Made by a program: the position numbers and the translations under genes | Notes under the pieces: generated by a model | The model's input: the letters and a program-made list of their open reading frames with translations, nothing else | The model's database searches: none | Told to the model about the DNA's origin: nothing | Shown: piece by piece, positions 1 through 64,000 of the stretch | Layout: every line of letters starts with the position of its first letter | Position numbering within the stretch: position 1 is the stretch's first letter | Source of the DNA: Spirochaetia bacterium | GTDB taxonomy: Bacteria > Spirochaetota > Spirochaetia > SP-2023 | Direction of reading: 5' to 3' | Assembly (NCBI GenBank): GCA_965225855.1 | Contig: CBDDCK010000005.1 | Coordinates: 96,001 to 160,000 of the forward strand | DNA: 64,000 nucleotides

Positions 1-427
1 TATTAAATAGGTGGGAGGTAATTCTATGGTTAGAGGGGGCTGGGGTATTTATTTATCGGTATTGTTCTCAAGCTCTGCTTTAGCCTTAGCTAAAATTTCT
101 TTTACCAGCCGATCATTAATAATCGTTTGGCTATGTTTTAGGCTTTTTTTATCTGAAACCCTTTCGCCTTTACCTTCCCATTTGTGCCAAAAAAATCCCG
201 AGTTATCACGTCTTATCCCGTTCAGTTATCATGTCCTCTTTCAGCTACAAGCCCCAAAAGCCACAATTGAGACAAAGAATAAGATAGTTAGGCATATTTT
301 TTATTTACTGATTATACAATCCTTTAATTTAGTTTTTGCGCTATAGACCCAAGCACAGTATGTGTATGATAATATAGTCTAAAAGATTGTCTATATATTA
401 TTCTGCTTTTGTATCAAGATTGCCTCC

Positions 428-1690
428 CTACAGAAGGCTGCCTTGATACAAGCCCAATATCTGCTGTGCGGCCACTTGGCCTGCGTTTTCGATATGGAAA
501 ATATGCTTATCGAGTACTTGGCCAGAGATTTGCTTTGCTAACAATTGGGGCAATAGCTGGGGTAGCTGGGCCAGCTGTTCTACATGCAAAGCAGCCCCTA
601 CATCTTCTAGCAGCTCAAATACTGAATCAGGGGCTTCAATATCGCTACTTTCATAGCCCATAGTTTCCACACGGTCTTGGTACAAGCCTAATACAGGTTT
701 TTGATAGAAAAAGGCAAAGTCATAGATAATGCCGGAAATATCGCAGATCAGCAATGTTGCTTGCTCTAATGAAGGCCGATTATCAACTTCTCTATCTATG
801 GTGATGCGCTCGCCGTAAAGCTTTTTGACTTGTTCTAATTCCTCTTTATTGGAAACCCAAGCTTGGGGGTGCGGGCGAAAAATTACGTGATAGGAAAGTG
901 CTAGCACTTGCTCAATAATTGTTTCTACTTGGTTTAAGAAAGAGCGTTCGCCCCAAGATGAGGCTAGCAAAATACAAGGCTGTTGTTCTAAATCTTTAGT
1001 TTGTGGAGCATTGCCTTTATTACCTTGTCCTTCCTTGGCAAAATAGTTTTGGTAGTAGGGGCAACCAGTAGCCAATAGCTTGCGTTCGTGCACTAGGCCT
1101 TTTTTGCGCATATAGTCGGTGGTGCGCTTTTGTTCGAGCAATGCAAGGTTGTCCATGACATATTGGCTACTGCAAAGAACCGAGTCGAAATGGTCAAACG
1201 CAAACTTTTCGTAGGTGTGCACATCGGTTGGGGAATGCATTACATGGCAGTAATGCTCTGTATGGGGTGAACGTTTGAGTTGCATTATGCCAAGCTGTGG
1301 GGTGGTCATCACACACATTTTGGCTTTAAGGCGGTTCATACTGTAAATGGCACTGTTGAGTTTGCCTAGGTAAATGGCTTGCGCCTGCGTGGGTTGGTTT
1401 AGCCATTTTAGCCCCGGGTCATCTTGACCAGCGGTAAGATAGACAAAGCTTTGGCCTTGTTGCAGTAGCTCTTGGCATATTGGTTGGAAGACGGGCCAGT
1501 AATTGCGCCCTTCGCTAAAAAATACTAATTGGCCTGCAAAATCACTGCTACAGGCATTGCGCTTGCCTGTAATTACGCTAACCAAGCGGTAGAACAGCCC
1601 ACGCAAGTAAAAGAGCAGGGCTAGGGACAAACCTACAATGACAGAACCTAAAAGGCTTCCGGTCCCTGGGTCAATATAACTAAAAATCAT
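428..1690 (-). CDS. CDP-glycerol glycerophosphotransferase-like (GT-B fold) membrane-anchored protein
   Basis: N-terminal YIDPGTGS plus TM helix; ILLASSWG, FRPHPQ and LICDISGIIYDFAF motifs typical of TagF-like family. Start moved to the ATG at 1690. Confidence 0.65.
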   Translation of the reverse strand: MIFSYIDPGTGSLLGSVIVGLSLALLFYLRGLFYRLVSVITGKRNACSSDFAGQLVFFSEGRNYWPVFQPICQELLQQGQSFVYLTAGQDDPGLKWLNQPTQAQAIYLGKLNSAIYSMNRLKAKMCVMTTPQLGIMQLKRSPHTEHYCHVMHSPTDVHTYEKFAFDHFDSVLCSSQYVMDNLALLEQKRTTDYMRKKGLVHERKLLATGCPYYQNYFAKEGQGNKGNAPQTKDLEQQPCILLASSWGERSFLNQVETIIEQVLALSYHVIFRPHPQAWVSNKEELEQVKKLYGERITIDREVDNRPSLEQATLLICDISGIIYDFAFFYQKPVLGLYQDRVETMGYESSDIEAPDSVFELLEDVGAALHVEQLAQLPQLLPQLLAKQISGQVLDKHIFHIENAGQVAAQQILGLYQGSLL

Positions 1691-1787
1691 GGCGCAATTA
1701 TATAGAGAAACAAAAAAAATAGCCACCCCCAAACCTTCACAATAAAAACCAAACCATGCCATAACTATGTACTTTTGAAAAGCAACA

Positions 1788-1853
1788 ATTATGGACTAGG
1801 TCGGTCCATAGTTATCGACTTGCTGCGTCTATAGCTATGGACTGGTTGCTTTG
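1788..1853. repeat. Palindromic REP-like element A (partial copy)
   Basis: TATGGAC-TAGGTCG-GTCCATAGTTATCGACT followed by ATAGCTATGGA; same element at 5272 and 47808. Confidence 0.8.
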
Positions 1854-1981
1854 ATGGTTTATAGATTCAACTAATATTCAATGCAAATGGATTGGCATTG
1901 ATTTTTAACCACCTTACAACACTAAACAACACTAAGACACAAAAAAACTTGTAAAAACTTGTAAAAAAGCTTATATGGGCC

Positions 1982-2008
1982 TTGACGCAACACCCCCCCT
2001 AACAAAAT
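1982..2008 (+). promoter_or_regulatory. Candidate lipoprotein promoter with C7 tract
   Basis: TTGACG followed by a C7 run (1993-1999) and CAAAAT; conserved upstream of all three lipoprotein paralogues. The -10 box is poor. Confidence 0.35.
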
Positions 2009-2071
2009 AGGGATTTACAGACTAGCCCGTATGGGTTGGCTAATCTTTATCCCTTGTTGGAGGTATTGCTT

Positions 2072-4099
2072 ATGTATAAGCTCAAACTACTTTTATTGCC
2101 TGTAGCCTGGCTACTGGCTTTTATGGCCTTTGCCTGCGCCCCACCCGATGACGATGCGCCGTCTTCTGGGCCTTCTGGGCCTTCTGGGCCGACTATCAAT
2201 AACGCCATCTACGACTTTGCTACGGCTCTGTTAACCATACAAGGCACGAAATTAAGTCCTACAGAAGCGCAAATCCAAACTATCACGGTAGCTGGCCTAG
2301 CCTTCAGTTCCTATACTGCAGATGACGATGCCACTGGGCTAAATAGTAACGGTCTTGAACAAGGTAAGTACCGTATTAAAAGCGATGGCACAGCGCTTTG
2401 GCTGAAACTTACCGATCGACATAAAGCTGTTCTTGAGGCCAAGGTGGGTAGCAATGGTCTAAAAAAAGGGTTGCTTAGCGTTGGCTCTGGTGCTTGGGCG
2501 GGTTTAGATACAGCCAAAGACTTGGACGTTAGTAATGTACCCGAAAATAAGCAGTCTAAAGTATCCGATGACAATCAGCCATCTAAGCAAACTGAAGAAG
2601 CTGAACAAGTCGAAGAGGAGTCGCCTGAAGCCGCAATTACCGGTGCAAGCTACCATGTTGGCACGGCTCTACTAACTTTACAAGGTTCTAACTTAAGTGC
2701 TACAACTGCGACCCAAGCGCAAATCCAAACTATCAGGGTAGGAAGCCGAACAAATGGTGTAGCCTTAAGTTCCTATACTGCAGATACCACAGCCACTGGG
2801 CCAGATAGTCGCAGTCTTGCAAAAGGTAAGTACCGCATTAAAAGCGATGGCACAGTGCTTTGGCTTTACCTTACCGATACCGATAAAGCTATTCTTCAGG
2901 GCAAGCCCGGTATGGATAGCAATGGTCTAAAAGATGGGTTGCTTAGCGTTGGCACTGGCACTTGGGCGGGTTTAAATACAGCCAAAGCCTTGGCCGTTAG
3001 TGGTAACCCACCCGCAATTACCCGTGCAACCTACAATATTGTTACAGACGTGTTAGTGATTACAGGTGTCAATTTACCAAAAGCAGTTACAGGCTGGGAC
3101 TTTAGCAAATTGAGGCTTGTATCCGGTGATGGTAGTGAGAGCTACACATTACCCCGGCACGCAATAGGTGAAAATACAGCCACAGGTTCTGCAGCAAGTG
3201 CAACAAGCTTAACGATTCTTTTAAAGGGTAGTGAAAAAGACAAAGCCGATGCTATACTGGTTAAGAATGGTGATAGTGATGATAATGGTGCATACAACCT
3301 GGAAGCAGCAGCAGGATTTGCAGGTGGTAGGGCTGAAGACACAAGCAACCCGATTATCGTTAGTGGCTATGTAGGTTTTATCAAAGACTTACACTACTAT
3401 GTTAACACAGGCGTTTTATATATTAATGGTGGCGGTTTACCAAAAGCAGTTGCAGACTGGGACTTTAGCAAATTGACGCTTGTATCCGGTGATGGTAAGA
3501 AGAAATACACATTACCCCGGCACGCAATAGGTGAAAACACAGCCACAGGTTCTAGTGCAAGTGCAATAGACTTAAGTATTACTTTAAGCGGTAGTGTAAA
3601 AGCGGAAGCCGAGAAGATATTGGTTAAGGATGGTAAAAGTGATAATGCTGGTGCATACAACCTGGAAGCAGCAGCAGGATTTGCAGGTTATAGCGCAGCA
3701 GACACAAGCAACCCTATTACCGTTAGTGGCTATGTAAGCCAGCTCAACTACTCAAACTACTTTGCTAGTAGTGGCCAGTTATATATTTATGGTAGCCGTT
3801 TACCGACAGCAGTTGCAGACTGGGACTTTAGCAAATTGACGATTGTATCCGGTGATGGTAAGAAGAAATACCAATTACCCAAGCACTCAACTTTAGGTTC
3901 AAACAAAGCCACAGGTTCTAGTGCAAGTACAATAATCGTATTGATTACTTTAAGCGGTAGTGTAAAAGCGGAAGCCGAGAAGATACTGGTTAAGGCTGGT
4001 GTTCGTGATAATGATGGTGTATACAACCTGGAAGCAGCAGCAGGATTTGAAGGTGGTAGCGCAGAAGACCTAACCACTAGTATTAATGTTATAAGGTAG
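2072..4099 (+). CDS. Modular surface lipoprotein, paralogue 1 (2 A-type + 3 B-type ~120-aa beta-rich repeats)
   Basis: RBS GGAGG before ATG 2072; signal peptide ending MAFA-C; internal repeats (GKYRIKSDGTALWL type A; WDFSKLTLVSGDG...YNLEAAAGF type B). Confidence 0.85.
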   Translation: MYKLKLLLLPVAWLLAFMAFACAPPDDDAPSSGPSGPSGPTINNAIYDFATALLTIQGTKLSPTEAQIQTITVAGLAFSSYTADDDATGLNSNGLEQGKYRIKSDGTALWLKLTDRHKAVLEAKVGSNGLKKGLLSVGSGAWAGLDTAKDLDVSNVPENKQSKVSDDNQPSKQTEEAEQVEEESPEAAITGASYHVGTALLTLQGSNLSATTATQAQIQTIRVGSRTNGVALSSYTADTTATGPDSRSLAKGKYRIKSDGTVLWLYLTDTDKAILQGKPGMDSNGLKDGLLSVGTGTWAGLNTAKALAVSGNPPAITRATYNIVTDVLVITGVNLPKAVTGWDFSKLRLVSGDGSESYTLPRHAIGENTATGSAASATSLTILLKGSEKDKADAILVKNGDSDDNGAYNLEAAAGFAGGRAEDTSNPIIVSGYVGFIKDLHYYVNTGVLYINGGGLPKAVADWDFSKLTLVSGDGKKKYTLPRHAIGENTATGSSASAIDLSITLSGSVKAEAEKILVKDGKSDNAGAYNLEAAAGFAGYSAADTSNPITVSGYVSQLNYSNYFASSGQLYIYGSRLPTAVADWDFSKLTIVSGDGKKKYQLPKHSTLGSNKATGSSASTIIVLITLSGSVKAEAEKILVKAGVRDNDGVYNLEAAAGFEGGSAEDLTTSINVIR

Positions 4100-4166
4100 A
4101 GTTTGGTTGTTGCGGTAAGCAATGCTTGGTTGGCCTATTGTTCGCTTTTAGAGAATAGGCTTAGTG

Positions 4167-4211
4167 GGCAAGCAAGGTTTAGGCTTTAGGCCAAGCTTTG
4201 CTTGCCTTTTT
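4167..4211 (+). terminator. Probable rho-independent terminator
   Basis: GGCAAGCAA...TTGCTTGCC stem followed by T5, downstream of the lipoprotein gene. Confidence 0.5.
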
Positions 4212-4230
4212 ATTAGATAATATAATTATC

Positions 4231-4298
4231 AACCCACTACCAGCTTGGTAGTGGGTTACAATTACCTTGGTTTGTTGGTACTACCAGCTTGGTAGTGG
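4231..4298. repeat. Palindromic REP-like element B (two copies)
   Basis: AACCCACTACCAGCTTGGTAGTGGGTT and CTACCAGCTTGGTAGTGG; variants near 5221, 47881 and 48631. Confidence 0.7.
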
Positions 4299-4416
4299 AA
4301 TAATTACCATTATGGGAATCTAGTTTTTAGAATCGACTACTTTATTTACCTTTTGTTTTGGGCTTGGTACAACCAAACCATTGCTTGACTTTTTAGCAAA
4401 AGTTTCGGCTAAGCTC

Positions 4417-4445
4417 TTGACTTTGTTTACACTTTAGGCTATATT
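4417..4445 (+). promoter_or_regulatory. Sigma70-type promoter, probably leaderless transcript
   Basis: TTGACT-17 nt-TATATT, ending 6 nt before ATG 4452; no RBS. Confidence 0.65.
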
Positions 4446-4451
4446 GGGCTA

Positions 4452-5171
4452 ATGAATAATTTAGCCGAACACCATGACCAAGCTTTGATACAAGACCTAA
4501 TCGAAAACCTACTAAAAGAAAATTTAGCTAAGGAAGTGCAGCGCCAGCTACAAGACCAATTGGCGCAGCAACCATTGCCAGCACCCGCTAAAGTCGAAAG
4601 GCCCAATTATGGGCCCGAACTACTAGAACGCATGGTGCGTGTGGAAGAAGAGCTCAAGCACCAAAGAGAGCTGCTGCAACAAAACCAAGAAGTGCTTAAA
4701 ACCTTTATCCAGCAAATGGACAAGCGCTTTGAGCAAGTCGACAAGCGCTTTGAACAAGTCGACAAGCGCTTTGAACAAGTCGACAAGCGCTTTGAACAAG
4801 TCGACAAGCGCTTTGAACAAGTCGATAAGCGCTTTGAAGCTATTCAGCAAAGTATTGATAAGCGCTTTGAACAAGTCGACAAGCGCTTTGAAGCTATTCA
4901 GCAAAGTATCGACAAGCGCTTTGAACAAGTCGATAAGCGCTTTGAGGCTATGCAACAAAGTATCGACAAGCGCTTTGAGCAAATGGACAAGCGCTTTGAA
5001 GCTATGCAGCAAAGTATCGATAAACGCTTTGAAGCTATGCAACAAAGCATCGATAAACGCTTTGAAGCTATGCAACAAAATATGGATAAAAGGTTTTTGA
5101 TGTTGCAATGGTTTATAGGAACAGGCATTGGCCTAGTTATCGGTATCTTGGGCTTGCTTAGATTGATGTAA
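4452..5171 (+). CDS. Bdr-like / CCDC90-DUF1640-like coiled-coil repeat protein with C-terminal TM anchor
   Basis: 15 DKRF units in mixed 7-aa (21 bp) and 11-aa (33 bp) repeats; hydrophobic C-terminus WFIGTGIGLVIGILGLL. Confidence 0.8.
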   Translation: MNNLAEHHDQALIQDLIENLLKENLAKEVQRQLQDQLAQQPLPAPAKVERPNYGPELLERMVRVEEELKHQRELLQQNQEVLKTFIQQMDKRFEQVDKRFEQVDKRFEQVDKRFEQVDKRFEQVDKRFEAIQQSIDKRFEQVDKRFEAIQQSIDKRFEQVDKRFEAMQQSIDKRFEQMDKRFEAMQQSIDKRFEAMQQSIDKRFEAMQQNMDKRFLMLQWFIGTGIGLVIGILGLLRLM

Positions 5172-5271
5172 GCCCTACGGTTGCTTGCCTTTTTTGGGCG
5201 GCAAATATGGCTAGTAATTCACTACCAAGCGGGTAGTGGGTTGCACTGTATTGAATATTGAGAAACAACCT

Positions 5272-5312
5272 AGTCGATAACTATGGACTAGGTCGGTCCA
5301 TAGTTATCGACT
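5272..5312. repeat. Palindromic element A (17-bp perfect stem, 7-nt loop)
   Basis: AGTCGATAACTATGGAC-TAGGTCG-GTCCATAGTTATCGACT. Confidence 0.9.
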
Positions 5313-5431
5313 TGTACAGTCCATAGCTATGGAATTACCTATTGTGTTTTTGCGTGTGGCCTTTGGGGTTGTTTTGTAAACTTCACTTTAGATTGTATGG
5401 AATAATATATAGAAAATAAATTAATTTTTGA

Positions 5432-5460
5432 TTGACAAATCTAATTTTATGATCAATAAT
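5432..5460 (+). promoter_or_regulatory. Candidate promoter of the catabolic operon
   Basis: TTGACA-17 nt-AATAAT; AAGGAG upstream of ATG 5487. Confidence 0.5.
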
Positions 5461-5486
5461 CTTTTTAGAAGGAGTCTATCTTTGAA

Positions 5487-6164
5487 ATGAAGTATTTTAT
5501 TGACAGTGCAAAATTGGAAGAAATACAATACGCCTATGAATATTGGGGTATTGATGGTGTTACGACAAACCCTAAGCATATTCAGGCTAGTGGTCTATCG
5601 CTTGGTAAAGTTTTGGAAAATATTGCTTCTTGGGCAGCAAATAGTCATTTGGAAAACTGGTCTAAATTTCCTATCTCTATCGAAACAAACCCTCACGAAA
5701 CAAATGCAGATAATCTTATTCGTGATGGTTTGGAGCTTGCCAAAATTTCGCCTAACTATGTTGTTAAAATAGCCTGTACCGAGACGGGGCTTATTGCCGC
5801 AAGGAAGCTGGAACAAAAAGGGATTCGTACCAACATAACTTTGGTGTTTTCACCCTCACAGGCAATTATTGCTGCTAAGATCAATGCTTTATTTGTTTCG
5901 CCTTTTGTTGGTTGGAAAGAGACTAGTGGAGAAGAATGCGGCCCTTACATTGAAGCTATTACCGATATTTACAGGAATTATGGATTTTCTACAGAAATTA
6001 TTGTAGCTGCGCTGCGCTCGGGAAAACAAATTGCAGAAGTAGCAACTTATGGAGCGGACATTACAACCTGTGGAATACAAGTTTATCGTGATAGTTTCTA
6101 TCATCCATTTACGGATTTTGGCTTGAATGTCTTTCGTCAAGCTTGGGATGCTACAGAAAAATAA
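5487..6164 (+). CDS. sqvA: Transaldolase family, probable sulfofructose transaldolase (SqvA/SftT-like)
   Basis: DGVTTNP, VVKI, NITLVFS and FVSPFVGWKE motifs. The overall sequence closely resembles Bacillus SqvA as I recall it, and the operon context agrees. Confidence 0.75.
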   Translation: MKYFIDSAKLEEIQYAYEYWGIDGVTTNPKHIQASGLSLGKVLENIASWAANSHLENWSKFPISIETNPHETNADNLIRDGLELAKISPNYVVKIACTETGLIAARKLEQKGIRTNITLVFSPSQAIIAAKINALFVSPFVGWKETSGEECGPYIEAITDIYRNYGFSTEIIVAALRSGKQIAEVATYGADITTCGIQVYRDSFYHPFTDFGLNVFRQAWDATEK

Positions 6165-6223
6165 AATATTGTGTGTTATAAATACACTCAAGCGAGTGAA
6201 AATTTGGCATATAGAGCACAGCA

Positions 6224-7357
6224 ATGAGTATACTACGTTATGGTATTATTGGTTCGGGTATGATGGGCCGAGAACATATACAAAATTTACAGTTGTTGAA
6301 AGATACTTCTATTACAGCTATTTGGGAGCCTAACAGGGGACAGCAGCTTTTGTCTATTGAAATGGTGGCTAATGCCAAAATTCATAGTTCTTTAAATAGT
6401 ATTTTAGGAGATACAAATGTTGATGTATGGGTTATTGCCTCGCCAAACTTCACTCATATGGATATTTTGCGGGAGATCATCGGCCAGGATAATCGTCCGA
6501 TTTTAGTGGAAAAGCCTGTGGTTACCACTAAAGAAGATTGCTTTGAGCTTATGGAATTGGCTGCTGGATATTGCCAACCTATCTGGGTAGCTATGGAATA
6601 TCGTTATATGGCTGTTTCTCAAATTTTGATGGAGAAGGTGCACCAGCAGAAATTGATTGGTGAATTGAAATCGGTTTCGATTCGTGAACATCGTTTTCCT
6701 TTTCTAAAGAAAGTAGATGATTGGAACCGTTTTAACAAAAATACTGGGGGCACACTGGTCGAGAAGTGTTGCCATTTTTTCGACTTAATTCGCTTGATTA
6801 CCCAAGATGAAGTAACGCAAGTTTATGCTTCGGGAGGTTGCAATGTAAATCATTTGCAGGAAAAATATAATGGGAAAGTACCTGATATTCTGGATAATGC
6901 TTTTGTCATTATGGAGATGAAATCTGGTAAACGCGCTTTTCTTGATCTTTGTATGTTCTGTGATGGTTCTTATTATCAAGAGGAGATTTGCCTCGTTGGT
7001 GATAAAGGTAAACTGGAAGGGCGTATCCCAGGGCCAGAACGCTTGTGGGCAGTCGACAGCCTGGAGGATTTGGGTGCTTCTACCGGTTTTCTGGGTAAGA
7101 CGCGTCCGGCTAAAATTATTTTTAGTCCTAGAGTACCTAAAGGTCCGATTCGTGAAATTGTTGAGACTGAAGCGATTCTCCAGCAAGCTGGTGATCATCA
7201 TGGAGGAACATTTTTTCAACATAAATACTTTTATGAGGTAGTTACCAAAGGGCGTAAAGTTGATGTTAGTGTGGAAGATGGGGTAAAGGCAGTTTTGATT
7301 GGCTTGGCAGCCCAAGTGTCGATTGCAACGAAGCAAGTAGTCTCTATCTCGCTATAA
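6224..7357 (+). CDS. Gfo/Idh/MocA-fold enzyme, probable NAD+-dependent sulfoquinovosidase (GH188-like)
   Basis: GIIGSGMMG Rossmann motif, LVEKP, MEYRY and IREHRFPFLKKVDDWNRF...GGTLVEKCCHFFDL, which I recognise as the GH188-type signature. Confidence 0.7.
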   Translation: MSILRYGIIGSGMMGREHIQNLQLLKDTSITAIWEPNRGQQLLSIEMVANAKIHSSLNSILGDTNVDVWVIASPNFTHMDILREIIGQDNRPILVEKPVVTTKEDCFELMELAAGYCQPIWVAMEYRYMAVSQILMEKVHQQKLIGELKSVSIREHRFPFLKKVDDWNRFNKNTGGTLVEKCCHFFDLIRLITQDEVTQVYASGGCNVNHLQEKYNGKVPDILDNAFVIMEMKSGKRAFLDLCMFCDGSYYQEEICLVGDKGKLEGRIPGPERLWAVDSLEDLGASTGFLGKTRPAKIIFSPRVPKGPIREIVETEAILQQAGDHHGGTFFQHKYFYEVVTKGRKVDVSVEDGVKAVLIGLAAQVSIATKQVVSISL

Positions 7358-7416
7358 TCGGGTTTGGTTATTTAATTTTAATTTCTTTATATAATTAGGT
7401 ATATTTGGAGGATACC

Positions 7417-8550
7417 ATGAAAAAACTATTGTTTATATTTCTCATTACGCTGATGTTTTTAATAGGCTGTGGGATCGAGAAAAAAGAACCAGTAAAAGAA
7501 GCTGGGGAACAGGAGGAATCGAAGCTAAAGGAGAGTGATTATGATTATACTTCTGTACCACTCAATGCCGAATTTGTCTTTATTGCTTCCCATGATGGAA
7601 ACTTACAGGACTATAAGCACCGTGCTTTAATTCTGCTAAAGAACACAGTCGAGGCTAATTCCAACGGAAAAGTGGGTATTAAAATCTATCCGAATGGGCA
7701 GCTTGCTAGTTCTGTGAACGAAAGAATTGATGGTATTGTGCAAAAGAGTATTGATATTGTAAATACAACAGGAGATGTTAGCGCATATTGGGAACCCATA
7801 TCTATTTTTGATCTACCCTATATGGTTACCGATGATCGACTAATAGAATCTGTATTCAGCGATCCGAAATTTGTTGGCGACTTGCGACAAGGCGCTCTTG
7901 TTGCAACGAATAATGCGCGGCTTATGGTTATAACGAATAGCGGTCGTTGGCGGAATTTTGCTACGACTAAAAAGGCCATCAAATCCGTAGATGATCTGGC
8001 AGGTCTAAAAATCCGTACGATTGCTTCCAAAGTTCAACAACAGTTAGTATCAGCTGTTGGGGCATCGCCTACCAGTATGGCCTGGGGTGATTTATATACT
8101 GCGCTTTCTACCGGTGTTGTCGATGGGACTAAAAATGGAATGGTTGATATTATCAATGCCAAACTAAACGAAAGTGTTAATTATCTAATCCTAGATGGTC
8201 ATGCATATATGGCTGGGTATTGGTGGATGAACAACGAAAAATTTATGTCTTTACCCAATGATTTAAAGCAAGTAATGGTTGATGGTTTTGATGCTCTAAG
8301 CTGGTTTATACGCGAATATAATAAGTATGCGGAAGCGAGTGCTTTTGAAACTTTTAAGGCGACCGGAGGTACCATATACCGGCCAACAAAACAAGAGCTT
8401 ATCGGTTTTCAAGAGAAAGCTAAAGCGGTAGAAGAATGGTTTTCACAGAATGCTTCTGAGGAGACTTTAGAGTGGCTACAGCGTTATAAAGATGAGATTA
8501 TCAAGCAGCAGGCAAATCTTCAAAGAATTCGCAAAATCGAGTCTCAATAA
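7417..8550 (+). CDS. dctP: TRAP transporter substrate-binding lipoprotein
   Basis: GGAGG RBS; lipobox LIGC; IYPNGQL, DLAGLKIRT and LYTALSTGVVDG motifs. Confidence 0.9.
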   Translation: MKKLLFIFLITLMFLIGCGIEKKEPVKEAGEQEESKLKESDYDYTSVPLNAEFVFIASHDGNLQDYKHRALILLKNTVEANSNGKVGIKIYPNGQLASSVNERIDGIVQKSIDIVNTTGDVSAYWEPISIFDLPYMVTDDRLIESVFSDPKFVGDLRQGALVATNNARLMVITNSGRWRNFATTKKAIKSVDDLAGLKIRTIASKVQQQLVSAVGASPTSMAWGDLYTALSTGVVDGTKNGMVDIINAKLNESVNYLILDGHAYMAGYWWMNNEKFMSLPNDLKQVMVDGFDALSWFIREYNKYAEASAFETFKATGGTIYRPTKQELIGFQEKAKAVEEWFSQNASEETLEWLQRYKDEIIKQQANLQRIRKIESQ

Positions 8551-8695
8551 TCTTTAATACGATCGACCCTTTCTTAGCGATTTTTACGATTGGTATGAAA
8601 GGGTGATTTTATCTTTATATCTGTAAATCTTTTTAGAACTTTTACCAAGAATTTAGATTGAAAACTATTATTCAATTATTCTATTCGGACTTGAT

Positions 8696-9235
8696 ATGGA
8701 ACAACACCATAACCAAAAATCAGCCTTATTAATGGTTACTTACATTTTAAACAAAATTCATTCTATTATTAGTTCTGTATTATATAAAATTGGCATGGTA
8801 TTCATGAGTCTTATGACTCTGGCCGTATTGATACAGGTTTTGATGCGCTATGTTTTTTCCAGTCCTATTTCTTGGATTGAAGAATTCTGCATTTATAGCA
8901 TGTTTTTAATGACTTTTCTGTTGGCACCATATATAGCATTAAAAAAAATGAATATTAGTATGACTCTCTTTTATGATAGGATCAAAAACATAAAAGCTAA
9001 GATGATTATAAATATATTATTAAATTTAATTTCCATTTGGGGTATATATACCGTATATCCAAGCATGATGGAAGTCGTGCTAAATAATATTAATGTAACA
9101 ACAACCCAAATGCCCCTGACCAAAGGTCAATTTTACCTGATAGTACCAATTTCTTTTTTTATGGTTATTACTATATCTATAGAGCAGATATTGGCAGATT
9201 TTCATAAAACTACAAAAGATTCTCAGAGAGTATAA
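8696..9235 (+). CDS. dctQ: TRAP transporter small permease
   Basis: 4 TM segments; QVLMRYVFSSPISWIEE. Confidence 0.85.
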   Translation: MEQHHNQKSALLMVTYILNKIHSIISSVLYKIGMVFMSLMTLAVLIQVLMRYVFSSPISWIEEFCIYSMFLMTFLLAPYIALKKMNISMTLFYDRIKNIKAKMIINILLNLISIWGIYTVYPSMMEVVLNNINVTTTQMPLTKGQFYLIVPISFFMVITISIEQILADFHKTTKDSQRV

Positions 9236-9239
9236 ATAT

Positions 9240-10526
9240 ATGAGCTCAACAATAGTTATTATATTTATCATCCTTATGATGACAGGGCTACCGGTCTTTT
9301 TTTCTTTGCTAGTTGCTTCATCTATAGCCATATTTATTTCCGATGGTGTTCAGTTTTTTCCTTTGTTTGTAAATAAATTTATTGGTAGTTTGCAAAGTTT
9401 TACGCTATTAGCTTTACCATTTTTTATACTCGCTGGAAATATTATGGGGCGTGGGGGAATTACAGCAAAAATCATTGATTTTTCAAAGGCTATGATCGGG
9501 CACAAGAGAGGTGGGTTGGGGCATGTTGTGGTACTTTCTTCGACTATTTATTCCGCCTTGACCGGTTCGGCAGTTGCGGCCACCTCCGCTATTGGTAGCA
9601 TGCTAATACCCAAAATGACCAAAGAAGGTTATTCGACAAAGTATGCCGCAGCAATTACATCTGCAGCCACAGTTTTAGGGCCAATAATCCCGCCCAGTGG
9701 GATTATGATTATCTATGCCTTTACCATGAACACATCAATTGGGGCTATGTTCATCGCTGCAATAATCCCCGGCTTATTATTCTGTATATGCTTGATGATC
9801 ATGAACTACTTCCAATGCTTGAAAAAGGGTTATCTATTCACAACTTCTAAATCAACGACAAAAGAGCGCTTTCTTAGTTTTAAAGATGCTTTTTGGGCTT
9901 TGCTTTCGCCTTTCATTATTTTGGGTGGTATTTATGGTGGGGTCTTTACCCCTACAGAAGCGGCAGCTATTGCCGCGGGTTATGCTGCATTTGTGGCCAT
10001 TTTTATCTATCGTTCGTTGTCCTTAAAAGCATTATTGGAAGTTATTCAAGAATCTGTTGCAAGTTCCGCTAGTATTTTATTGTTGATAGGTATTGCCTCA
10101 GGTTTTGGTAGTATTGTCAGCTTGACTTCTATTTCCGAGCAGATCAATAGCATTTTATATAGTATTACAACAAATCCTTACATTTTATTTGCGATTATTA
10201 ACGTTATGTTGCTCATTATTGGCATGTTTTTGGATGCAGGGCCAACAATTTTAATATTTGCCTCTATTTTATCGACACCACTTATCAGCTTAGGGGTAGA
10301 CCCTATACATTTTGGCGTTGTAATGAGTATTAACGTAACTATTGGCTTAGCAACTCCTCCGATGGGTTTGGTTTTGTTCGTTGCTTCCAATTTATCCGGG
10401 GTATCTTTGGAACAAATTGCTTGGGAAGCTTTGCCGTTTATTTTAGTAGAAATCGCAATTGTATTTTTCATATCTTTCTTTCCGCCAATTGTAATGTGGT
10501 TACCGCAAATTTTGGGTTTTGCCTGA
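9240..10526 (+). CDS. dctM: TRAP transporter large permease
   Basis: LLALPFFILAG, GSAVA, IIPPS, GVFTPTEAA, DPIHFG and TPPMG motifs. Confidence 0.93.
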   Translation: MSSTIVIIFIILMMTGLPVFFSLLVASSIAIFISDGVQFFPLFVNKFIGSLQSFTLLALPFFILAGNIMGRGGITAKIIDFSKAMIGHKRGGLGHVVVLSSTIYSALTGSAVAATSAIGSMLIPKMTKEGYSTKYAAAITSAATVLGPIIPPSGIMIIYAFTMNTSIGAMFIAAIIPGLLFCICLMIMNYFQCLKKGYLFTTSKSTTKERFLSFKDAFWALLSPFIILGGIYGGVFTPTEAAAIAAGYAAFVAIFIYRSLSLKALLEVIQESVASSASILLLIGIASGFGSIVSLTSISEQINSILYSITTNPYILFAIINVMLLIIGMFLDAGPTILIFASILSTPLISLGVDPIHFGVVMSINVTIGLATPPMGLVLFVASNLSGVSLEQIAWEALPFILVEIAIVFFISFFPPIVMWLPQILGFA

Positions 10527-10555
10527 AGAACATATTTTATAGTTAAGGAGAATGT

Positions 10556-11425
10556 ATGAAATTAGGATTTATTGGATTGGGAATTATGGGAAGCCCGATG
10601 AGCCAAAATCTATTGAAGAAAAATCCCAGCACGCCATTGTATGTCTATAACCGTAGTAGGAAGAATATAGATATATTAGCTTCCGCAGGTGCGCATCCAG
10701 CAGAAACTGCGGAGGAAGTTGTTCATGAATCCGATATTACGTTTACAATGGTTCCGACCAGTCAAGATGTACAAGGTTTGTATCAAGACATTTTACCTAA
10801 GATTGCCAAAGGTAAAATTATGGTGGATATGAGCACCATTGAACCAGATATTTCACGAAACATAGCACAAAGTGTCTGTGCCGCTGGGGGTGCAATGCTG
10901 GACGCTCCTGTAGTTCGATCAAAAGCTGCAGCAATAGACGGCACCTTAGGCATTTATGTCGGAGGAGACAAAACTATTTATGAGCAAGTCCGCCCTTTGC
11001 TAGATTGTATGGGTAGCAATATTTTTTATCTTGGCGACAACGGTGCCGGTTTGGTAATGAAAATTTGCCATAATATGTTAGTCGGGCAGATTCAGAACGG
11101 TGTCCATGAGATGATTACGCTCGCTCAAAGATTTGGAATATCTGTGCCAGTTTTCAAAGAAGCGATTAATAGCGGTGGTGGTGCCAATTTCTACTTGAAC
11201 GGAAAAGCCGATAACATTGAGAACATGAATTTTGATACTGCTTTTTCAGTCCAAAATATGTATAAAGATGTTCATATCGCCCAGAAAATGGTTGCGGAAG
11301 CGGGCCTTAATTTATCAGGCGTAGATATGATTTGTCAGATATATGAACAAGCTATGAAGGAAGGGCTAGCTAACAAAGATTTTTCAGCAACCTTTTTGAC
11401 TGTATCCAACAAAGCACAAAAATAA
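10556..11425 (+). CDS. beta-hydroxyacid dehydrogenase family, probable sulfolactaldehyde reductase
   Basis: GFIGLGIMG, DMSTI, LDAPV and KICHN motifs; function inferred from context. Confidence 0.75.
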   Translation: MKLGFIGLGIMGSPMSQNLLKKNPSTPLYVYNRSRKNIDILASAGAHPAETAEEVVHESDITFTMVPTSQDVQGLYQDILPKIAKGKIMVDMSTIEPDISRNIAQSVCAAGGAMLDAPVVRSKAAAIDGTLGIYVGGDKTIYEQVRPLLDCMGSNIFYLGDNGAGLVMKICHNMLVGQIQNGVHEMITLAQRFGISVPVFKEAINSGGGANFYLNGKADNIENMNFDTAFSVQNMYKDVHIAQKMVAEAGLNLSGVDMICQIYEQAMKEGLANKDFSATFLTVSNKAQK

Positions 11426-11446
11426 CAAATAGGCAATAGGGGCTCT

Positions 11447-12490
11447 ATGAAAATCAAGCAACTGGATTATGGCACATTATGGAATAAGGCTGCCTATCTT
11501 TATATTTTGGAAAACGACAATCATATGAGTTTGCATATTACAAATTATGGCGGCATTATTAGCCATTGGTTTGTGCCTGATCGCGATGGTAAGCCCAAAG
11601 ATATTGTATTGGGTTTTGATAACTTTGCCGATTATTTAGCTGGGCATCCTTTTTTTGGTGCGATTGTCGGACGTTTTGCCAATCGTATCGATAAGGGACG
11701 CTTTACTCTGAATGGCGTTGCTTATCAACTTGCTGCTCAAGCAGCAGGTAATCATTTGCATGGAGGGCTTAGGGGTTTTGATAAGTATATTTGGGATAGC
11801 CGAATAGAAGAGCATTCGACTCATCTGGATTTATTACTTCAGCATTGTTCTATTGATGGTGATGAAGGCTATCCGGGCACTGTAAATGTTTTGGTATGTT
11901 ATCGCCTATATAGCGATAATCGTTTTGCCATAAGCTATGAGGCTACTACGGACCAACAGACTATTATTAATTTAACCAACCACAGTTATTTTAACCTTAG
12001 TGGGAATCCTTTGCAAAATATAGACGAACACTTTATTCAAATCAATGCAGAGCGTTATGTGGAAGTCGATCAATACCAGATACCCACAGGGAATTTGCCT
12101 TTGGTTGCCGATAGCTATTTTGATTGTCGCAAATTACGCCAAATGAAAGACATGTTTGCACAAGCGCCCAACCAAGTGCTCGATCATTGTTATGTGATGC
12201 AAAATCAAACGGGCAAGCTCTGTGATGTTGCCGTTGTAAAAGAAGCCTCTACGGGTATTCAGATGAATCTGGCCACCGATAATATCGGGGTGCAATTTTA
12301 CAATGGCAACAAATTGGGTGAGCAGAAAAAAGTTGGTAAAAAGGGGATTCTATATCCTCGATTTGCTGGTTTTTGTTTGGAAACCCAGTGTTTGCCGGAT
12401 AGCCCGAATCAAGAAAAATTTCCTTCTTGTAGGCTTTTGCCGGGTCAAACTTATCGGCATAAAGCCGAATTTCGTTTTGAAACTTTGTAA
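11447..12490 (+). CDS. galM: Aldose 1-epimerase (mutarotase)
   Basis: GRFANRI, NHLHGG, NLTNHSYFNL and GFCLETQ motifs. Confidence 0.92.
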   Translation: MKIKQLDYGTLWNKAAYLYILENDNHMSLHITNYGGIISHWFVPDRDGKPKDIVLGFDNFADYLAGHPFFGAIVGRFANRIDKGRFTLNGVAYQLAAQAAGNHLHGGLRGFDKYIWDSRIEEHSTHLDLLLQHCSIDGDEGYPGTVNVLVCYRLYSDNRFAISYEATTDQQTIINLTNHSYFNLSGNPLQNIDEHFIQINAERYVEVDQYQIPTGNLPLVADSYFDCRKLRQMKDMFAQAPNQVLDHCYVMQNQTGKLCDVAVVKEASTGIQMNLATDNIGVQFYNGNKLGEQKKVGKKGILYPRFAGFCLETQCLPDSPNQEKFPSCRLLPGQTYRHKAEFRFETL

Positions 12491-12576
12491 TTCTTCTTTA
12501 TTTTTTCTGTTTGCAATAACTAGAAATTTTCTTAAAAAGTACCCATTTCATGGTGGGGACGTTGGGTATATGCGAT

Positions 12577-13911
12577 ATGTTGGCAAAAATTGGGATATTA
12601 GCCCTGGCAAGAGAAACCTTTGACGTTGCCTTTGCCAAAGAAATCCATGCAGAATGTTTGCAACAATTACAACAGCTACCGATAGAAATGATTGGCGGTG
12701 ATGAGCTGCTGTTTGATGCGGACTCGGCGCAAAAGTCTTTAGAGAATATAGTATACCAAAAGCCCGATTTACTATTGCTTCTTCAAGTTACCTTTACCGA
12801 TGCAAGCTTAACTTGTAAGATTGCAGAACAATCCGGCTTGCCTTTGGTGCTTTGGTCTTTTCCCGAAGAACGCACTGGCGGCCGGCTGCGGTTAAATTCT
12901 TTTTGTGGTATCAACCTTGCAGCACATGCTTTGAGTCGCAGGCAGCTAGACTATTATTACCTTCACGGAAAGCCCGATGGCCAACAAATTCATGCAGAAC
13001 TGTTAGCTTATGCACGCGCAGCAAAAGCACGCGCAGAATTGAAAGGCAGTAGTATGGTTGTTATTGGAGAGTTTCCCGAAGGCTTTGATACTTGTGATTA
13101 CCATGCGGAACAAGTCTACCAAACGTTTGGGGTAATAGTTTATACCGTTTCTATTGCCGACTTTATCCAAGAGGCGCAAAAGGTTCCGGCAGAAGTGGCT
13201 CAAGAACATTTACAAGAGCGTAAGAAAGTGCTTAGCAAGCTGGAACAATTAGAGCCAGAGCCCTTATTAAATACCATGAAAGTTTATCACGCTTTGAATA
13301 ACTTGGTAAAAGAAAAACATGCTATGGGAGCAGCGGTTCGCTGTTGGCCCCACTTTTTTACAGAATGGGGCACGGCTGCTTGTGGAGCTTTGGCCATGAT
13401 GGGAGAGCATTGTCTGCCTTGTGGTTGTGAGGCCGATGTGTATGGGGTATTGACTTCTAAGTTACTAAGTTTGATTGCCGATGATGTTGTGTTTAATACG
13501 GACTTGGTCGACTTAGATTTTGATTCTAATACTTGTGTTTTTTGGCATTGTGGCCAAGCGCCAGTGCAAATGGCCGACCCAGATTGGCCACCTAGCGGGA
13601 CGGTTCATACCAATAGGAAATTGCCTTTGCTTAGCGAGTTTCCGTTAAAGCCGGGCCCTATTACGGTTGCTCGTTTCAGCCGGGGTGGGGGCAAATTAAC
13701 ATTGGTCTTTGCCCAAGCAGAAATGCTGAAAGCGCCTTTAGCCTATGCCGGCACTTGTGGAGTTGCGCGCTTTTCCCGCCCATTGAAACAGGTGGTGGAT
13801 ACAATAATCAGCCATGGCTTAGAGCACCACACCGCAATTGTTTACGGTAGCTTTTTGGCCGAGTTGCGCTGTGTGGCCCAGCTATTCCATATAAAAACGG
13901 TGGAATTATAG
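12577..13911 (+). CDS. L-fucose/L-arabinose isomerase family, probable sulfoquinovose isomerase (SqvD/SftI-like)
   Basis: GGRLRLNSFCG, AVRCWP, GCEADVYG, FWHCG and GLEHH motifs; start moved to ATG 12577. Confidence 0.75.
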   Translation: MLAKIGILALARETFDVAFAKEIHAECLQQLQQLPIEMIGGDELLFDADSAQKSLENIVYQKPDLLLLLQVTFTDASLTCKIAEQSGLPLVLWSFPEERTGGRLRLNSFCGINLAAHALSRRQLDYYYLHGKPDGQQIHAELLAYARAAKARAELKGSSMVVIGEFPEGFDTCDYHAEQVYQTFGVIVYTVSIADFIQEAQKVPAEVAQEHLQERKKVLSKLEQLEPEPLLNTMKVYHALNNLVKEKHAMGAAVRCWPHFFTEWGTAACGALAMMGEHCLPCGCEADVYGVLTSKLLSLIADDVVFNTDLVDLDFDSNTCVFWHCGQAPVQMADPDWPPSGTVHTNRKLPLLSEFPLKPGPITVARFSRGGGKLTLVFAQAEMLKAPLAYAGTCGVARFSRPLKQVVDTIISHGLEHHTAIVYGSFLAELRCVAQLFHIKTVEL

Positions 13912-13974
13912 TAACGAACGAGCGCCTGGGTATCTTGCATAAGGCTTGGGTAAGACTAAATTGATTGGTGTCTA

Positions 13975-14130
13975 GCCCGTAAAAGTTTTCGCTTAGGGGT
14001 ATTTGTTGGGGGCTGCATGCAAAGCGGCTATCGCCCCACTCGGTATACGGCACATACAATTGGTTGAGTCCTAAAAAGTCGATCGATATTTGTTTTTGGC
14101 TCTCTAGGCTTAGTGCGGCAAAATCTTGGG
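13975..14130 (-). pseudogene. mod: 3' remnant of a type III mod gene
   Basis: Translates as DFAALSLESQKQISIDFLGLNQLYVPYTE...RFACS...LSENFY, matching the C-termini of the intact Mod proteins. Confidence 0.85.
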
Positions 14131-14154
14131 GGGTTGGGGGCTCTGCCATTAAGA

Positions 14155-14526
14155 CTAATTGCTTTCTTCTTTGCTAGTTTCTAGCATTTGAGGGCTATGA
14201 GAAACGTGCCGATGGGCTTCTATCATGTTTATTTGCAATCTCTTTTCATCGCTGTCTCTCCTTATCGTATCAATCTCTTTTTCCATCTTTAGTTGACGCG
14301 CCTCTATATTAGAAACATCTTTCCTTATTTGGGAAAGCTCGATTTTTATTTCCGATATAGCTACTTGCAATTGCCCTATTTTATCTTGCAATTGCCCTAT
14401 TTTGTCTTGTAATTCTCTGTGATCATTGCGGCGGTCTCTATTTGCGCTCATCGTGTGGGTAACTATGGCATTGATGATAAACGCTACCGCCAACACTGCC
14501 GATATAATAAGACTTATGAAATCCAT
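14155..14526 (-). CDS. Small protein, N-terminal TM helix plus coiled coil
   Basis: AAGGA RBS; hydrophobic N-terminus; LQDKIGQ x2 (21-bp duplication). Confidence 0.7.
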   Translation of the reverse strand: MDFISLIISAVLAVAFIINAIVTHTMSANRDRRNDHRELQDKIGQLQDKIGQLQVAISEIKIELSQIRKDVSNIEARQLKMEKEIDTIRRDSDEKRLQINMIEAHRHVSHSPQMLETSKEESN

Positions 14527-14706
14527 AGTTTTATTTCCTTAGTAGGTAGCAACCCTGAACATTGATATGCTAAGATATAGAGAGTCAAAGGCCAACTCAA
14601 GAGAAAAGAGATTTTATCAATAAATTGTATTCTAAGCAATTGAATTAGGCAAAGTCAAGCAAAGAACAGCCTAGCTTACCATAAATTGCCTACCCCCAAC
14701 CACAAA

Positions 14707-17208
14707 TTAGCGGTAAGGAATACTGCTTGTATGTATGGCAGGCTCTTCCAGTTGGGGGAATTTATTACCCTTTTTGTATAGTTGCAAAAGATAGTTTATA
14801 TATAACCGCTCGGCCTTGCTGGCCTTAGGGGCCGTTAGTACCGCACATAGCTTATTTAGTTTATCGGTTTCTATATAAATATAGGGCACGCTCTTGGTCT
14901 CTATATCTTGTAATTGTTCGCTCTGGAGTATTTCGGGGATATGTTCTGGGCCGGCAAAACACACGAAACGGTATTCTTGTTCGTGGGCATAGCTTTTATC
15001 TTTTATCAAATAGCGTATGCCGTTTAGTAATTCTAAGCATTTGTGGTATATATCGGGTTTTTGTTGTGCTTCTTCCTTTATTTTTTGTTGTTCTTCTCTT
15101 TTTATCTTTTTAAGGCTTTCTTTTATTTGTTTTATTTCCCCATCTACTGCTTTGTTGCCACTATTTATATAGTGGACTTGATACAATATCTGTGGGGGTG
15201 CTGCTTCTTCTGTGCTTTTTATATTTTTTGACCGTGTAGCTGTTTTGCCTTGCTTACTATCATCACTTGATTCATTAACTGAAGATAATGAAGGAAGCGG
15301 TATAGACTGATCTTGCTTGCTATATCCAATATGCTCTGGCCCACTATAGACTAAGTCTTTTGTTTGAAAGAGCAAAGCAATACCTTTAGCATCATCGCCG
15401 TACATACTCCATATGGGCAAAAGGTCTAAACCTTTTATATCTTTGCCACCACAAAAGCTAGCCACCATTATATAGGGAATATCGGCACTGGATTCTATTG
15501 GTTCGGGTGCAAGGCCTAAGGCTGTAAATAATGCTCTTCCTTCGGTGGGGTCGTTGGCATAGACAATATGGTACATGCGCAATTTGCCTAGTTTTGGTTT
15601 TCCCTCACTGTTTATCGGGACCAAATACTTCGTAAATACCGATAGTTTGGTAGTATGGGAAAGATATGTTACACTGTCTGTAGAGTCTTTGTTTACCTTT
15701 AATTTGTCTAATATTTGGTGAACACTTTCAAAGATAGCAAAGATATTCTTAGCAATATTATCTTCTTTAGAATTTTCTTTATTATCTTTTGGAAACGCTT
15801 TTGCTTTATATGCTGCTATATTTTCACTAGATACACCATACCGCAAAGCCTTATTGAGGTTATCAATCGCTTTTAGATATTCTTCTTTATTAAGAAAATC
15901 TATCCCTTGTTGTAAGTATTTTAATTTATAATCTGGCTTTAGCTCTGTTACTTTATCAAAATCGGCTACTGCTTGTTCGTATTCTTTTTGTTTTGCATAA
16001 GCAAGGCCTCTGTTATAATACGCATTGGCTTTGTCGTTGTTATCTGTTGCTAACTCAATGGCTTTTGTGTAATCCGCTATCGCTAGCTCATATTTTCCTT
16101 GTTCGCTGTAAGTAAAACCTCTGTTGTTATACGCAATTGCTTTGTTGTTATCATTTGTATCTAGCGCAATAACTTGCGTATATTCTGCTATGGCTTCTGC
16201 GTATTTTTTTTGTCCTAAGTACGCAATTCCTATGTTGCCATACGCTACTGCTTTGCCGTTGTTATCCGTGAATAGCTCAATGGCCTCTTTATAATCCGCT
16301 ATCGCTAGCTCGTATTCTCTTTGTTCTAAGTACGCAATGCCTTTGTTGATATACTCAATTGCTTTGTCGTTGTTATCCGTGAATAGCTCAATGGCCTCTT
16401 TATAATCCGCTATCGCTAGCTCGTATTCTTTTTGTTTTAAGTACGCAACGCCCCTACTTCCATACGCCCTCGCCTTGTCGTTATTGTCCGTATATCGCTC
16501 AATAGCTTGGGTAAAATTATCTATCGCTTGTTCGTATTCTCCTTGTTCTTCGTAATAAAAGCCTCTAACAAGATACTCCCCCGCTTTTTGTTCATTGTCT
16601 GTTGCTAACTCAATGGTTTCTGTAGAATCCGCTTTTGCTTTTGCGTACTTTTCTTGTTTTTCATAAGTAACGCCTTTGTTGTTATACGCATTAGCTTTAA
16701 TGTTATTATCGTTTGCTAGCCTTATGGCTTCTGTATTATCCGCTTTTGCTTTTTCGTATTCCCCTTGTTCGCTGTAAACAACGCCTCTGCCAAGATGTGC
16801 AAATGCTTTCGTACTATTATCGGTAGCTAGCTCAATGGCCTTTGTGTGATTCGCTATCGCTGGTTCGTATTTTCTTTGTTCTTCATAAATAATGCCTATA
16901 TTGGTATACGCCTGTGCTTTGTCGTTGTTATCCGTAAATAACTTAATGGCTTGGGTAAAATCCTCTATCGCTGGCTTGTATTCCTTTCGTTCCCTGTAAG
17001 CATTGCCTCTGTCGTTATACGCCTTTGCTTTGTCGTTATTATCCGTGAATAGCTCAATGGCCTGCGTATAGTCCGCTATCGCTTGTTGGTATTTTCCTTG
17101 TCCGCTGTGCGCATTGCCTCTGTCGTTATACGCCTCCCCCCTCTGTTCATTGGTAGAATTGGGGTTTTCAATAATCTGTGTGTATTGTTCTATTTCACGG
17201 TCGTTCAT
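14707..17208 (-). CDS. TPR-repeat protein (about 12 units) with C-terminal DUF2971-like domain (type X)
   Basis: AYxxRGxxY 37-aa repeats; YANDPTEG, LPIWSMYGDDAKGIAL and KDKSYAHEQEYR motifs; ATGA overlap with mod. Confidence 0.85.
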   Translation of the reverse strand: MNDREIEQYTQIIENPNSTNEQRGEAYNDRGNAHSGQGKYQQAIADYTQAIELFTDNNDKAKAYNDRGNAYRERKEYKPAIEDFTQAIKLFTDNNDKAQAYTNIGIIYEEQRKYEPAIANHTKAIELATDNSTKAFAHLGRGVVYSEQGEYEKAKADNTEAIRLANDNNIKANAYNNKGVTYEKQEKYAKAKADSTETIELATDNEQKAGEYLVRGFYYEEQGEYEQAIDNFTQAIERYTDNNDKARAYGSRGVAYLKQKEYELAIADYKEAIELFTDNNDKAIEYINKGIAYLEQREYELAIADYKEAIELFTDNNGKAVAYGNIGIAYLGQKKYAEAIAEYTQVIALDTNDNNKAIAYNNRGFTYSEQGKYELAIADYTKAIELATDNNDKANAYYNRGLAYAKQKEYEQAVADFDKVTELKPDYKLKYLQQGIDFLNKEEYLKAIDNLNKALRYGVSSENIAAYKAKAFPKDNKENSKEDNIAKNIFAIFESVHQILDKLKVNKDSTDSVTYLSHTTKLSVFTKYLVPINSEGKPKLGKLRMYHIVYANDPTEGRALFTALGLAPEPIESSADIPYIMVASFCGGKDIKGLDLLPIWSMYGDDAKGIALLFQTKDLVYSGPEHIGYSKQDQSIPLPSLSSVNESSDDSKQGKTATRSKNIKSTEEAAPPQILYQVHYINSGNKAVDGEIKQIKESLKKIKREEQQKIKEEAQQKPDIYHKCLELLNGIRYLIKDKSYAHEQEYRFVCFAGPEHIPEILQSEQLQDIETKSVPYIYIETDKLNKLCAVLTAPKASKAERLYINYLLQLYKKGNKFPQLEEPAIHTSSIPYR

Positions 17209-19109
17209 GCCTTATCTCCCTTGTAAAAACTTTCGCTTAGGGTAATTTCTTGGTCCGTGCATGCAAAGCGTGTATCTTTGCGCTCGGTATACGGCACATA
17301 CAATTGGTTGAGTTCCAAAAAGTCTATCAATATTTGCCTTTGCTTTTCTAGGCTTAGCGCAGCAAAATCTTCGGGGTTTTGTTGCACGGCTTCGGTGTTT
17401 AGGCGGTAGTCCAAATCGGGGTTTTGGAGTAGCTCTTGCTGTATTTGCAACAATTGCTCTTTAGTGGTGGACTCCGCAATACGCTCTATAAAATTTTGGT
17501 TGTGCTGTTTGAGCTCCAAATAGACAAAGCTGCCACCGCCTTGCCAAGCTACATTTTTGCTTATGCCGCCTTGCTCGCCTTCAATTACTTTGGTTAAGCG
17601 TTGTACGGAAATACTTTGTATGTAGTCCATTTGCTCTATGCCGATGTATTGCCTACCCATTTTGTGCGCCACCGCCGCAGTAGTTCCGCTGCCCAGACAA
17701 AAGTCTAAAACAATATCGCCTTCCTTGGTTGCAATTTGCAAAATACATTGAATAAGCCCTTCAGGTTTTGGAGTATCAAATTTATTTACAGTACCAAAGA
17801 TATTTAATATCTCTTTTGTTGCGACTGTTCCTTGAGGAACAAAATCCCATATTGTAGAGTAAGGTATTCCTTCTTGTACTTCTGATAAAAAACGCTTTAA
17901 CTTAGGGCGTCCTTTTCCATCTTTACCAAAATAGATTTCATTATTTGCTAATAATGTCTTTATTGTATTTTCATTAAATCTCCAATTCCCATTTGAAGAG
18001 GGATAATGTTCTTCATTCGTAAATGGATTTCTTATTGCAAAATATAACGAATTAACAAATCTTCCACCTTTAACATTAGCCATAAGATTATCTACAGCCC
18101 AACATCCTTTAGGATGATTATCTGGATTAGAATATCGACTTAACTGTTCTTGACTTCTTTTTCTCCTATATAGCTTAGGATTTTCTTTAGAATAAAGTAA
18201 AATATTTTCATGAGTTGAACCAATAACTTTATCATTAGGCGCACCACTTCTCTTTTTCCAAACAATATTATTTACAAAGTTTTCCCGTCCAAAGACTTCG
18301 TCCATCAGCACCTTCAAATAAGCCTGTTCGTTGTCATCACACTGAACAAAAATCACGCCATCGTCTCGCAGCAGTTCGCGCGCTGCTTCCAGGCGGTTTT
18401 TCATAAATACCAACCAAGTGCTGTGGTTAAAGTTGTCGTTGTACTGAAAGCTGTCGTTGCCGGTGTTATACGGCGGGTCGATGTAGATGAGCTTAACCTT
18501 TTTGGCAAATTGTTCCTTGATTGTGTGCAGGGCAATTAGGTTGTTGCCTTTAATAATCAAATTATCGCTGATAGTATTGTCGCTTGGGTTGCGTGTAAAT
18601 TCGGTAATTGGCTGGTGGCCTTCCTTATTATAGCGTTGGGAATTGGTTAATACTTTGGGGTCCAGCAAGCGGTCTATTTGTTCTATCGCAAGTATGCGGT
18701 GGTAGTAGCGTTCGCTGCGCTTGGCATCGTCTTTGCATTGGCCACCTTCCAGTACGCAGTCTTTAAACGGAAAGGCCAGCACCACATCTTGGCTTTTCTT
18801 CAGATAGTCGCGGTCGTCATGCAAGCCAATTTTGTTACGATAGGCGGTGTAGCTATTGGCCACAAAGCGTTTGTGCTGTATGTAGTCGATAAAATGGTCG
18901 CGCACAAATACGCTGTGCCCTTCGTGCTCAAAAAAGAACGCCTGCCGGGTAGCACTATTATCAAACAATAATTCTAGCAAATTGCGCTGGCACTGCTGGG
19001 CTAGCTTATACAATAAAGCCGTGTTCAGCTCGCCCTCTTGGTCTAAATAGTGGTGTTGTGCCTTTAGTAAATTCTTTAGATATTCTAGGCTTAGGGGCTG
19101 GCTTTTCAT
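17205..19109 (-). CDS. mod: Type III R-M Mod methyltransferase (ModA-like, beta class), allele 1
   Basis: SYTAYRNKIGL...FPFKDCVLEGG N-domain, IYIDPPY (motif IV), TRD, PKPE and DFCLGSGTT (motif I); AGGAG RBS. Confidence 0.93.
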   Translation of the reverse strand: MKSQPLSLEYLKNLLKAQHHYLDQEGELNTALLYKLAQQCQRNLLELLFDNSATRQAFFFEHEGHSVFVRDHFIDYIQHKRFVANSYTAYRNKIGLHDDRDYLKKSQDVVLAFPFKDCVLEGGQCKDDAKRSERYYHRILAIEQIDRLLDPKVLTNSQRYNKEGHQPITEFTRNPSDNTISDNLIIKGNNLIALHTIKEQFAKKVKLIYIDPPYNTGNDSFQYNDNFNHSTWLVFMKNRLEAARELLRDDGVIFVQCDDNEQAYLKVLMDEVFGRENFVNNIVWKKRSGAPNDKVIGSTHENILLYSKENPKLYRRKRSQEQLSRYSNPDNHPKGCWAVDNLMANVKGGRFVNSLYFAIRNPFTNEEHYPSSNGNWRFNENTIKTLLANNEIYFGKDGKGRPKLKRFLSEVQEGIPYSTIWDFVPQGTVATKEILNIFGTVNKFDTPKPEGLIQCILQIATKEGDIVLDFCLGSGTTAAVAHKMGRQYIGIEQMDYIQSISVQRLTKVIEGEQGGISKNVAWQGGGSFVYLELKQHNQNFIERIAESTTKEQLLQIQQELLQNPDLDYRLNTEAVQQNPEDFAALSLEKQRQILIDFLELNQLYVPYTERKDTRFACTDQEITLSESFYKGDKA

Positions 19110-19137
19110 GGTTTCTCCTATTTGTTTATACTGTATA

Positions 19138-19210
19138 ACGATAATTTATTTGCCTACAGTGGCCAAGCTCTCCCCGTATTTAGGGCGGGCTCTGACCGTA
19201 TTTAGGGCGG
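19138..19210 (-). promoter_or_regulatory. Cassette promoter plus two 22-bp repeats
   Basis: TTGGCC-17-TATCGT on the minus strand; repeats GCTCTnnCCGTATTTAGGGCGG at 19167-19210 abut the -35 box. Confidence 0.7.
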
Positions 19211-19231
19211 GCTATTTCTTGAAAGGCAACG

Positions 19232-21619
19232 CTAACTTTTTAGTGTTTTGGCAAGCTCGATTATTTGCTTTAGCTCTTCAATCGGTAAGTCGCTGGAGTG
19301 TTTTTTGCTAAAAATAGTTGTCGGGCTGCGTTTTATGGTGTCTATCATTGCTGCTAATAACTTGGGCTGTAGTTTCGAGTCTGGGCTTTCTAGGTTTTCT
19401 ATTTCCTGTTTATAGGCAATATAAGATTTGGCAAATATGGTTTTGTGGGTATATTCTTGCAAAAGCATATTGGCCTCGCTCCTGCGTTTGGCAAAGAAAC
19501 TGGTAAGCCATATTATGGGGGCAAGCAAAGGCAAGGCAGTGAGTATAGTAGTAAGACTAAAAGAATCGTTATTCCAACCTATCTGCCATAAGGCTACAAC
19601 AATTAGCGCTCCTATTCCAATTATAAACAATCCTGTCCATATTCCTACACTCCACTTTAGTTTCTTTTGTTCCTTTTCATATTCTTCTGCCAACCCAATA
19701 CTGCGAGCCTCCCCAGATAAACGGTCAAATTCTACTTGTTTTTCTTTTATTTCAGCTATGGAAAGGTTTAGTTTTGCTTCTTTAAGTTTTGGGTTTAAAT
19801 TTAAGGTATTTTTATAGTCGGCTATGGCATCTGGATATTTTTCTTGTTCACTGTAAGCATTGCCTCTATTGGTATACGCATTAGCTTTCGTTTCATTATC
19901 TGTTGCTAACTCAATGGCTTGGTTAAAGTCGGCTATCGCTAGCTCGTATTCTTTTTGTTCTCTATAAGCATTCCCTCTGTTGTTATAAGCACTTGCTTTC
20001 GTTTCATTATTTGTTGCTAACTCAATGGCCTGGGTATAGTCTAATATGGCCTCTGCGGAATTTCCTTGTTTTTTGTAAGTAAGTCCTCTGTTATAATACG
20101 CATTGGCTTTGTCGTTGTTATCTGTGGCTAGCTCAATGGCTTTTGTATAATCCGCTAGCGCTAGCTCGTATTTTTCTTGTTCATCGTAAGCATTTCCTCT
20201 GTTGAAATACGCCTTTGCTTGAATATTATTGTCTGTAGATAAGCTAATGGCCTGTGTATAGTCCGCTATCGCTAGCTTGTATTCTTTTTGTTCATCGTAA
20301 GCATTTCCTCTGTTGAAATACGCCTTTGCTTGAATATTATTGTCTGTAGATAAGCTAATGGCCTCTTTAAAATCCGCTATTGCGGGCTCGTATTCTTTTT
20401 GTTCTCTATAAGCATTGCCTCTGTTGTTATAAGCACTTGCTTTCGTTTCATTATTTGTTGCTAACACAATAGCTTGGGTATAGTCGACTATGGCTTCTAA
20501 GTATTCTCCTTGTTTGTTGTAAGTATTCCTTCTGTTGGTATACGCCTTTGCTTGAATATTATTGTCTGTACCTAACTCAATGGCCTGTGTAAAATCCGCT
20601 ATCGCTAGCTCGTATTCATATATTTCGCTGTACGCATTGCCTCTGTTAATATACGCATTAGCTTTGTCGTTGTTATTCGTATATAAGCCAATAGCCTGGG
20701 TATAGTCGGCTATGGCTTCTGGGTATTCTCCTTGTTCGCTGTACGCATTGCCTCTGTTGTTATACGCAATTGCTTTTTCGTTATTATCCGTGAATAACTC
20801 AATGGCCTCTTTAAAATACGCTATCGCTGGCTCGTATTTCTTTTGTTCTCTATAAGCAACGCCTTTGTTAATATACGCATTAGCTTTGTCGTTGTTATTC
20901 GTATATAAGCCAATAGCCTGGGTATAGTCGGCTATGGCTTCTGGGTATTCTCCTTGTTCGCTGTACGCATTGCCTCTGTTGTTATACGCAATTGCTTTTT
21001 CGTTATTATCCGTGAATAACTCAATGGCCTCTTTAAAATACGCTATCGCTGGCTCGTATTTCTTTTGTTCTCTATAAGCAACGCCTTTGTTAAAATAGGC
21101 AGTTGCTTTCGTTTCATTATTTGTTGCTAACTTAATGGCCTGTTTGTAGTCCTCTATCGCTAGCTCGTATTTTCCTTGTTTTTTGTAAGTAATGCCTCTG
21201 CTGTTATAAGCATTTGCTTTAACATTATCATCTTTAGCTAGCTCAATGGCTTTTGTACAGTCCTCTATCGCTAGCTTGTATTCTCCTTGTTCACTGTAAG
21301 CATTGCCTCTATTGGTATACGCATTAGCTTTTTCGTTACTATCCGTATATCGCTTAATAACCTGTGTAAAATCCGCTATCGCTGACTCGTATTCTTTTTG
21401 TTCTAAATACGCAATGCCTCTGTTGCTATACGCCTTTGCTTTGTTGTTATTATCCGTGAATAGCTCAATGGCCTCTGTAAGATCTGCTATCGCTGGCTTA
21501 TATTCTTTTTGTTCTCCGTACCTAATGCCTCTAGCAAGATACGCCCCCGCCTTCTTTTCATTGGTAGAATTGGGGTTTTTAATAATCTTTGTGTATTTTT
21601 CTATTAAAGGGTTATTCAC
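19232..21619 (-). CDS. TPR-repeat protein (16 units) with C-terminal coiled coil plus 2-TM domain
   Basis: 37-aa TPRs including a near-exact 2-unit duplication; two hydrophobic helices followed by RRSEANMLLQEYTHK; GTGA overlap with mod. Confidence 0.85.
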   Translation of the reverse strand: MNNPLIEKYTKIIKNPNSTNEKKAGAYLARGIRYGEQKEYKPAIADLTEAIELFTDNNNKAKAYSNRGIAYLEQKEYESAIADFTQVIKRYTDSNEKANAYTNRGNAYSEQGEYKLAIEDCTKAIELAKDDNVKANAYNSRGITYKKQGKYELAIEDYKQAIKLATNNETKATAYFNKGVAYREQKKYEPAIAYFKEAIELFTDNNEKAIAYNNRGNAYSEQGEYPEAIADYTQAIGLYTNNNDKANAYINKGVAYREQKKYEPAIAYFKEAIELFTDNNEKAIAYNNRGNAYSEQGEYPEAIADYTQAIGLYTNNNDKANAYINRGNAYSEIYEYELAIADFTQAIELGTDNNIQAKAYTNRRNTYNKQGEYLEAIVDYTQAIVLATNNETKASAYNNRGNAYREQKEYEPAIADFKEAISLSTDNNIQAKAYFNRGNAYDEQKEYKLAIADYTQAISLSTDNNIQAKAYFNRGNAYDEQEKYELALADYTKAIELATDNNDKANAYYNRGLTYKKQGNSAEAILDYTQAIELATNNETKASAYNNRGNAYREQKEYELAIADFNQAIELATDNETKANAYTNRGNAYSEQEKYPDAIADYKNTLNLNPKLKEAKLNLSIAEIKEKQVEFDRLSGEARSIGLAEEYEKEQKKLKWSVGIWTGLFIIGIGALIVVALWQIGWNNDSFSLTTILTALPLLAPIIWLTSFFAKRRSEANMLLQEYTHKTIFAKSYIAYKQEIENLESPDSKLQPKLLAAMIDTIKRSPTTIFSKKHSSDLPIEELKQIIELAKTLKS

Positions 21620-23514
21620 GCCTTACCTCCCCGATAAAAACTTTCACTTAGTTTAATTTCTTTGTCCGTGCATGCAAAGCGCGTATCTTTGCGCTCGCTA
21701 TACGGCACATACAATTGGTTGAGTTCCAAAAAGTCTATCAATATTTGCCTTTGATCGTCTAGGCTTAGCGCAGCAAAATCTTCGGGGTTTTGTTGCACGG
21801 CTTCGGTGTTTAGGCGGTAGTCCAAATCGAGGTTTTGTAGTAACTCTTGCTGTATTTGCAACAATTGCTCTTTAGTGGTGGACTCCGCAATACGCTCTAT
21901 AAAATTTTGGTTGTGCGGTTTTAGCTCCAAATAGACAAAGCTGCCACCGCCGGCCCAGCCCACAGACTTACTTATGCCGCCCTGCTCGCCGGCAATTACT
22001 TTGGCAAGGCGCTCTACCGCAATAGTTTGTATATAGTCCATTTGTTCTATGCCGATATATTGCCGGCCCATTTTGTGGGCCACCGCCGCAGTCGTGCCAC
22101 TGCCAAGGCAAAAGTCTAGCACAATATCATTTTCTTTTGTGGCTATTTGCAAAATAGTATTTATTAACTTTTCAGGCTTAGGATTATCAAAAATATACTG
22201 TACATCAAACAATAATTTAAGCTCATTTGTTCCATCGGAAGTAGTGCCTTTGTCCAATAATAAACTGCGTGGCTTTTTACCTTCATTGAGTCTTTGTTTA
22301 AATCGAACACTCCATTCGTTATTGCCAACAAGTTTTTTAAATCCCACTTCTCCTTGTTTTAGCTTGATGTCAAAGGTTTCTTTAGCCCATAACCAGCGTT
22401 TCTTATTGCCATTTTTATCGTATTCTATGATTGTTCCATCGGGAGCTTCTATAGCATATTGTTTCCCTGAACCTGTGTTTCTTAAAAGTGTATCCCAAAA
22501 ATATTTACCTTTTTCATCTTCTTCACAATATCTTTTCAAGTAATTACTATCAAAATCTAAGAACCATTCTTGAATATTACTTTTATCTTTACAATATATC
22601 AATAAGTATTCATGCTCAATAGCCAGTTGCTTAGCATTATTACTTCCGCCTGCTTTCTTCTTCCATATAAGAGTCCCAACAAAATTCTCCCGCCCAAAGA
22701 CTTCGTCCATCAACACCTTTAAATAAGCCTGTTCGTTATCATCACACTGCACAAAAATCACGCCATCGTCTCGCAGCAGTTCGCGCGCTGCTTCCAGGCG
22801 ATTCTTCATAAAGACCAACCAAGTGCTGTGGTTAAAGTTATCGTTGTAGTGAAAGCTATCGTTGCCGGTGTTATACGGCGGGTCTATGTAGATGAGCTTA
22901 ACCTTTTTGGCAAATTGTTCCTTGATGGTATGCAACGCAATTAAATTGTTGCCCTTGATAATCAAATTATCGCTAATGGTATGATTGCTGTTATTGCGGT
23001 GAAAGTCCTTACATTCACTTGGGCCCTCCTTAGTGTAGCGGCGGGCATTGGTTAGCACCTTCGGGTCCAGCAAGCGGTCAAGTTGTTCTATGGCCAGTAT
23101 GCGGTGGTAGTAGCGTTCGCTGCGTTTGGCATCGTCTTTAGTTTGGCCACCTTCCAGTACACAATCTTTAAACGGAAAGGCCAGCACCACATCTTGGCTT
23201 TTCTTTAGATAGTCGTGCTCATCGTGCAAGCCGATTTTGTTACGATAGGCGGTGTAGCTATTGGCCACAAAGCGTTTGTGTTGTATGTAGTCGATAAAAT
23301 GGTCGCGCACAAATACGCTGTGCCCTTCGTGCTCAAAAAAGAACGCCTGCCGGGTAGCACTATTATCAAACAATAATTCTAGCAAATTGCGCTGGCACTG
23401 CTGGGCTAACTTGAACAATAAAGCCGTGTTCAGCTCGCCCTCTTGGTCTAAATAGTGCGGCTGGGCCTTTAGCAAAGCTTTTAAGGATTCTAGGCTTAGG
23501 GGCTGGCTTTTCAT
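21616..23514 (-). CDS. mod: Type III Mod methyltransferase, allele 2
   Basis: Same DPPY and FCLGSGT motifs; distinct central TRD. Confidence 0.93.
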   Translation of the reverse strand: MKSQPLSLESLKALLKAQPHYLDQEGELNTALLFKLAQQCQRNLLELLFDNSATRQAFFFEHEGHSVFVRDHFIDYIQHKRFVANSYTAYRNKIGLHDEHDYLKKSQDVVLAFPFKDCVLEGGQTKDDAKRSERYYHRILAIEQLDRLLDPKVLTNARRYTKEGPSECKDFHRNNSNHTISDNLIIKGNNLIALHTIKEQFAKKVKLIYIDPPYNTGNDSFHYNDNFNHSTWLVFMKNRLEAARELLRDDGVIFVQCDDNEQAYLKVLMDEVFGRENFVGTLIWKKKAGGSNNAKQLAIEHEYLLIYCKDKSNIQEWFLDFDSNYLKRYCEEDEKGKYFWDTLLRNTGSGKQYAIEAPDGTIIEYDKNGNKKRWLWAKETFDIKLKQGEVGFKKLVGNNEWSVRFKQRLNEGKKPRSLLLDKGTTSDGTNELKLLFDVQYIFDNPKPEKLINTILQIATKENDIVLDFCLGSGTTAAVAHKMGRQYIGIEQMDYIQTIAVERLAKVIAGEQGGISKSVGWAGGGSFVYLELKPHNQNFIERIAESTTKEQLLQIQQELLQNLDLDYRLNTEAVQQNPEDFAALSLDDQRQILIDFLELNQLYVPYSERKDTRFACTDKEIKLSESFYRGGKA

Positions 23515-23542
23515 GGTTTCTCCTATTTGTTTATACTGTATA

Positions 23543-23681
23543 ACGATAATTTATTTGCCTACAGTGGCCAAGCTCTCCCCGTATTTAGCCAAAGTTATTC
23601 CCGTATTTAGGGCGGGCTCTCCCCGTATTTGTCTAAAGCTCTGACCGTATTTAAGGCGGGCTCTTCCCGTATTTAGCCGGG
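23543..23681 (-). promoter_or_regulatory. Cassette promoter plus five 22-bp repeats
   Basis: TTGGCC-17-TATCGT; repeats at 23572-23681. Confidence 0.75.
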
Positions 23682-23701
23682 GCGCTTGGCGGGTAGCCAA
23701 A

Positions 23702-25534
23702 CTATGGCCATAATAACGGCAGTATGTTGTTTACGGGTGTATATTCTGTAAATTCTAAGTTAAAGAAACTTTTCCGTTTACTGGTAGTTTCAAAAAACTG
23801 TATATCTGGCAACAGTTGGCATAGTAATTCTTTGTCTTCATCTGGGGTTTGTAAGCCAAAGATGATTTTTTGAATCTTTGCGCCTGGGTAGATATTGCCC
23901 GGGCGGTTTGGGCTTTGCCGGCGGCCAAAGGCAATAAAGCGGCCTTCATGTTCGTATTCCCATTTTGTATATTTAATTGCAAACATATTTTCCAAACTGT
24001 TGGGTTGGGTATTGGTACTGTATTGCACCGGAGTATACAATATTTGCGCTTGCTCTTGCCCCTGCTTTTGTTCCAATAGTTCTTTGCCTATTTGATATTC
24101 TATACATATACCTTTGTGGGAGTCCGCATAATGGCTAAACAATAAAGTATTGTTTACTATATCGGTATATATTCCTTGATTATTTGGTTTATGTTCCGTA
24201 CTGGCAACTGTTAAAGAAAGTATCCTCGGCTCTAGTTTTCCTTGAAATATCTTGCGATATATACCTTGATGAAGAAACGGACATTCTAGCGGGTCATTCA
24301 GTGAAGCTATATCGCTAAAGTATACTTGCCCTTGTAGCAAAAGGTTTATGGTATTTTTATTAATTGGCCTAAACTTATAGCCTATTATAGGCTTAGCATT
24401 CTCCCTTGCTATTTTACATTGTAGCTCTATTCCTTGCTTAAAATCATTTATTGCTGATTCTTCATTCCCTTCTATTCCATAAGCAACACCCCTAATAATA
24501 TACGCTCTTGTATGAATATTATCATCTGTTATTAGCTCAATTGCCTCTGTAAAATCATTTATCGCTGTTTTGTATTTTCCTTGTTGTCCATAAGCAACGC
24601 CCCTGTCAAGATATGCTTTTGCTTTCGTCTCTTTATTTATAGCGAGCTCAATTGCCTCTGTAAAATCATTTATCGCTGTTTTGTATCTTCCTTGTTGTCC
24701 ATAAGTAGCTCCCCTACCCAAATATGCACTTGCTTTAATATTATCATCGGTAGCGAGCTCAATTGCCTTATTGTAATTATCTATTGCTTTATCGTATTCT
24801 ATTATTTCATAATAAGTATTGCCCCTATTGTAATATGCCTTTGCTTTAATATTATCATCTGTAGCGAGCTCAATTGCCTTTGTAAAATTGTCTACGGCTG
24901 GTTCGTATTTTCCTTGTTGTCCATAAGCAGCACCCTTACTCAAATACATATTTGCTTTAATATTATCATCTGTAGCGAGCTCAATTGCCTTTGTAAAATT
25001 GTCTACGGCTGGTTCATATTTTCTTTGTTCTACATATACATTGCCCCTATTGTAATACGCTTGCGCTTTAATATTATCATCTGTAGCGGACTCAATTGCC
25101 TTTGTAAAATTGTCTACGGCTGGTTCATATTTTCTTTGTTCTACATATACATTGCCTATATTAAAATACGCTTTTGCTTTAATATTATCATCTGTAGCGA
25201 GCTCAATTACCTTTATAAAATCGTCTATGGCTTGTTGGTATTCTTTTTGTTTTTCGTAAGCAATGCCCCTGTCAAGATATATATTTATTTTATTCTCTTT
25301 ATCTATAGCTAGTTCAAGTGCTTTCGTATAATCCGCTATTGATTTCTTGTATTCTTTTACTTCACAATATGCTTTACCTCTACCGTAATTCGCTATTGCT
25401 CTCTCTTGATCTGTAGCTTCAGTTGCGTTAATAACTAGCGTAAAATTATCTATAGCCTTTTGGTACTTTCCTTCGTTTAAATACCGCTTTGCCCTCTTAA
25501 AGTGAAATAGTATACCTTGCTTACCGTTACTCAT
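23702..25534 (-). CDS. TPR-repeat protein (about 10 units) with C-terminal DUF2971-like domain (type Y)
   Basis: GYKFRP, SLNDPLECPF, LFSHYADSHKGICIEY and KWEYEHEGR motifs; ATGA overlap with mod. Confidence 0.85.
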   Translation of the reverse strand: MSNGKQGILFHFKRAKRYLNEGKYQKAIDNFTLVINATEATDQERAIANYGRGKAYCEVKEYKKSIADYTKALELAIDKENKINIYLDRGIAYEKQKEYQQAIDDFIKVIELATDDNIKAKAYFNIGNVYVEQRKYEPAVDNFTKAIESATDDNIKAQAYYNRGNVYVEQRKYEPAVDNFTKAIELATDDNIKANMYLSKGAAYGQQGKYEPAVDNFTKAIELATDDNIKAKAYYNRGNTYYEIIEYDKAIDNYNKAIELATDDNIKASAYLGRGATYGQQGRYKTAINDFTEAIELAINKETKAKAYLDRGVAYGQQGKYKTAINDFTEAIELITDDNIHTRAYIIRGVAYGIEGNEESAINDFKQGIELQCKIARENAKPIIGYKFRPINKNTINLLLQGQVYFSDIASLNDPLECPFLHQGIYRKIFQGKLEPRILSLTVASTEHKPNNQGIYTDIVNNTLLFSHYADSHKGICIEYQIGKELLEQKQGQEQAQILYTPVQYSTNTQPNSLENMFAIKYTKWEYEHEGRFIAFGRRQSPNRPGNIYPGAKIQKIIFGLQTPDEDKELLCQLLPDIQFFETTSKRKSFFNLEFTEYTPVNNILPLLWP

Positions 25535-27432
25535 ACTTGGTCTCCCCGATAAAAACTTTCACTTAGTGTAATTTCTTTGTCCGTGCAATGAAAGCGCGTG
25601 TCGTTTCGTTCGCTATACGGCACATACAATTGGTTGAGTTCCAAAAAGTCTATCAATATTTGCCTTTGATTGTCTAGGCTTAGCGCAGCAAAATCTTCGG
25701 GGCTTTGCTTTATGGCTTCGGTATTTAGGCGGTAGTCCAAATCGGGGTTTTTGAGTAACTCTTGCTGTATTGCGCTAAGTTGTTCTTTGGTGCTGGCCTC
25801 GGTAATACGCTGTATAAAGGCTTGGTTGTGCTGTTTAAGCTCCAAATAGACAAAGCTGCCACCGCCTTGCCAAGCTACATTTTTGCTTATGCCGCCTTGC
25901 TCGCCTTCAATTACTTTGGTTAAGCGTTGTACCGCAATAGTTTGTATATAGTCCATTTGCTCTATGCCGATATATTGCCGGCCCATTTTGTGGGCCACCG
26001 CCGCAGTAGTGCCGCTGCCCAAACAAAAGTCTAAAATAATATCGCCTTGCTTGGTGGCGATTTGCAAAATACGCTCAAGTAATGTTTCAGGCTTAGGAGA
26101 TGAGAATATACCTCTTTCTAAGACTTCTCTTAATTCTTTATTAGCTTGACGTGTACTACCATAGTCTTCGTATTTCCAAAAGGTAGTTGGTCTCATAAAA
26201 TTACCCACATCAGACAGAAAAGTCTTTTTTTGTGGAACTTTTTTCTTAAAAGGGTCTAGTAGTAATCTTTGTTCTTCATCTAAAGTTTTTAGTGTATTTT
26301 TAGAAAATCTCCAAAAAGTCCCTTCTGGTGGAATATGCTTTTGTCCATTTGAGAAGGTATATTCAAATCTATTATTCTCATTACCACTCTTTGCATGTAA
26401 TGGAGTTAATAAATACTTTCCTCTAGGGTCATCATCTAAATTCTTATAATATGAATACTGTTTTTCTGTTTTTTCTATTCCATAAATAGATAATTCATTT
26501 ATTTGCTTAGCGTATGTATTGATAAATTCACAGTTAGAAGAGAAATACTTTGCATCGTTCTTTATTGTATCCATACCTTGCCACGCTATTAAAGAAACAA
26601 AGTTTTCCCGTCCAAAGACTTCGTCCATGAGGACTTTCAAATAAGCCTGTTCGTTGTCATCACACTGAACAAAAATCACGCCATCGTCTCTTAGCAGTTC
26701 GCGCGCTACTTCCAGCCGATTTTTGATAAATACTAACCACGTACTGTGGTTAAAGTTATCGTTGTACAAAAAGCTATCGTTGCCGGTGTTATACGGCGGG
26801 TCGATATAGATCAGCTGTACTTTTTTGGCAAACTGTTCCTTGATTGTGTGCAGGGCAATTAGGTTGTTGCCTTTAATAATCAAGTTATCCGTTATGGTGT
26901 TATCGCTTTTATTACGATTAAAGTCGGTAATCGGCTGGTGGCCTTCCTTATTGTAGCGGAGGGCATTGGTTAGCACTTTGGGGTCCAGCAAGCGGTCAAG
27001 TTGTTCTATGGCCAGTATGCGGTGGTAGTAGCGTTCGCTGCGCTTGGCATCGTCTTTAGTTTGGCCACCTTCCAGTACACAGTCTTTAAACGGAAAGGCC
27101 AGCACCACATCTTGGCTTTTCTTTAGATAGTCGTGCTCATCGTGCAAGCCGATTTTGTTACGATAGGCGGTGTAGCTATTGGCCACAAAGCGTTTGTGCT
27201 GTATGTAGTCGATAAAATGGTCGCGCACAAATACGCTGTGCCCTTCGTGCTCAAAAAAGAACGCCTGCCGGGTAGCACTATTATCAAACAATAATTCTAG
27301 CAAATTGCGCTGGCACTGCTGGGCTAACTTGAACAATAAAGCCGTGTTCAGCTCGCCCTCTTGGTCTAAATAGTGGTGTTGTGCCTTTAGTAAATTCTTT
27401 AGATATTCTAGGCTTAGGGGCTGGCTTTTCAT
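25531..27432 (-). CDS. mod: Type III Mod methyltransferase, allele 3
   Basis: DPPY and FCLGSGT motifs; distinct TRD. Confidence 0.93.
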   Translation of the reverse strand: MKSQPLSLEYLKNLLKAQHHYLDQEGELNTALLFKLAQQCQRNLLELLFDNSATRQAFFFEHEGHSVFVRDHFIDYIQHKRFVANSYTAYRNKIGLHDEHDYLKKSQDVVLAFPFKDCVLEGGQTKDDAKRSERYYHRILAIEQLDRLLDPKVLTNALRYNKEGHQPITDFNRNKSDNTITDNLIIKGNNLIALHTIKEQFAKKVQLIYIDPPYNTGNDSFLYNDNFNHSTWLVFIKNRLEVARELLRDDGVIFVQCDDNEQAYLKVLMDEVFGRENFVSLIAWQGMDTIKNDAKYFSSNCEFINTYAKQINELSIYGIEKTEKQYSYYKNLDDDPRGKYLLTPLHAKSGNENNRFEYTFSNGQKHIPPEGTFWRFSKNTLKTLDEEQRLLLDPFKKKVPQKKTFLSDVGNFMRPTTFWKYEDYGSTRQANKELREVLERGIFSSPKPETLLERILQIATKQGDIILDFCLGSGTTAAVAHKMGRQYIGIEQMDYIQTIAVQRLTKVIEGEQGGISKNVAWQGGGSFVYLELKQHNQAFIQRITEASTKEQLSAIQQELLKNPDLDYRLNTEAIKQSPEDFAALSLDNQRQILIDFLELNQLYVPYSERNDTRFHCTDKEITLSESFYRGDQV

Positions 27433-27460
27433 GGTTTCTCCTATTTAGTTATAGTATATA

Positions 27461-27577
27461 ATCATAATCAATTTACGTACAGTGGCCAAGCTCTCCCCGT
27501 ATTTAGCTTCGGCTCTGACCGTATTTGTCTAAAGCTCTGACCGTATTTAGGGCGGGCTCTTCCCGTATTTAGCCGGG
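27461..27577 (-). promoter_or_regulatory. Cassette promoter plus four 22-bp repeats
   Basis: TTGGCC-17-TATGAT; repeats at 27490-27577. Confidence 0.75.
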
Positions 27578-27628
27578 GTGGTTTGCGGGGGTAGCCAAAC
27601 TATGGCCATAATAACGGCGGTATGTTGT

Positions 27629-30600
27629 TTACGGTGTATATTTGGTAAACTCTAGGGTAAACAAACTTTCCGGTTTGCTTGTGGTTTCAAAAAACTGTAT
27701 GTCTGGCAACAGTTGGCATAGTAGCCGTTTGTCTTCTTTTGGGGTTTTCAGGCCAAAGATGATTTTTTGAATCTTTGCGCCGCCGTAGATGCCCGGTGGA
27801 AGTTTTTTGTCTTGCCGTTGGCCAAAGGCAATAAAGCGTCCTTCATGTTCGTATTGCCATTTGGGTTCTTTAATCGCAAATAAATTTTCAATACTGTGTG
27901 GTTGGGTATCGGTACTGTACTGCACCGGGGCATACAATATTTGCCCTTGCTGTAAAAACTGTCTCTCTATTTGATATTCAATGCAGATACCCCTGTGAGA
28001 GTCGGCATAATGGCTAAACAACAAAGTATTATTGACAATGTCGGTATATATTCCGTGCTCGTTTGGTTGATGTTCGGCCAAAGGAACAGAAAGGAAAAAT
28101 ATGCGCGGTTGATATGTATTTTGAAATACTTCTCTATAGTTATTATCCATATCAAGAAAGGGGCATTCCAATCGGTCATTGAGGGAGGCTATATCGCTAA
28201 AATATACCTGACCTTGCACCAAAAGGCTTATGGTATTTTTGTTCATCGGCTGAAACTTATAGCCAATTATGGTTGTATCGGTGTCTTTTGCCTTTTGGCA
28301 TTGTGTAGTAATCGCTTGTTCAAAGTCTTGCTTGGCTTTTTTGTGCTGTTGCATTACAGCATAGGTATTGCCTCTATTCCAGTATGCTTGCGCATAGTCG
28401 GCTTGTAGCCCAATAGCCTGACTAAAATCTGCTATCGCTTGTGGGTATTTTGCTGTTTTACAGTAGGCATTGCCTCTGTTGTTATAGGCCTGTGCTTTAG
28501 TTTGATTATTTGTTGCTAGCCCAATGGCCTGACTACAGTCTGCTATCGCTTGTGGGTATTTTGCTGTTTTACAGTAGGCATTGCCTCTGTTGCTATAGGC
28601 CTTGGCTTTGGTTTGATTATTTGTTGCTAGCCCAATGGCCTGACTACAGTCTGCTATCGCTTGTGGGTATTTTTGTTGTTGCAGGTAGGCATTGCCTCTG
28701 TTGCTATAGGCCTTGGCTTTGGTTTGATTATTTGTTGCTAGCCCAATGGCCTGACTACAGTCTGCTATCGCTTGTGGGTATTTTTGTTGTTGCAGGTAGG
28801 CATTGCCTCTGTTGCTATAGGCCTGTGCTTTGTGGTTGTTATCGGTGTATAAGCCAATGGCCTGTGTGTAGTCCGCTATCGCTAACTCGTATTGTTTTTG
28901 TTTTTTATAAGCATTGCCTCTGTTGCTATAGACCTGTGCTTTGTGGTTGTTATCGCTAGATAAGCTAATGGCCTGTGTGTAATCCGCTATCGCTTGTGGG
29001 TATTTTTGTTGTTTCTCATAAGTATTGCCTCTGTTGCTATAGGCCTTGGCTTGAATATTATTGTCTGTAGATAACTCAATAGCCTCTGTAAAATCTGCTA
29101 TCGCTAGCTCGTATTTTTCTTGTTCCCCGTAAATAGCTCCTCTGTTGGTATATACTTTGGCTTTGTCGTTGTTATCGCTAGATAAGCCAATGGCACGGGT
29201 AAAATCCGCTATCGCTTGTGGGTATTTTTGTTGTTTCTCATAAGCATTGCCTCTGTTGCTATAGGCCTTGGCTTGAATATTATTGTCTGTAGATAACTCA
29301 ATAGCCTCTGTAAAATCTGCTATCGCTAGCTTGTATTTTTGTTGTTGCAGGTAGGCATTGCCTCTGTTGCTATAGGCCTTGGCTTTGTCGTTGTTATCGC
29401 TAGATAAGCTAATGGTCTGGGTACAGTCTGCTATCGCTTGTGGGTATTTTTGTTGTTGCAGGTAGGCAGCGCCCCTGTTGCTATAGGCATTGGCTTTGTC
29501 GTTATTATTGGTAGCCAGCTCAATGGCCTGGGTAAAATCCTCTATCGCTTGTGGGTATTCTCCTTGTTTATGGTAAGTAAGGCCTCTGTTATAATAGGCC
29601 TTGGCTTTGTCGTTGTTATCGCTAGATAAGCCAATGGCTTGCGTACAGTCCGCTATCGCTTGTGGGTATTGTTGTTGTTGCAGGTAGGCAGCGCCCCTGT
29701 TGCTATAGGCCTTGGCTTTGTCGTTATTATTGGTAGCTAGCTCAATGGCCTGGGTAAAATCCTCTATAACTTGTGGGTATTCTCCTTGTTTATGGTAAGT
29801 AAGGCCTCTGTTATAATAGGCCTTGGCTTTGTCGTTGTTATCGCTAGATAAGCTAATGGCCTGTGTGTAATCCGCTATCGCTTGTGGGTATTTTTGTTGT
29901 TGCAGGTAGGCATTGCCTCTGTTGCTATAGGCATTGGCTTTGTCGTTATTATCGCTAGATAAGCTAATGGCCTGACTACAGTCCGCTATTGCTTGTGGGT
30001 ATTTTTGTTGTTGCAGGTAGGCATTGCCTCTGTTGCTATAGGCCTTGGCTTTGTGGTTGTTATCGCTAGATAAGCTAATGGCCTGACTATAATCCGCTAT
30101 CGCTTGTGGGTATTTTTGTTGTTTTTCATAAGCATTGCCTCTGTTGAAATAGGCCTGTGCTTTGTGGTTGTTATCGGTATATTGCTCAATCGCCTCTGTA
30201 AAATCCGCTATCGCTTGTGGGTATTTTGCTGTTTTACAGTAGGCATTGCCTCTATTGTGATACACTTTGGCTTTGTGGTTGTTATCGCTAGATAAGCTAA
30301 TGGCCTGGGTATAATCCGCTATCGCTAGCTCGTATTTTTGTTGTTTTTCATAAGCATTGCCTCTGTTGAAATAGGCCTGTGCTTTGTGGTTGTTATCGGT
30401 ATATCGCTCAATCGCCTCTGTAAAATCCGCTATTGCTTGTGGGTATTTTGCTGTTTTACAGTAGGCATTGCCTCTGTTGAAATAGGCCTGTGCTTTGTGG
30501 TTGTTATCGGTATATCGCTCAATCGCCTCTGTAAAATCCGCTATTGCGGGCTCATATTCTCCTTGTTCGCTGTAAGCAGAGCCTCTGCCGTTATAAGCCT

Positions 30601-31450
30601 GTGCTTTGTCGTTGTTATCGGTATATAAGCCAATGGCCTGACTAAAATCCGCTATTGCGGTCTGGTATTGTTTTTGTTCGCTGTAGGCATTGCCTCTGTT
30701 GCTATAGGCTTTGGCTTTGTCGTTGTTATCGGTGTATAAGCCAATGGCCTGACTATAATCCGCTATCGCTTGTGGGTACTTTTTTTGTTCGCTGTAGGCA
30801 AGTCCTCTGCCGTTATAGGCCTTGGCTTTGTCGTTGTTATCGGTATATAAGCCAATCCCTTGTGTATAGTCCGCTATCGCTTGTGGGTATTTTGCTGTTT
30901 TACAGTAGGCATTGCCTCTGTTGTCATATACCTTGGCTTTGTCGTTGTTATCGGTATATAAGCCAATGGCCTGGGTATAGTCTGCTATCGCTAGCTTGTA
31001 TTTTTCTTGTTTCCCATAAGTAAGGCCTCTGTTGAGATAGGCCTTGGCTTTGTTGTTGTTATCGGTGTATAAGCCAATGGCCTGACTAAAATCCGCTATT
31101 GCGGGCTCGTATTGTTTTTGTTTCTCATAAGCATTGCCTCTGTTGTTATAGGCCTTGGCTTTGTCGTTATTATCCGTGAATAGCTCAATGGCCTGTGTGT
31201 AGTCCGCTATCGCTTGTGGGTATTTTGCTGTTTTAAAGTACGCATTGCCTCTGTTGAAATACGGCTTGGCTTTGTCGTTGTTATCTTTGTATAAGCCAAT
31301 GGCCTGGGTATAATCCGCTATCGCTAGCTTGTGTTCTCCTTGTTCGCTGTAGGCATTGCCTCTGTTGAAATACGCCTTTGTCCTCTGTTCATCTAAAAAG
31401 TTTGGGTCTTCAATAATCTGTGTATACTGTTCTATTTCACTGTTATTCAT
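27629..31450 (-). CDS. Large TPR-repeat protein (28 units) with C-terminal DUF2971-like domain (type Y)
   Basis: 28 AYxNRG-type units with a 111-bp period; C-terminal domain homologous to that of 23702-25534; GGAGG RBS. Confidence 0.88.
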   Translation of the reverse strand: MNNSEIEQYTQIIEDPNFLDEQRTKAYFNRGNAYSEQGEHKLAIADYTQAIGLYKDNNDKAKPYFNRGNAYFKTAKYPQAIADYTQAIELFTDNNDKAKAYNNRGNAYEKQKQYEPAIADFSQAIGLYTDNNNKAKAYLNRGLTYGKQEKYKLAIADYTQAIGLYTDNNDKAKVYDNRGNAYCKTAKYPQAIADYTQGIGLYTDNNDKAKAYNGRGLAYSEQKKYPQAIADYSQAIGLYTDNNDKAKAYSNRGNAYSEQKQYQTAIADFSQAIGLYTDNNDKAQAYNGRGSAYSEQGEYEPAIADFTEAIERYTDNNHKAQAYFNRGNAYCKTAKYPQAIADFTEAIERYTDNNHKAQAYFNRGNAYEKQQKYELAIADYTQAISLSSDNNHKAKVYHNRGNAYCKTAKYPQAIADFTEAIEQYTDNNHKAQAYFNRGNAYEKQQKYPQAIADYSQAISLSSDNNHKAKAYSNRGNAYLQQQKYPQAIADCSQAISLSSDNNDKANAYSNRGNAYLQQQKYPQAIADYTQAISLSSDNNDKAKAYYNRGLTYHKQGEYPQVIEDFTQAIELATNNNDKAKAYSNRGAAYLQQQQYPQAIADCTQAIGLSSDNNDKAKAYYNRGLTYHKQGEYPQAIEDFTQAIELATNNNDKANAYSNRGAAYLQQQKYPQAIADCTQTISLSSDNNDKAKAYSNRGNAYLQQQKYKLAIADFTEAIELSTDNNIQAKAYSNRGNAYEKQQKYPQAIADFTRAIGLSSDNNDKAKVYTNRGAIYGEQEKYELAIADFTEAIELSTDNNIQAKAYSNRGNTYEKQQKYPQAIADYTQAISLSSDNNHKAQVYSNRGNAYKKQKQYELAIADYTQAIGLYTDNNHKAQAYSNRGNAYLQQQKYPQAIADCSQAIGLATNNQTKAKAYSNRGNAYLQQQKYPQAIADCSQAIGLATNNQTKAKAYSNRGNAYCKTAKYPQAIADCSQAIGLATNNQTKAQAYNNRGNAYCKTAKYPQAIADFSQAIGLQADYAQAYWNRGNTYAVMQQHKKAKQDFEQAITTQCQKAKDTDTTIIGYKFQPMNKNTISLLVQGQVYFSDIASLNDRLECPFLDMDNNYREVFQNTYQPRIFFLSVPLAEHQPNEHGIYTDIVNNTLLFSHYADSHRGICIEYQIERQFLQQGQILYAPVQYSTDTQPHSIENLFAIKEPKWQYEHEGRFIAFGQRQDKKLPPGIYGGAKIQKIIFGLKTPKEDKRLLCQLLPDIQFFETTSKPESLFTLEFTKYTP

Positions 31451-31572
31451 GGTTTCCTCCGTTGTAAAAGTTTTCGCTTAGGGCTATTTGTTGGGGGCTG
31501 CAGCTAAAGCGGCTATCGCCCCGTTTGCTGTAGAGCTTTTCAGTATGCTAGGCTTAGGGGCTGGCTTTGCAT
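31451..31572 (-). pseudogene. mod: Internally deleted mod gene (first ~12 codons fused to last ~30 codons)
   Basis: MQSQPLSL... followed in another frame by YSKRGDSRFSCSPQQIALSENFYNGG. Confidence 0.85.
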
Positions 31573-31601
31573 GGATTTCTCCTATTGGGTTGTAGTGTAT
31601 C

Positions 31602-31674
31602 AGTATAATTGATTTGCCTACAGAGGTAAAGCTCTCTGCGTATTTAGGGCGGGCGCTTTGCGTATTGAGCCGGG
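31602..31674 (-). promoter_or_regulatory. Cassette promoter plus two degenerate 22-bp repeats
   Basis: TTTACC-17-TATACT; repeats at 31631-31674. Confidence 0.65.
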
Positions 31675-31686
31675 CCGGGCCGCAAG

Positions 31687-34078
31687 TTAGCGGTAAGGAA
31701 TACTGCTTTTATATATGGCCGGCTCTTCCAGTTTGGGGAATTTATTACCCTTTTTGTATAGTTGCAAAAGATAGTTTATATATAACCGCTCGGCCTTGCT
31801 GGCCTTAGGGGCCGTTAGTACCGCACATAGCTTATTTAGTTTATCGGTTTCTATATAAATATAGGGCACGCTCTTGGTCTCTATATCTTGTAATTGTTCG
31901 CTCTGGAGTATCTCGGGGATATGTTCTGTGCCGGCAAAACACACAAAACGGTATTCTTGTTCGTGGGCATAGCTTTTGTCTTTAATCAAATAGCGTATGC
32001 CGCTTAGTAACTCTAAGCATTTGTGGTATATATCAAGGTTATATTTAGGGTCTTTTGTTATATTTGCAAGTCCCTTTTCTATATTTTCTATCATTTTATC
32101 TATAGGCTTTTTATCATTTGCTTTTGTATTTTCTGGCTTTTGAACATAGTGGACTTTATACAATATCTGTGGGGGAATTTCTTTTTTTATGCTTTTTTTA
32201 CTTTGTAAGACTGAAGAAACCTCATTGTTTTCTAGGCTATTGTCTCCACTCTGTTTGAATGTGGCAGGTTGAAAATTAGATATTCCCTGCGTTTGTTCGC
32301 TATATCCCACATGCCCTGGCCCCTTGTAAGCCAAGTCTTTTGTTTGAAAGAGCAAGGCAATACCTTGGGCATTATCGCCGTACATACTCCATATGGGCAA
32401 ACGGTCTAAGGCTTCGGGTGTTTGGCCACCACAAAAGCTGGCCACCATTACATAGGGTATATCGGCACTGTCTTCTATTTGTTCGGGCGCAATGCCTAAG
32501 TGGTCCAATAGCACCATTCCTTCGGTGGGGTCGTTGGCATAGGCAATATGGTACATGCGCAATTTGCCTAGCTCCGGTTCTGTGTCGTTGTGTATCGGCA
32601 CAAGAAACTTAGTAAATACCGATAGTTTGGTTGTATGGGAAAGGTAGTTTACACTGTCTTTAGATTTGTCTTGTGCCTTATCTTTAGAGTCTTTGCTTAC
32701 CTTTAATTCGTCTAATATTTGGTGAACACTTTCAAAGATAGCAAAGATATTTTGGGCAATACTATCTTCATTAAATATTTTTTCTTTATATGTTGCTATA
32801 TCTTCACTAGATATGCCGTACCGTAAAGCCATATTGAGATCATTGATACTATTTAAGTAGTCTTGATTTCTAAGGTAAAGAACCGCTCTATTTAAGTAGT
32901 TTAGTCCATAATAAGGGTCTAGTTCTATTACCTTTGTATAATCATCTAGGGTTTGTTTTAAGTTTTTATTGTATGGCATAAACAGAACCCCTGCCAGCAT
33001 ATGCTTTTGCTTTGATTTTATTATCCGTAGCTAGCTCAATCGCTTGGGTAAAGTCCGCTATGGCCGTCTCGTATTTTCTTTGTCTTTCGTAAGCAGTTCC
33101 TTTATCAATATATGCCATTGCTTTAAGGTTATCATCTACAGCTAGCCCAATGGCTTTTTCAAATTCCGCTATCGCTTCTTCATACTGTTTTTGCTGTCTA
33201 TAAGCAAGGCCTCTGTTATAATACGCAACTGCTTTGTTGTTATCATTTGTATCTAGCGCAATAACTTGCGTATATTCTGCTATGGCTTCTGCGTATTTTT
33301 TTTGTTCTAAGTACGCAATTCCTATGTTGCCATACGCAACTGCTTTGCCGTTGTTATCCGTAAATAGCTCAATGGCCTCTGTAAAATCCGCTATCGCTAG
33401 CTCGTATTCTCTTTGTTCTCCGTACGCATTGCCTCTGTTGATATACGCAATTGCTTTGCCGTTGTTATCCGTGAATAACTCAATCGCCTCTGTAAAATCG
33501 GCTATCGCTAGCTGGTATTCTTTTTGTTTTAAGTACGCAACGCCCCTACTTCCATACGCCTTTGCTTTGTCGTTGTTATCCGTATATCGCTCAATAGCTT
33601 GGGTAAAATTATCTATCGCTTGTTCGTATTCTCCTTGTTCTTCGTAATAAAAGCCTCTAACAAGATACTCCCCCGCTTTTTGTTCATTGTGTTTTGCTAA
33701 CTCAATGTTTTTTGTAGAATCCGCTTTTGCTTCTGCGTACTTTCCTTGTTTTTCGTAAGTAAATTTTCTGCAAACATATGCAAATGCTTTCGTACTATTA
33801 TCGGTAGCTAGCTCAATGGCCTTTGTGTGATTCGCTATCGCTTGTTCGTATTTTCTTTGTTCTTCATAAATAATGCCTATATTGGTATACGCCTGTGCTT
33901 TGTCGTTGTTATCCGTAAATAACTTAATGGCTTGGGTAAAATCCTCTATCGCTGGCTTGTATTCCTTTCGTTCCCTGTAAGCATTGCCTCTGTCGTTATA
34001 CGCCTCCCCCCTCTGTTCATTGGTAGAATTGGGGTTTTCAATAATCTGTGTGTATTGTTCTATTTCACGGTCGTTCAT
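31687..34078 (-). pseudogene. Frameshifted TPR plus DUF2971-like (type X) gene; ORFs 32966-34078 and 31687-33000
   Basis: Both termini are near-identical to 14707-17208. Removing one base at 32968 joins ...YAIQ to KNLKQTLDDYTKVIELDP, restoring a continuous TPR. Confidence 0.8.
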
Positions 34079-35961
34079 GCCTTATCTCCCTTGTAAAAAC
34101 TCTCGCTTAGGTTAATTTCTTTGTCTGTGCAATGAAAGCGGGTGTCCTTGCGTTCACTGTAGGGCACATATAATTGGTTTAGTTCCAAAAAGTCAATAAG
34201 CGCTTGCCTTTGATTTTCTAGGCTTAGGGCGGAAAAATCTTTTGCGCTCTGCCGTACCTCTTGGGTGTTTAGGCGGTAGTCTAAATCGGGGTTTTGTAGT
34301 AACTCTTGCTGTATTTGGGCAAGCTGCGCTTGGGTGCTGGCCTCGGTAATACGCTCTATAAAAGTTTGGTTGTGCGCTTTCAGCTCTAAATAGACAAAGC
34401 TGCCACCGCCTTGCCAAGCTACATTTTTGCTTATGCCGCCCTGTTCGCCGGCAATTACTTTGGTTAAGCGCTCTACCGCAATAGTTTGTATATAGTCCAT
34501 TTGTTCTATGCCGATATATTGCCTAGCCATTTTGTGGGCCACCGCCGCAGTCGTGCCACTGCCCAAACAAAAGTCCAAAACTAGGTCGCCGGGCTGGGTG
34601 GCGATCTCGATAATCCTTTGTAACAGCCCTTCCGGCTTGGGATAGGCAAAAGCACTATTAGAGCCAAAAATAAGTTCTATTTCTTTACTGCCTTGTTCAT
34701 TTGTTGCAACATCAATTAAAAGAGTATTAGGTATTTGCCCTTCATTATCTTTCAAAAAAACTTTTGCTCTTGGCATTCCTTCCCCGCCTCTAGGGATAAC
34801 GACTAAATTATCTTTTAAGTATTGATCATAAGTCTTTTGGGAAACTCTCCATCTTGCTTTAATTTTTCTGCCGTTTCTTAAATCTAATTCAAACTCTTTG
34901 TTAGGTGAGTTATCTGGTGAAGCAAGAGGTTTTGTCATCCATAAACCACGGGAATCATTATCAGGATTCTTATACATTTCTTTCACATACTCTTGTCGCA
35001 AAGGTATTCTATTTATTGATAAACTATTTTTACTCTTCGCAAATCCTAAAATATATTCATGTATAGGAGCAATCCACTTAGTTAGATTTGCTTGGGTTTT
35101 TCTTCTTTTATAAACTAAACTAGCAACAAAATTCTCCCGTCCAAAGACTTCGTCCATCAGCACCTTTAAATAAGCTTGTTCGTTGTCATCACACTGCACA
35201 AAAAGCACGCCATCGTCTCGCAGCAGCTCGCGCGCTATTTCCAGACGGTTTTTGATAAAGACTAGCCAAGTGCTGTGATTAAAGTTATCGTTGTACAAAA
35301 AGCTATCGTTGCCGGTGTTATACGGCGGGTCGATGTAGATCAGCTGTACTTTTTTGGCAAATTGTTCGTTGATGCTGTGCAACGCAATGAGGTTGTTGCC
35401 CTTGATAATCAAATTGTCGCTAATGGTGTTATCGCTTTTATTGCGTGTAAATTCCCTACATTCGCTTGGGCCCTCCTTAGTATAGCGGCGGGCATTGGTA
35501 AGCACCTTCGGCTCCAGCAAGCGGTCAAGTTCCTCTATCGCCAGTATGCGGTGGTAGTAGCGTTCGCTGCGTTTGGCATCGTCTTTGCATTGACCGCCCT
35601 CCAGTACACAGTCCTTAAACGGAAAGGCCAGTACAATATCCTTGTTTTTCTTTAGATAGTCGCGGTCGTCATGCAAGCCAATTTTGTTACGATAGGCGGT
35701 GTAGCTATTGGCCACAAAGCGTTTGTGCTGTATGTAGTCGATAAAATGGTCGCGCACAAATACCGTAACCCCGCCCTGTTCCAAGAAAAACGCCTTGCGC
35801 GCAGCCGTATCGGCAAACAACAATTCTAGCAAAGAACGGTCGCACTGCTGGGCTAGCTTATACAATAAAGCCGTGTTTAGCTCGCCCTCTTGGTCTAAAT
35901 AGTGGGGCTGGGCTTGTAGCAAAGCTTTTAAGGATTCTAGGCTTAGGGCTGGGGTCTTCAT
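34075..35961 (-). CDS. mod: Type III Mod methyltransferase, allele 4
   Basis: DPPY and FCLGSGT motifs; distinct TRD; start at ATG 35961 after GGGAG. Confidence 0.93.
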   Translation of the reverse strand: MKTPALSLESLKALLQAQPHYLDQEGELNTALLYKLAQQCDRSLLELLFADTAARKAFFLEQGGVTVFVRDHFIDYIQHKRFVANSYTAYRNKIGLHDDRDYLKKNKDIVLAFPFKDCVLEGGQCKDDAKRSERYYHRILAIEELDRLLEPKVLTNARRYTKEGPSECREFTRNKSDNTISDNLIIKGNNLIALHSINEQFAKKVQLIYIDPPYNTGNDSFLYNDNFNHSTWLVFIKNRLEIARELLRDDGVLFVQCDDNEQAYLKVLMDEVFGRENFVASLVYKRRKTQANLTKWIAPIHEYILGFAKSKNSLSINRIPLRQEYVKEMYKNPDNDSRGLWMTKPLASPDNSPNKEFELDLRNGRKIKARWRVSQKTYDQYLKDNLVVIPRGGEGMPRAKVFLKDNEGQIPNTLLIDVATNEQGSKEIELIFGSNSAFAYPKPEGLLQRIIEIATQPGDLVLDFCLGSGTTAAVAHKMARQYIGIEQMDYIQTIAVERLTKVIAGEQGGISKNVAWQGGGSFVYLELKAHNQTFIERITEASTQAQLAQIQQELLQNPDLDYRLNTQEVRQSAKDFSALSLENQRQALIDFLELNQLYVPYSERKDTRFHCTDKEINLSESFYKGDKA

Positions 35962-35989
35962 AGTTTCTCCCATTTGTTTATACTGTATA

Positions 35990-36150
35990 ACTATAATTTA
36001 TTTGCCTACAGTGGCCAAGCTCTCCCCGTATTTAAGGCGGGCTCTTCCCGTATTTGTCTAAAGCTCTTCCCGTATTTAAGGCGGGCTCTTCCCGTATTTG
36101 TCTAAAGCTCTTCCCGTATTTAGGGCGGGCGCTTCCCGTATTTAGCCGGG
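35990..36150 (-). promoter_or_regulatory. Cassette promoter plus six 22-bp repeats
   Basis: TTGGCC-17-TATAGT; repeats at 36019-36150 with core GCTCTTCCCGTATTT. Confidence 0.75.
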
Positions 36151-36246
36151 GCGCTTTTGGGGGATATATTTTAATTGATTTACCAAAATTTTACTATATC
36201 TAAGCTATAAATAAACCGAAATTGACTAGAATAGCAACTAAACACT

Positions 36247-36816
36247 ATGCATATACAACCAATACCTTGCTTGCAAAAATGGCTTTTGCCCTTGCTAATA
36301 CTAGCAATAACTCATGTGGGAATTTTGGCGCAGAATGAGCAAACCAAGAAACGCACCCCGACCCATAACAAAATGGCTAGTGCCTTTGACATTAGCTATG
36401 ACTTGCGAGGCTGTGAAGCCAGCTTTGAAATCATTTGGCAATACTACCAAAACTTAGCGGCCCAAAAAGGACTAGAAGGCAAAGGCCATGGTAAAACCTT
36501 TTCCGACTTTCAGATGTTGCAAACGGGCAAAGGCCTGGGGCGGTTTGCCTCACGGCAAGTAATACCCAACCGAATGCGTTTTGAACGCAATCTTGGTGCC
36601 AGCAAACAAACCTTTGCCATACTGCTTTGGCGCAAACGAGGCCGAGATAGAGCCTTTGTTTTCACCGTACAACGAAGCCTTGACCCCTATGGTAAAAACT
36701 ACTACCCCTTTACTATCTATGAAAGCTTTGCCTTCCCTTGGCCTCTTTGGAATAAACAAAACCCCAAAATTCGCTGTGATCAAGCGCTATTATGGCAAAG
36801 CATTCCCAAGCCATAG
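36247..36816 (+). CDS. Hypothetical exported protein, possibly truncated
   Basis: Signal-peptide-like N-terminus; the same frame stays open after the TAG until 37083. Confidence 0.55.
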   Translation: MHIQPIPCLQKWLLPLLILAITHVGILAQNEQTKKRTPTHNKMASAFDISYDLRGCEASFEIIWQYYQNLAAQKGLEGKGHGKTFSDFQMLQTGKGLGRFASRQVIPNRMRFERNLGASKQTFAILLWRKRGRDRAFVFTVQRSLDPYGKNYYPFTIYESFAFPWPLWNKQNPKIRCDQALLWQSIPKP

Positions 36817-37571
36817 GCTCTAAGCTTTCAAAAGGGTTTCCAAACACAAGACTTGGCCCTGCTTGAATTTATTTCTTTACAAACCCCCAAATTTGCATTT
36901 CGTCTGTACAGCCAAAATGCCGAACAACCCCAAACAACTGGGGTAGAAACACAAAATAACAACACGCCACTGCAAGCAGAAACCACCGTTTTACTCAATA
37001 TCGGCAGTGCCCAACAACTTTGCCAATGGCAAAACAATCTATGGGGAAAATGCCTTAGCCCATGGCCTATAGCCAGACAATAAAAATTAGATTGTCCTTG
37101 CAGCCTTTGAAAATGCCTATTGCGTCAATATTTTAGCCGAACAAAAACAAAATATACAAATTTCTGCCATGGTTATCTTTTGCTTAGAACCAGTGGCCCA
37201 GTGTTCCAGTGGCCCTAGCGAATGCCGATGAAGACTTTGATTCTACAGCTCTACAGTACTTGCGCAGATTGCGCCGCCAATGCATATCAGCGGCTTAGGG
37301 CTTAAAAATAAAGCTAGGCCAATTATAGGATAAAAATTAAATTATAACGAATATATGCCGAAAATTACGGTGTTCATCGTTTTATTACCCAATCTGTTTT
37401 GATAGAAACAATAGATTGCGTAAAGAATAGACTGGTTTATGCTATGCCTAGTAGCTTGTTATTCTCTATGAAAACTTTATAAAAATAACAATTTTAAAAT
37501 TTTCACAGAATACACAAACATTGTTATTTATTGCTTGTATGTTTTTATGTATAACTATTGAGGAGGCTATT

Positions 37572-37787
37572 ATGGCAAAAGAAGAAGCAATATCACTAGA
37601 AGGGATTGTAACCGAATCTCTTCCCAATACTACCTTTCGGGTAAAATTGGATAATGGTCATATGATTATGGCATATCTTTCGGGTAAGATGAAAAAATAT
37701 TATATCCGCATTGTTCCGGGGGACAAAGTTACAGTAGAACTATCTCCTTATGATTTAACCAAAGGCCGTATTGTCTACCGAGGTTAA
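37572..37787 (+). CDS. infA: Translation initiation factor IF-1
   Basis: [11 protein letters not shown]...[14 protein letters not shown]...SGKM...[29 protein letters not shown]. Confidence 0.98.
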
Positions 37788-38086
37788 TTTTTTTTGTGAT
37801 AAAAATACTTGCCAATGATAGTGAAACTTTCTGTTGGGCATTTGTACTCCTCAATAGATTATTGAATTCAATTGAAATTGGATTGTGCTGAAATTCCAAA
37901 TTTTTTATTCATTGCCTACAATTTAGCAATGTCTCTTGTATTGTCTTTGGGATACCTATATGATGTGGCCCTGTTATTTTATTCATTGTCGCGATGCTCA
38001 TTGTGTTCAAATCAATCTACAGTATCTTGTGTTATTTTTAGTGTTTGCAGTATGATTTGCTAAATCGCAAGGAAGGCGTAACATTT

Positions 38087-39139
38087 ATGAAACAATCTCC
38101 ACAGTGTTTGTATTTTAATTTGATACTATGGCTTTTAGGCTTATTCTTGCCGTTTTTAGCATTTTTAACATTGTCTTCTTGTGCTTCAATTAAGCGCAAT
38201 GCCCTCAATTCAGTTGGGAAAATGTTTACTGCAAGCGATGGCAATGGCAATTCGTTCACTCGTGATGCAGACCCTATTTTGGTGGAAGATGCTTTGCCCA
38301 CGATGCTGAAGATGATTGAATTGATGCGTGATGCCGTCCCCGATAGCCCTGACTTAAACTTTGGTGCGGGCCAAATTGCTGTGATGTATGCTGGAGGCTT
38401 CCTACAACCGAAGATAGAGCAGATGAGCTCTTTTACGGAAAAAAAGAAATTGCAAATTCGCACTAAGGCGATGTATCTTCGAGGGCGTGATAGTATTCTG
38501 GAAGGTTTGCGCCAGCGTTACAAACGCAAGGGCTTTGACGAAAAGTTAAAAAATCAAAACCTTGATGACTTGATGGCTTTAATGACGGAAAACGATATTG
38601 CGTTTCTCTATTGGTGTGGCTTATCTTGGTTGGGTGCGTTTGCTTTGGACCCATTTGATTTTGAGCTATTGACTACTGTATCGCGCCCAATTTTGTTCCT
38701 TTGGCGGGCAATGCAAATTGACCCTGAATACGCTGCAGGTAGCTTACATACTTCAATGGTTACGGTAATGGGCTCGCTGCCCAGTTCTCAAGTTGCCGAG
38801 GCTATGAGCCATAGCGTAAATATGATAAAGCCTTTTTTTGAAGAATATTATCGCAGCCGAGGAATAGATGTGAGGGACAAGCGTTTGGTTGTTGAGCATC
38901 ATTTTAGTGAAAGCTTGCGCCTTTCTAATGGGCAAGACCCTAGCCTTTATGTAGCTATGGCCAATTGGGTTAAAGGCAACCAGAAAAAGCCAGATATGGA
39001 TAAAGGCCTTTTTAAAGAATATTTGGAAAAAGCCTTAGCTATCAATGCCGAGGAAAATATATCGAACCGTTTGTTGATTCTTATTTATCAACAGCAAGCA
39101 CAATATCTATTAGAAAAAATAGATGAATATTTCCTCTAG
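38087..39139 (+). CDS. tatT: TRAP-associated TPR lipoprotein TatT (Tp0956-like)
   Basis: Lipobox LSSC; DADPILVEDALP, YAGGFLQ and AMYLRGRD motifs; sits directly upstream of dctP. Confidence 0.8.
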   Translation: MKQSPQCLYFNLILWLLGLFLPFLAFLTLSSCASIKRNALNSVGKMFTASDGNGNSFTRDADPILVEDALPTMLKMIELMRDAVPDSPDLNFGAGQIAVMYAGGFLQPKIEQMSSFTEKKKLQIRTKAMYLRGRDSILEGLRQRYKRKGFDEKLKNQNLDDLMALMTENDIAFLYWCGLSWLGAFALDPFDFELLTTVSRPILFLWRAMQIDPEYAAGSLHTSMVTVMGSLPSSQVAEAMSHSVNMIKPFFEEYYRSRGIDVRDKRLVVEHHFSESLRLSNGQDPSLYVAMANWVKGNQKKPDMDKGLFKEYLEKALAINAEENISNRLLILIYQQQAQYLLEKIDEYFL

Positions 39140-39149
39140 GAGAATTTTT

Positions 39150-40160
39150 ATGTTATTTAAGTATATTGGTTTTCATTTGTGTTTACCTTTCGCATTTGGG
39201 TTGGCTTTTGCTTCGGTTTCTCTACAAGCGCAAACTATTTTAAAATTGGCGACTATTACCCCAGATAATACCCCTTGGAACAATACTTTGTATGCTGGGG
39301 TTGAACAGATTGAGAAACTTACTAATGGGCGCGTGCGGATAAAAATTTTTGGCAATGGCTTAGCCGGTGAGGAACGCGAAGTTTTACGAAAAATACGTTT
39401 GGGCTCGGTCGATGCGGGGGTTTTTACGGCACTTTCGTTGAAGTCTGTCGTGCCAGAAACGTTGGTGTTGAGCTTGCCATATTTTGTCAGAAATCAAAAA
39501 GATTTATATAAAATGTTAGCGGAATTGACACCTGATTTTAATCAATCTTTTGCCAAAAATGGTTATGAAGCTTTAGGTTGGGTTTTCTCTGGCTGGATTT
39601 ATATGTTTTATAAAGATGATATTCGCAATCCCAATCAGGTTGGCAAAGTTCGGTTGGGAGTCAATCCAGCCGAACCAGAATTACAAGCAGCTTGGCAAGC
39701 TTTGGGTTTTCGCATGAATACGGTTTCTTTTTCTGATACTTTTATTTCATTGCAGAATGGTCTTTTAACGGGATTTTATGCTACTCCTGTTGGAGCGTTA
39801 GCCTACCAGTGGTTTACTTTTACCCCCCATATGCTCAAATCCAGAGTGGCCCCATTGCTTGGCAATATTTTAGTTTCGAGTAAAAGTTGGCGTAGAATCA
39901 ATCCAAACGATCAAAAAATCATTCGCTCAGAAATGGGCAAAATGATTAAAAATTTTTCCAATGTAGCTGTAGCACAAGATATGAAGGCTTTAGCTGTGAT
40001 GAAGAAAAATGGTTTAAAAGTCCATACCCCAAATGCAAAAGAAGAGCAAGCTTGGAATGATACTTTTCGGGACAAAGGACACCCGCAAGTGATTGGGCAG
40101 AGTAATGCTATTTCTAATGAATTATATGAGCGTGCCAAACAGATTATTCAAATGCGCTAG
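39150..40160 (+). CDS. dctP: TRAP substrate-binding protein (TatP-type)
   Basis: LKLATITPDNTPW and GEEREVLRKIRLGSVDAG motifs. Confidence 0.88.
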   Translation: MLFKYIGFHLCLPFAFGLAFASVSLQAQTILKLATITPDNTPWNNTLYAGVEQIEKLTNGRVRIKIFGNGLAGEEREVLRKIRLGSVDAGVFTALSLKSVVPETLVLSLPYFVRNQKDLYKMLAELTPDFNQSFAKNGYEALGWVFSGWIYMFYKDDIRNPNQVGKVRLGVNPAEPELQAAWQALGFRMNTVSFSDTFISLQNGLLTGFYATPVGALAYQWFTFTPHMLKSRVAPLLGNILVSSKSWRRINPNDQKIIRSEMGKMIKNFSNVAVAQDMKALAVMKKNGLKVHTPNAKEEQAWNDTFRDKGHPQVIGQSNAISNELYERAKQIIQMR

Positions 40161-40208
40161 GTAACTCTTTTTAGAGCATATTGTCTTCTAATATAAGGAG
40201 GGAGTTTC

Positions 40209-42203
40209 ATGGCAGTTGGGCCTTTGCTCAAGTTATTCTCTAACAGGATAAAGCTATTTGAACCAATCTTTAGTAAGGTGCGCTTTGCAGCTAAATTATT
40301 CTTCAAATGGATACGGCGATTTGAAGATTTAGTGAATATTTTTGTTGTTAGCTTATTATTTTTTTTACCGTTATTAGAAATTGTTTTGAGGAATTTTTTG
40401 CGAATGCCTGGTTTATATGGTTCAGAGCAGTATTCTGGGCATTTATTATTTATTTTGGCATTGAGTGCAGGGCTTTTTACCCAACGGCAGCAAATGCATT
40501 TGAGTTTATCTATCATCAATACTCATCTGCCGCTCTTTTGCCAAAAAGTGTTGAGTTGTATTAAATTATTTTGGGCTGCCGTAATATTATTGATGATCGG
40601 AATTTCATCTTGGGTTTTTTTGCAGAGTTTCAATTCTGCTGAATTGGTAGGCCTAATTCCTCTGCGATTTGTTTTGTATATTTTTCCTATATCTATAGGT
40701 TTATGGATATTGCGCCTCATGTTGCGCAATCCGCGTATTGCTTCAGAAGAATCTACATTGCCTTTATGGTTACAGGTTATCTTGGTATTGGCAGGTTTGG
40801 CCTTAGCTTGGTATTTATCCCAAATTTCGATCCTGCATTATTACATGAATGATCTTGAATTGCCGTTTGCAGAGCAAGAAAAACTATTTGAAAAAGAAGA
40901 TGCTTGGTTTTACTATTTTGGCAGAATTGGGCCATGGTTTATTGGTTTTACTTTGTTACTTTTTCTATTTGGCTTCCCTATATTTCTAACTTTGGCCGGA
41001 GTTAGTTATATGTTATTTAATCTGAATTTTAGCCCAGTTGAATTGATACCCAATGCCTTTTACACATTATTTACCGGAGAAGGCAATTTAAATTCTTTGC
41101 CATTGTTTGCGCTTGCAGGCTTTGTTTTGTCTGAAGGCAAATCGAGTAAGCGTTTGGTTGATTTTTTTCAACATTTATGTCGCAATATTCCGGGTGGTAT
41201 TGGTATTGTGGTGATTGTAACTAGTACTTTTTTTACAGTAGTAACAGGTGCTTCGGGCGTAACTATTTTAGCCTTAGGTGGTTTGCTTTACGATATTATG
41301 AGAAAAGCCGGCTATAACATTAGTTTTTCTATCGGTCTTCTTACTACATGTGGTAGTATCGGGTTACTCTTTCCGCCGAGCTTGCCCATTATTATTTATG
41401 GCACCAAAGTTGGGGTTAGTATCAAAGACTTGTTTTTGGCTGGAATATTGCCTGGAATTTTAATTACGGTGGTTCTTTGCTTGTTAGTTGTTTGGCACAT
41501 ACACAGTAAGTCCACTCAACCCGTTATCAATGATCCGAGCCTAAAGGCATTGCTGCGCAAAGCTTGGCTAGCTGCCGGCGAGTTATTATTGCCGGGATTT
41601 ATCTTTTTGGCCTATTTTTATTTTAAAGTTACGGCTCGCGAGATCAGTGCTTTAACGGTATGCTACGCTTTGGCTTTAAATTTGCTGATCCATCGAGACT
41701 TTGGTATACGAAATTTATTGCCGATTTTTCGGAGTTTGGCTGTAACTATGGGTGGTATTTTGTTAGTTGTTGGTTTTGCTCGTTCTTATTCAGACCATTT
41801 TGTGTTCTTTAATTTTCATGGTTTGCTACAAGACTATATGGAACAGCATGTATCTAGTTCTTATGCTTTTCTATTTATTGTCAACATTATTTTGTTGTTA
41901 GCTGGTTGCTTTCTGGATATTTTTTCTGCGATATATATTGTTGCCCCGTTGATCAGTTCCTTGAGCCAAGTTTTTATGGTGCCAGCAGAGCAGTTAGGGA
42001 TAATCTTTCTCTCGAACTTAGAATTGGGTTATATTACCCCTCCCGTTGGTTTATCGTTATTTTTGGCATCTTACCGTTTTAAAGTGCCGTTGCTGAAAAT
42101 TTATCAATATGTTGTACCATTCTTTTTAATTTCTTTAGTTTTGGTGTTGTCGGTAACCTATATACCATGGTTATCGACTTGGTTGCCTAGCTTATTTCCC
42201 TAA
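40209..42203 (+). CDS. dctM: Fused TRAP DctQ-DctM permease
   Basis: TGASGVTILALGGLL, GLLFPPSLP and LELGYITPPVG motifs; N-terminal Q-like TM segments. Confidence 0.9.
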   Translation: MAVGPLLKLFSNRIKLFEPIFSKVRFAAKLFFKWIRRFEDLVNIFVVSLLFFLPLLEIVLRNFLRMPGLYGSEQYSGHLLFILALSAGLFTQRQQMHLSLSIINTHLPLFCQKVLSCIKLFWAAVILLMIGISSWVFLQSFNSAELVGLIPLRFVLYIFPISIGLWILRLMLRNPRIASEESTLPLWLQVILVLAGLALAWYLSQISILHYYMNDLELPFAEQEKLFEKEDAWFYYFGRIGPWFIGFTLLLFLFGFPIFLTLAGVSYMLFNLNFSPVELIPNAFYTLFTGEGNLNSLPLFALAGFVLSEGKSSKRLVDFFQHLCRNIPGGIGIVVIVTSTFFTVVTGASGVTILALGGLLYDIMRKAGYNISFSIGLLTTCGSIGLLFPPSLPIIIYGTKVGVSIKDLFLAGILPGILITVVLCLLVVWHIHSKSTQPVINDPSLKALLRKAWLAAGELLLPGFIFLAYFYFKVTAREISALTVCYALALNLLIHRDFGIRNLLPIFRSLAVTMGGILLVVGFARSYSDHFVFFNFHGLLQDYMEQHVSSSYAFLFIVNIILLLAGCFLDIFSAIYIVAPLISSLSQVFMVPAEQLGIIFLSNLELGYITPPVGLSLFLASYRFKVPLLKIYQYVVPFFLISLVLVLSVTYIPWLSTWLPSLFP

Positions 42204-42218
42204 AGGTTTGTTTTGTTT

Positions 42219-42779
42219 ATGCTTGGGTTCAGGAATTTTTTTGTAGTATTATTGACTATTTCTCCAATATATCTTTATGCCGATGGTTTGTCCGGCGATT
42301 TGGATTTAAGCAGCTTCAGTTTAGCTGGAATTGAAGTATTGTCGTTAGAAAAGCGGATTCGGGCTTTAAATTTTCGGCTTGAGACGTTGGACAAAGCAGA
42401 AGCTGTTGGATTATTTCACTATCGCAATAAAGTCCGAGTGATTAGTCTTTGGGCGTCTTGGTCGCTGCCATCTCGTGCGGCAATGCCGGGCATACAGTCG
42501 TTGTATGATGAATTGAAAGGACAAGGGTTGGTCTGGTTGGCCATTAATTCAGGGGAAGATCGAAGTATTGTAGAAAGTTATGTCCAAAAATATGATAAAT
42601 ATACTTTTCCGGTGTTGCTTGACCCAAAAAATTCTGTTATGCAACAATATAGTGCGCAGAGTTTACCTGCAACTTTGATCATCAATAAAAATGGTTATAT
42701 CGTTGCTTTGGCGGTGGGAAGTGTGGATTGGAGAAATAGAGCTGTTGTGGAAGGTTTCCAAAAGTTGTTAGCAGAATGA
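42219..42779 (+). CDS. TlpA/ResA-like thioredoxin-fold protein lacking CxxC (SLPS)
   Basis: LWASWSLPSR, AINSGED, FPVLLD and SLPATLIINKNG motifs. Confidence 0.85.
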   Translation: MLGFRNFFVVLLTISPIYLYADGLSGDLDLSSFSLAGIEVLSLEKRIRALNFRLETLDKAEAVGLFHYRNKVRVISLWASWSLPSRAAMPGIQSLYDELKGQGLVWLAINSGEDRSIVESYVQKYDKYTFPVLLDPKNSVMQQYSAQSLPATLIINKNGYIVALAVGSVDWRNRAVVEGFQKLLAE

Positions 42780-44623
42780 GAAAGAACGATGATTGTATAA
42801 AATGGGATAATCCTGCCTGGGAATATTTTACTATCCAGAAATTACGTGGTCAAAACTTTGCTGGTGAATGGCCGACTATACCGGAATTTTTACAATATAC
42901 CATAGAGCATTTTCCCGATAACCCGGCTTTTACATCATTTAGTGATAGCAAACAAACTATTACTTATGGTAAATTGGGTCAATATGTAGAGTCTATTGCT
43001 AGGGCTTTGCAAAATCTCGGGCTGCAGTTCGGGGATAAAATTGCCATTATTGGTAAAAATAGTCCAGCTTGGGGTTTGGTATATTTAGCTAGTTTGTGTG
43101 CTGGTTGTGTGGTTGTACCACTTGATGTAAATCAGAGTACAGCCTTTCAGCAACATTTGCTCAAATTTGTGGAAGCAAAAGTTGTATTTCTCGATTGTGA
43201 ACTATCCCAAAAGTTTAGCGGTTCTTACCACAAATTTGTTTTGCAGAATTCTAGTAGTGGCACAAATATTTGGGATTTACTCGAACAATACAAAAAACAA
43301 TTGCATAGAGACTTGCGTGCCTTAGCTTCATTATCTTGTAATGATCTTGCAGCGTTATTGACTACTTCTGGTACCACAGGCAATGAGAAATTGGCGATGC
43401 TCACACACGCTAATTTTACCAGCAATGTGATTCAATCTGTTTACCCGGGATTACAACAAATTTTCGCTACCGATCGCTTTTATCTATTATTGCCGATGCA
43501 CCATTCTTATCCGATGACGGCGGTATTTTTAGAAAGTATTAGCCACGGTAGCGAAATTATTTTCCCGCGAGGCTTGGCTATACAACAAATTATACAGGAT
43601 TTAAAAGACGGTAGAGTTACGGTTTTTATGGGAATACCTCGGTTATTCAATAAAATTCTTCAAGGGGTACTGCAAAAAGTAAAAGTGCAAGGTCCTTTGA
43701 AAAATTTCATTTTCCATTCACTACTAAAAATATCCGATATTTTTGACCGTTTAGGTAAGCCAATCGGTTCTAAATTGTTTGCCAAAGTATTGCAAGCTAT
43801 GGGCTTTGAGCATATTCGCATATTGTTGTCTGGAGCTGGGGTATTGATGCCAGAAGTAGGGAAAAAATATCGGCAGTTGGGGTTGGATTTTATCCAAGGC
43901 TACGGTCTAACAGAAGCAGCACCTATTGTAACATTGAATCCAGCGGGAACGACAGAGCTTCGTTCTGTTGGCCGATTATTGCCTTTAGTAAGTGGGCGTT
44001 TGGAACAAATGCAGGAACAAACTGTTGAAGGCTATTCTGTGGGAGAGCTTTGTATTGATGGCCCGAACAAGATGCAGGGCTACTACAAAAATTTGAGGGC
44101 AACAGAAGAAATTTTTACCGAAGATGGTTGGTTGCGTACAGGTGATATGGGATATTTTGACTCGAAAGGGTATTTTTATATTACAGGACGCTGTAAAAAT
44201 GTAATTATAAATTCCAGTGGGAAAAATATTTATCCTGAAGAAATTGAAGAATTGTTCCAGCTGAATAGTATTTTTGAGCAGGTAATGGTGCGTGGTTATC
44301 AAGAGCAGGATACAGAAAAAGTTGAATTAGTGATTCATCCTAAATTGCTGGAATCAACACTTTCTGAGCTTTCTCAAATTGATCAAAAATCCTTGCTTAC
44401 AAATGAGAAAAATAAATTGGGTGAAATTTTTGATGAAATTATGCAGAAAAAAATACTTAGCAATGTAGCTGAAGTCAACAAAAAATTATTGGCGTACCAG
44501 AAAATTAGCCGAATTCGGCTAGTGCTCGTGCCTTTAGATATGACGACTACCCAAAAGATTAAGCGGTTTTTGGTTGAACAGCGTTTGGCCAAATATGACG
44601 ATGGGCTCATACTAGAATCTTAG
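42776..44623 (+). CDS. fadD: Long-chain fatty acid-CoA ligase (AMP-binding)
   Basis: TSGTTGNEK, QGYGLTE, GWLRTGDMG and GKNIYPEEIE motifs. Confidence 0.85.
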   Translation: MRKNDDCIKWDNPAWEYFTIQKLRGQNFAGEWPTIPEFLQYTIEHFPDNPAFTSFSDSKQTITYGKLGQYVESIARALQNLGLQFGDKIAIIGKNSPAWGLVYLASLCAGCVVVPLDVNQSTAFQQHLLKFVEAKVVFLDCELSQKFSGSYHKFVLQNSSSGTNIWDLLEQYKKQLHRDLRALASLSCNDLAALLTTSGTTGNEKLAMLTHANFTSNVIQSVYPGLQQIFATDRFYLLLPMHHSYPMTAVFLESISHGSEIIFPRGLAIQQIIQDLKDGRVTVFMGIPRLFNKILQGVLQKVKVQGPLKNFIFHSLLKISDIFDRLGKPIGSKLFAKVLQAMGFEHIRILLSGAGVLMPEVGKKYRQLGLDFIQGYGLTEAAPIVTLNPAGTTELRSVGRLLPLVSGRLEQMQEQTVEGYSVGELCIDGPNKMQGYYKNLRATEEIFTEDGWLRTGDMGYFDSKGYFYITGRCKNVIINSSGKNIYPEEIEELFQLNSIFEQVMVRGYQEQDTEKVELVIHPKLLESTLSELSQIDQKSLLTNEKNKLGEIFDEIMQKKILSNVAEVNKKLLAYQKISRIRLVLVPLDMTTTQKIKRFLVEQRLAKYDDGLILES

Positions 44624-44667
44624 CTTATTATATGATTAATCCTTATTTTATCATGTGAGGAGTTTTT

Positions 44668-45528
44668 ATGAAAGTATTGTTACTTGGTTGCGGTAATATG
44701 GGTGGGGCAATGTTGCAAGCTTGCTTGCCTTTGCTGGAAAATATTTGGCAGGAAGTTTGGGTTTTGCGTATGGCTGAAAATCAGCGGCGGAAACTGGAAA
44801 GGCATTCAGATTATAGTCATCTGGCCTCTAAAATACATTTGGCTTCGACTTTTATTGAATTAGATGCCACGGAGCAGCAATTTGACCTAATTATACTAGG
44901 TATGAAACCACAAATTATTCGCGAGCAAATGGAAAATTGTATATTATTTGACAATAATAGTTTGTGGTTTACCATGGCAGCTGGCCTACCGCTTTCTTGG
45001 TATAAAAAATATAAGCCTAACTTGCGCATATTGAGAATTATGCCAAATTTAGGGGCCCAAGTTGGCCAAGGTGCAAATCTGTTTTATAAAGAGCCAACGC
45101 TAACATTGAATTTGACAGAACAGCTTTCGATTGAGCAGTTGACACAGAATATAGGTGTATCGGTTTGGTGCGATAAGGAAACACAATTGGATAATGCCAC
45201 AGTGGTAACGGGTTCAGGACCAGCATATTTTTACTTACTAACTGAGGCGTTGCAGCTTGAATTAGAAAAGCAAGGTTTTTCACTCAAGCAAGCCAGCACT
45301 TTGGCAGAGGCATCATTTTTGGGTGCTGCAGCTTATTTGGCGGATATGCAAGAATTTGATCAACCTAACTTGGCAGGCCATTTGCGTGAGGCTGTTACCA
45401 GTAAAGCTGGAATAACCGAAGCTGCTTTGTCAGTACTAAGTCCGCAATTAATGGCAAGCTTTGCCGAGGCTGTGGTTTGCGGTATTGAACGTAATGAGGA
45501 ATTGTATACCCAATTGGCCTTAGGATAA
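44668..45528 (+). CDS. proC: Pyrroline-5-carboxylate reductase
   Basis: GCGNMG, MKPQ, RIMPN, TGSGPAY and VTSKAGIT motifs. Confidence 0.93.
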   Translation: MKVLLLGCGNMGGAMLQACLPLLENIWQEVWVLRMAENQRRKLERHSDYSHLASKIHLASTFIELDATEQQFDLIILGMKPQIIREQMENCILFDNNSLWFTMAAGLPLSWYKKYKPNLRILRIMPNLGAQVGQGANLFYKEPTLTLNLTEQLSIEQLTQNIGVSVWCDKETQLDNATVVTGSGPAYFYLLTEALQLELEKQGFSLKQASTLAEASFLGAAAYLADMQEFDQPNLAGHLREAVTSKAGITEAALSVLSPQLMASFAEAVVCGIERNEELYTQLALG

Positions 45529-45549
45529 AGTAGAAATAATGATAGAGCA

Positions 45550-46749
45550 ATGACTATTGTAGTAAAAGTTGGTAGTCAATCGCTGTTGCAAGCTACTGGT
45601 AAGCTTGATTGTAATCTTATGGCAGAGCTAGTGCGACAAATTGCTATACTAAAACGCCAAGGCCATACAGTATATTTTATTAGTTCTGGTGCGGTGGCTG
45701 CGGGCCGCGGTATTTGGCAAAATCCTCAAAAGTTAAGTGAGACAGCATCACGCCAAATTTTTGCCGGTTTAGGCCAAGTAGAATTGATGCAAATTTATAG
45801 GCAACTTGCGGCCGAACATCAGCTTCATGCTGTCCAATTATTACTGACAAAAATGGATTTTATTAGCCGTAGTCATTATTTAAATGTGGAACGGTTACTG
45901 CTAAGTTTGCAAGATTTTCCTAAATTGTTGCCTGTGATCAATGAAAACGACAGTGTTGCCGTTGAAGAATTATTATTTACCGATAATGATCAGTTGGCTG
46001 GAGTTCTTTCGCAGCAAATGGAGGCACACTTATTGTTATTGCTTACGGAAGCGCAAGGCATTTATGATAAAAATCCGCATGAAGATGGGGCAGAATTATT
46101 TACACTACTGGGCCCTGATAGTGGGGTTGCTTGGCCTAAAATTGAAGGGAAAAGCCATAGCGGGCGAGGGGGTATTTCGAGCAAGTTAGAGACGGCCCGT
46201 AAAATGAGCCGAGTGGGTTTGCTTACCAGCATTGCTTCTGCCCGTCAAGCAGAAATTATTTTGCGAGTGGTTGCCGCAGCAGAGCATTTTATAGTAATGC
46301 AGAACAACGCCAATCTTCAAGCTGAATTTCAAATCAAAGAAGCACGACAAAAATGGCGCGAAGCATGGGTTGCCCAGCCAGAGCTTGGTACTATGATTTT
46401 ACCTTCTTGTGAAACCCAAATGCCAGAAACGAAAAAAAATTTACGGGGAGTTCGCAAATGGCTCTCTGCTAGAAATTTGGCTGCAGGCCATGCTCGTATT
46501 ATCGTCAATGAAGGATTGGCTCAAAAATTAAAAAGTGGCAGCCAAGCGATTAGTATCTTGCCTGTTGGTATTGTTTCCTATGAAGGGGAATTTTCTAAAG
46601 GGGATTTAATTGATATTTACTCTTTAGAGCAATCAATAAAGCTTGGAATTGGCCTAGCTCGTTACGGCCATCTACAATTGAAAAAAGTTATGTCCCAAAA
46701 AAATCAGGCGATTTTTATCCATTACAATTATCTCCACATTGAAAAATGA
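45550..46749 (+). CDS. proB: Glutamate 5-kinase with PUA domain
   Basis: IVVKVGS, SSGAVAAG, PVINEND and FTDNDQLA motifs; C-terminal PUA domain. Confidence 0.93.
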   Translation: MTIVVKVGSQSLLQATGKLDCNLMAELVRQIAILKRQGHTVYFISSGAVAAGRGIWQNPQKLSETASRQIFAGLGQVELMQIYRQLAAEHQLHAVQLLLTKMDFISRSHYLNVERLLLSLQDFPKLLPVINENDSVAVEELLFTDNDQLAGVLSQQMEAHLLLLLTEAQGIYDKNPHEDGAELFTLLGPDSGVAWPKIEGKSHSGRGGISSKLETARKMSRVGLLTSIASARQAEIILRVVAAAEHFIVMQNNANLQAEFQIKEARQKWREAWVAQPELGTMILPSCETQMPETKKNLRGVRKWLSARNLAAGHARIIVNEGLAQKLKSGSQAISILPVGIVSYEGEFSKGDLIDIYSLEQSIKLGIGLARYGHLQLKKVMSQKNQAIFIHYNYLHIEK

Positions 46750-46772
46750 GCAATAGAAGCGTTGCAAGAAGC

Positions 46773-47672
46773 TCAAACAAAGCCGTGTTCAGACATGGAA
46801 AAATAGTCTGTTTCAGAAAAGATAATATGATCGAATAGTTTGATTCCCAGTATTTTTGCGACTTCTTGCAAACGTTTGGTGCTTTTTAAATCTTCGGTAC
46901 TGGGTTCTAAATGCCCGCTTGGGTGGTTGTGTGCGATAATAACGCTATTGGCTTGTTCGCGTACAGCATGTGTAAACACTTCCCTAGGGTGCAACAAACT
47001 GCGGTTTACCGTGCCTCGTGTGATGAGCCGAATAGACAAAGCTTCACATGCACCATTGAGATTTAAAGCAATTAAGTTTTCTTGCTGATCGGCAAAGTGG
47101 ACAATTTGCCGGTAAATTGCTTCCGGAGTATTCAATTGTTTGGTGGTAGGGGCGGGCAAACGCCTAGCAAATTCCATTGCAGCCAGTATACAGGTGCTTT
47201 TGCCAAGTCCCATTCCTTTGATGCTTTGTAGGGTTTCCAAATTGGTGGCAAAAGGTTCTTTTAGTAATACGGGCAAAACTTTTGCCGCTAACTGCTCTAC
47301 CGATTGTTCACTGTTGCCGCTACCGAGTAAAAGGCAGAACAATTCAAAGTTACTCAAGCTTGCCACACCTTGTGCTTGTAGCTTTTCACGCGGTTTGAGA
47401 GGGCCTGTTTCAAGCCATTCATCATATTTATAGCCTTCAGCGGCCCATTTTTCTGGTATTTTTTGCTGTTGTTGCTCTTTTGCTTGTGGCGGGAGGCTTG
47501 ATGCGGGTGCTTCAGAGGTAGATTCTAACTGCTGCGCTAAAGGCTTTTGCCTACTCAAATAGCTAGAATCAGCCTTTATAGCAGGGCTTCTTTGTCTTTT
47601 TTTTTGCTCTTCGGCAAGTCGTGCCGCTTCTAGTTCATTGTACAGGGATTTTATTTGATCTAACATATCCAC
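46773..47672 (-). CDS. radC: RadC/JAB family protein with N-terminal extension
   Basis: PREKL, HPREVF, AHNHPSG..PS.ED and LFDHII motifs. Confidence 0.92.
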   Translation of the reverse strand: MDMLDQIKSLYNELEAARLAEEQKKRQRSPAIKADSSYLSRQKPLAQQLESTSEAPASSLPPQAKEQQQQKIPEKWAAEGYKYDEWLETGPLKPREKLQAQGVASLSNFELFCLLLGSGNSEQSVEQLAAKVLPVLLKEPFATNLETLQSIKGMGLGKSTCILAAMEFARRLPAPTTKQLNTPEAIYRQIVHFADQQENLIALNLNGACEALSIRLITRGTVNRSLLHPREVFTHAVREQANSVIIAHNHPSGHLEPSTEDLKSTKRLQEVAKILGIKLFDHIIFSETDYFSMSEHGFV

Positions 47673-47807
47673 TGTATAAAAGGCAAAAAATTATTTTTAA
47701 GTACTATCGTAAGGACATGCTCACTGCTAAAATTTTTTGCTAGTGCTACAACCCCAAAGGCCACACGCAAAAACACAATAGGTAATTCCATAGCTATGGA
47801 TTGTACA

Positions 47808-47848
47808 AGTCGATAACTATGGACTAGGTCGGTCCATAATTATCGACT
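47808..47848. repeat. Palindromic element A
   Basis: AGTCGATAACTATGGAC-TAGGTCG-GTCCATAATTATCGACT. Confidence 0.9.
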
Positions 47849-47949
47849 AGGTTGTTTCTGAATATTCAATACAGTGCAACCCACTACCCGCTTGGTAGTG
47901 AATTACTAGCCATATTTGCCCCACAAAAAAAGTCAAGCAAGGCTTGGGC

Positions 47950-48477
47950 TTACATCAATTTAAGCAAGCCCAAGATACCAATAACTAGGCCAATGCCTGT
48001 TCCTATAAACCATTGCAACATCAAAAACCTTTTATCCACTTGTTCAAAGCGTTTGTCCATGTTTTGTTGCATAGCTTCAAAGCGTTTGTCCATGTTTTGT
48101 TGCATAGCTTCAAAGCGTTTGTCCATGTTTTGTTGCATAGCTTCAAAGCGTTTATCGATACTTTGCTGCATAGCTTCAAAGCGCTTGTCGACTTGTTCAA
48201 AGCGCTTGTCCATTTGCTGCATAAAGGTTTTAAGCACTTCTTGGTTTTGTTGCAGTAGCTCCCTTTGGTGCTTAAGCTCTTCTTCCACACGCACCATGCG
48301 TTCTAGTAGTTCAGGCCCATAATTGGGCCTTTCGACTTTGGCGGGTGCTGGCAATGGTTGCTGCGCCAATTGTTCTTTTAGTTGGCGCTGCACTTCCTTA
48401 GCTAAATTTTCTTTTAGTAGGTTTTCGATTAGGTCTTGTATCAAAGCTTGGTCATGGTGTTCGGCTAAATTATTCAC
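47950..48477 (-). CDS. Bdr-like coiled-coil repeat protein, paralogue 2
   Basis: Near-identical to 4452-5171 but with 7 DKRF units; GTG start 6 nt after TTGGCT-17-TATATT (48484-48512). Confidence 0.82.
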   Translation of the reverse strand: MNNLAEHHDQALIQDLIENLLKENLAKEVQRQLKEQLAQQPLPAPAKVERPNYGPELLERMVRVEEELKHQRELLQQNQEVLKTFMQQMDKRFEQVDKRFEAMQQSIDKRFEAMQQNMDKRFEAMQQNMDKRFEAMQQNMDKRFEQVDKRFLMLQWFIGTGIGLVIGILGLLKLM

Positions 48478-48718
48478 TACCCCAATATACCCTAAAGTAT
48501 AAGTAAAGCCAAGTGCTTGACCTAAACTTTTTGGTAAAAAGTCAAGCAATAGTTTGGTTGTACCAAGCCCCACCAAAAGGCAAATAAAGTAGTCGATCGT
48601 AAAAACTAGATTATCATAAGCAAAACTATTCTACTACCAAGCGAGTAGTGGGTTACTAGCCATAGTACCCACCCAAAAGGCAAGCAAGGCTTGGCCAAAG
48701 TTTATCTTGTTACAAAAA

Positions 48719-48954
48719 TCTCTTGTTAGGCATTAAGAAATTCTGTTGTTGGGCATTAAGAGACTCTCTTATTAGGTATTAAGAAATTCTCTTTTTATGC
48801 ATTAAGAGACTCTCTTGTTGGTTATTAAGAAACTCTGTTGTTAGGTATTAAGAGACTCTGTTGTTGGGCATTAAGAGACTCTGTTGTTGGGTATTAAGAA
48901 ACTCTGTTGTTGGGTATTAAGAAATTCTCTTATTAAGCATTAAGAGACTCTCTT
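48719..48954. repeat. Tandem repeat, 10 x 23 bp
   Basis: ATTAAG recurs at 48732 and every 23 bp up to 48939; consensus TCTSTTGTTRGGYATTAAGARAY. Confidence 0.93.
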
Positions 48955-49070
48955 AATTTTTATGGCAACGTTTTAGCTTGGTGGTTTTGGCCTTGGTATG
49001 TTCTCCATACCAAGGCTGTAATTGATAAAAGCAGCCTTGATAAGAAAACTTACCAAGGCTGAACCAAACC

Positions 49071-51428
49071 CTACTCAACAACTCCTATAACTTCAATAGC
49101 ATTGGTTGGGTCTGCTGAAACACCCATTACAAATCCTGCTGCTACTTTAAGGTTGTATGCACCAGTATCATCACTTTTACCATTCTTAACCAATATCTTA
49201 TCAGCTTCCGCTTTTACACTACCGCTTAAAGTAATTATTAAGACGCTGATAGATGCCCTAAAACCTGTGGCTGTGTTTTCACCTGTAGTTGAGTGCTGGG
49301 GTAATGTGTAGCTCTTACTACCATCACCGGATACAAGCGTCAATTTGCTAAAGTCCCACTCTGCAAATGTTGACGGTAAATTGTCACCGAAAATACGTAA
49401 CAAGCCGTTATTAGCAGAGTAGTATGCGTCATCGATTCTGACTACATACCCACTAACGGTAATAGGGTTATTGCTTGTGTCTTCAGCCCTACCACCGGCA
49501 AATCCTGCTGCTGCTTCCAGGTTGTATGCACCATTATCATCACTTTGACCATTCTTAAACAATATATCTATGGCTTTCGTGTGTTCACTACCCTTTAAAG
49601 TAATCGTTAAGCTTGTTGCACTTGCTGCAGAACCTGTGGCTCTGTTTCTACCGGTTGGGTTGTGCCCTAATAATGGTTGACTCTTACGACCATTACCTGC
49701 GACAAGCCTCAATTTGGTGAAGTCCCAGCCTGTAACTGCTTTTGGTAAATTGACACCTGTAATCACTAACACACTTGTAGCAGCATTGTAGGTTGCACGG
49801 GTAATTGCGGGTGCGGGGTTTCCACTAACGGCCAAGGCTTTGGCTGTATCTAAACCCGCCCAACTACCAGTGCCAACGCTAAGTAACCCATCTTTTAGAC
49901 CATTGCTATCCATACCTGTCTTGCCATTCAGAGTAGCTTTATGTTGATCGGTAAGGTAAAGCCAAAACGCTGTGCCATCGTTTTTCATACGGTACTTACC
50001 TTTTGCAAGACCGCGACTATCTGGCCCAGTGGCATCGTCATCTGCAGTATAGGAACTTAAGGCTAGGCCATCTACCGTAATGGTTTGGATTTGCGCTTGG
50101 GTCGCACTACCTAAGTCAGTACCTTGTACGGTTAGCAGCGCCGTGCCAACATTGTAAGTTGCACTGGTAATTGCGGGTGCGGGGTTTCCACTAACGGCCA
50201 AGGCTTTGGCTGTATTTAAACCCGCCCAAGCACCAGTGCCAACGCTGAGCAACCCATCTTTTAGACCATTGCTATCCATACCTGTTTTGCCATTCAGAGT
50301 AGCTTTATGTTGATCGGTAAGTTTTAGCCAAAGCGCTGTGCCAGCGCTATGCAGGCGGTACTTACCTTTTGCAAGACCGCGACTATCTGCCCCAGTGGCT
50401 GTGGCATCTGCAGTATAGGAACTTAAGGCTAAGCCATCTACCGTAATGGTTTGGATTTGGGCTTGGGTCGCAGTTGTAGCACTTAAGTTAGAACCTTGTA
50501 AAGTTAACAGCGCCGTGCCAACATGGTAGGTTGCACTGGTAATTGCAGCTTCGGGGTTTCCACTAACGGCCAAGTCTTTGGCTGTATCTAAACCCGCCCA
50601 ACTACCAGTGCCAACGCTAAGCAACCCATCTTTTAGACCATCGTTAGCCATACCGGGCTTGGCCTGAAGAGTAGCTTTATGTGGATCGGTAAGTCTAAGC
50701 CAAAGCGCTGTGCCATCGCTTTTCATGCGGTACTTACCTTTTGCCAGACCACGACTATCTGGCCCAGTGGCTGTGCCATCTGCAGTATAGGAACTGAAGA
50801 CTAGGTCATATACTTTGATAGTTTGGATTTGGGCTTGGGTCGCAGTTGTAGCACTTAAGTGAGTACCTTGCAAGGTTAACAGCGCCGTGCCAACATGGTA
50901 GGTTGCACGGGTAATTGCAGCTTGTTCGACTTGTTCAGCTTCAGTTTGCTTAGATGGCTTATCGGGTATATTCCTAACGTCCAAGTCTTTGGCTGTATTT
51001 AAACCCGCCCAACTACCAGTGCCAACGCTAAGCAACCCTTTTTTTAGACCATTGCTACCCACCTTGGCCTCAAGAACAGCTTTATGTTGATTGGTAAGTT
51101 TCAGCCAAAGCGCTGTGCCATCGTTTGCAATACGGTACTTACCTTGTTCAAGACCGTTACTATTTACCCCAGTGGGTTTAGCATCTGCAGTATAGGAACT
51201 TAAGGCTACGCCATCTACTACGATGGTTTGGATTTGCGCTTCTGTAGGACTTAAGTCAGTACCTTGTACGGTTAACAGAGCCGTAGCAAAGTCGTAGATG
51301 GCCTTATTGATAGTCGGCCCAGAAGATGGCACACCATTGTCATCGTTGTCATCGGGTGGGGCGCAGGCCAAGGCCATAAAGGCCAGTAGCCAGGCTACAG
51401 GCAATAAAAATAGTTTGTGCTTATACAT
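49071..51428 (-). CDS. Modular surface lipoprotein, paralogue 2 (4 A + 2 B repeats)
   Basis: Same RBS and signal (MALA-C) and same repeat types as paralogue 1. Confidence 0.87.
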   Translation of the reverse strand: MYKHKLFLLPVAWLLAFMALACAPPDDNDDNGVPSSGPTINKAIYDFATALLTVQGTDLSPTEAQIQTIVVDGVALSSYTADAKPTGVNSNGLEQGKYRIANDGTALWLKLTNQHKAVLEAKVGSNGLKKGLLSVGTGSWAGLNTAKDLDVRNIPDKPSKQTEAEQVEQAAITRATYHVGTALLTLQGTHLSATTATQAQIQTIKVYDLVFSSYTADGTATGPDSRGLAKGKYRMKSDGTALWLRLTDPHKATLQAKPGMANDGLKDGLLSVGTGSWAGLDTAKDLAVSGNPEAAITSATYHVGTALLTLQGSNLSATTATQAQIQTITVDGLALSSYTADATATGADSRGLAKGKYRLHSAGTALWLKLTDQHKATLNGKTGMDSNGLKDGLLSVGTGAWAGLNTAKALAVSGNPAPAITSATYNVGTALLTVQGTDLGSATQAQIQTITVDGLALSSYTADDDATGPDSRGLAKGKYRMKNDGTAFWLYLTDQHKATLNGKTGMDSNGLKDGLLSVGTGSWAGLDTAKALAVSGNPAPAITRATYNAATSVLVITGVNLPKAVTGWDFTKLRLVAGNGRKSQPLLGHNPTGRNRATGSAASATSLTITLKGSEHTKAIDILFKNGQSDDNGAYNLEAAAGFAGGRAEDTSNNPITVSGYVVRIDDAYYSANNGLLRIFGDNLPSTFAEWDFSKLTLVSGDGSKSYTLPQHSTTGENTATGFRASISVLIITLSGSVKAEADKILVKNGKSDDTGAYNLKVAAGFVMGVSADPTNAIEVIGVVE

Positions 51429-51646
51429 AAGCAATACCTCCAACAAATGGATAAAGATTAGCCAACCCATACGGGCTAGTGTACAGCGCCCCATTTTGCT
51501 AGGGGGGGTGTTGCGTCAAGGCCTATATAAGCTTTTTGTAAGTTTTTTTGTGCTTTTTTATGTTTTGGGCACTTTTTTTGTGTGTTAGTGTTGTTTAGTG
51601 TTGTAAGGTGGTTCAAAATCCATGCCAATCAAAAGGCTTAAGGGTG

Positions 51647-51689
51647 TTGGCCTTTGTTTGGCCTTTGTTTGGCCTTTGTTTGGCCTTTG
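51647..51689. repeat. Tandem repeat, about 4 x 11 bp (TTGGCCTTTGT)
   Basis: Read directly from the sequence. Confidence 0.85.
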
Positions 51690-51903
51690 GGGGGTGGCAA
51701 AGTGTAGAATTGAATAAAATACTTGATTACACCTCAATTACACTATGGGGCAATCTCCAAAAGGTGAAACATTTAATGAAAATGAAAACGCTATATTATT
51801 CTTTCAGGGGCGTTCAGAATTTGGCCAACGATTGCCGATGATTGTTGTATAGGTCGTGAATTATGTGCCGATGTAGAAAATTTCATTAAAGACTAGGGTA
51901 TCA

Positions 51904-51997
51904 ATAGGTGCGAGGTAATTCTATTGATAGAATTAGGTAGATTCTATTATATAGGTGCGAGGTAATTCTATTGATAGATTTAGGTCAATTCTATTAT
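51904..51997. repeat. Tandem duplication, 2 x 47 bp
   Basis: ATAGGTGCGAGGTAATTCTATTGATAG...TTCTATTAT occurs twice. Confidence 0.85.
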
Positions 51998-52080
51998 ATA
52001 GGAACTTAAGACTAGGTCATATACTTTGATGGTTTGGATTTGCGCTTGGGTCGCACTGGTAGCATTTAAGTTAGAACCTT
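51997..52080 (-). pseudogene. Isolated fragment of a lipoprotein A-domain coding sequence
   Basis: Translates as GSNLNATSATQAQIQTIKVYDLVLSSY. Confidence 0.8.
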
Positions 52081-52251
52081 TTGCTAATTTTTGGCATTAC
52101 CATTTTTGTCGTTATGGTTACTTTGCCTGTTTTGTTCACTAAGTTTATTGCCTCTTTTCAGAGAATACATGTTTTAAAATAATGCTATTGAACAATATAC
52201 GATCTTATTGATCATATAGTTAAAATTAACTAAATTTTATGCAATTTTTTC

Positions 52252-52276
52252 TTGACAGTTATTATAAAGTCTGTCA
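52252..52276 (+). promoter_or_regulatory. Candidate operator overlapping a -35 box
   Basis: TTGACA overlapped by the inverted repeat TGACAG-12 nt-CTGTCA. Confidence 0.45.
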
Positions 52277-52305
52277 TTTTGTTATCTATAGTCAAGAGGC
52301 GTAAA

Positions 52306-53079
52306 ATGGCAGATAAGCAATATAATATAACATATAATTTTTCAAAGCAGACTGCTCTTATTACTGGGGCAGCTACAGGTATAGGGTATGCAATAGCGGA
52401 AATGTTTGCACAAAGCAAGGCAAATATTATACTTGTTGATAAAAGCACAGACATAGGAGAGAAAGCAAATACTCTTGCAAAAAAATATAGTGTAAACACT
52501 ACTGGTATTGAATGTAACATTACCAGTACTGATTGTATTGCGCAGATGAAAGAAACGGCATTACATGCTTTTCCTCAAGTGGATATTCTTGTCAACAATG
52601 CAGGTATTGCTGTGTTAGAAAAAGCAGAAACGCTTGCTAAGGAGCATTGGGATGCGACACTTGCAGTAAATCTTAGTGCCGCTTTTTTTATAACTCAGGC
52701 CTTTGTTCCAGAAATGATACAAAGAAAAAAAGGAAAAATAGTAAATATTGCATCGCAGGCAGGAGTGATAGCACTAGATAAACATGTAGCATACTGTGTA
52801 AGCAAAGCTGGTATTATTTCTATGACAAAAGTGATGGCTCTTGAATGGGGAACATATAATATTAATATCAATGCGGTATCTCCTACTGTGGTATTAACTG
52901 AACTAGGCAAAAAAGCATGGGCAGGAAAAATAGGAGAAGATATGAAGAAAAAAATACCTACCAAACGTTTTGCTTTTCCAGAAGAAATTGCTGCAACAGT
53001 TATGTTTTTGTCCAGTGCTGCGTCTGATATGGTACACGGTGAAAATATACTTATTGATGGTGGATATTCAATTCAATAA
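52306..53079 (+). CDS. SDR polyol dehydrogenase (GolD/DthD-like)
   Basis: TGAATGIG, NNAG, YCVSK and SPTVVLTELGKKAW motifs. Confidence 0.8.
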   Translation: MADKQYNITYNFSKQTALITGAATGIGYAIAEMFAQSKANIILVDKSTDIGEKANTLAKKYSVNTTGIECNITSTDCIAQMKETALHAFPQVDILVNNAGIAVLEKAETLAKEHWDATLAVNLSAAFFITQAFVPEMIQRKKGKIVNIASQAGVIALDKHVAYCVSKAGIISMTKVMALEWGTYNININAVSPTVVLTELGKKAWAGKIGEDMKKKIPTKRFAFPEEIAATVMFLSSAASDMVHGENILIDGGYSIQ

Positions 53080-54563
53080 TGAATAAACACTCTCTGCAAA
53101 TACAACATGTTTCTAAAAGTTTTGGTGGCATACAAGCATTACGTGATGTTTCCTTTACTGTTGCGAAACGATCGGTTCATGCACTGTGTGGAGAGAATGG
53201 GGCAGGAAAATCTACCCTTATGAAAATTTTAAGTGGAGAGATCAAAAAATATGATGGGAAGATTCTTCTTGATGATAAAATAATACAATGGATTTCTCCC
53301 CATGATGCTTTGTATGGAGGTATAGCAATAATAGCACAAGAGCTTAATCCTCTGCTTGATATGACCATAGCAGAAAATATCTTTTTAGGAAGAGAGCCTG
53401 TTACAATGGGTTTTCTTAATAGAAAGCTATTGTATGCAAAAGCAAAAAAAGCACTTTCCTATTTTGATTTAGATTTTGATGTCTCAAAAAAGCTACGCGA
53501 GTTGAGTATTGCACAAATACAGTTGATAGAAATTGTTAAGGCAATTTCGTATAATTCTGCAGTCATAATAATGGACGAGCCAACATCAGCTATTGGAGAA
53601 CAAGAAACACAGAGATTGTTTGCTATCATACGTAAATTAAAACAAGAGAATAGAACCATAATATATATATCTCATAGAATGAATGAGATATATACCATAG
53701 CTGATGATGTTACTGTTTTAAGGGATGGACATCATATTATAAGCACTCATCTTACTGATCTTTCCTCTGATGAGCTTGTGTACAATATGATAGGGCAAAA
53801 GATAAGTAGCTCATACTTTGTTCCTCCAAAACCTTTGCAAAAAAAGAGTCCTTTATTGGATGTTGTAGCTATTTCAAAGAAGCAACGTTTTACTCACACT
53901 AGTTTTACGCTCCACAAAAAAGAAATACTGGGTATATTTGGGTTGATGGGGTCTGGTCGAAGTACGCTTCTCAAAATGCTATTTGGGATAGAGAAGTTTG
54001 ATGAAGGTTCTGTATTGCTTGAAGGAAAAGAAATAGATTGTAGTAATCCAGCTAGGGCATTATCATCTGGACTTGGTTTTGTCGTTGAAGATAGAAAGCA
54101 AATGGGGCTTATCATAGATCATCCCATTCGTAGCAATCTCACTCTTTCTTCTCTTCCTTCTCTTTCTTTTGGAGGATTTATAAAGCGTTTTGAAGAAAGG
54201 CAAAAAGTTACTGCAACAATGAATGCCTTTAATATAAAAGCAACGTCTCAAGCACAGGCAACCAACAGTCTGAGTGGAGGTAATCAGCAGAAAGTAGTAA
54301 TAGGAAAGTGGGTGCTAACAAGCCCTTCTGTACTCCTATTAGACGAACCTACACGTGGTATTGATATAGGAGCAAAGCATGAAATATATCAATTTATGAA
54401 TAAATATATTGAGGATGAAAGAGGCATTATTATGGTCTCTTCTGAACTTCCAGAGATATTGGCAATGTCCCATAGAGTACTGTTGTTTAAGAAAGGATGT
54501 ATTGTTGCAGAGCGAGAAAGAGCTGATTTTGATCAAGAAGAATTTATGCGTTTAATATCATAG
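53079..54563 (+). CDS. Sugar ABC transporter ATP-binding protein (RbsA-like)
   Basis: GENGAGKST, MDEPT and LSGGNQQK motifs. Confidence 0.95.
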   Translation: MNKHSLQIQHVSKSFGGIQALRDVSFTVAKRSVHALCGENGAGKSTLMKILSGEIKKYDGKILLDDKIIQWISPHDALYGGIAIIAQELNPLLDMTIAENIFLGREPVTMGFLNRKLLYAKAKKALSYFDLDFDVSKKLRELSIAQIQLIEIVKAISYNSAVIIMDEPTSAIGEQETQRLFAIIRKLKQENRTIIYISHRMNEIYTIADDVTVLRDGHHIISTHLTDLSSDELVYNMIGQKISSSYFVPPKPLQKKSPLLDVVAISKKQRFTHTSFTLHKKEILGIFGLMGSGRSTLLKMLFGIEKFDEGSVLLEGKEIDCSNPARALSSGLGFVVEDRKQMGLIIDHPIRSNLTLSSLPSLSFGGFIKRFEERQKVTATMNAFNIKATSQAQATNSLSGGNQQKVVIGKWVLTSPSVLLLDEPTRGIDIGAKHEIYQFMNKYIEDERGIIMVSSELPEILAMSHRVLLFKKGCIVAERERADFDQEEFMRLIS

Positions 54564-54571
54564 GAGACAGT

Positions 54572-55546
54572 ATGGGTAAGATACATATTATTAAGCATAT
54601 ATCTAAAAACATAAGTTCTCAGTATGGCATTGTGCTTGTATTTTTCATATTGTGCTTAGCACTATACATAGCAACACCAAATTTTCTAGTATCAAGAAAT
54701 CTTATAAATGTTTTACGACAAATATCAATAAATGGACTCCTGTCCTTAGGAATGACTTTTGTAATTCTTACGGGAGGCATAGACCTATCTGTCGGTTCTA
54801 TTCTTGCCTTTTCTGGGGTAGTAGCGGCAAGCCTTGCAAGTAGTACCAGCGGAGGAATCGTGTCCCCGGTTTCTGTAATAGTAATGCTTGCCATACTATC
54901 AGGTATCATTTTAGGGGCAGTGAATGGTTTTTTTATTGCCTTTCTACGAGTGCCTGCTTTTGTGGTAACGCTTGGTATGCTTAGTATTGCCAGAGGAGTT
55001 ACCTATATTTATTCTGATGGAAAACCTATTCCTCAACTAAGTCCTTCGTTCTTACAATTAGGGCAAGGCACACTGTTGGGAGGTATCCCTTTCCCTGTGG
55101 TGATTGTATTTGTGGCATTTGTTCTGTTATATATTCTTCTTTATTTCACAAGCTATGGAAGATATGTATATGCCGTGGGAGGAAATGAAAAAAGTGCTTG
55201 GGTATCGGGAATAAACATAAAAATAATATATTTTTCAGTGTATGTCATTTCTGGTATTATGGCAGCTTTGGGAGGTATCATTATTACGGCACGTACCACT
55301 GCGGGACTACCACAAGCAGGGCAGGCGTATGAGTTAGATGCTATTGCAGCTGTGGTAATTGGTGGGACAAATTTAAAGGGAGGAAAAGGTACTCTCATAG
55401 GAACGATATTTGGCGTATTGATTATAGGCGTTATAAATAATGGACTAAATTTACTAGGAGTTTCTTCCTATTTTCAACAGGTTATAAAAGGCTCTATTAT
55501 CATTCTTGCAGTGATGTTAGACTCTTTACGATATGCTAATGAATAA
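54572..55546 (+). CDS. Sugar ABC permease (RbsC-like)
   Basis: GGIDLSVGS, YAVGGNE and YELDAIAAVVIGG motifs. Confidence 0.95.
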   Translation: MGKIHIIKHISKNISSQYGIVLVFFILCLALYIATPNFLVSRNLINVLRQISINGLLSLGMTFVILTGGIDLSVGSILAFSGVVAASLASSTSGGIVSPVSVIVMLAILSGIILGAVNGFFIAFLRVPAFVVTLGMLSIARGVTYIYSDGKPIPQLSPSFLQLGQGTLLGGIPFPVVIVFVAFVLLYILLYFTSYGRYVYAVGGNEKSAWVSGINIKIIYFSVYVISGIMAALGGIIITARTTAGLPQAGQAYELDAIAAVVIGGTNLKGGKGTLIGTIFGVLIIGVINNGLNLLGVSSYFQQVIKGSIIILAVMLDSLRYANE

Positions 55547-55564
55547 AAATAATAAGGAGGCTTT

Positions 55565-56572
55565 ATGAAAAAGTTTTATTTCGTATTGATAACTATACTA
55601 ACAATAGTTATGTCTGTGTTTGTTATGTCTTGTAACAGAGGTAACAAAAAAGTACAGGTGGGAGCTGCTGTGTATGGACTTAAAGGAGAGTTTATGCGTT
55701 TATGGACAACTGCATTGGAACGACATCCAGCAGTAGTTGCAGGCGAAGTGGATATTACTGTTTTTGATGGTAACTACGATGCATCAGTGCAGTACAGTCA
55801 GTTTGAAACAATGGTATCACAAGGATATGATGCGATACTCTTTGTTCCTATTGATATTGAAGCAGGGGTAGCCGCAGTAGATCTAGCAGTAGAAGCTGAT
55901 ATTCCTGTCATAGGGTCCAATACTCGGGTAAATACAAATAAGTTGCACTCGTATATCGGCTCTGATGATGTAATATCAGGTGCTATGGAAGCTCAATCTG
56001 TTGTTGATGGCATGGGAGGGAGAGGCAACCTCGTAATTATAGAAGGCCCTATAGGGCAATCTGCACAAATTCAAAGAAGAGAAGGCAATCTTAAGGTATT
56101 ACAAAAGTATCCTGATATACAAGTTCTGGAAATGAACACAGCAAACTGGTCTCGTGCCGAAGCATTATCGTTAATGGAAGATTGGCTTAATTCTCATCCA
56201 GGACAGATAAATGGTGTTATTGGACAAAATGATGAGATGGCACTTGGTGCTATTCAAGCTATTAAGCAAGCAGGATTGAATATAAAAGATTTTGCTATTG
56301 CAGGGATAGATGGGGTAACAGATGCAATGTACGCAGTGAAAGATAATCAAATGAACAGCATACTACAAGATGCTGTTGGACAAGCACAGGGAGCGTTGGA
56401 TTTGGCACTTCGTGCAGTGTTGGGTGATAATTATGTTCCTAAGGCAGATGTATGGAAAGATTTAGATTGGGAAAATGGTATGCAAAAACTGTATAATGTT
56501 CCTTGGGTTCCAATCACTCTTCAAAATGTAGATGACTTACTTACAACAAGGCAGGCATTGACAAATGAATAA
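55565..56572 (+). CDS. Sugar/polyol ABC substrate-binding lipoprotein
   Basis: Lipobox VMSC; ANWSR and QNDEMALGA motifs. Confidence 0.9.
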   Translation: MKKFYFVLITILTIVMSVFVMSCNRGNKKVQVGAAVYGLKGEFMRLWTTALERHPAVVAGEVDITVFDGNYDASVQYSQFETMVSQGYDAILFVPIDIEAGVAAVDLAVEADIPVIGSNTRVNTNKLHSYIGSDDVISGAMEAQSVVDGMGGRGNLVIIEGPIGQSAQIQRREGNLKVLQKYPDIQVLEMNTANWSRAEALSLMEDWLNSHPGQINGVIGQNDEMALGAIQAIKQAGLNIKDFAIAGIDGVTDAMYAVKDNQMNSILQDAVGQAQGALDLALRAVLGDNYVPKADVWKDLDWENGMQKLYNVPWVPITLQNVDDLLTTRQALTNE

Positions 56573-56644
56573 AAAACTTAGCCGCCGTATTCCAGCTTCC
56601 GATAGGATATTTGTATTAATAAATTCTTTTCATGGAGGTTTAAT

Positions 56645-57610
56645 ATGAAAAAGAAAATTTCTATCGTGGGGCTTGCTTGTTGGCTTTTGGTTTTTAGCTT
56701 TACAGCATTACATGCAAGAGGCAACACCAGTAAGGCTAAATATAAAGTGGCTTATATAGCCCGCGCTCAGGCGGATTCCTTTGCCGCATGGCTGGCAAAT
56801 TCTATTAAAGCAGAAGCCGAAAAATATCCCGATATTGACGTGAAAGTCTTTGATGGGCAAGCATCCGATAGTGTCGAAAACTCGCTTATTGAGAATGCAA
56901 TTGTGAATGGTTTTGATGCAATCATCATTCAACCAAACAACGGTGAGTCGCAAAGACCTTATGCAGAAAAAGTTGTGCAGGCAGGAATCATTTGTATTAC
57001 AACCAATGCTCGTATTGCGGGTATTAAAGGCGCCTCTTCTGTAGATGCAGACCCTTATGAACAAGCTGCGGTACAAGCCCGCGCTGCCTTAAAACAAATT
57101 CCCCAAGATGCCAAGGTGGTTGTTCTTAATGGGCCTCCTGGAAACTTTCATGCCGATCAGCGCCGCCTTAGTTGGAAAAAAGAATTTTTTGATAAACGGC
57201 CGGATGTAAGCATTGTAGGAGAACAAATTGCCAATTGGAATAAAGAAGAAGCCGTCAGTTTGATGGAAGACTGGGTCCAGGCAAACAGTACCATTGATGC
57301 AATTATTTCCATGAATGACAACATGGCCGCCGGTGCTTTAGAAGTGGTGAAAGGCAATCCTAAATTTGCCCAAATTTTGTCCTATGGGGTTGATGGCACG
57401 GCTGAAGCGGCCTTACTAATTAAGGAAGGCAGAATGACTTCCACAACTTTACAAAATGCCTATGAGCTGGCAGAAAAACTACTAATGGTTACAGAACAAT
57501 TATTGGCCGGTCAGAAAAAGCAAATTGATCTAGATATAGGCACTCCGTCTATTACCAAAGACAATGTAGATCAATACATAGAAATGCACCGTCAAGCAGG
57601 GAATCTCTAG
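56645..57610 (+). CDS. Sugar/polyol ABC substrate-binding protein 2
   Basis: Signal peptide; ANWNKEEA, MNDNMAAGA and GVDG motifs. Confidence 0.9.
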   Translation: MKKKISIVGLACWLLVFSFTALHARGNTSKAKYKVAYIARAQADSFAAWLANSIKAEAEKYPDIDVKVFDGQASDSVENSLIENAIVNGFDAIIIQPNNGESQRPYAEKVVQAGIICITTNARIAGIKGASSVDADPYEQAAVQARAALKQIPQDAKVVVLNGPPGNFHADQRRLSWKKEFFDKRPDVSIVGEQIANWNKEEAVSLMEDWVQANSTIDAIISMNDNMAAGALEVVKGNPKFAQILSYGVDGTAEAALLIKEGRMTSTTLQNAYELAEKLLMVTEQLLAGQKKQIDLDIGTPSITKDNVDQYIEMHRQAGNL

Positions 57611-57615
57611 CATAT

Positions 57616-57661
57616 ATATCCAAGATTATTCAATGTCCCCACATTGGTATATCTTGGATAT
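57616..57661 (+). terminator. Intra-operon stem-loop
   Basis: ATATCCAAGAT...CAATGT-CCCC-ACATTG...ATCTTGGATAT, downstream of the binding-protein gene. Confidence 0.5.
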
Positions 57662-57708
57662 TACTTTCTTTAGATATTAAGATTCGCCGCTAATAAGTCC
57701 ATAATATA

Positions 57709-59235
57709 ATGGCAAGCAACGTACTCGAAATTGCTGGTATTACGAAATCTTTTCCCGGTGTAAAAGCATTGGAGAATGTATCTCTTTCTATAAAAAAAGG
57801 TTCGGTACATGCTCTTTGTGGTGAGAATGGTGCGGGCAAATCCACTCTAATGAAAATTATTAACGGTCTACACCAAGCAGATGCAGGCAAAATACTTGTC
57901 AAAGGAGAACCTGTACATATCAAGAGCCCGTTTCAAGCCCGAGAATATGGAATTGCTATGATCTTTCAGGAATTAAATTATATCCCAGAAATGTCCATTG
58001 AAGAAAATTTTTATTTGGGGGAGTGGCCTTCCCGCTTTAAAAGTATTTTTCGTAATATCCGCTGGAAAGAACTCCGCAAAAATATTGGAGCACTGTTACA
58101 AAATGAAAAACTTCCCTATTTACCTACAACAAAAATAAAATACCTTTCGATTTCGGAAATACAACATTTGGAAATTTTAAAAGCGGTATCTAAAAATGCG
58201 GAAATTATCATCATGGATGAGCCGAGTTCTGCCATTACAGAGCGAGAAGTTGCGCTATTATTTGAGAAGATTGCCCAACTAAAAAAATTGGGTACGAGTA
58301 TTCTCTATATTTCTCACAAAATGGATGAGATATTCCAAATAGCCGATGATATTACCGTACTTAGAGATGGTCGTGCTATTGAAACCAGAATCAAAGAAGA
58401 TTTTACGATAAACGAAGTGATCTCCCTGATGGTTGGCAGAACCATATCTGAAAATTATCCGCCTAAATATTCGAGCCACTCTGGAAACTCTCTTGAATCC
58501 AATGAAAAAAGCCCCCAGATAGCGATTCAAGTAGAAAATCTATGTAGAGAAAATGTTTTGCATAATATAAGTTTTCACGGATATAAAGGTGAAATTGTTG
58601 GTTTTTCAGGTTTAATGGGGGCCGGTAGAACAGAGCTTATGAGAGCCCTTTTTGGACTAGATAATTTTGGTTTTGGGACCATCCAAATTCACGGAAAAAA
58701 TTGCCGTATTCGCAAGGTATCGGATAGCATTTCCTACGGTATGGCAATGTTAACGGAAGATAGAAAACGTTATGGCATTATACCGATGCGTTCTATTCGG
58801 GAAAACACAACTTTAACGACCTTATATAATTTTTATTCCAAAGGATTTCTGCACAAAAAGAAAGAATTTTTAGGAACGCAAGATATTTGTCAAAAGTTAA
58901 ATTTAAATACGAATGATTATGAAAAAATGATTTGTACATTAAGCGGAGGCAATCAACAAAAAGTAATTCTTGCCAGATTATTATTATTGGACCCAGAAAT
59001 ATTAATTATGGACGAACCTACCAGAGGGATTGATGTTGGGGCAAAGTATGAAATTTATAAAATCATCAGGCATTTGGCGGCACAAGGAAAAACAATTATT
59101 TTTATTTCTTCCGAATTACCAGAATTAATGGGCATGTCCGATCGGATATATGTAATGTCTGGCGGAAAAATCCGCGGAGAATTAACCAGAAAAGAATTTT
59201 CTCAAGAGAAAATTCTACAGCTAGCAGTTTTATAG
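57709..59235 (+). CDS. Sugar ABC ATP-binding protein 2
   Basis: GENGAGKST, LSGGNQQK and DEPTRGIDVGAK motifs. Confidence 0.95.
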   Translation: MASNVLEIAGITKSFPGVKALENVSLSIKKGSVHALCGENGAGKSTLMKIINGLHQADAGKILVKGEPVHIKSPFQAREYGIAMIFQELNYIPEMSIEENFYLGEWPSRFKSIFRNIRWKELRKNIGALLQNEKLPYLPTTKIKYLSISEIQHLEILKAVSKNAEIIIMDEPSSAITEREVALLFEKIAQLKKLGTSILYISHKMDEIFQIADDITVLRDGRAIETRIKEDFTINEVISLMVGRTISENYPPKYSSHSGNSLESNEKSPQIAIQVENLCRENVLHNISFHGYKGEIVGFSGLMGAGRTELMRALFGLDNFGFGTIQIHGKNCRIRKVSDSISYGMAMLTEDRKRYGIIPMRSIRENTTLTTLYNFYSKGFLHKKKEFLGTQDICQKLNLNTNDYEKMICTLSGGNQQKVILARLLLLDPEILIMDEPTRGIDVGAKYEIYKIIRHLAAQGKTIIFISSELPELMGMSDRIYVMSGGKIRGELTRKEFSQEKILQLAVL

Positions 59236-59255
59236 CGAAAGGATTAAAGGATTAT

Positions 59256-60215
59256 ATGAAAAAAAGTTACCATATATTGCAAGCCATACAAGAAAAATAT
59301 CGTATTTTTTTTATATTAATTATTATGATTATGGCATCTTCCTTGATTAATCCTAACTTTTTGAGCTTGGCCAATTTATCCAATGTATCCCGCCAGGTTT
59401 CTGTAACGACAATCTTGGCATTTGGGGCAACGATATTGATTATCTGCGGTCTCATTGATTTATCGTGCGGTTCTGTCCTTGCACTATCGGGCTTGCTTTC
59501 GGTTTCTGTATTGAAAAATACCGGCTCGTTGTTTTTTGCATTTATTACGGCAATTGTAGTTAGTGTTGCAGCCAACTTGATTAATGCCATCATGGTTACC
59601 CGATTTCGAGTTCCGGCATTTATTGCCACACTAGCTATGCTTGCCATGGCACGAGGCACTGCGCTGTTATATACCAAGGGGCAAAATATTTATCAAATTG
59701 AAAGATATACTATCTTCAGTCAAAGCTCTGTTTGGGGCGTTCCCACGCCTTTGCTTTTTTTATGCTTCTTTTTGCTGGTTACCTGGTATGTTTTACAGAA
59801 TACCATATTAGGACGGTCTTTATTTGCCATCGGAGGCAATGAAAATGCCGCTATTGCCTCGGGAATCGATTCCCATCGGTGCAAAATATGGGCATTTCTC
59901 ATTAATGGGATTTTTGTCGGAGTGGCGGGAGTTTTATTTATGTCGCGTGTCAATGCTGGTTTACCGAATGCGGCAATTGGCTATGAGCTACATGCACTCA
60001 CCGCTTCTATCATTGGCGGAACCAGTTTTTCCGGTGGTATTGGCACAGCGGCCGGTACCGCCGCCGGAGCATTTATTGTGGGCTTTTTAAACAACATTAT
60101 GAATTTAGCCAATGTAGATTCTTACCTACAGCAAGTAGTACGCGGCTTCGTAATTGCACTAGCGGTTATTTATGATATGCACTCAAAAACACAACGAGAA
60201 TCTAGCCGCTATTAA
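59256..60215 (+). CDS. Sugar ABC permease 2
   Basis: IDLSCGS, FAIGGNE and YELHALTASIIGG motifs. Confidence 0.93.
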   Translation: MKKSYHILQAIQEKYRIFFILIIMIMASSLINPNFLSLANLSNVSRQVSVTTILAFGATILIICGLIDLSCGSVLALSGLLSVSVLKNTGSLFFAFITAIVVSVAANLINAIMVTRFRVPAFIATLAMLAMARGTALLYTKGQNIYQIERYTIFSQSSVWGVPTPLLFLCFFLLVTWYVLQNTILGRSLFAIGGNENAAIASGIDSHRCKIWAFLINGIFVGVAGVLFMSRVNAGLPNAAIGYELHALTASIIGGTSFSGGIGTAAGTAAGAFIVGFLNNIMNLANVDSYLQQVVRGFVIALAVIYDMHSKTQRESSRY

Positions 60216-60390
60216 TAGAAAAAATACTTTTCACTTTTCTTAAAACAAGTCCAGTATAAAACTCTACGCTGATGCAGGACGTGATAACTTTGTGCCATCG
60301 GACATGATAACTCGATTTTTTTCTACTTACCAAGGCTATAATTGGCAAAAGCAGCCTTGATAAATTTTTTAGTGCCTTGCTATGATATAG

Positions 60391-60430
60391 CTTTCCGCCT
60401 TGGATCAAGGCCTTGATCCAAGGCGGAAAG
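60391..60430. repeat. Perfect 40-bp palindrome
   Basis: CTTTCCGCCTTGGATCAAGG|CCTTGATCCAAGGCGGAAAG. Confidence 0.95.
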
Positions 60431-60679
60431 ATGTATTGCACCAATGCGGAACAATACTTTATACCAAGGCTATAATTAGTAAAAAGCAGCCTTGATAAAA
60501 AAACTTACCAAGGCTGCAATTGGCCAATGCAAGCGTTGCAACAACAAGATACAGCCTAATAGCCCAACAAAAAAGCCAACCAAGCATTGCTTACAGCATT
60601 TACTTGGTTGGCCTGCCCGCTAGCTTTCACTTAGCTGCTCTAAGAGCTATTGGGCAAGTAAGGTTAAACCAAACCCTAC

Positions 60680-62524
60680 TTACCTATTGAAAACTTTAAT
60701 ACCAGTGGTTGGGTCTTCTGGACTACCAGGTACAAATTCTGCTGCTGCTTCCAGGTTATATGCACCATTAGCATCACTATCACCATCGTTAACCAGTATC
60801 TTATTGACTTCCGCTTTTACATTACCGCTTAAAGTAATCCTTAAGCTTGTTGCACCTGCACCAGAACCTGTGGCTTTGTTTGCACCTGCAGTTGAGTGCC
60901 GTGGTAATGAGTATCTCTTTCTACCATCACCAGATACAAGCGTCAATTTGCTAAAGTCCCAGTCTGCAACTGCTCTCGGTAACCTGCTACCACTAATAAA
61001 TAACTCGCCTGTATTAGCTATGTAGGTTACGGAGTTGATCTGGCTTACGTAGCCACTAACGGTAATAGGATTGCTTGTGTCTTCTGCGCTACCAACTGCA
61101 AAGCCTGCTGCTGCTTCCAGGTTGTATGCACCAGTATTATCACTATCACCAGTCTTAACCAGTATCTTCTCGGCTTCCGCTTTTACACTACCGCTTAAAG
61201 TAATAGTTAAGTAGGTTGTACCTGCACGAGAACCTGTGGCTGTGTTTTCACCTGCAGTTTCGTGCTCGGGTAATGGGTATCTCTTACTACCATCACCGGA
61301 TACAAGCGTCAATTTGCTAAAGTCCCATCTTGCAATTGATGTCGGTAACTTGATACCTATAATATATAACTCGCCTGTATTAGCATCGTAGGTTACGGAG
61401 GTGATGCTGGCTGTATACCCGCTAACGGTAATAGGATTGGTTGTGTCTGCTGCGCTACCACCTGCAAAGCCTGCTGCTGCTTCCAGGTTGTATGCACCAG
61501 CATCATCACTATCACCATCGTTAACCAGTATCTTCTCGGCTTTGGCTTTTACACTACCTAGTAACTGAATATCTAAGCCTGTTGCACTTGCACTAGAACC
61601 TGTGGCTGTGTTTCTATTTTCAAAACCTATGGCTCTGTTTTCTTTACCTGTTGAGTGCCGGGGTAATGGGTATCTATTAGTACCGTCACCGGATACAAGC
61701 GTCAATTTGCTAAAGTCCCAGCCTGTAACTGCTTTTGGTAAATTAGTACCTGTAATCACTAACACGCCTGTAACAACATTGTAGGTTGCACGGGTAATTG
61801 CGGCTTGTTCGACTTGTTCGTCTTTAGGTTGCTTAGGCGACTGCTCTTCGACTTGTTCGACTTGTTCGACTTGTTCAGCTTGTTCGACTTGTTCGTCTTG
61901 TTCGTCTTGTTCGTCTTTAGGTTGCTTAGGCGACTGCTCTTCGACTTGTTCGACTTGTTCAGCTTGTTCGACTTGTTCGTCTTGTTCGTCTTGTTCGTCT
62001 TTAGGTTGCTTAGGCGACTGCTCTTCGACTTGTTCGACTTGTTCGTCTTCAGCTTGTTCGGCTGCGGGTACATTCCTAACGTCCAAGTCTTTAGGTGTAT
62101 TTAAACCCGCCCAAGCACCAGTGCCAACGCTAAGCAACCCTTTTTTTAGACCATTGCTATCCATACCGTCCTTGGCCTCAAGAGTAGCTTTATGTTGATC
62201 GGTAAGTCTAAGCCAAAGCGCTGTGCCATCGCTTTTAATACGGTACTTACCTTGTTCAAGACCGTTACTATTTACCCCAGTGGCTGGGTCATCTGCAGTA
62301 TAGGAACTTAAGGCTACGCCATCTAACGTGATAGTTTGGATTTGCGCTTCTGTAGGACTTAAGTTAGAACCTTGTACGGTTAACAGCGCCGTAGCAAAGT
62401 CGTAGATGGCGTTATTGATAGTCGGCCCAGAAGATCGATCATCGTCATCGGGTGGTGCGCAGGCAAAGGCCATAAAGGCCAGTAGCCAGGCTAATGGCAA
62501 TAAAAATAGTTTGAGCTTATACAT
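60680..62524 (-). CDS. Modular surface lipoprotein, paralogue 3 (1 A + acidic EQ-repeat linker + 3 B)
   Basis: Same signal and repeat types; linker at about 61804-62060 built from 9-bp EQV/EQD units with SPKQPKD x3. Confidence 0.87.
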   Translation of the reverse strand: MYKLKLFLLPLAWLLAFMAFACAPPDDDDRSSGPTINNAIYDFATALLTVQGSNLSPTEAQIQTITLDGVALSSYTADDPATGVNSNGLEQGKYRIKSDGTALWLRLTDQHKATLEAKDGMDSNGLKKGLLSVGTGAWAGLNTPKDLDVRNVPAAEQAEDEQVEQVEEQSPKQPKDEQDEQDEQVEQAEQVEQVEEQSPKQPKDEQDEQDEQVEQAEQVEQVEQVEEQSPKQPKDEQVEQAAITRATYNVVTGVLVITGTNLPKAVTGWDFSKLTLVSGDGTNRYPLPRHSTGKENRAIGFENRNTATGSSASATGLDIQLLGSVKAKAEKILVNDGDSDDAGAYNLEAAAGFAGGSAADTTNPITVSGYTASITSVTYDANTGELYIIGIKLPTSIARWDFSKLTLVSGDGSKRYPLPEHETAGENTATGSRAGTTYLTITLSGSVKAEAEKILVKTGDSDNTGAYNLEAAAGFAVGSAEDTSNPITVSGYVSQINSVTYIANTGELFISGSRLPRAVADWDFSKLTLVSGDGRKRYSLPRHSTAGANKATGSGAGATSLRITLSGNVKAEVNKILVNDGDSDANGAYNLEAAAEFVPGSPEDPTTGIKVFNR

Positions 62525-62951
62525 AAGCAATACCTCCAACAATGGATAAAGATTGGCCAACCCATACGGGCTAGTGTACAGTGCCCCATTTTGCTAGGGG
62601 GGGTGTTGCGTCAAGGCCTATATAAGCTTTTTGCAAGTTTTTTTGTGCTTTTTTTATGTTTTGGGCACTTTTTTTGTGTGTTAGTGTTGTAAGGTGGTTA
62701 AAAATCCATGCCAATCAAAAGGCTTGAGATTATTTGAGATACCTTGAGATTGCTTGAGATACCTTGGGTAAAAATTTGTAATACGCTAGACGCAGTCCGG
62801 GTGTTGCGTTGCGTTTCGTATGAAAGTATAAGAATTTGAGTTTTTTGTATCGCAGTACAGCCCAGTTTTTAGCAAAATAATACAATACAATTTTTTGCGA
62901 TTTTTTTAGAGACTGCCACAGTCTCATTGGAAAATCCCTAGGTTGCCAATC

Positions 62952-62996
62952 AAAAAAGCTAGTAAGGTTTTCAGTCAAAACCTTACTAGCTTTTTT
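62952..62996. terminator. 20-bp perfect hairpin, bidirectional terminator-like
   Basis: AAAAAAGCTAGTAAGGTTTT-CAGTC-AAAACCTTACTAGCTTTTTT; the right arm is repeated again at about 63000-63017. Confidence 0.55.
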
Positions 62997-63320
62997 CAGA
63001 AACCTTACTAGCTTTTTGAGACCGTGGCCCGTTACCATGATATTTTGAAAGCATATTGTTGCCCAATTACTGCCGACAATGGCCCATAGGCCGAAAAACA
63101 AAAATTTTTTACTTGTTCCATTTGTGGATTCAGCCGAAAGGCATAAAAAAAGCGGTGCATGGTTTGGTTATCCTGGCACCGCTTTGGCTTTTTGAAGTTT
63201 TGAGCGTTTTTTCTCTGGTTTGGTGTTAAAAATGGATTCTGGCTTTTTCTCGTGCAATGAAAATTTTTTACTTTTTTATTTTGGTTTTACTTTTTTATTT
63301 TGGAAAGTAAGCCAATTTTA

Positions 63321-63391
63321 CCTTCCCATTTGTTCCAAAAAATCCCGAGTTATCACGTCCTATCCCGTTAAGTTATCATGTCCTCTTTCAG
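63321..63391 (+). repeat. About 70-bp direct repeat of 173-244
   Basis: CCTTCCCATTTGT.CCAAAAAATCCCGAGTTATCACGTC.TATCCCGTT.AGTTATCATGTCCTCTTTCAG at both sites. Confidence 0.85.
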
Positions 63392-63438
63392 AAAGTCTGT
63401 GCTTTGCCTTTTTGATATTAAAAGTTTAGGCTAAGCAC

Positions 63439-63467
63439 TTGGCTTTACTTATACTTTAGGGTATATT
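63439..63467 (+). promoter_or_regulatory. Copy of the Bdr-type promoter module
   Basis: TTGGCT-17-TATATT identical to 48484-48512; another copy, TTGGCT-17-TACACT, at 63668-63696. Confidence 0.65.
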
Positions 63468-63500
63468 GGGCTAAATTTTATCTACAATGTAGCCAAGACA

Positions 63501-63650
63501 ATGACCGATCAAGAATTAAAAGACTTAGTAGCCGGCGTAGCCATTGCCCAAGACCAAACGATTAAGCAAATCAGAGACTTAAGAGCTTTCCATTTGCCTT
63601 TTTTGTTGGGTGCTAGGTCAAACCAAACTCTTGCTTTGATTTTTTACTAA
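63501..63650 (+). pseudogene. Truncated coiled-coil gene (N-terminus resembling DUF3782-type proteins)
   Basis: MTDQELKDLVAGVAIAQDQTIKQIRDL, then runs into the repeated promoter module. Confidence 0.5.
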
Positions 63651-63817
63651 AAGTTTAAGCTAAGCACTTGGCTTTATTTATGCTTTAGGGTACACTGGTC
63701 CAGTATAAAATAAACTAAGGAATAGCCGAGTCTCTGAAGTATTTAGGTTCTTATACAATTATTGAAACAAATAAGTTTTACTTGCACTAGTTTAACTATT
63801 CCCGTAAAGTATCTGCT

Positions 63818-64000
63818 ATGATTGAAGTAATCGAAAAGCAATCGGATATGGTTATTGTGCAAATGAACGAGACCGAAGGCCCGAATATTTTTACAGAAAA
63901 GTTTGTATCTAAATTTATCCATATTTGGCAACAATTATGCAAAGTTATCAAACCGAAAGTAGTTATTTTGCAAGGGCGCAGTGATGTATTTTGTGCCGGA
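63818..64000 (+). CDS. Enoyl-CoA hydratase/crotonase family, 5' part (cut by the window end)
   Basis: Open frame MIEVIEKQSDMVIVQMNETEGPNIFT...KVVILQGRSDVFCAG; not in the supplied ORF track. Confidence 0.75.
   Translation, partial: MIEVIEKQSDMVIVQMNETEGPNIFTEKFVSKFIHIWQQLCKVIKPKVVILQGRSDVFCAG

What the first reader, a model, noticed from the sequence alone, without database searches (positions are those of the whole stretch)
13975..36150. Tandem array of Res-less type III Mod + TPR-effector cassettes: candidate undescribed defence or epigenetic system
Seen: five head-to-tail cassettes plus a sixth remnant. Each has its own repeat array, promoter and ModA-like methyltransferase, and the four intact mod stops overlap by 4 nt (ATGA/GTGA) with a TPR gene. 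Known: in type III R-M systems that downstream position is normally res, but no res occurs in the window. Inference: the TPR-effector has replaced Res, either as a sensor/guard that fires when Mod or methylation is inhibited, or as a toxin held in check by Mod. Three parts vary independently: the TRD, the TPR array and the effector domain. I know of no named system with this architecture.
Basis: partly seen in the sequence, partly recalled or inferred. Interest (0 to 1): 0.9.

Follow-up and report, generated by a model that had tools for sequence, protein, structure and literature searches.

The report
Methylase array carrying TPR-toxin passengers
This bacterium has stacked up copies of a DNA-methylase gene, each reading a different DNA sequence and each towing a repeat-protein defence gene, but the missing restriction enzyme is present elsewhere in the genome, so the array is most likely an unusually large variant of a known anti-virus layout and not a new self-contained system.

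Summary
The array is real. It has four intact type III mod genes (conserved frame, unrelated TRDs), one mod reduced to a stub, and one leaderless mod-tail remnant. Each intact mod overlaps a TPR-effector gene by 4 nt. It is not Res-less at genome level. An intact type III res lies about 630 kb away (G000:C5:763920-766484), heading a second mod-TPR array. That Res and all seven Mods have the same nearest relative, an ordinary mod-res pair. In 67 of 79 related loci res is beside mod (12 too short), often with passenger genes between, and none carries these TPR genes. The TPR-DUF2971 (ADP-ribosyltransferase fold) and TPR-two-helix-membrane genes occur in seven other genomes, with 0 of 24 behind a mod. 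Best reading: an amplified multi-specificity type III R-M system sharing one Res in trans, whose passenger slot captured pre-existing stand-alone TPR defence genes. The 22-bp leader repeats are genome-wide, not cassette-specific. A guard role remains open (about 15%).

The parts
35990..36144 (-). Leader 1: six 22-bp AAATACGG repeats, then a sigma70-like TTGGCC-17-TATAGT
34075..35973 (-). mod 1 (type III methyltransferase; likely start 35961). TRD 98% identical to mod B1 of the second array
32966..34078 (-). TPR gene 1, N-terminal part (9 units), overlaps mod 1 by ATGA; frameshifted from its effector
31687..33000 (-). TPR gene 1, C-terminal part: DUF2971 type A (HEQEYR, ExE motif)
31602..31670 (-). 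Leader 2 (degenerate, two repeat cores; TTTACC-17-TATACT)
31443..31570 (-). mod 2 stub: internal deletion leaving the first and last codons
   Evidence: bridged by a contig of run X4 from a second study
27629..31450 (-). TPR gene 2, 1273 aa, 28 units + DUF2971 type B (PDC-S31 models), intact
27461..27573 (-). Leader 3: four 22-bp repeats, TTGGCC-17-TATGAT
25531..27432 (-). mod 3
23702..25534 (-). TPR gene 3, 610 aa, 10 units + DUF2971 type B; predicted ADP-ribosyltransferase fold
23543..23687 (-). Leader 4: five 22-bp repeats
21616..23514 (-). mod 4
19232..21619 (-). TPR gene 4, 795 aa, 16 units + type C effector (coiled coil, two predicted membrane helices, no Pfam/PADLOC/NCBIfam match)
19138..19213 (-). 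Leader 5: two 22-bp repeats
17205..19109 (-). mod 5; a contig of run X5 joins its two conserved flanks across a skipped TRD interval
14707..17208 (-). TPR gene 5, 833 aa, 11 units + DUF2971 type A, intact fusion
14155..14526 (-). 123-aa ORF, hydrophobic N-terminus + coiled coil (DUF2730 match just over cut-off); single copy; role unclear
13976..14135 (-). mod C-terminal remnant, no leader, no TPR gene

Best explanation
An amplified, multi-specificity type III restriction-modification system with captured passengers. Shown: the genome has seven full-length mods of one family (four here, three in a second array at C5:769-784 kb) with six distinct TRDs, and one intact res of the matching family at C5:763920-766484. 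Inferred: each Mod dimer methylates its own site and loads the single Res in trans, giving up to six specificities from one nuclease gene. Inferred history: a mod-res locus was acquired, probably from another spirochaete lineage; a TPR-effector gene that already existed as a stand-alone defence gene entered the passenger slot behind mod; the unit leader-mod-TPR was then duplicated and shuffled by homologous recombination in the conserved mod ends, TPR repeats and leaders, swapping TRDs and effectors and leaving stubs. Inferred function of the passengers: one-gene abortive-infection-type defences, in which a variable TPR array binds a phage protein and activates a DarT-like ADP-ribosyltransferase (DUF2971) or a membrane-disrupting helical hairpin. 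They are co-transcribed with mod but do not depend on it.
For: Res present and intact: REase_III PDLC03651 E 4.7e-120; it matches 133 of 148 columns conserved in at least 90% of 54 relatives, including Walker A, DEAH, motif VI and PD..EPK. Cognate: Res and the seven Mods each have locus L025 as sister (100 support, FastTree), and the Res is 56% identical to L025's Res against 40% for the next. Of 79 related mod loci, 41 have this res directly downstream, 22 downstream after a gap over 600 nt, 3 directly upstream, 1 as a fragment about 1.1 kb upstream, and 12 end too soon. Gap genes include Abi_2, AAA ATPases, Bro-N, RhuM and an IrrE-like protein. G301 has four mods with repeated non-TPR cargo and one res; G303 has two loci with two mods each and a res match. 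M. bovis has one res and three mods about 70% identical (10.64898/2026.05.01.722158, section 18). Passengers are independent: 0 of 24 effector-domain matches in seven other genomes have a mod within 1.5 kb upstream. Both N-terminal caps of the window's TPRs resemble those of stand-alone homologues, by eye. DUF2971 alone is the single-gene antiphage system Aristaios (PMC11381338). All 7 structural matches with Z of 5 or more are Tpt1, DarT or Rhs toxin entries. The nearest neighbour among mods changes along the gene.
Against: Res-Mod pairing in trans is not shown: res is 630 kb from this array, lies upstream of its own array and lacks the repeat leader. The M. bovis paper tested only Mod1 with Res. 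All seven full-length mods are followed by a TPR gene with an overlapping start, and the junction persists in a contig from a second study. In G071, a TPR-DUF2971 gene sits directly upstream of two mods and about 11 kb from res, a second association with type III R-M. The trees flag unusual composition for both the Res and its sister. The fold matches are modest (Z 5.2-6.3), and Foldseek found nothing at E 0.001 or better. The 79 loci are the best 80 of a capped scan.
Confidence: 0.62

Rival explanations
1. Guard module. The TPR array monitors Mod, the Mod-Res complex or a phage anti-restriction protein, and fires the ADP-ribosyltransferase or membrane effector when R-M is inhibited, as PrrC does inside type I R-M. 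Res in trans is compatible with this.
For: 7 of 7 full-length mods have an overlapping TPR gene. G071 shows a second TPR-effector/type III cluster. Other copies lie next to hsdS, type II R-M or DarTG genes. Type B matches PDC-S31 models, a class defined from genes embedded in BREX, DISARM and type I R-M (10.1101/2024.01.29.577857 passages).
Against: 0 of 24 homologous effector matches elsewhere follow a mod. TPR gene 2 is intact behind a deleted mod. TPR number ranges from 3 to 28 against a nearly constant Mod frame, which fits a variable foreign ligand better than a fixed partner (inference). The seven pairs descend from one ancestor, so they are not independent evidence.
Confidence: 0.15
2. 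Orphan-methylase (epigenetic) array. The window's Mods no longer work with Res; they diversify the methylome or protect against incoming R-M, and the TPR genes ride along.
For: Res is distant and without the leader. A few conserved positions differ in all seven Mods. The genome has 27 N6_N4_Mtase matches.
Against: Res is intact and cognate. No simple-sequence repeat tract was found in the four mods, so they are not SSR-type phasevarions.
Confidence: 0.12
3. Toxin-antitoxin pair with Mod as the antitoxin, the TPR-effector replacing Res as the addictive partner.
For: mod-first gene order with translational overlap; the DUF2971 effector is toxin-like.
Against: An intact effector gene sits behind a mod stub. 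G002 carries TPR-DUF2971 with no PF12564 match (89% complete). ATGA overlaps also join mod to mod in G071, so they are ordinary coupling. Res has not been lost.
Confidence: 0.04
4. The TPR proteins are host-directed eukaryote-like effectors of a symbiont, and their place behind mod is incidental.
For: About 18% of DUF2971 proteins are predicted secreted effectors (PMC12522546 passage). TPR fusions are expanded in this genome.
Against: The N-termini are polar, with no signal peptide by eye (no predictor run). Neighbours are defence genes: ThsB-like TIR, 8xMP, HEC-06, DarTG, hsdS.
Confidence: 0.05
5. Misassembly of repeats.
For: No listed contig spans the whole stretch.
Against: Copies differ throughout, with unrelated TRDs. 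Unitigs with no differences bridge the mod3/TPR3 junction, two cassette ends and the frameshift. Contigs from a second study bridge the mod4/TPR4 and stub/TPR2 junctions.
Confidence: 0.02

Closest known systems
Multi-mod type III loci of Mycoplasma (M. bovis PG45 Mbo45ORF167P: one res, three mods; 10.64898/2026.05.01.722158, passages and section 18 read)
   Same: Several mods about 70% identical and one res; beta-class MTase with central TRD.
   Different: Here there are seven mods in two arrays, four of them 630 kb from res, with no SSR tracts and each followed by a TPR-effector gene.
TRD movement between type III mod genes in Helicobacter pylori (PMC3467074, abstract read)
   Same: Conserved frame with swapped TRDs; one TRD is shared at 98% between two loci; mosaic flanks.
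   Different: Whole leader-mod-passenger units are tandemly amplified, not single loci.
Embedded defence genes / PDC candidates, including PDC-S31 (Payne et al., 10.1101/2024.01.29.577857, passages read; supplement not seen)
   Same: Defence genes nested in R-M loci in the same orientation; type B effectors match PDC-S31 models (E down to 1.7e-29).
   Different: That study covered Hma, BREX, DISARM and type I R-M. Here the host is type III, the passenger is amplified with mod, and it carries long TPR arrays.
Aristaios (single-gene DUF2971 antiphage system; PMC11381338, passages read)
   Same: DUF2971 domain, predicted ADP-ribosyltransferase fold.
   Different: Aristaios is 316 aa and mostly the ART domain; these proteins add 9-28 TPR units. 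No activity was tested here.
PrrC embedded in EcoprrI (described in the Payne et al. passage)
   Same: A toxic gene inside an R-M locus that could back up restriction.
   Different: PrrC is almost always embedded in type I R-M (same paper); these TPR-effectors mostly stand alone (0 of 24 behind mod).

Membership tests
Type III R-M | Mod: beta-class N6-MTase, DPPY before TRD before FxGxG | tested here: met
   DPPY and FCLGSG with the TRD between in all four; PF12564+PF01555; PDLC03635
Type III R-M | Res with SF2 helicase and PD-(D/E)xK nuclease motifs encoded in the genome | tested here: met
   C5:763920-766484, PDLC03651; motifs intact
Type III R-M | res adjacent to mod in one operon | tested here: not met
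   No res in the window; res is 630 kb away, 2.7 kb upstream of the second array
Type III R-M | Mod2Res complex that methylates and cleaves | not testable with these tools
   Needs biochemistry or a methylome
SSR phasevarion | Simple-sequence repeat tract in mod | tested here: not met
   No homopolymer or 2-5-nt tract at the thresholds used in the four mods; the leader repeats are 22-bp units
DUF2971 ADP-ribosyltransferase (Aristaios-like) | PF11185 match over cut-off | tested here: met
   27.2, 28.4, 23.8, 25.7 bits against cut-off 22
DUF2971 ADP-ribosyltransferase (Aristaios-like) | Conserved Tyr and ExE motif (PMC12522546) | tested here: met
   Invariant Y101, E160, E162, R164 in alignment A2; assigning Y101 to motif II is my inference
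DUF2971 ADP-ribosyltransferase (Aristaios-like) | ART fold | tested here: inconclusive
   Model pLDDT 76; top seven matches are Tpt1/DarT/Rhs toxins at Z 5.2-6.3, rmsd 3.3-4.7, 100-153 aligned; below Z 8; Foldseek no match at E 0.001
DUF2971 ADP-ribosyltransferase (Aristaios-like) | Anti-phage activity as a single gene | not testable with these tools
   Bench test
PrrC-type R-M guard | Conserved linkage to the guarded R-M system across genomes | tested here: not met
   0 of 79 mod loci carry these genes; 0 of 24 effector matches follow a mod, 1 precedes one
PrrC-type R-M guard | Physical binding to the R-M complex and activation by anti-restriction proteins | not testable with these tools
   Needs pull-down and challenge experiments
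Toxin-antitoxin (Mod as antitoxin) | Toxin not found intact without its antitoxin | tested here: not met
   Intact TPR gene 2 behind a stub (other Mods could act in trans); G002 has TPR-DUF2971 and no PF12564 match

The most novel reading that the evidence does not exclude
The leader-mod-TPR-effector unit is a selected two-layer immune cassette. Each cassette adds a new restriction specificity to one shared Res and a receptor-like guard whose hypervariable TPR array senses phage anti-restriction proteins or inhibited Mod, then fires an interchangeable ADP-ribosyltransferase or membrane effector. The tandem arrays work as a recombining library that reassorts TRD, sensor and effector. This would be the first guard for type III R-M that I could find, and a bacterial parallel of variable receptor arrays.
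Probability: 0.15. Interest if true: 0.85.

Novelty: new variant of a known kind. Interest (0 to 1): 0.5.

Why it matters
If the best reading holds, one Res serves six specificities across two arrays 630 kb apart, more than the three mods of the M. bovis locus I read about. It is a natural test set for whether Res is promiscuous across Mods, and a source of new recognition sites. The passengers are of interest in their own right. They are a family of TPR-sensor fusions with swappable effectors (two DUF2971 ADP-ribosyltransferase subtypes and an unnamed two-helix membrane domain with 1446 representative clusters) whose repeat number varies from 3 to 28. That makes them good candidates for pattern-recognition anti-phage proteins. 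If the guard reading holds, it would be a new layer on type III restriction.

Tried and rejected
Complex prediction of mod 3 (residues 3-633) with the TPR region of gene 3 (1-368) gave no answer (score 0.00); this is no evidence either way. No RNA holder was listed, so expression is untested. The leader repeats do not fold better than shuffles (z 0.63). The exact repeat pattern was not found in G001, G002, G003, G071 or G116 (0 of 5). PF12564 was not found in the three same-genus genomes (89-92% complete). The metagenome scan with alignment A2 returned 80 distant DUF2971 loci, many short, with no Mod or Res hit; this is weak evidence. The type C effector has no Pfam, PADLOC or NCBIfam match, and 0 of 32 relatives scanned match DUF6161. 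The Atlas gave DUF6161 only as a lead (23% of one cluster, for a distant relative), and one paper mentions DUF6161 as a predicted defence family. The type C model was low confidence (pLDDT 61), so it was not searched. Foldseek gave no significant match for DUF2971. Two of my repeat-finding scripts missed arrays and were replaced. Joints seen in the source-like runs X1 and X3 were not used as evidence of rearrangement, because the second array explains many of them. Literature searches returned no listing that describes mod-TPR-DUF2971 cassettes; I judged most from titles and abstract starts, and the library lacks most subscription papers. The bioRxiv supplement defining PDC-S31 was not seen and may bear on its known neighbours.
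Full report
Observation. The - strand from 14.7 to 36.1 kb holds four intact type III mod genes, each overlapping a TPR gene by 4 nt. The Mods are 69-71% identical to the first, with invariant N- and C-terminal frames and a central TRD only 25-30% identical between copies. A fifth unit has leader and TPR gene but only a stub of mod, and the sixth piece is a leaderless mod tail. TPR gene 1 is frameshifted before its effector. TPR units are 37 aa, numbering 9, 28, 10, 16 and 11. Effectors fall in three classes: DUF2971 type A (genes 1, 5), DUF2971 type B (2, 3) and a two-membrane-helix type C (4). Contigs of public runs support the local structure. Unitigs with no differences bridge the frameshift, the mod3/TPR3 junction and two cassette ends. 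Contigs of a second study bridge the mod4/TPR4 and stub/TPR2 junctions and join the flanks of mod 5 across its TRD, which suggests another TRD allele there. No contig spans the whole array.

Res is in the genome. The window is G000:C5:96001-160000. A second array at C5:769-786 kb has three more full-length mods, two stubs, TPR-effector genes of types A and C, and other defence cargo: ThsB-like TIR, 8xMP, HEC-06/GmrSD and a type II methylase. PF12564 finds exactly seven mods, with six distinct TRDs; one TRD is shared at 98% between the arrays. Upstream of the second array, past HicB-like and ParA-like genes, is an 854-aa type III Res (PDLC03651, E 4.7e-120). It matches 133 of 148 columns conserved in at least 90% of 54 relatives, including all helicase and nuclease motifs I checked. 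Two other Res genes (979 and 971 aa) belong to another model family and follow their own mods.

It is the cognate Res. I fetched 79 loci of Mod relatives, the best of a capped scan. This Res family lies directly downstream in 41, downstream after a gap in 22, directly upstream in 3, and as an upstream fragment in 1; 12 loci end within 3 kb. None hits the window's TPR or effector domains. One locus (L055) has an unrelated protein with sub-cut-off TPR matches behind mod. In trees of 55 Res and 62 Mod rows, the Res and the clade of seven Mods each have L025, a spirochaete locus with mod then res, as sister at support 100. The tree warns of compositional bias, but identity agrees: 56% against 40% for the next Res. 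G116, labelled same class as this genome, gives the same Res match (counted once with L025), so the host is probably a spirochaete. The three same-genus genomes gave no PF12564 match, and a type II methylase region is 94% identical at DNA level to G071 of another family. Both point to horizontal acquisition.

The slot behind mod is a passenger slot. Of 19 passenger ORFs scanned, matches included Abi_2 (3), AAA ATPases (2), Bro-N (2), RhuM, an IrrE-like domain and DUF4145. G301 has four mods with repeated non-TPR cargo followed by one res; G303 has two loci with two mods each and a res match. One res with three mods about 70% identical is described for Mycoplasma bovis, though only Mod1 was tested with Res (10.64898/2026.05.01.722158). 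TRD exchange between mods by recombination in conserved flanks is described for H. pylori (PMC3467074, abstract), and the nearest neighbour among the seven mods changes along the gene.

The TPR-effectors exist without mod. Searches of 301 same-class genomes found type B in 7 others, type A in 3 and type C in 4. In 20 regions fetched from seven genomes, 0 of 24 effector-domain matches have a mod within 1.5 kb upstream, and 1 has mods downstream. That case, G071, clusters a type C gene, TPR-type A, two mods and a res, and is the best evidence for a real affinity with type III R-M. Others lie beside hsdS, type II R-M, DarTG or 8xMP genes. G116 holds the closest mod-res pair and, on another contig, a stand-alone TPR-type C gene. 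So the parts pre-existed separately and were joined in this lineage. The seven pairs share one ancestor and count once.

What the effectors are. Types A and B pass the DUF2971 cut-off and share NDPxE, YxD and ExExR motifs; type B matches PDC-S31 models. The predicted fold's seven best matches are Tpt1, DarT and Rhs toxin entries at Z 5.2-6.3. This is modest, but it agrees with papers that place DUF2971 near DarT (PMC12522546, passages) and show a DUF2971 gene, Aristaios, acting alone against phage (PMC11381338, passages). Type C is an unnamed family with 1446 representative clusters at E 0.001 or better and two hydrophobic helices. That the TPR arrays are sensors is inference from architecture and repeat variability.

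Leaders. The 22-bp repeats form 24 arrays across the genome. They also precede mods of the other family and lipoprotein-like genes, and some precede no gene. They are a genome-specific dispersed repeat, plausibly a recombination substrate or protein-binding array, not a cassette signature. A sigma70-like pair sits at a fixed place in the leaders but is not significant against shuffles.

Verdict. The locus works like a multi-mod type III system with embedded defence genes (0.62). A guard role (0.15) and orphan methylases (0.12) are the main rivals; Mod-as-antitoxin, host effectors and misassembly are unlikely. The components and the one-res/many-mod layout are known, and earlier scan notes reached the same Mycoplasma comparison for other genomes. 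The scale, the remote res and the uniform TPR-effector passengers were not found in my searches. New variant of a known kind; interest 0.5.

Noticed in passing
G000:C5:763920-786552 (L001, L002): Second array: res, HicB-like genes, ParA-like gene, three mod-TPR cassettes, two mod stubs, ThsB-like TIR + 8xMP, HEC-06/GmrSD, type II methylase with a REase remnant. Its TPR-DUF2971 gene is also split before the effector, at a different place from gene 1.
   Followed up: yes
G000:C5:924890-941272 (L238): Cluster of other TPR fusions: three TPR proteins with similar C-terminal domains (AAA_21 shown for one), two followed by a small partner gene, a 952-aa TPR protein with 20 units, and GmrSD_N/HEPN genes. 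TPR fusion to defence-like domains looks like a genome-wide theme.
   Followed up: partly
G000:C5:1804250-1810200 (L006): A mod of the other type III family, with the 22-bp leader, lies directly upstream of cas12a; its start and leader match the mod at C5:538368, which has passengers and a res.
   Followed up: partly
G000 whole genome: 27 N6_N4_Mtase matches in 2.7 Mb; G071, G095 and G154 have 16, 21 and 21, so heavy R-M load recurs in these lineages.
   Followed up: partly
G000:C5:777100-778300 vs L148:8300-10500: Type II methylase and REase remnant are 94% identical in DNA to G071 of another family, suggesting recent exchange.
   Followed up: partly
G000, 24 sites (e.g. C5:1231285-1231593, 15 units): Dispersed 22-bp AAATACGG minisatellite, often upstream of mods or of a lipoprotein-like gene family; the exact pattern was not found in five other genomes; function unknown.
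   Followed up: partly
P0017-P0165; window 19232-19789: Type C effector belongs to a large unnamed family (1446 representative clusters), usually at the C-terminus of 300-500-aa proteins.
   Followed up: partly
L084 / L241 (G301:C1:3875-3892 kb): Parallel array of four mods with a repeated two-gene cargo and a small gene pair, ending in one res.
   Followed up: partly
window 2036-4099, 49071-51494, 60680-62560: Long ORFs with 363-372-nt internal repeats and no convincing Pfam match; probably surface proteins.
   Followed up: no
window 4452-5171, 47950-48576: Coiled-coil ORFs built from 21-33-nt repeats.
   Followed up: no
window 48715-48954, 51904-52002: Non-coding 23-bp tandem repeat arrays of a different family from the leaders.
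   Followed up: no
G000:C5:81274-83900 (L239): 758-aa TPR protein with a TIR-like start (by eye), followed by two 22-bp repeat arrays interleaved with TPR-like fragments.
   Followed up: no
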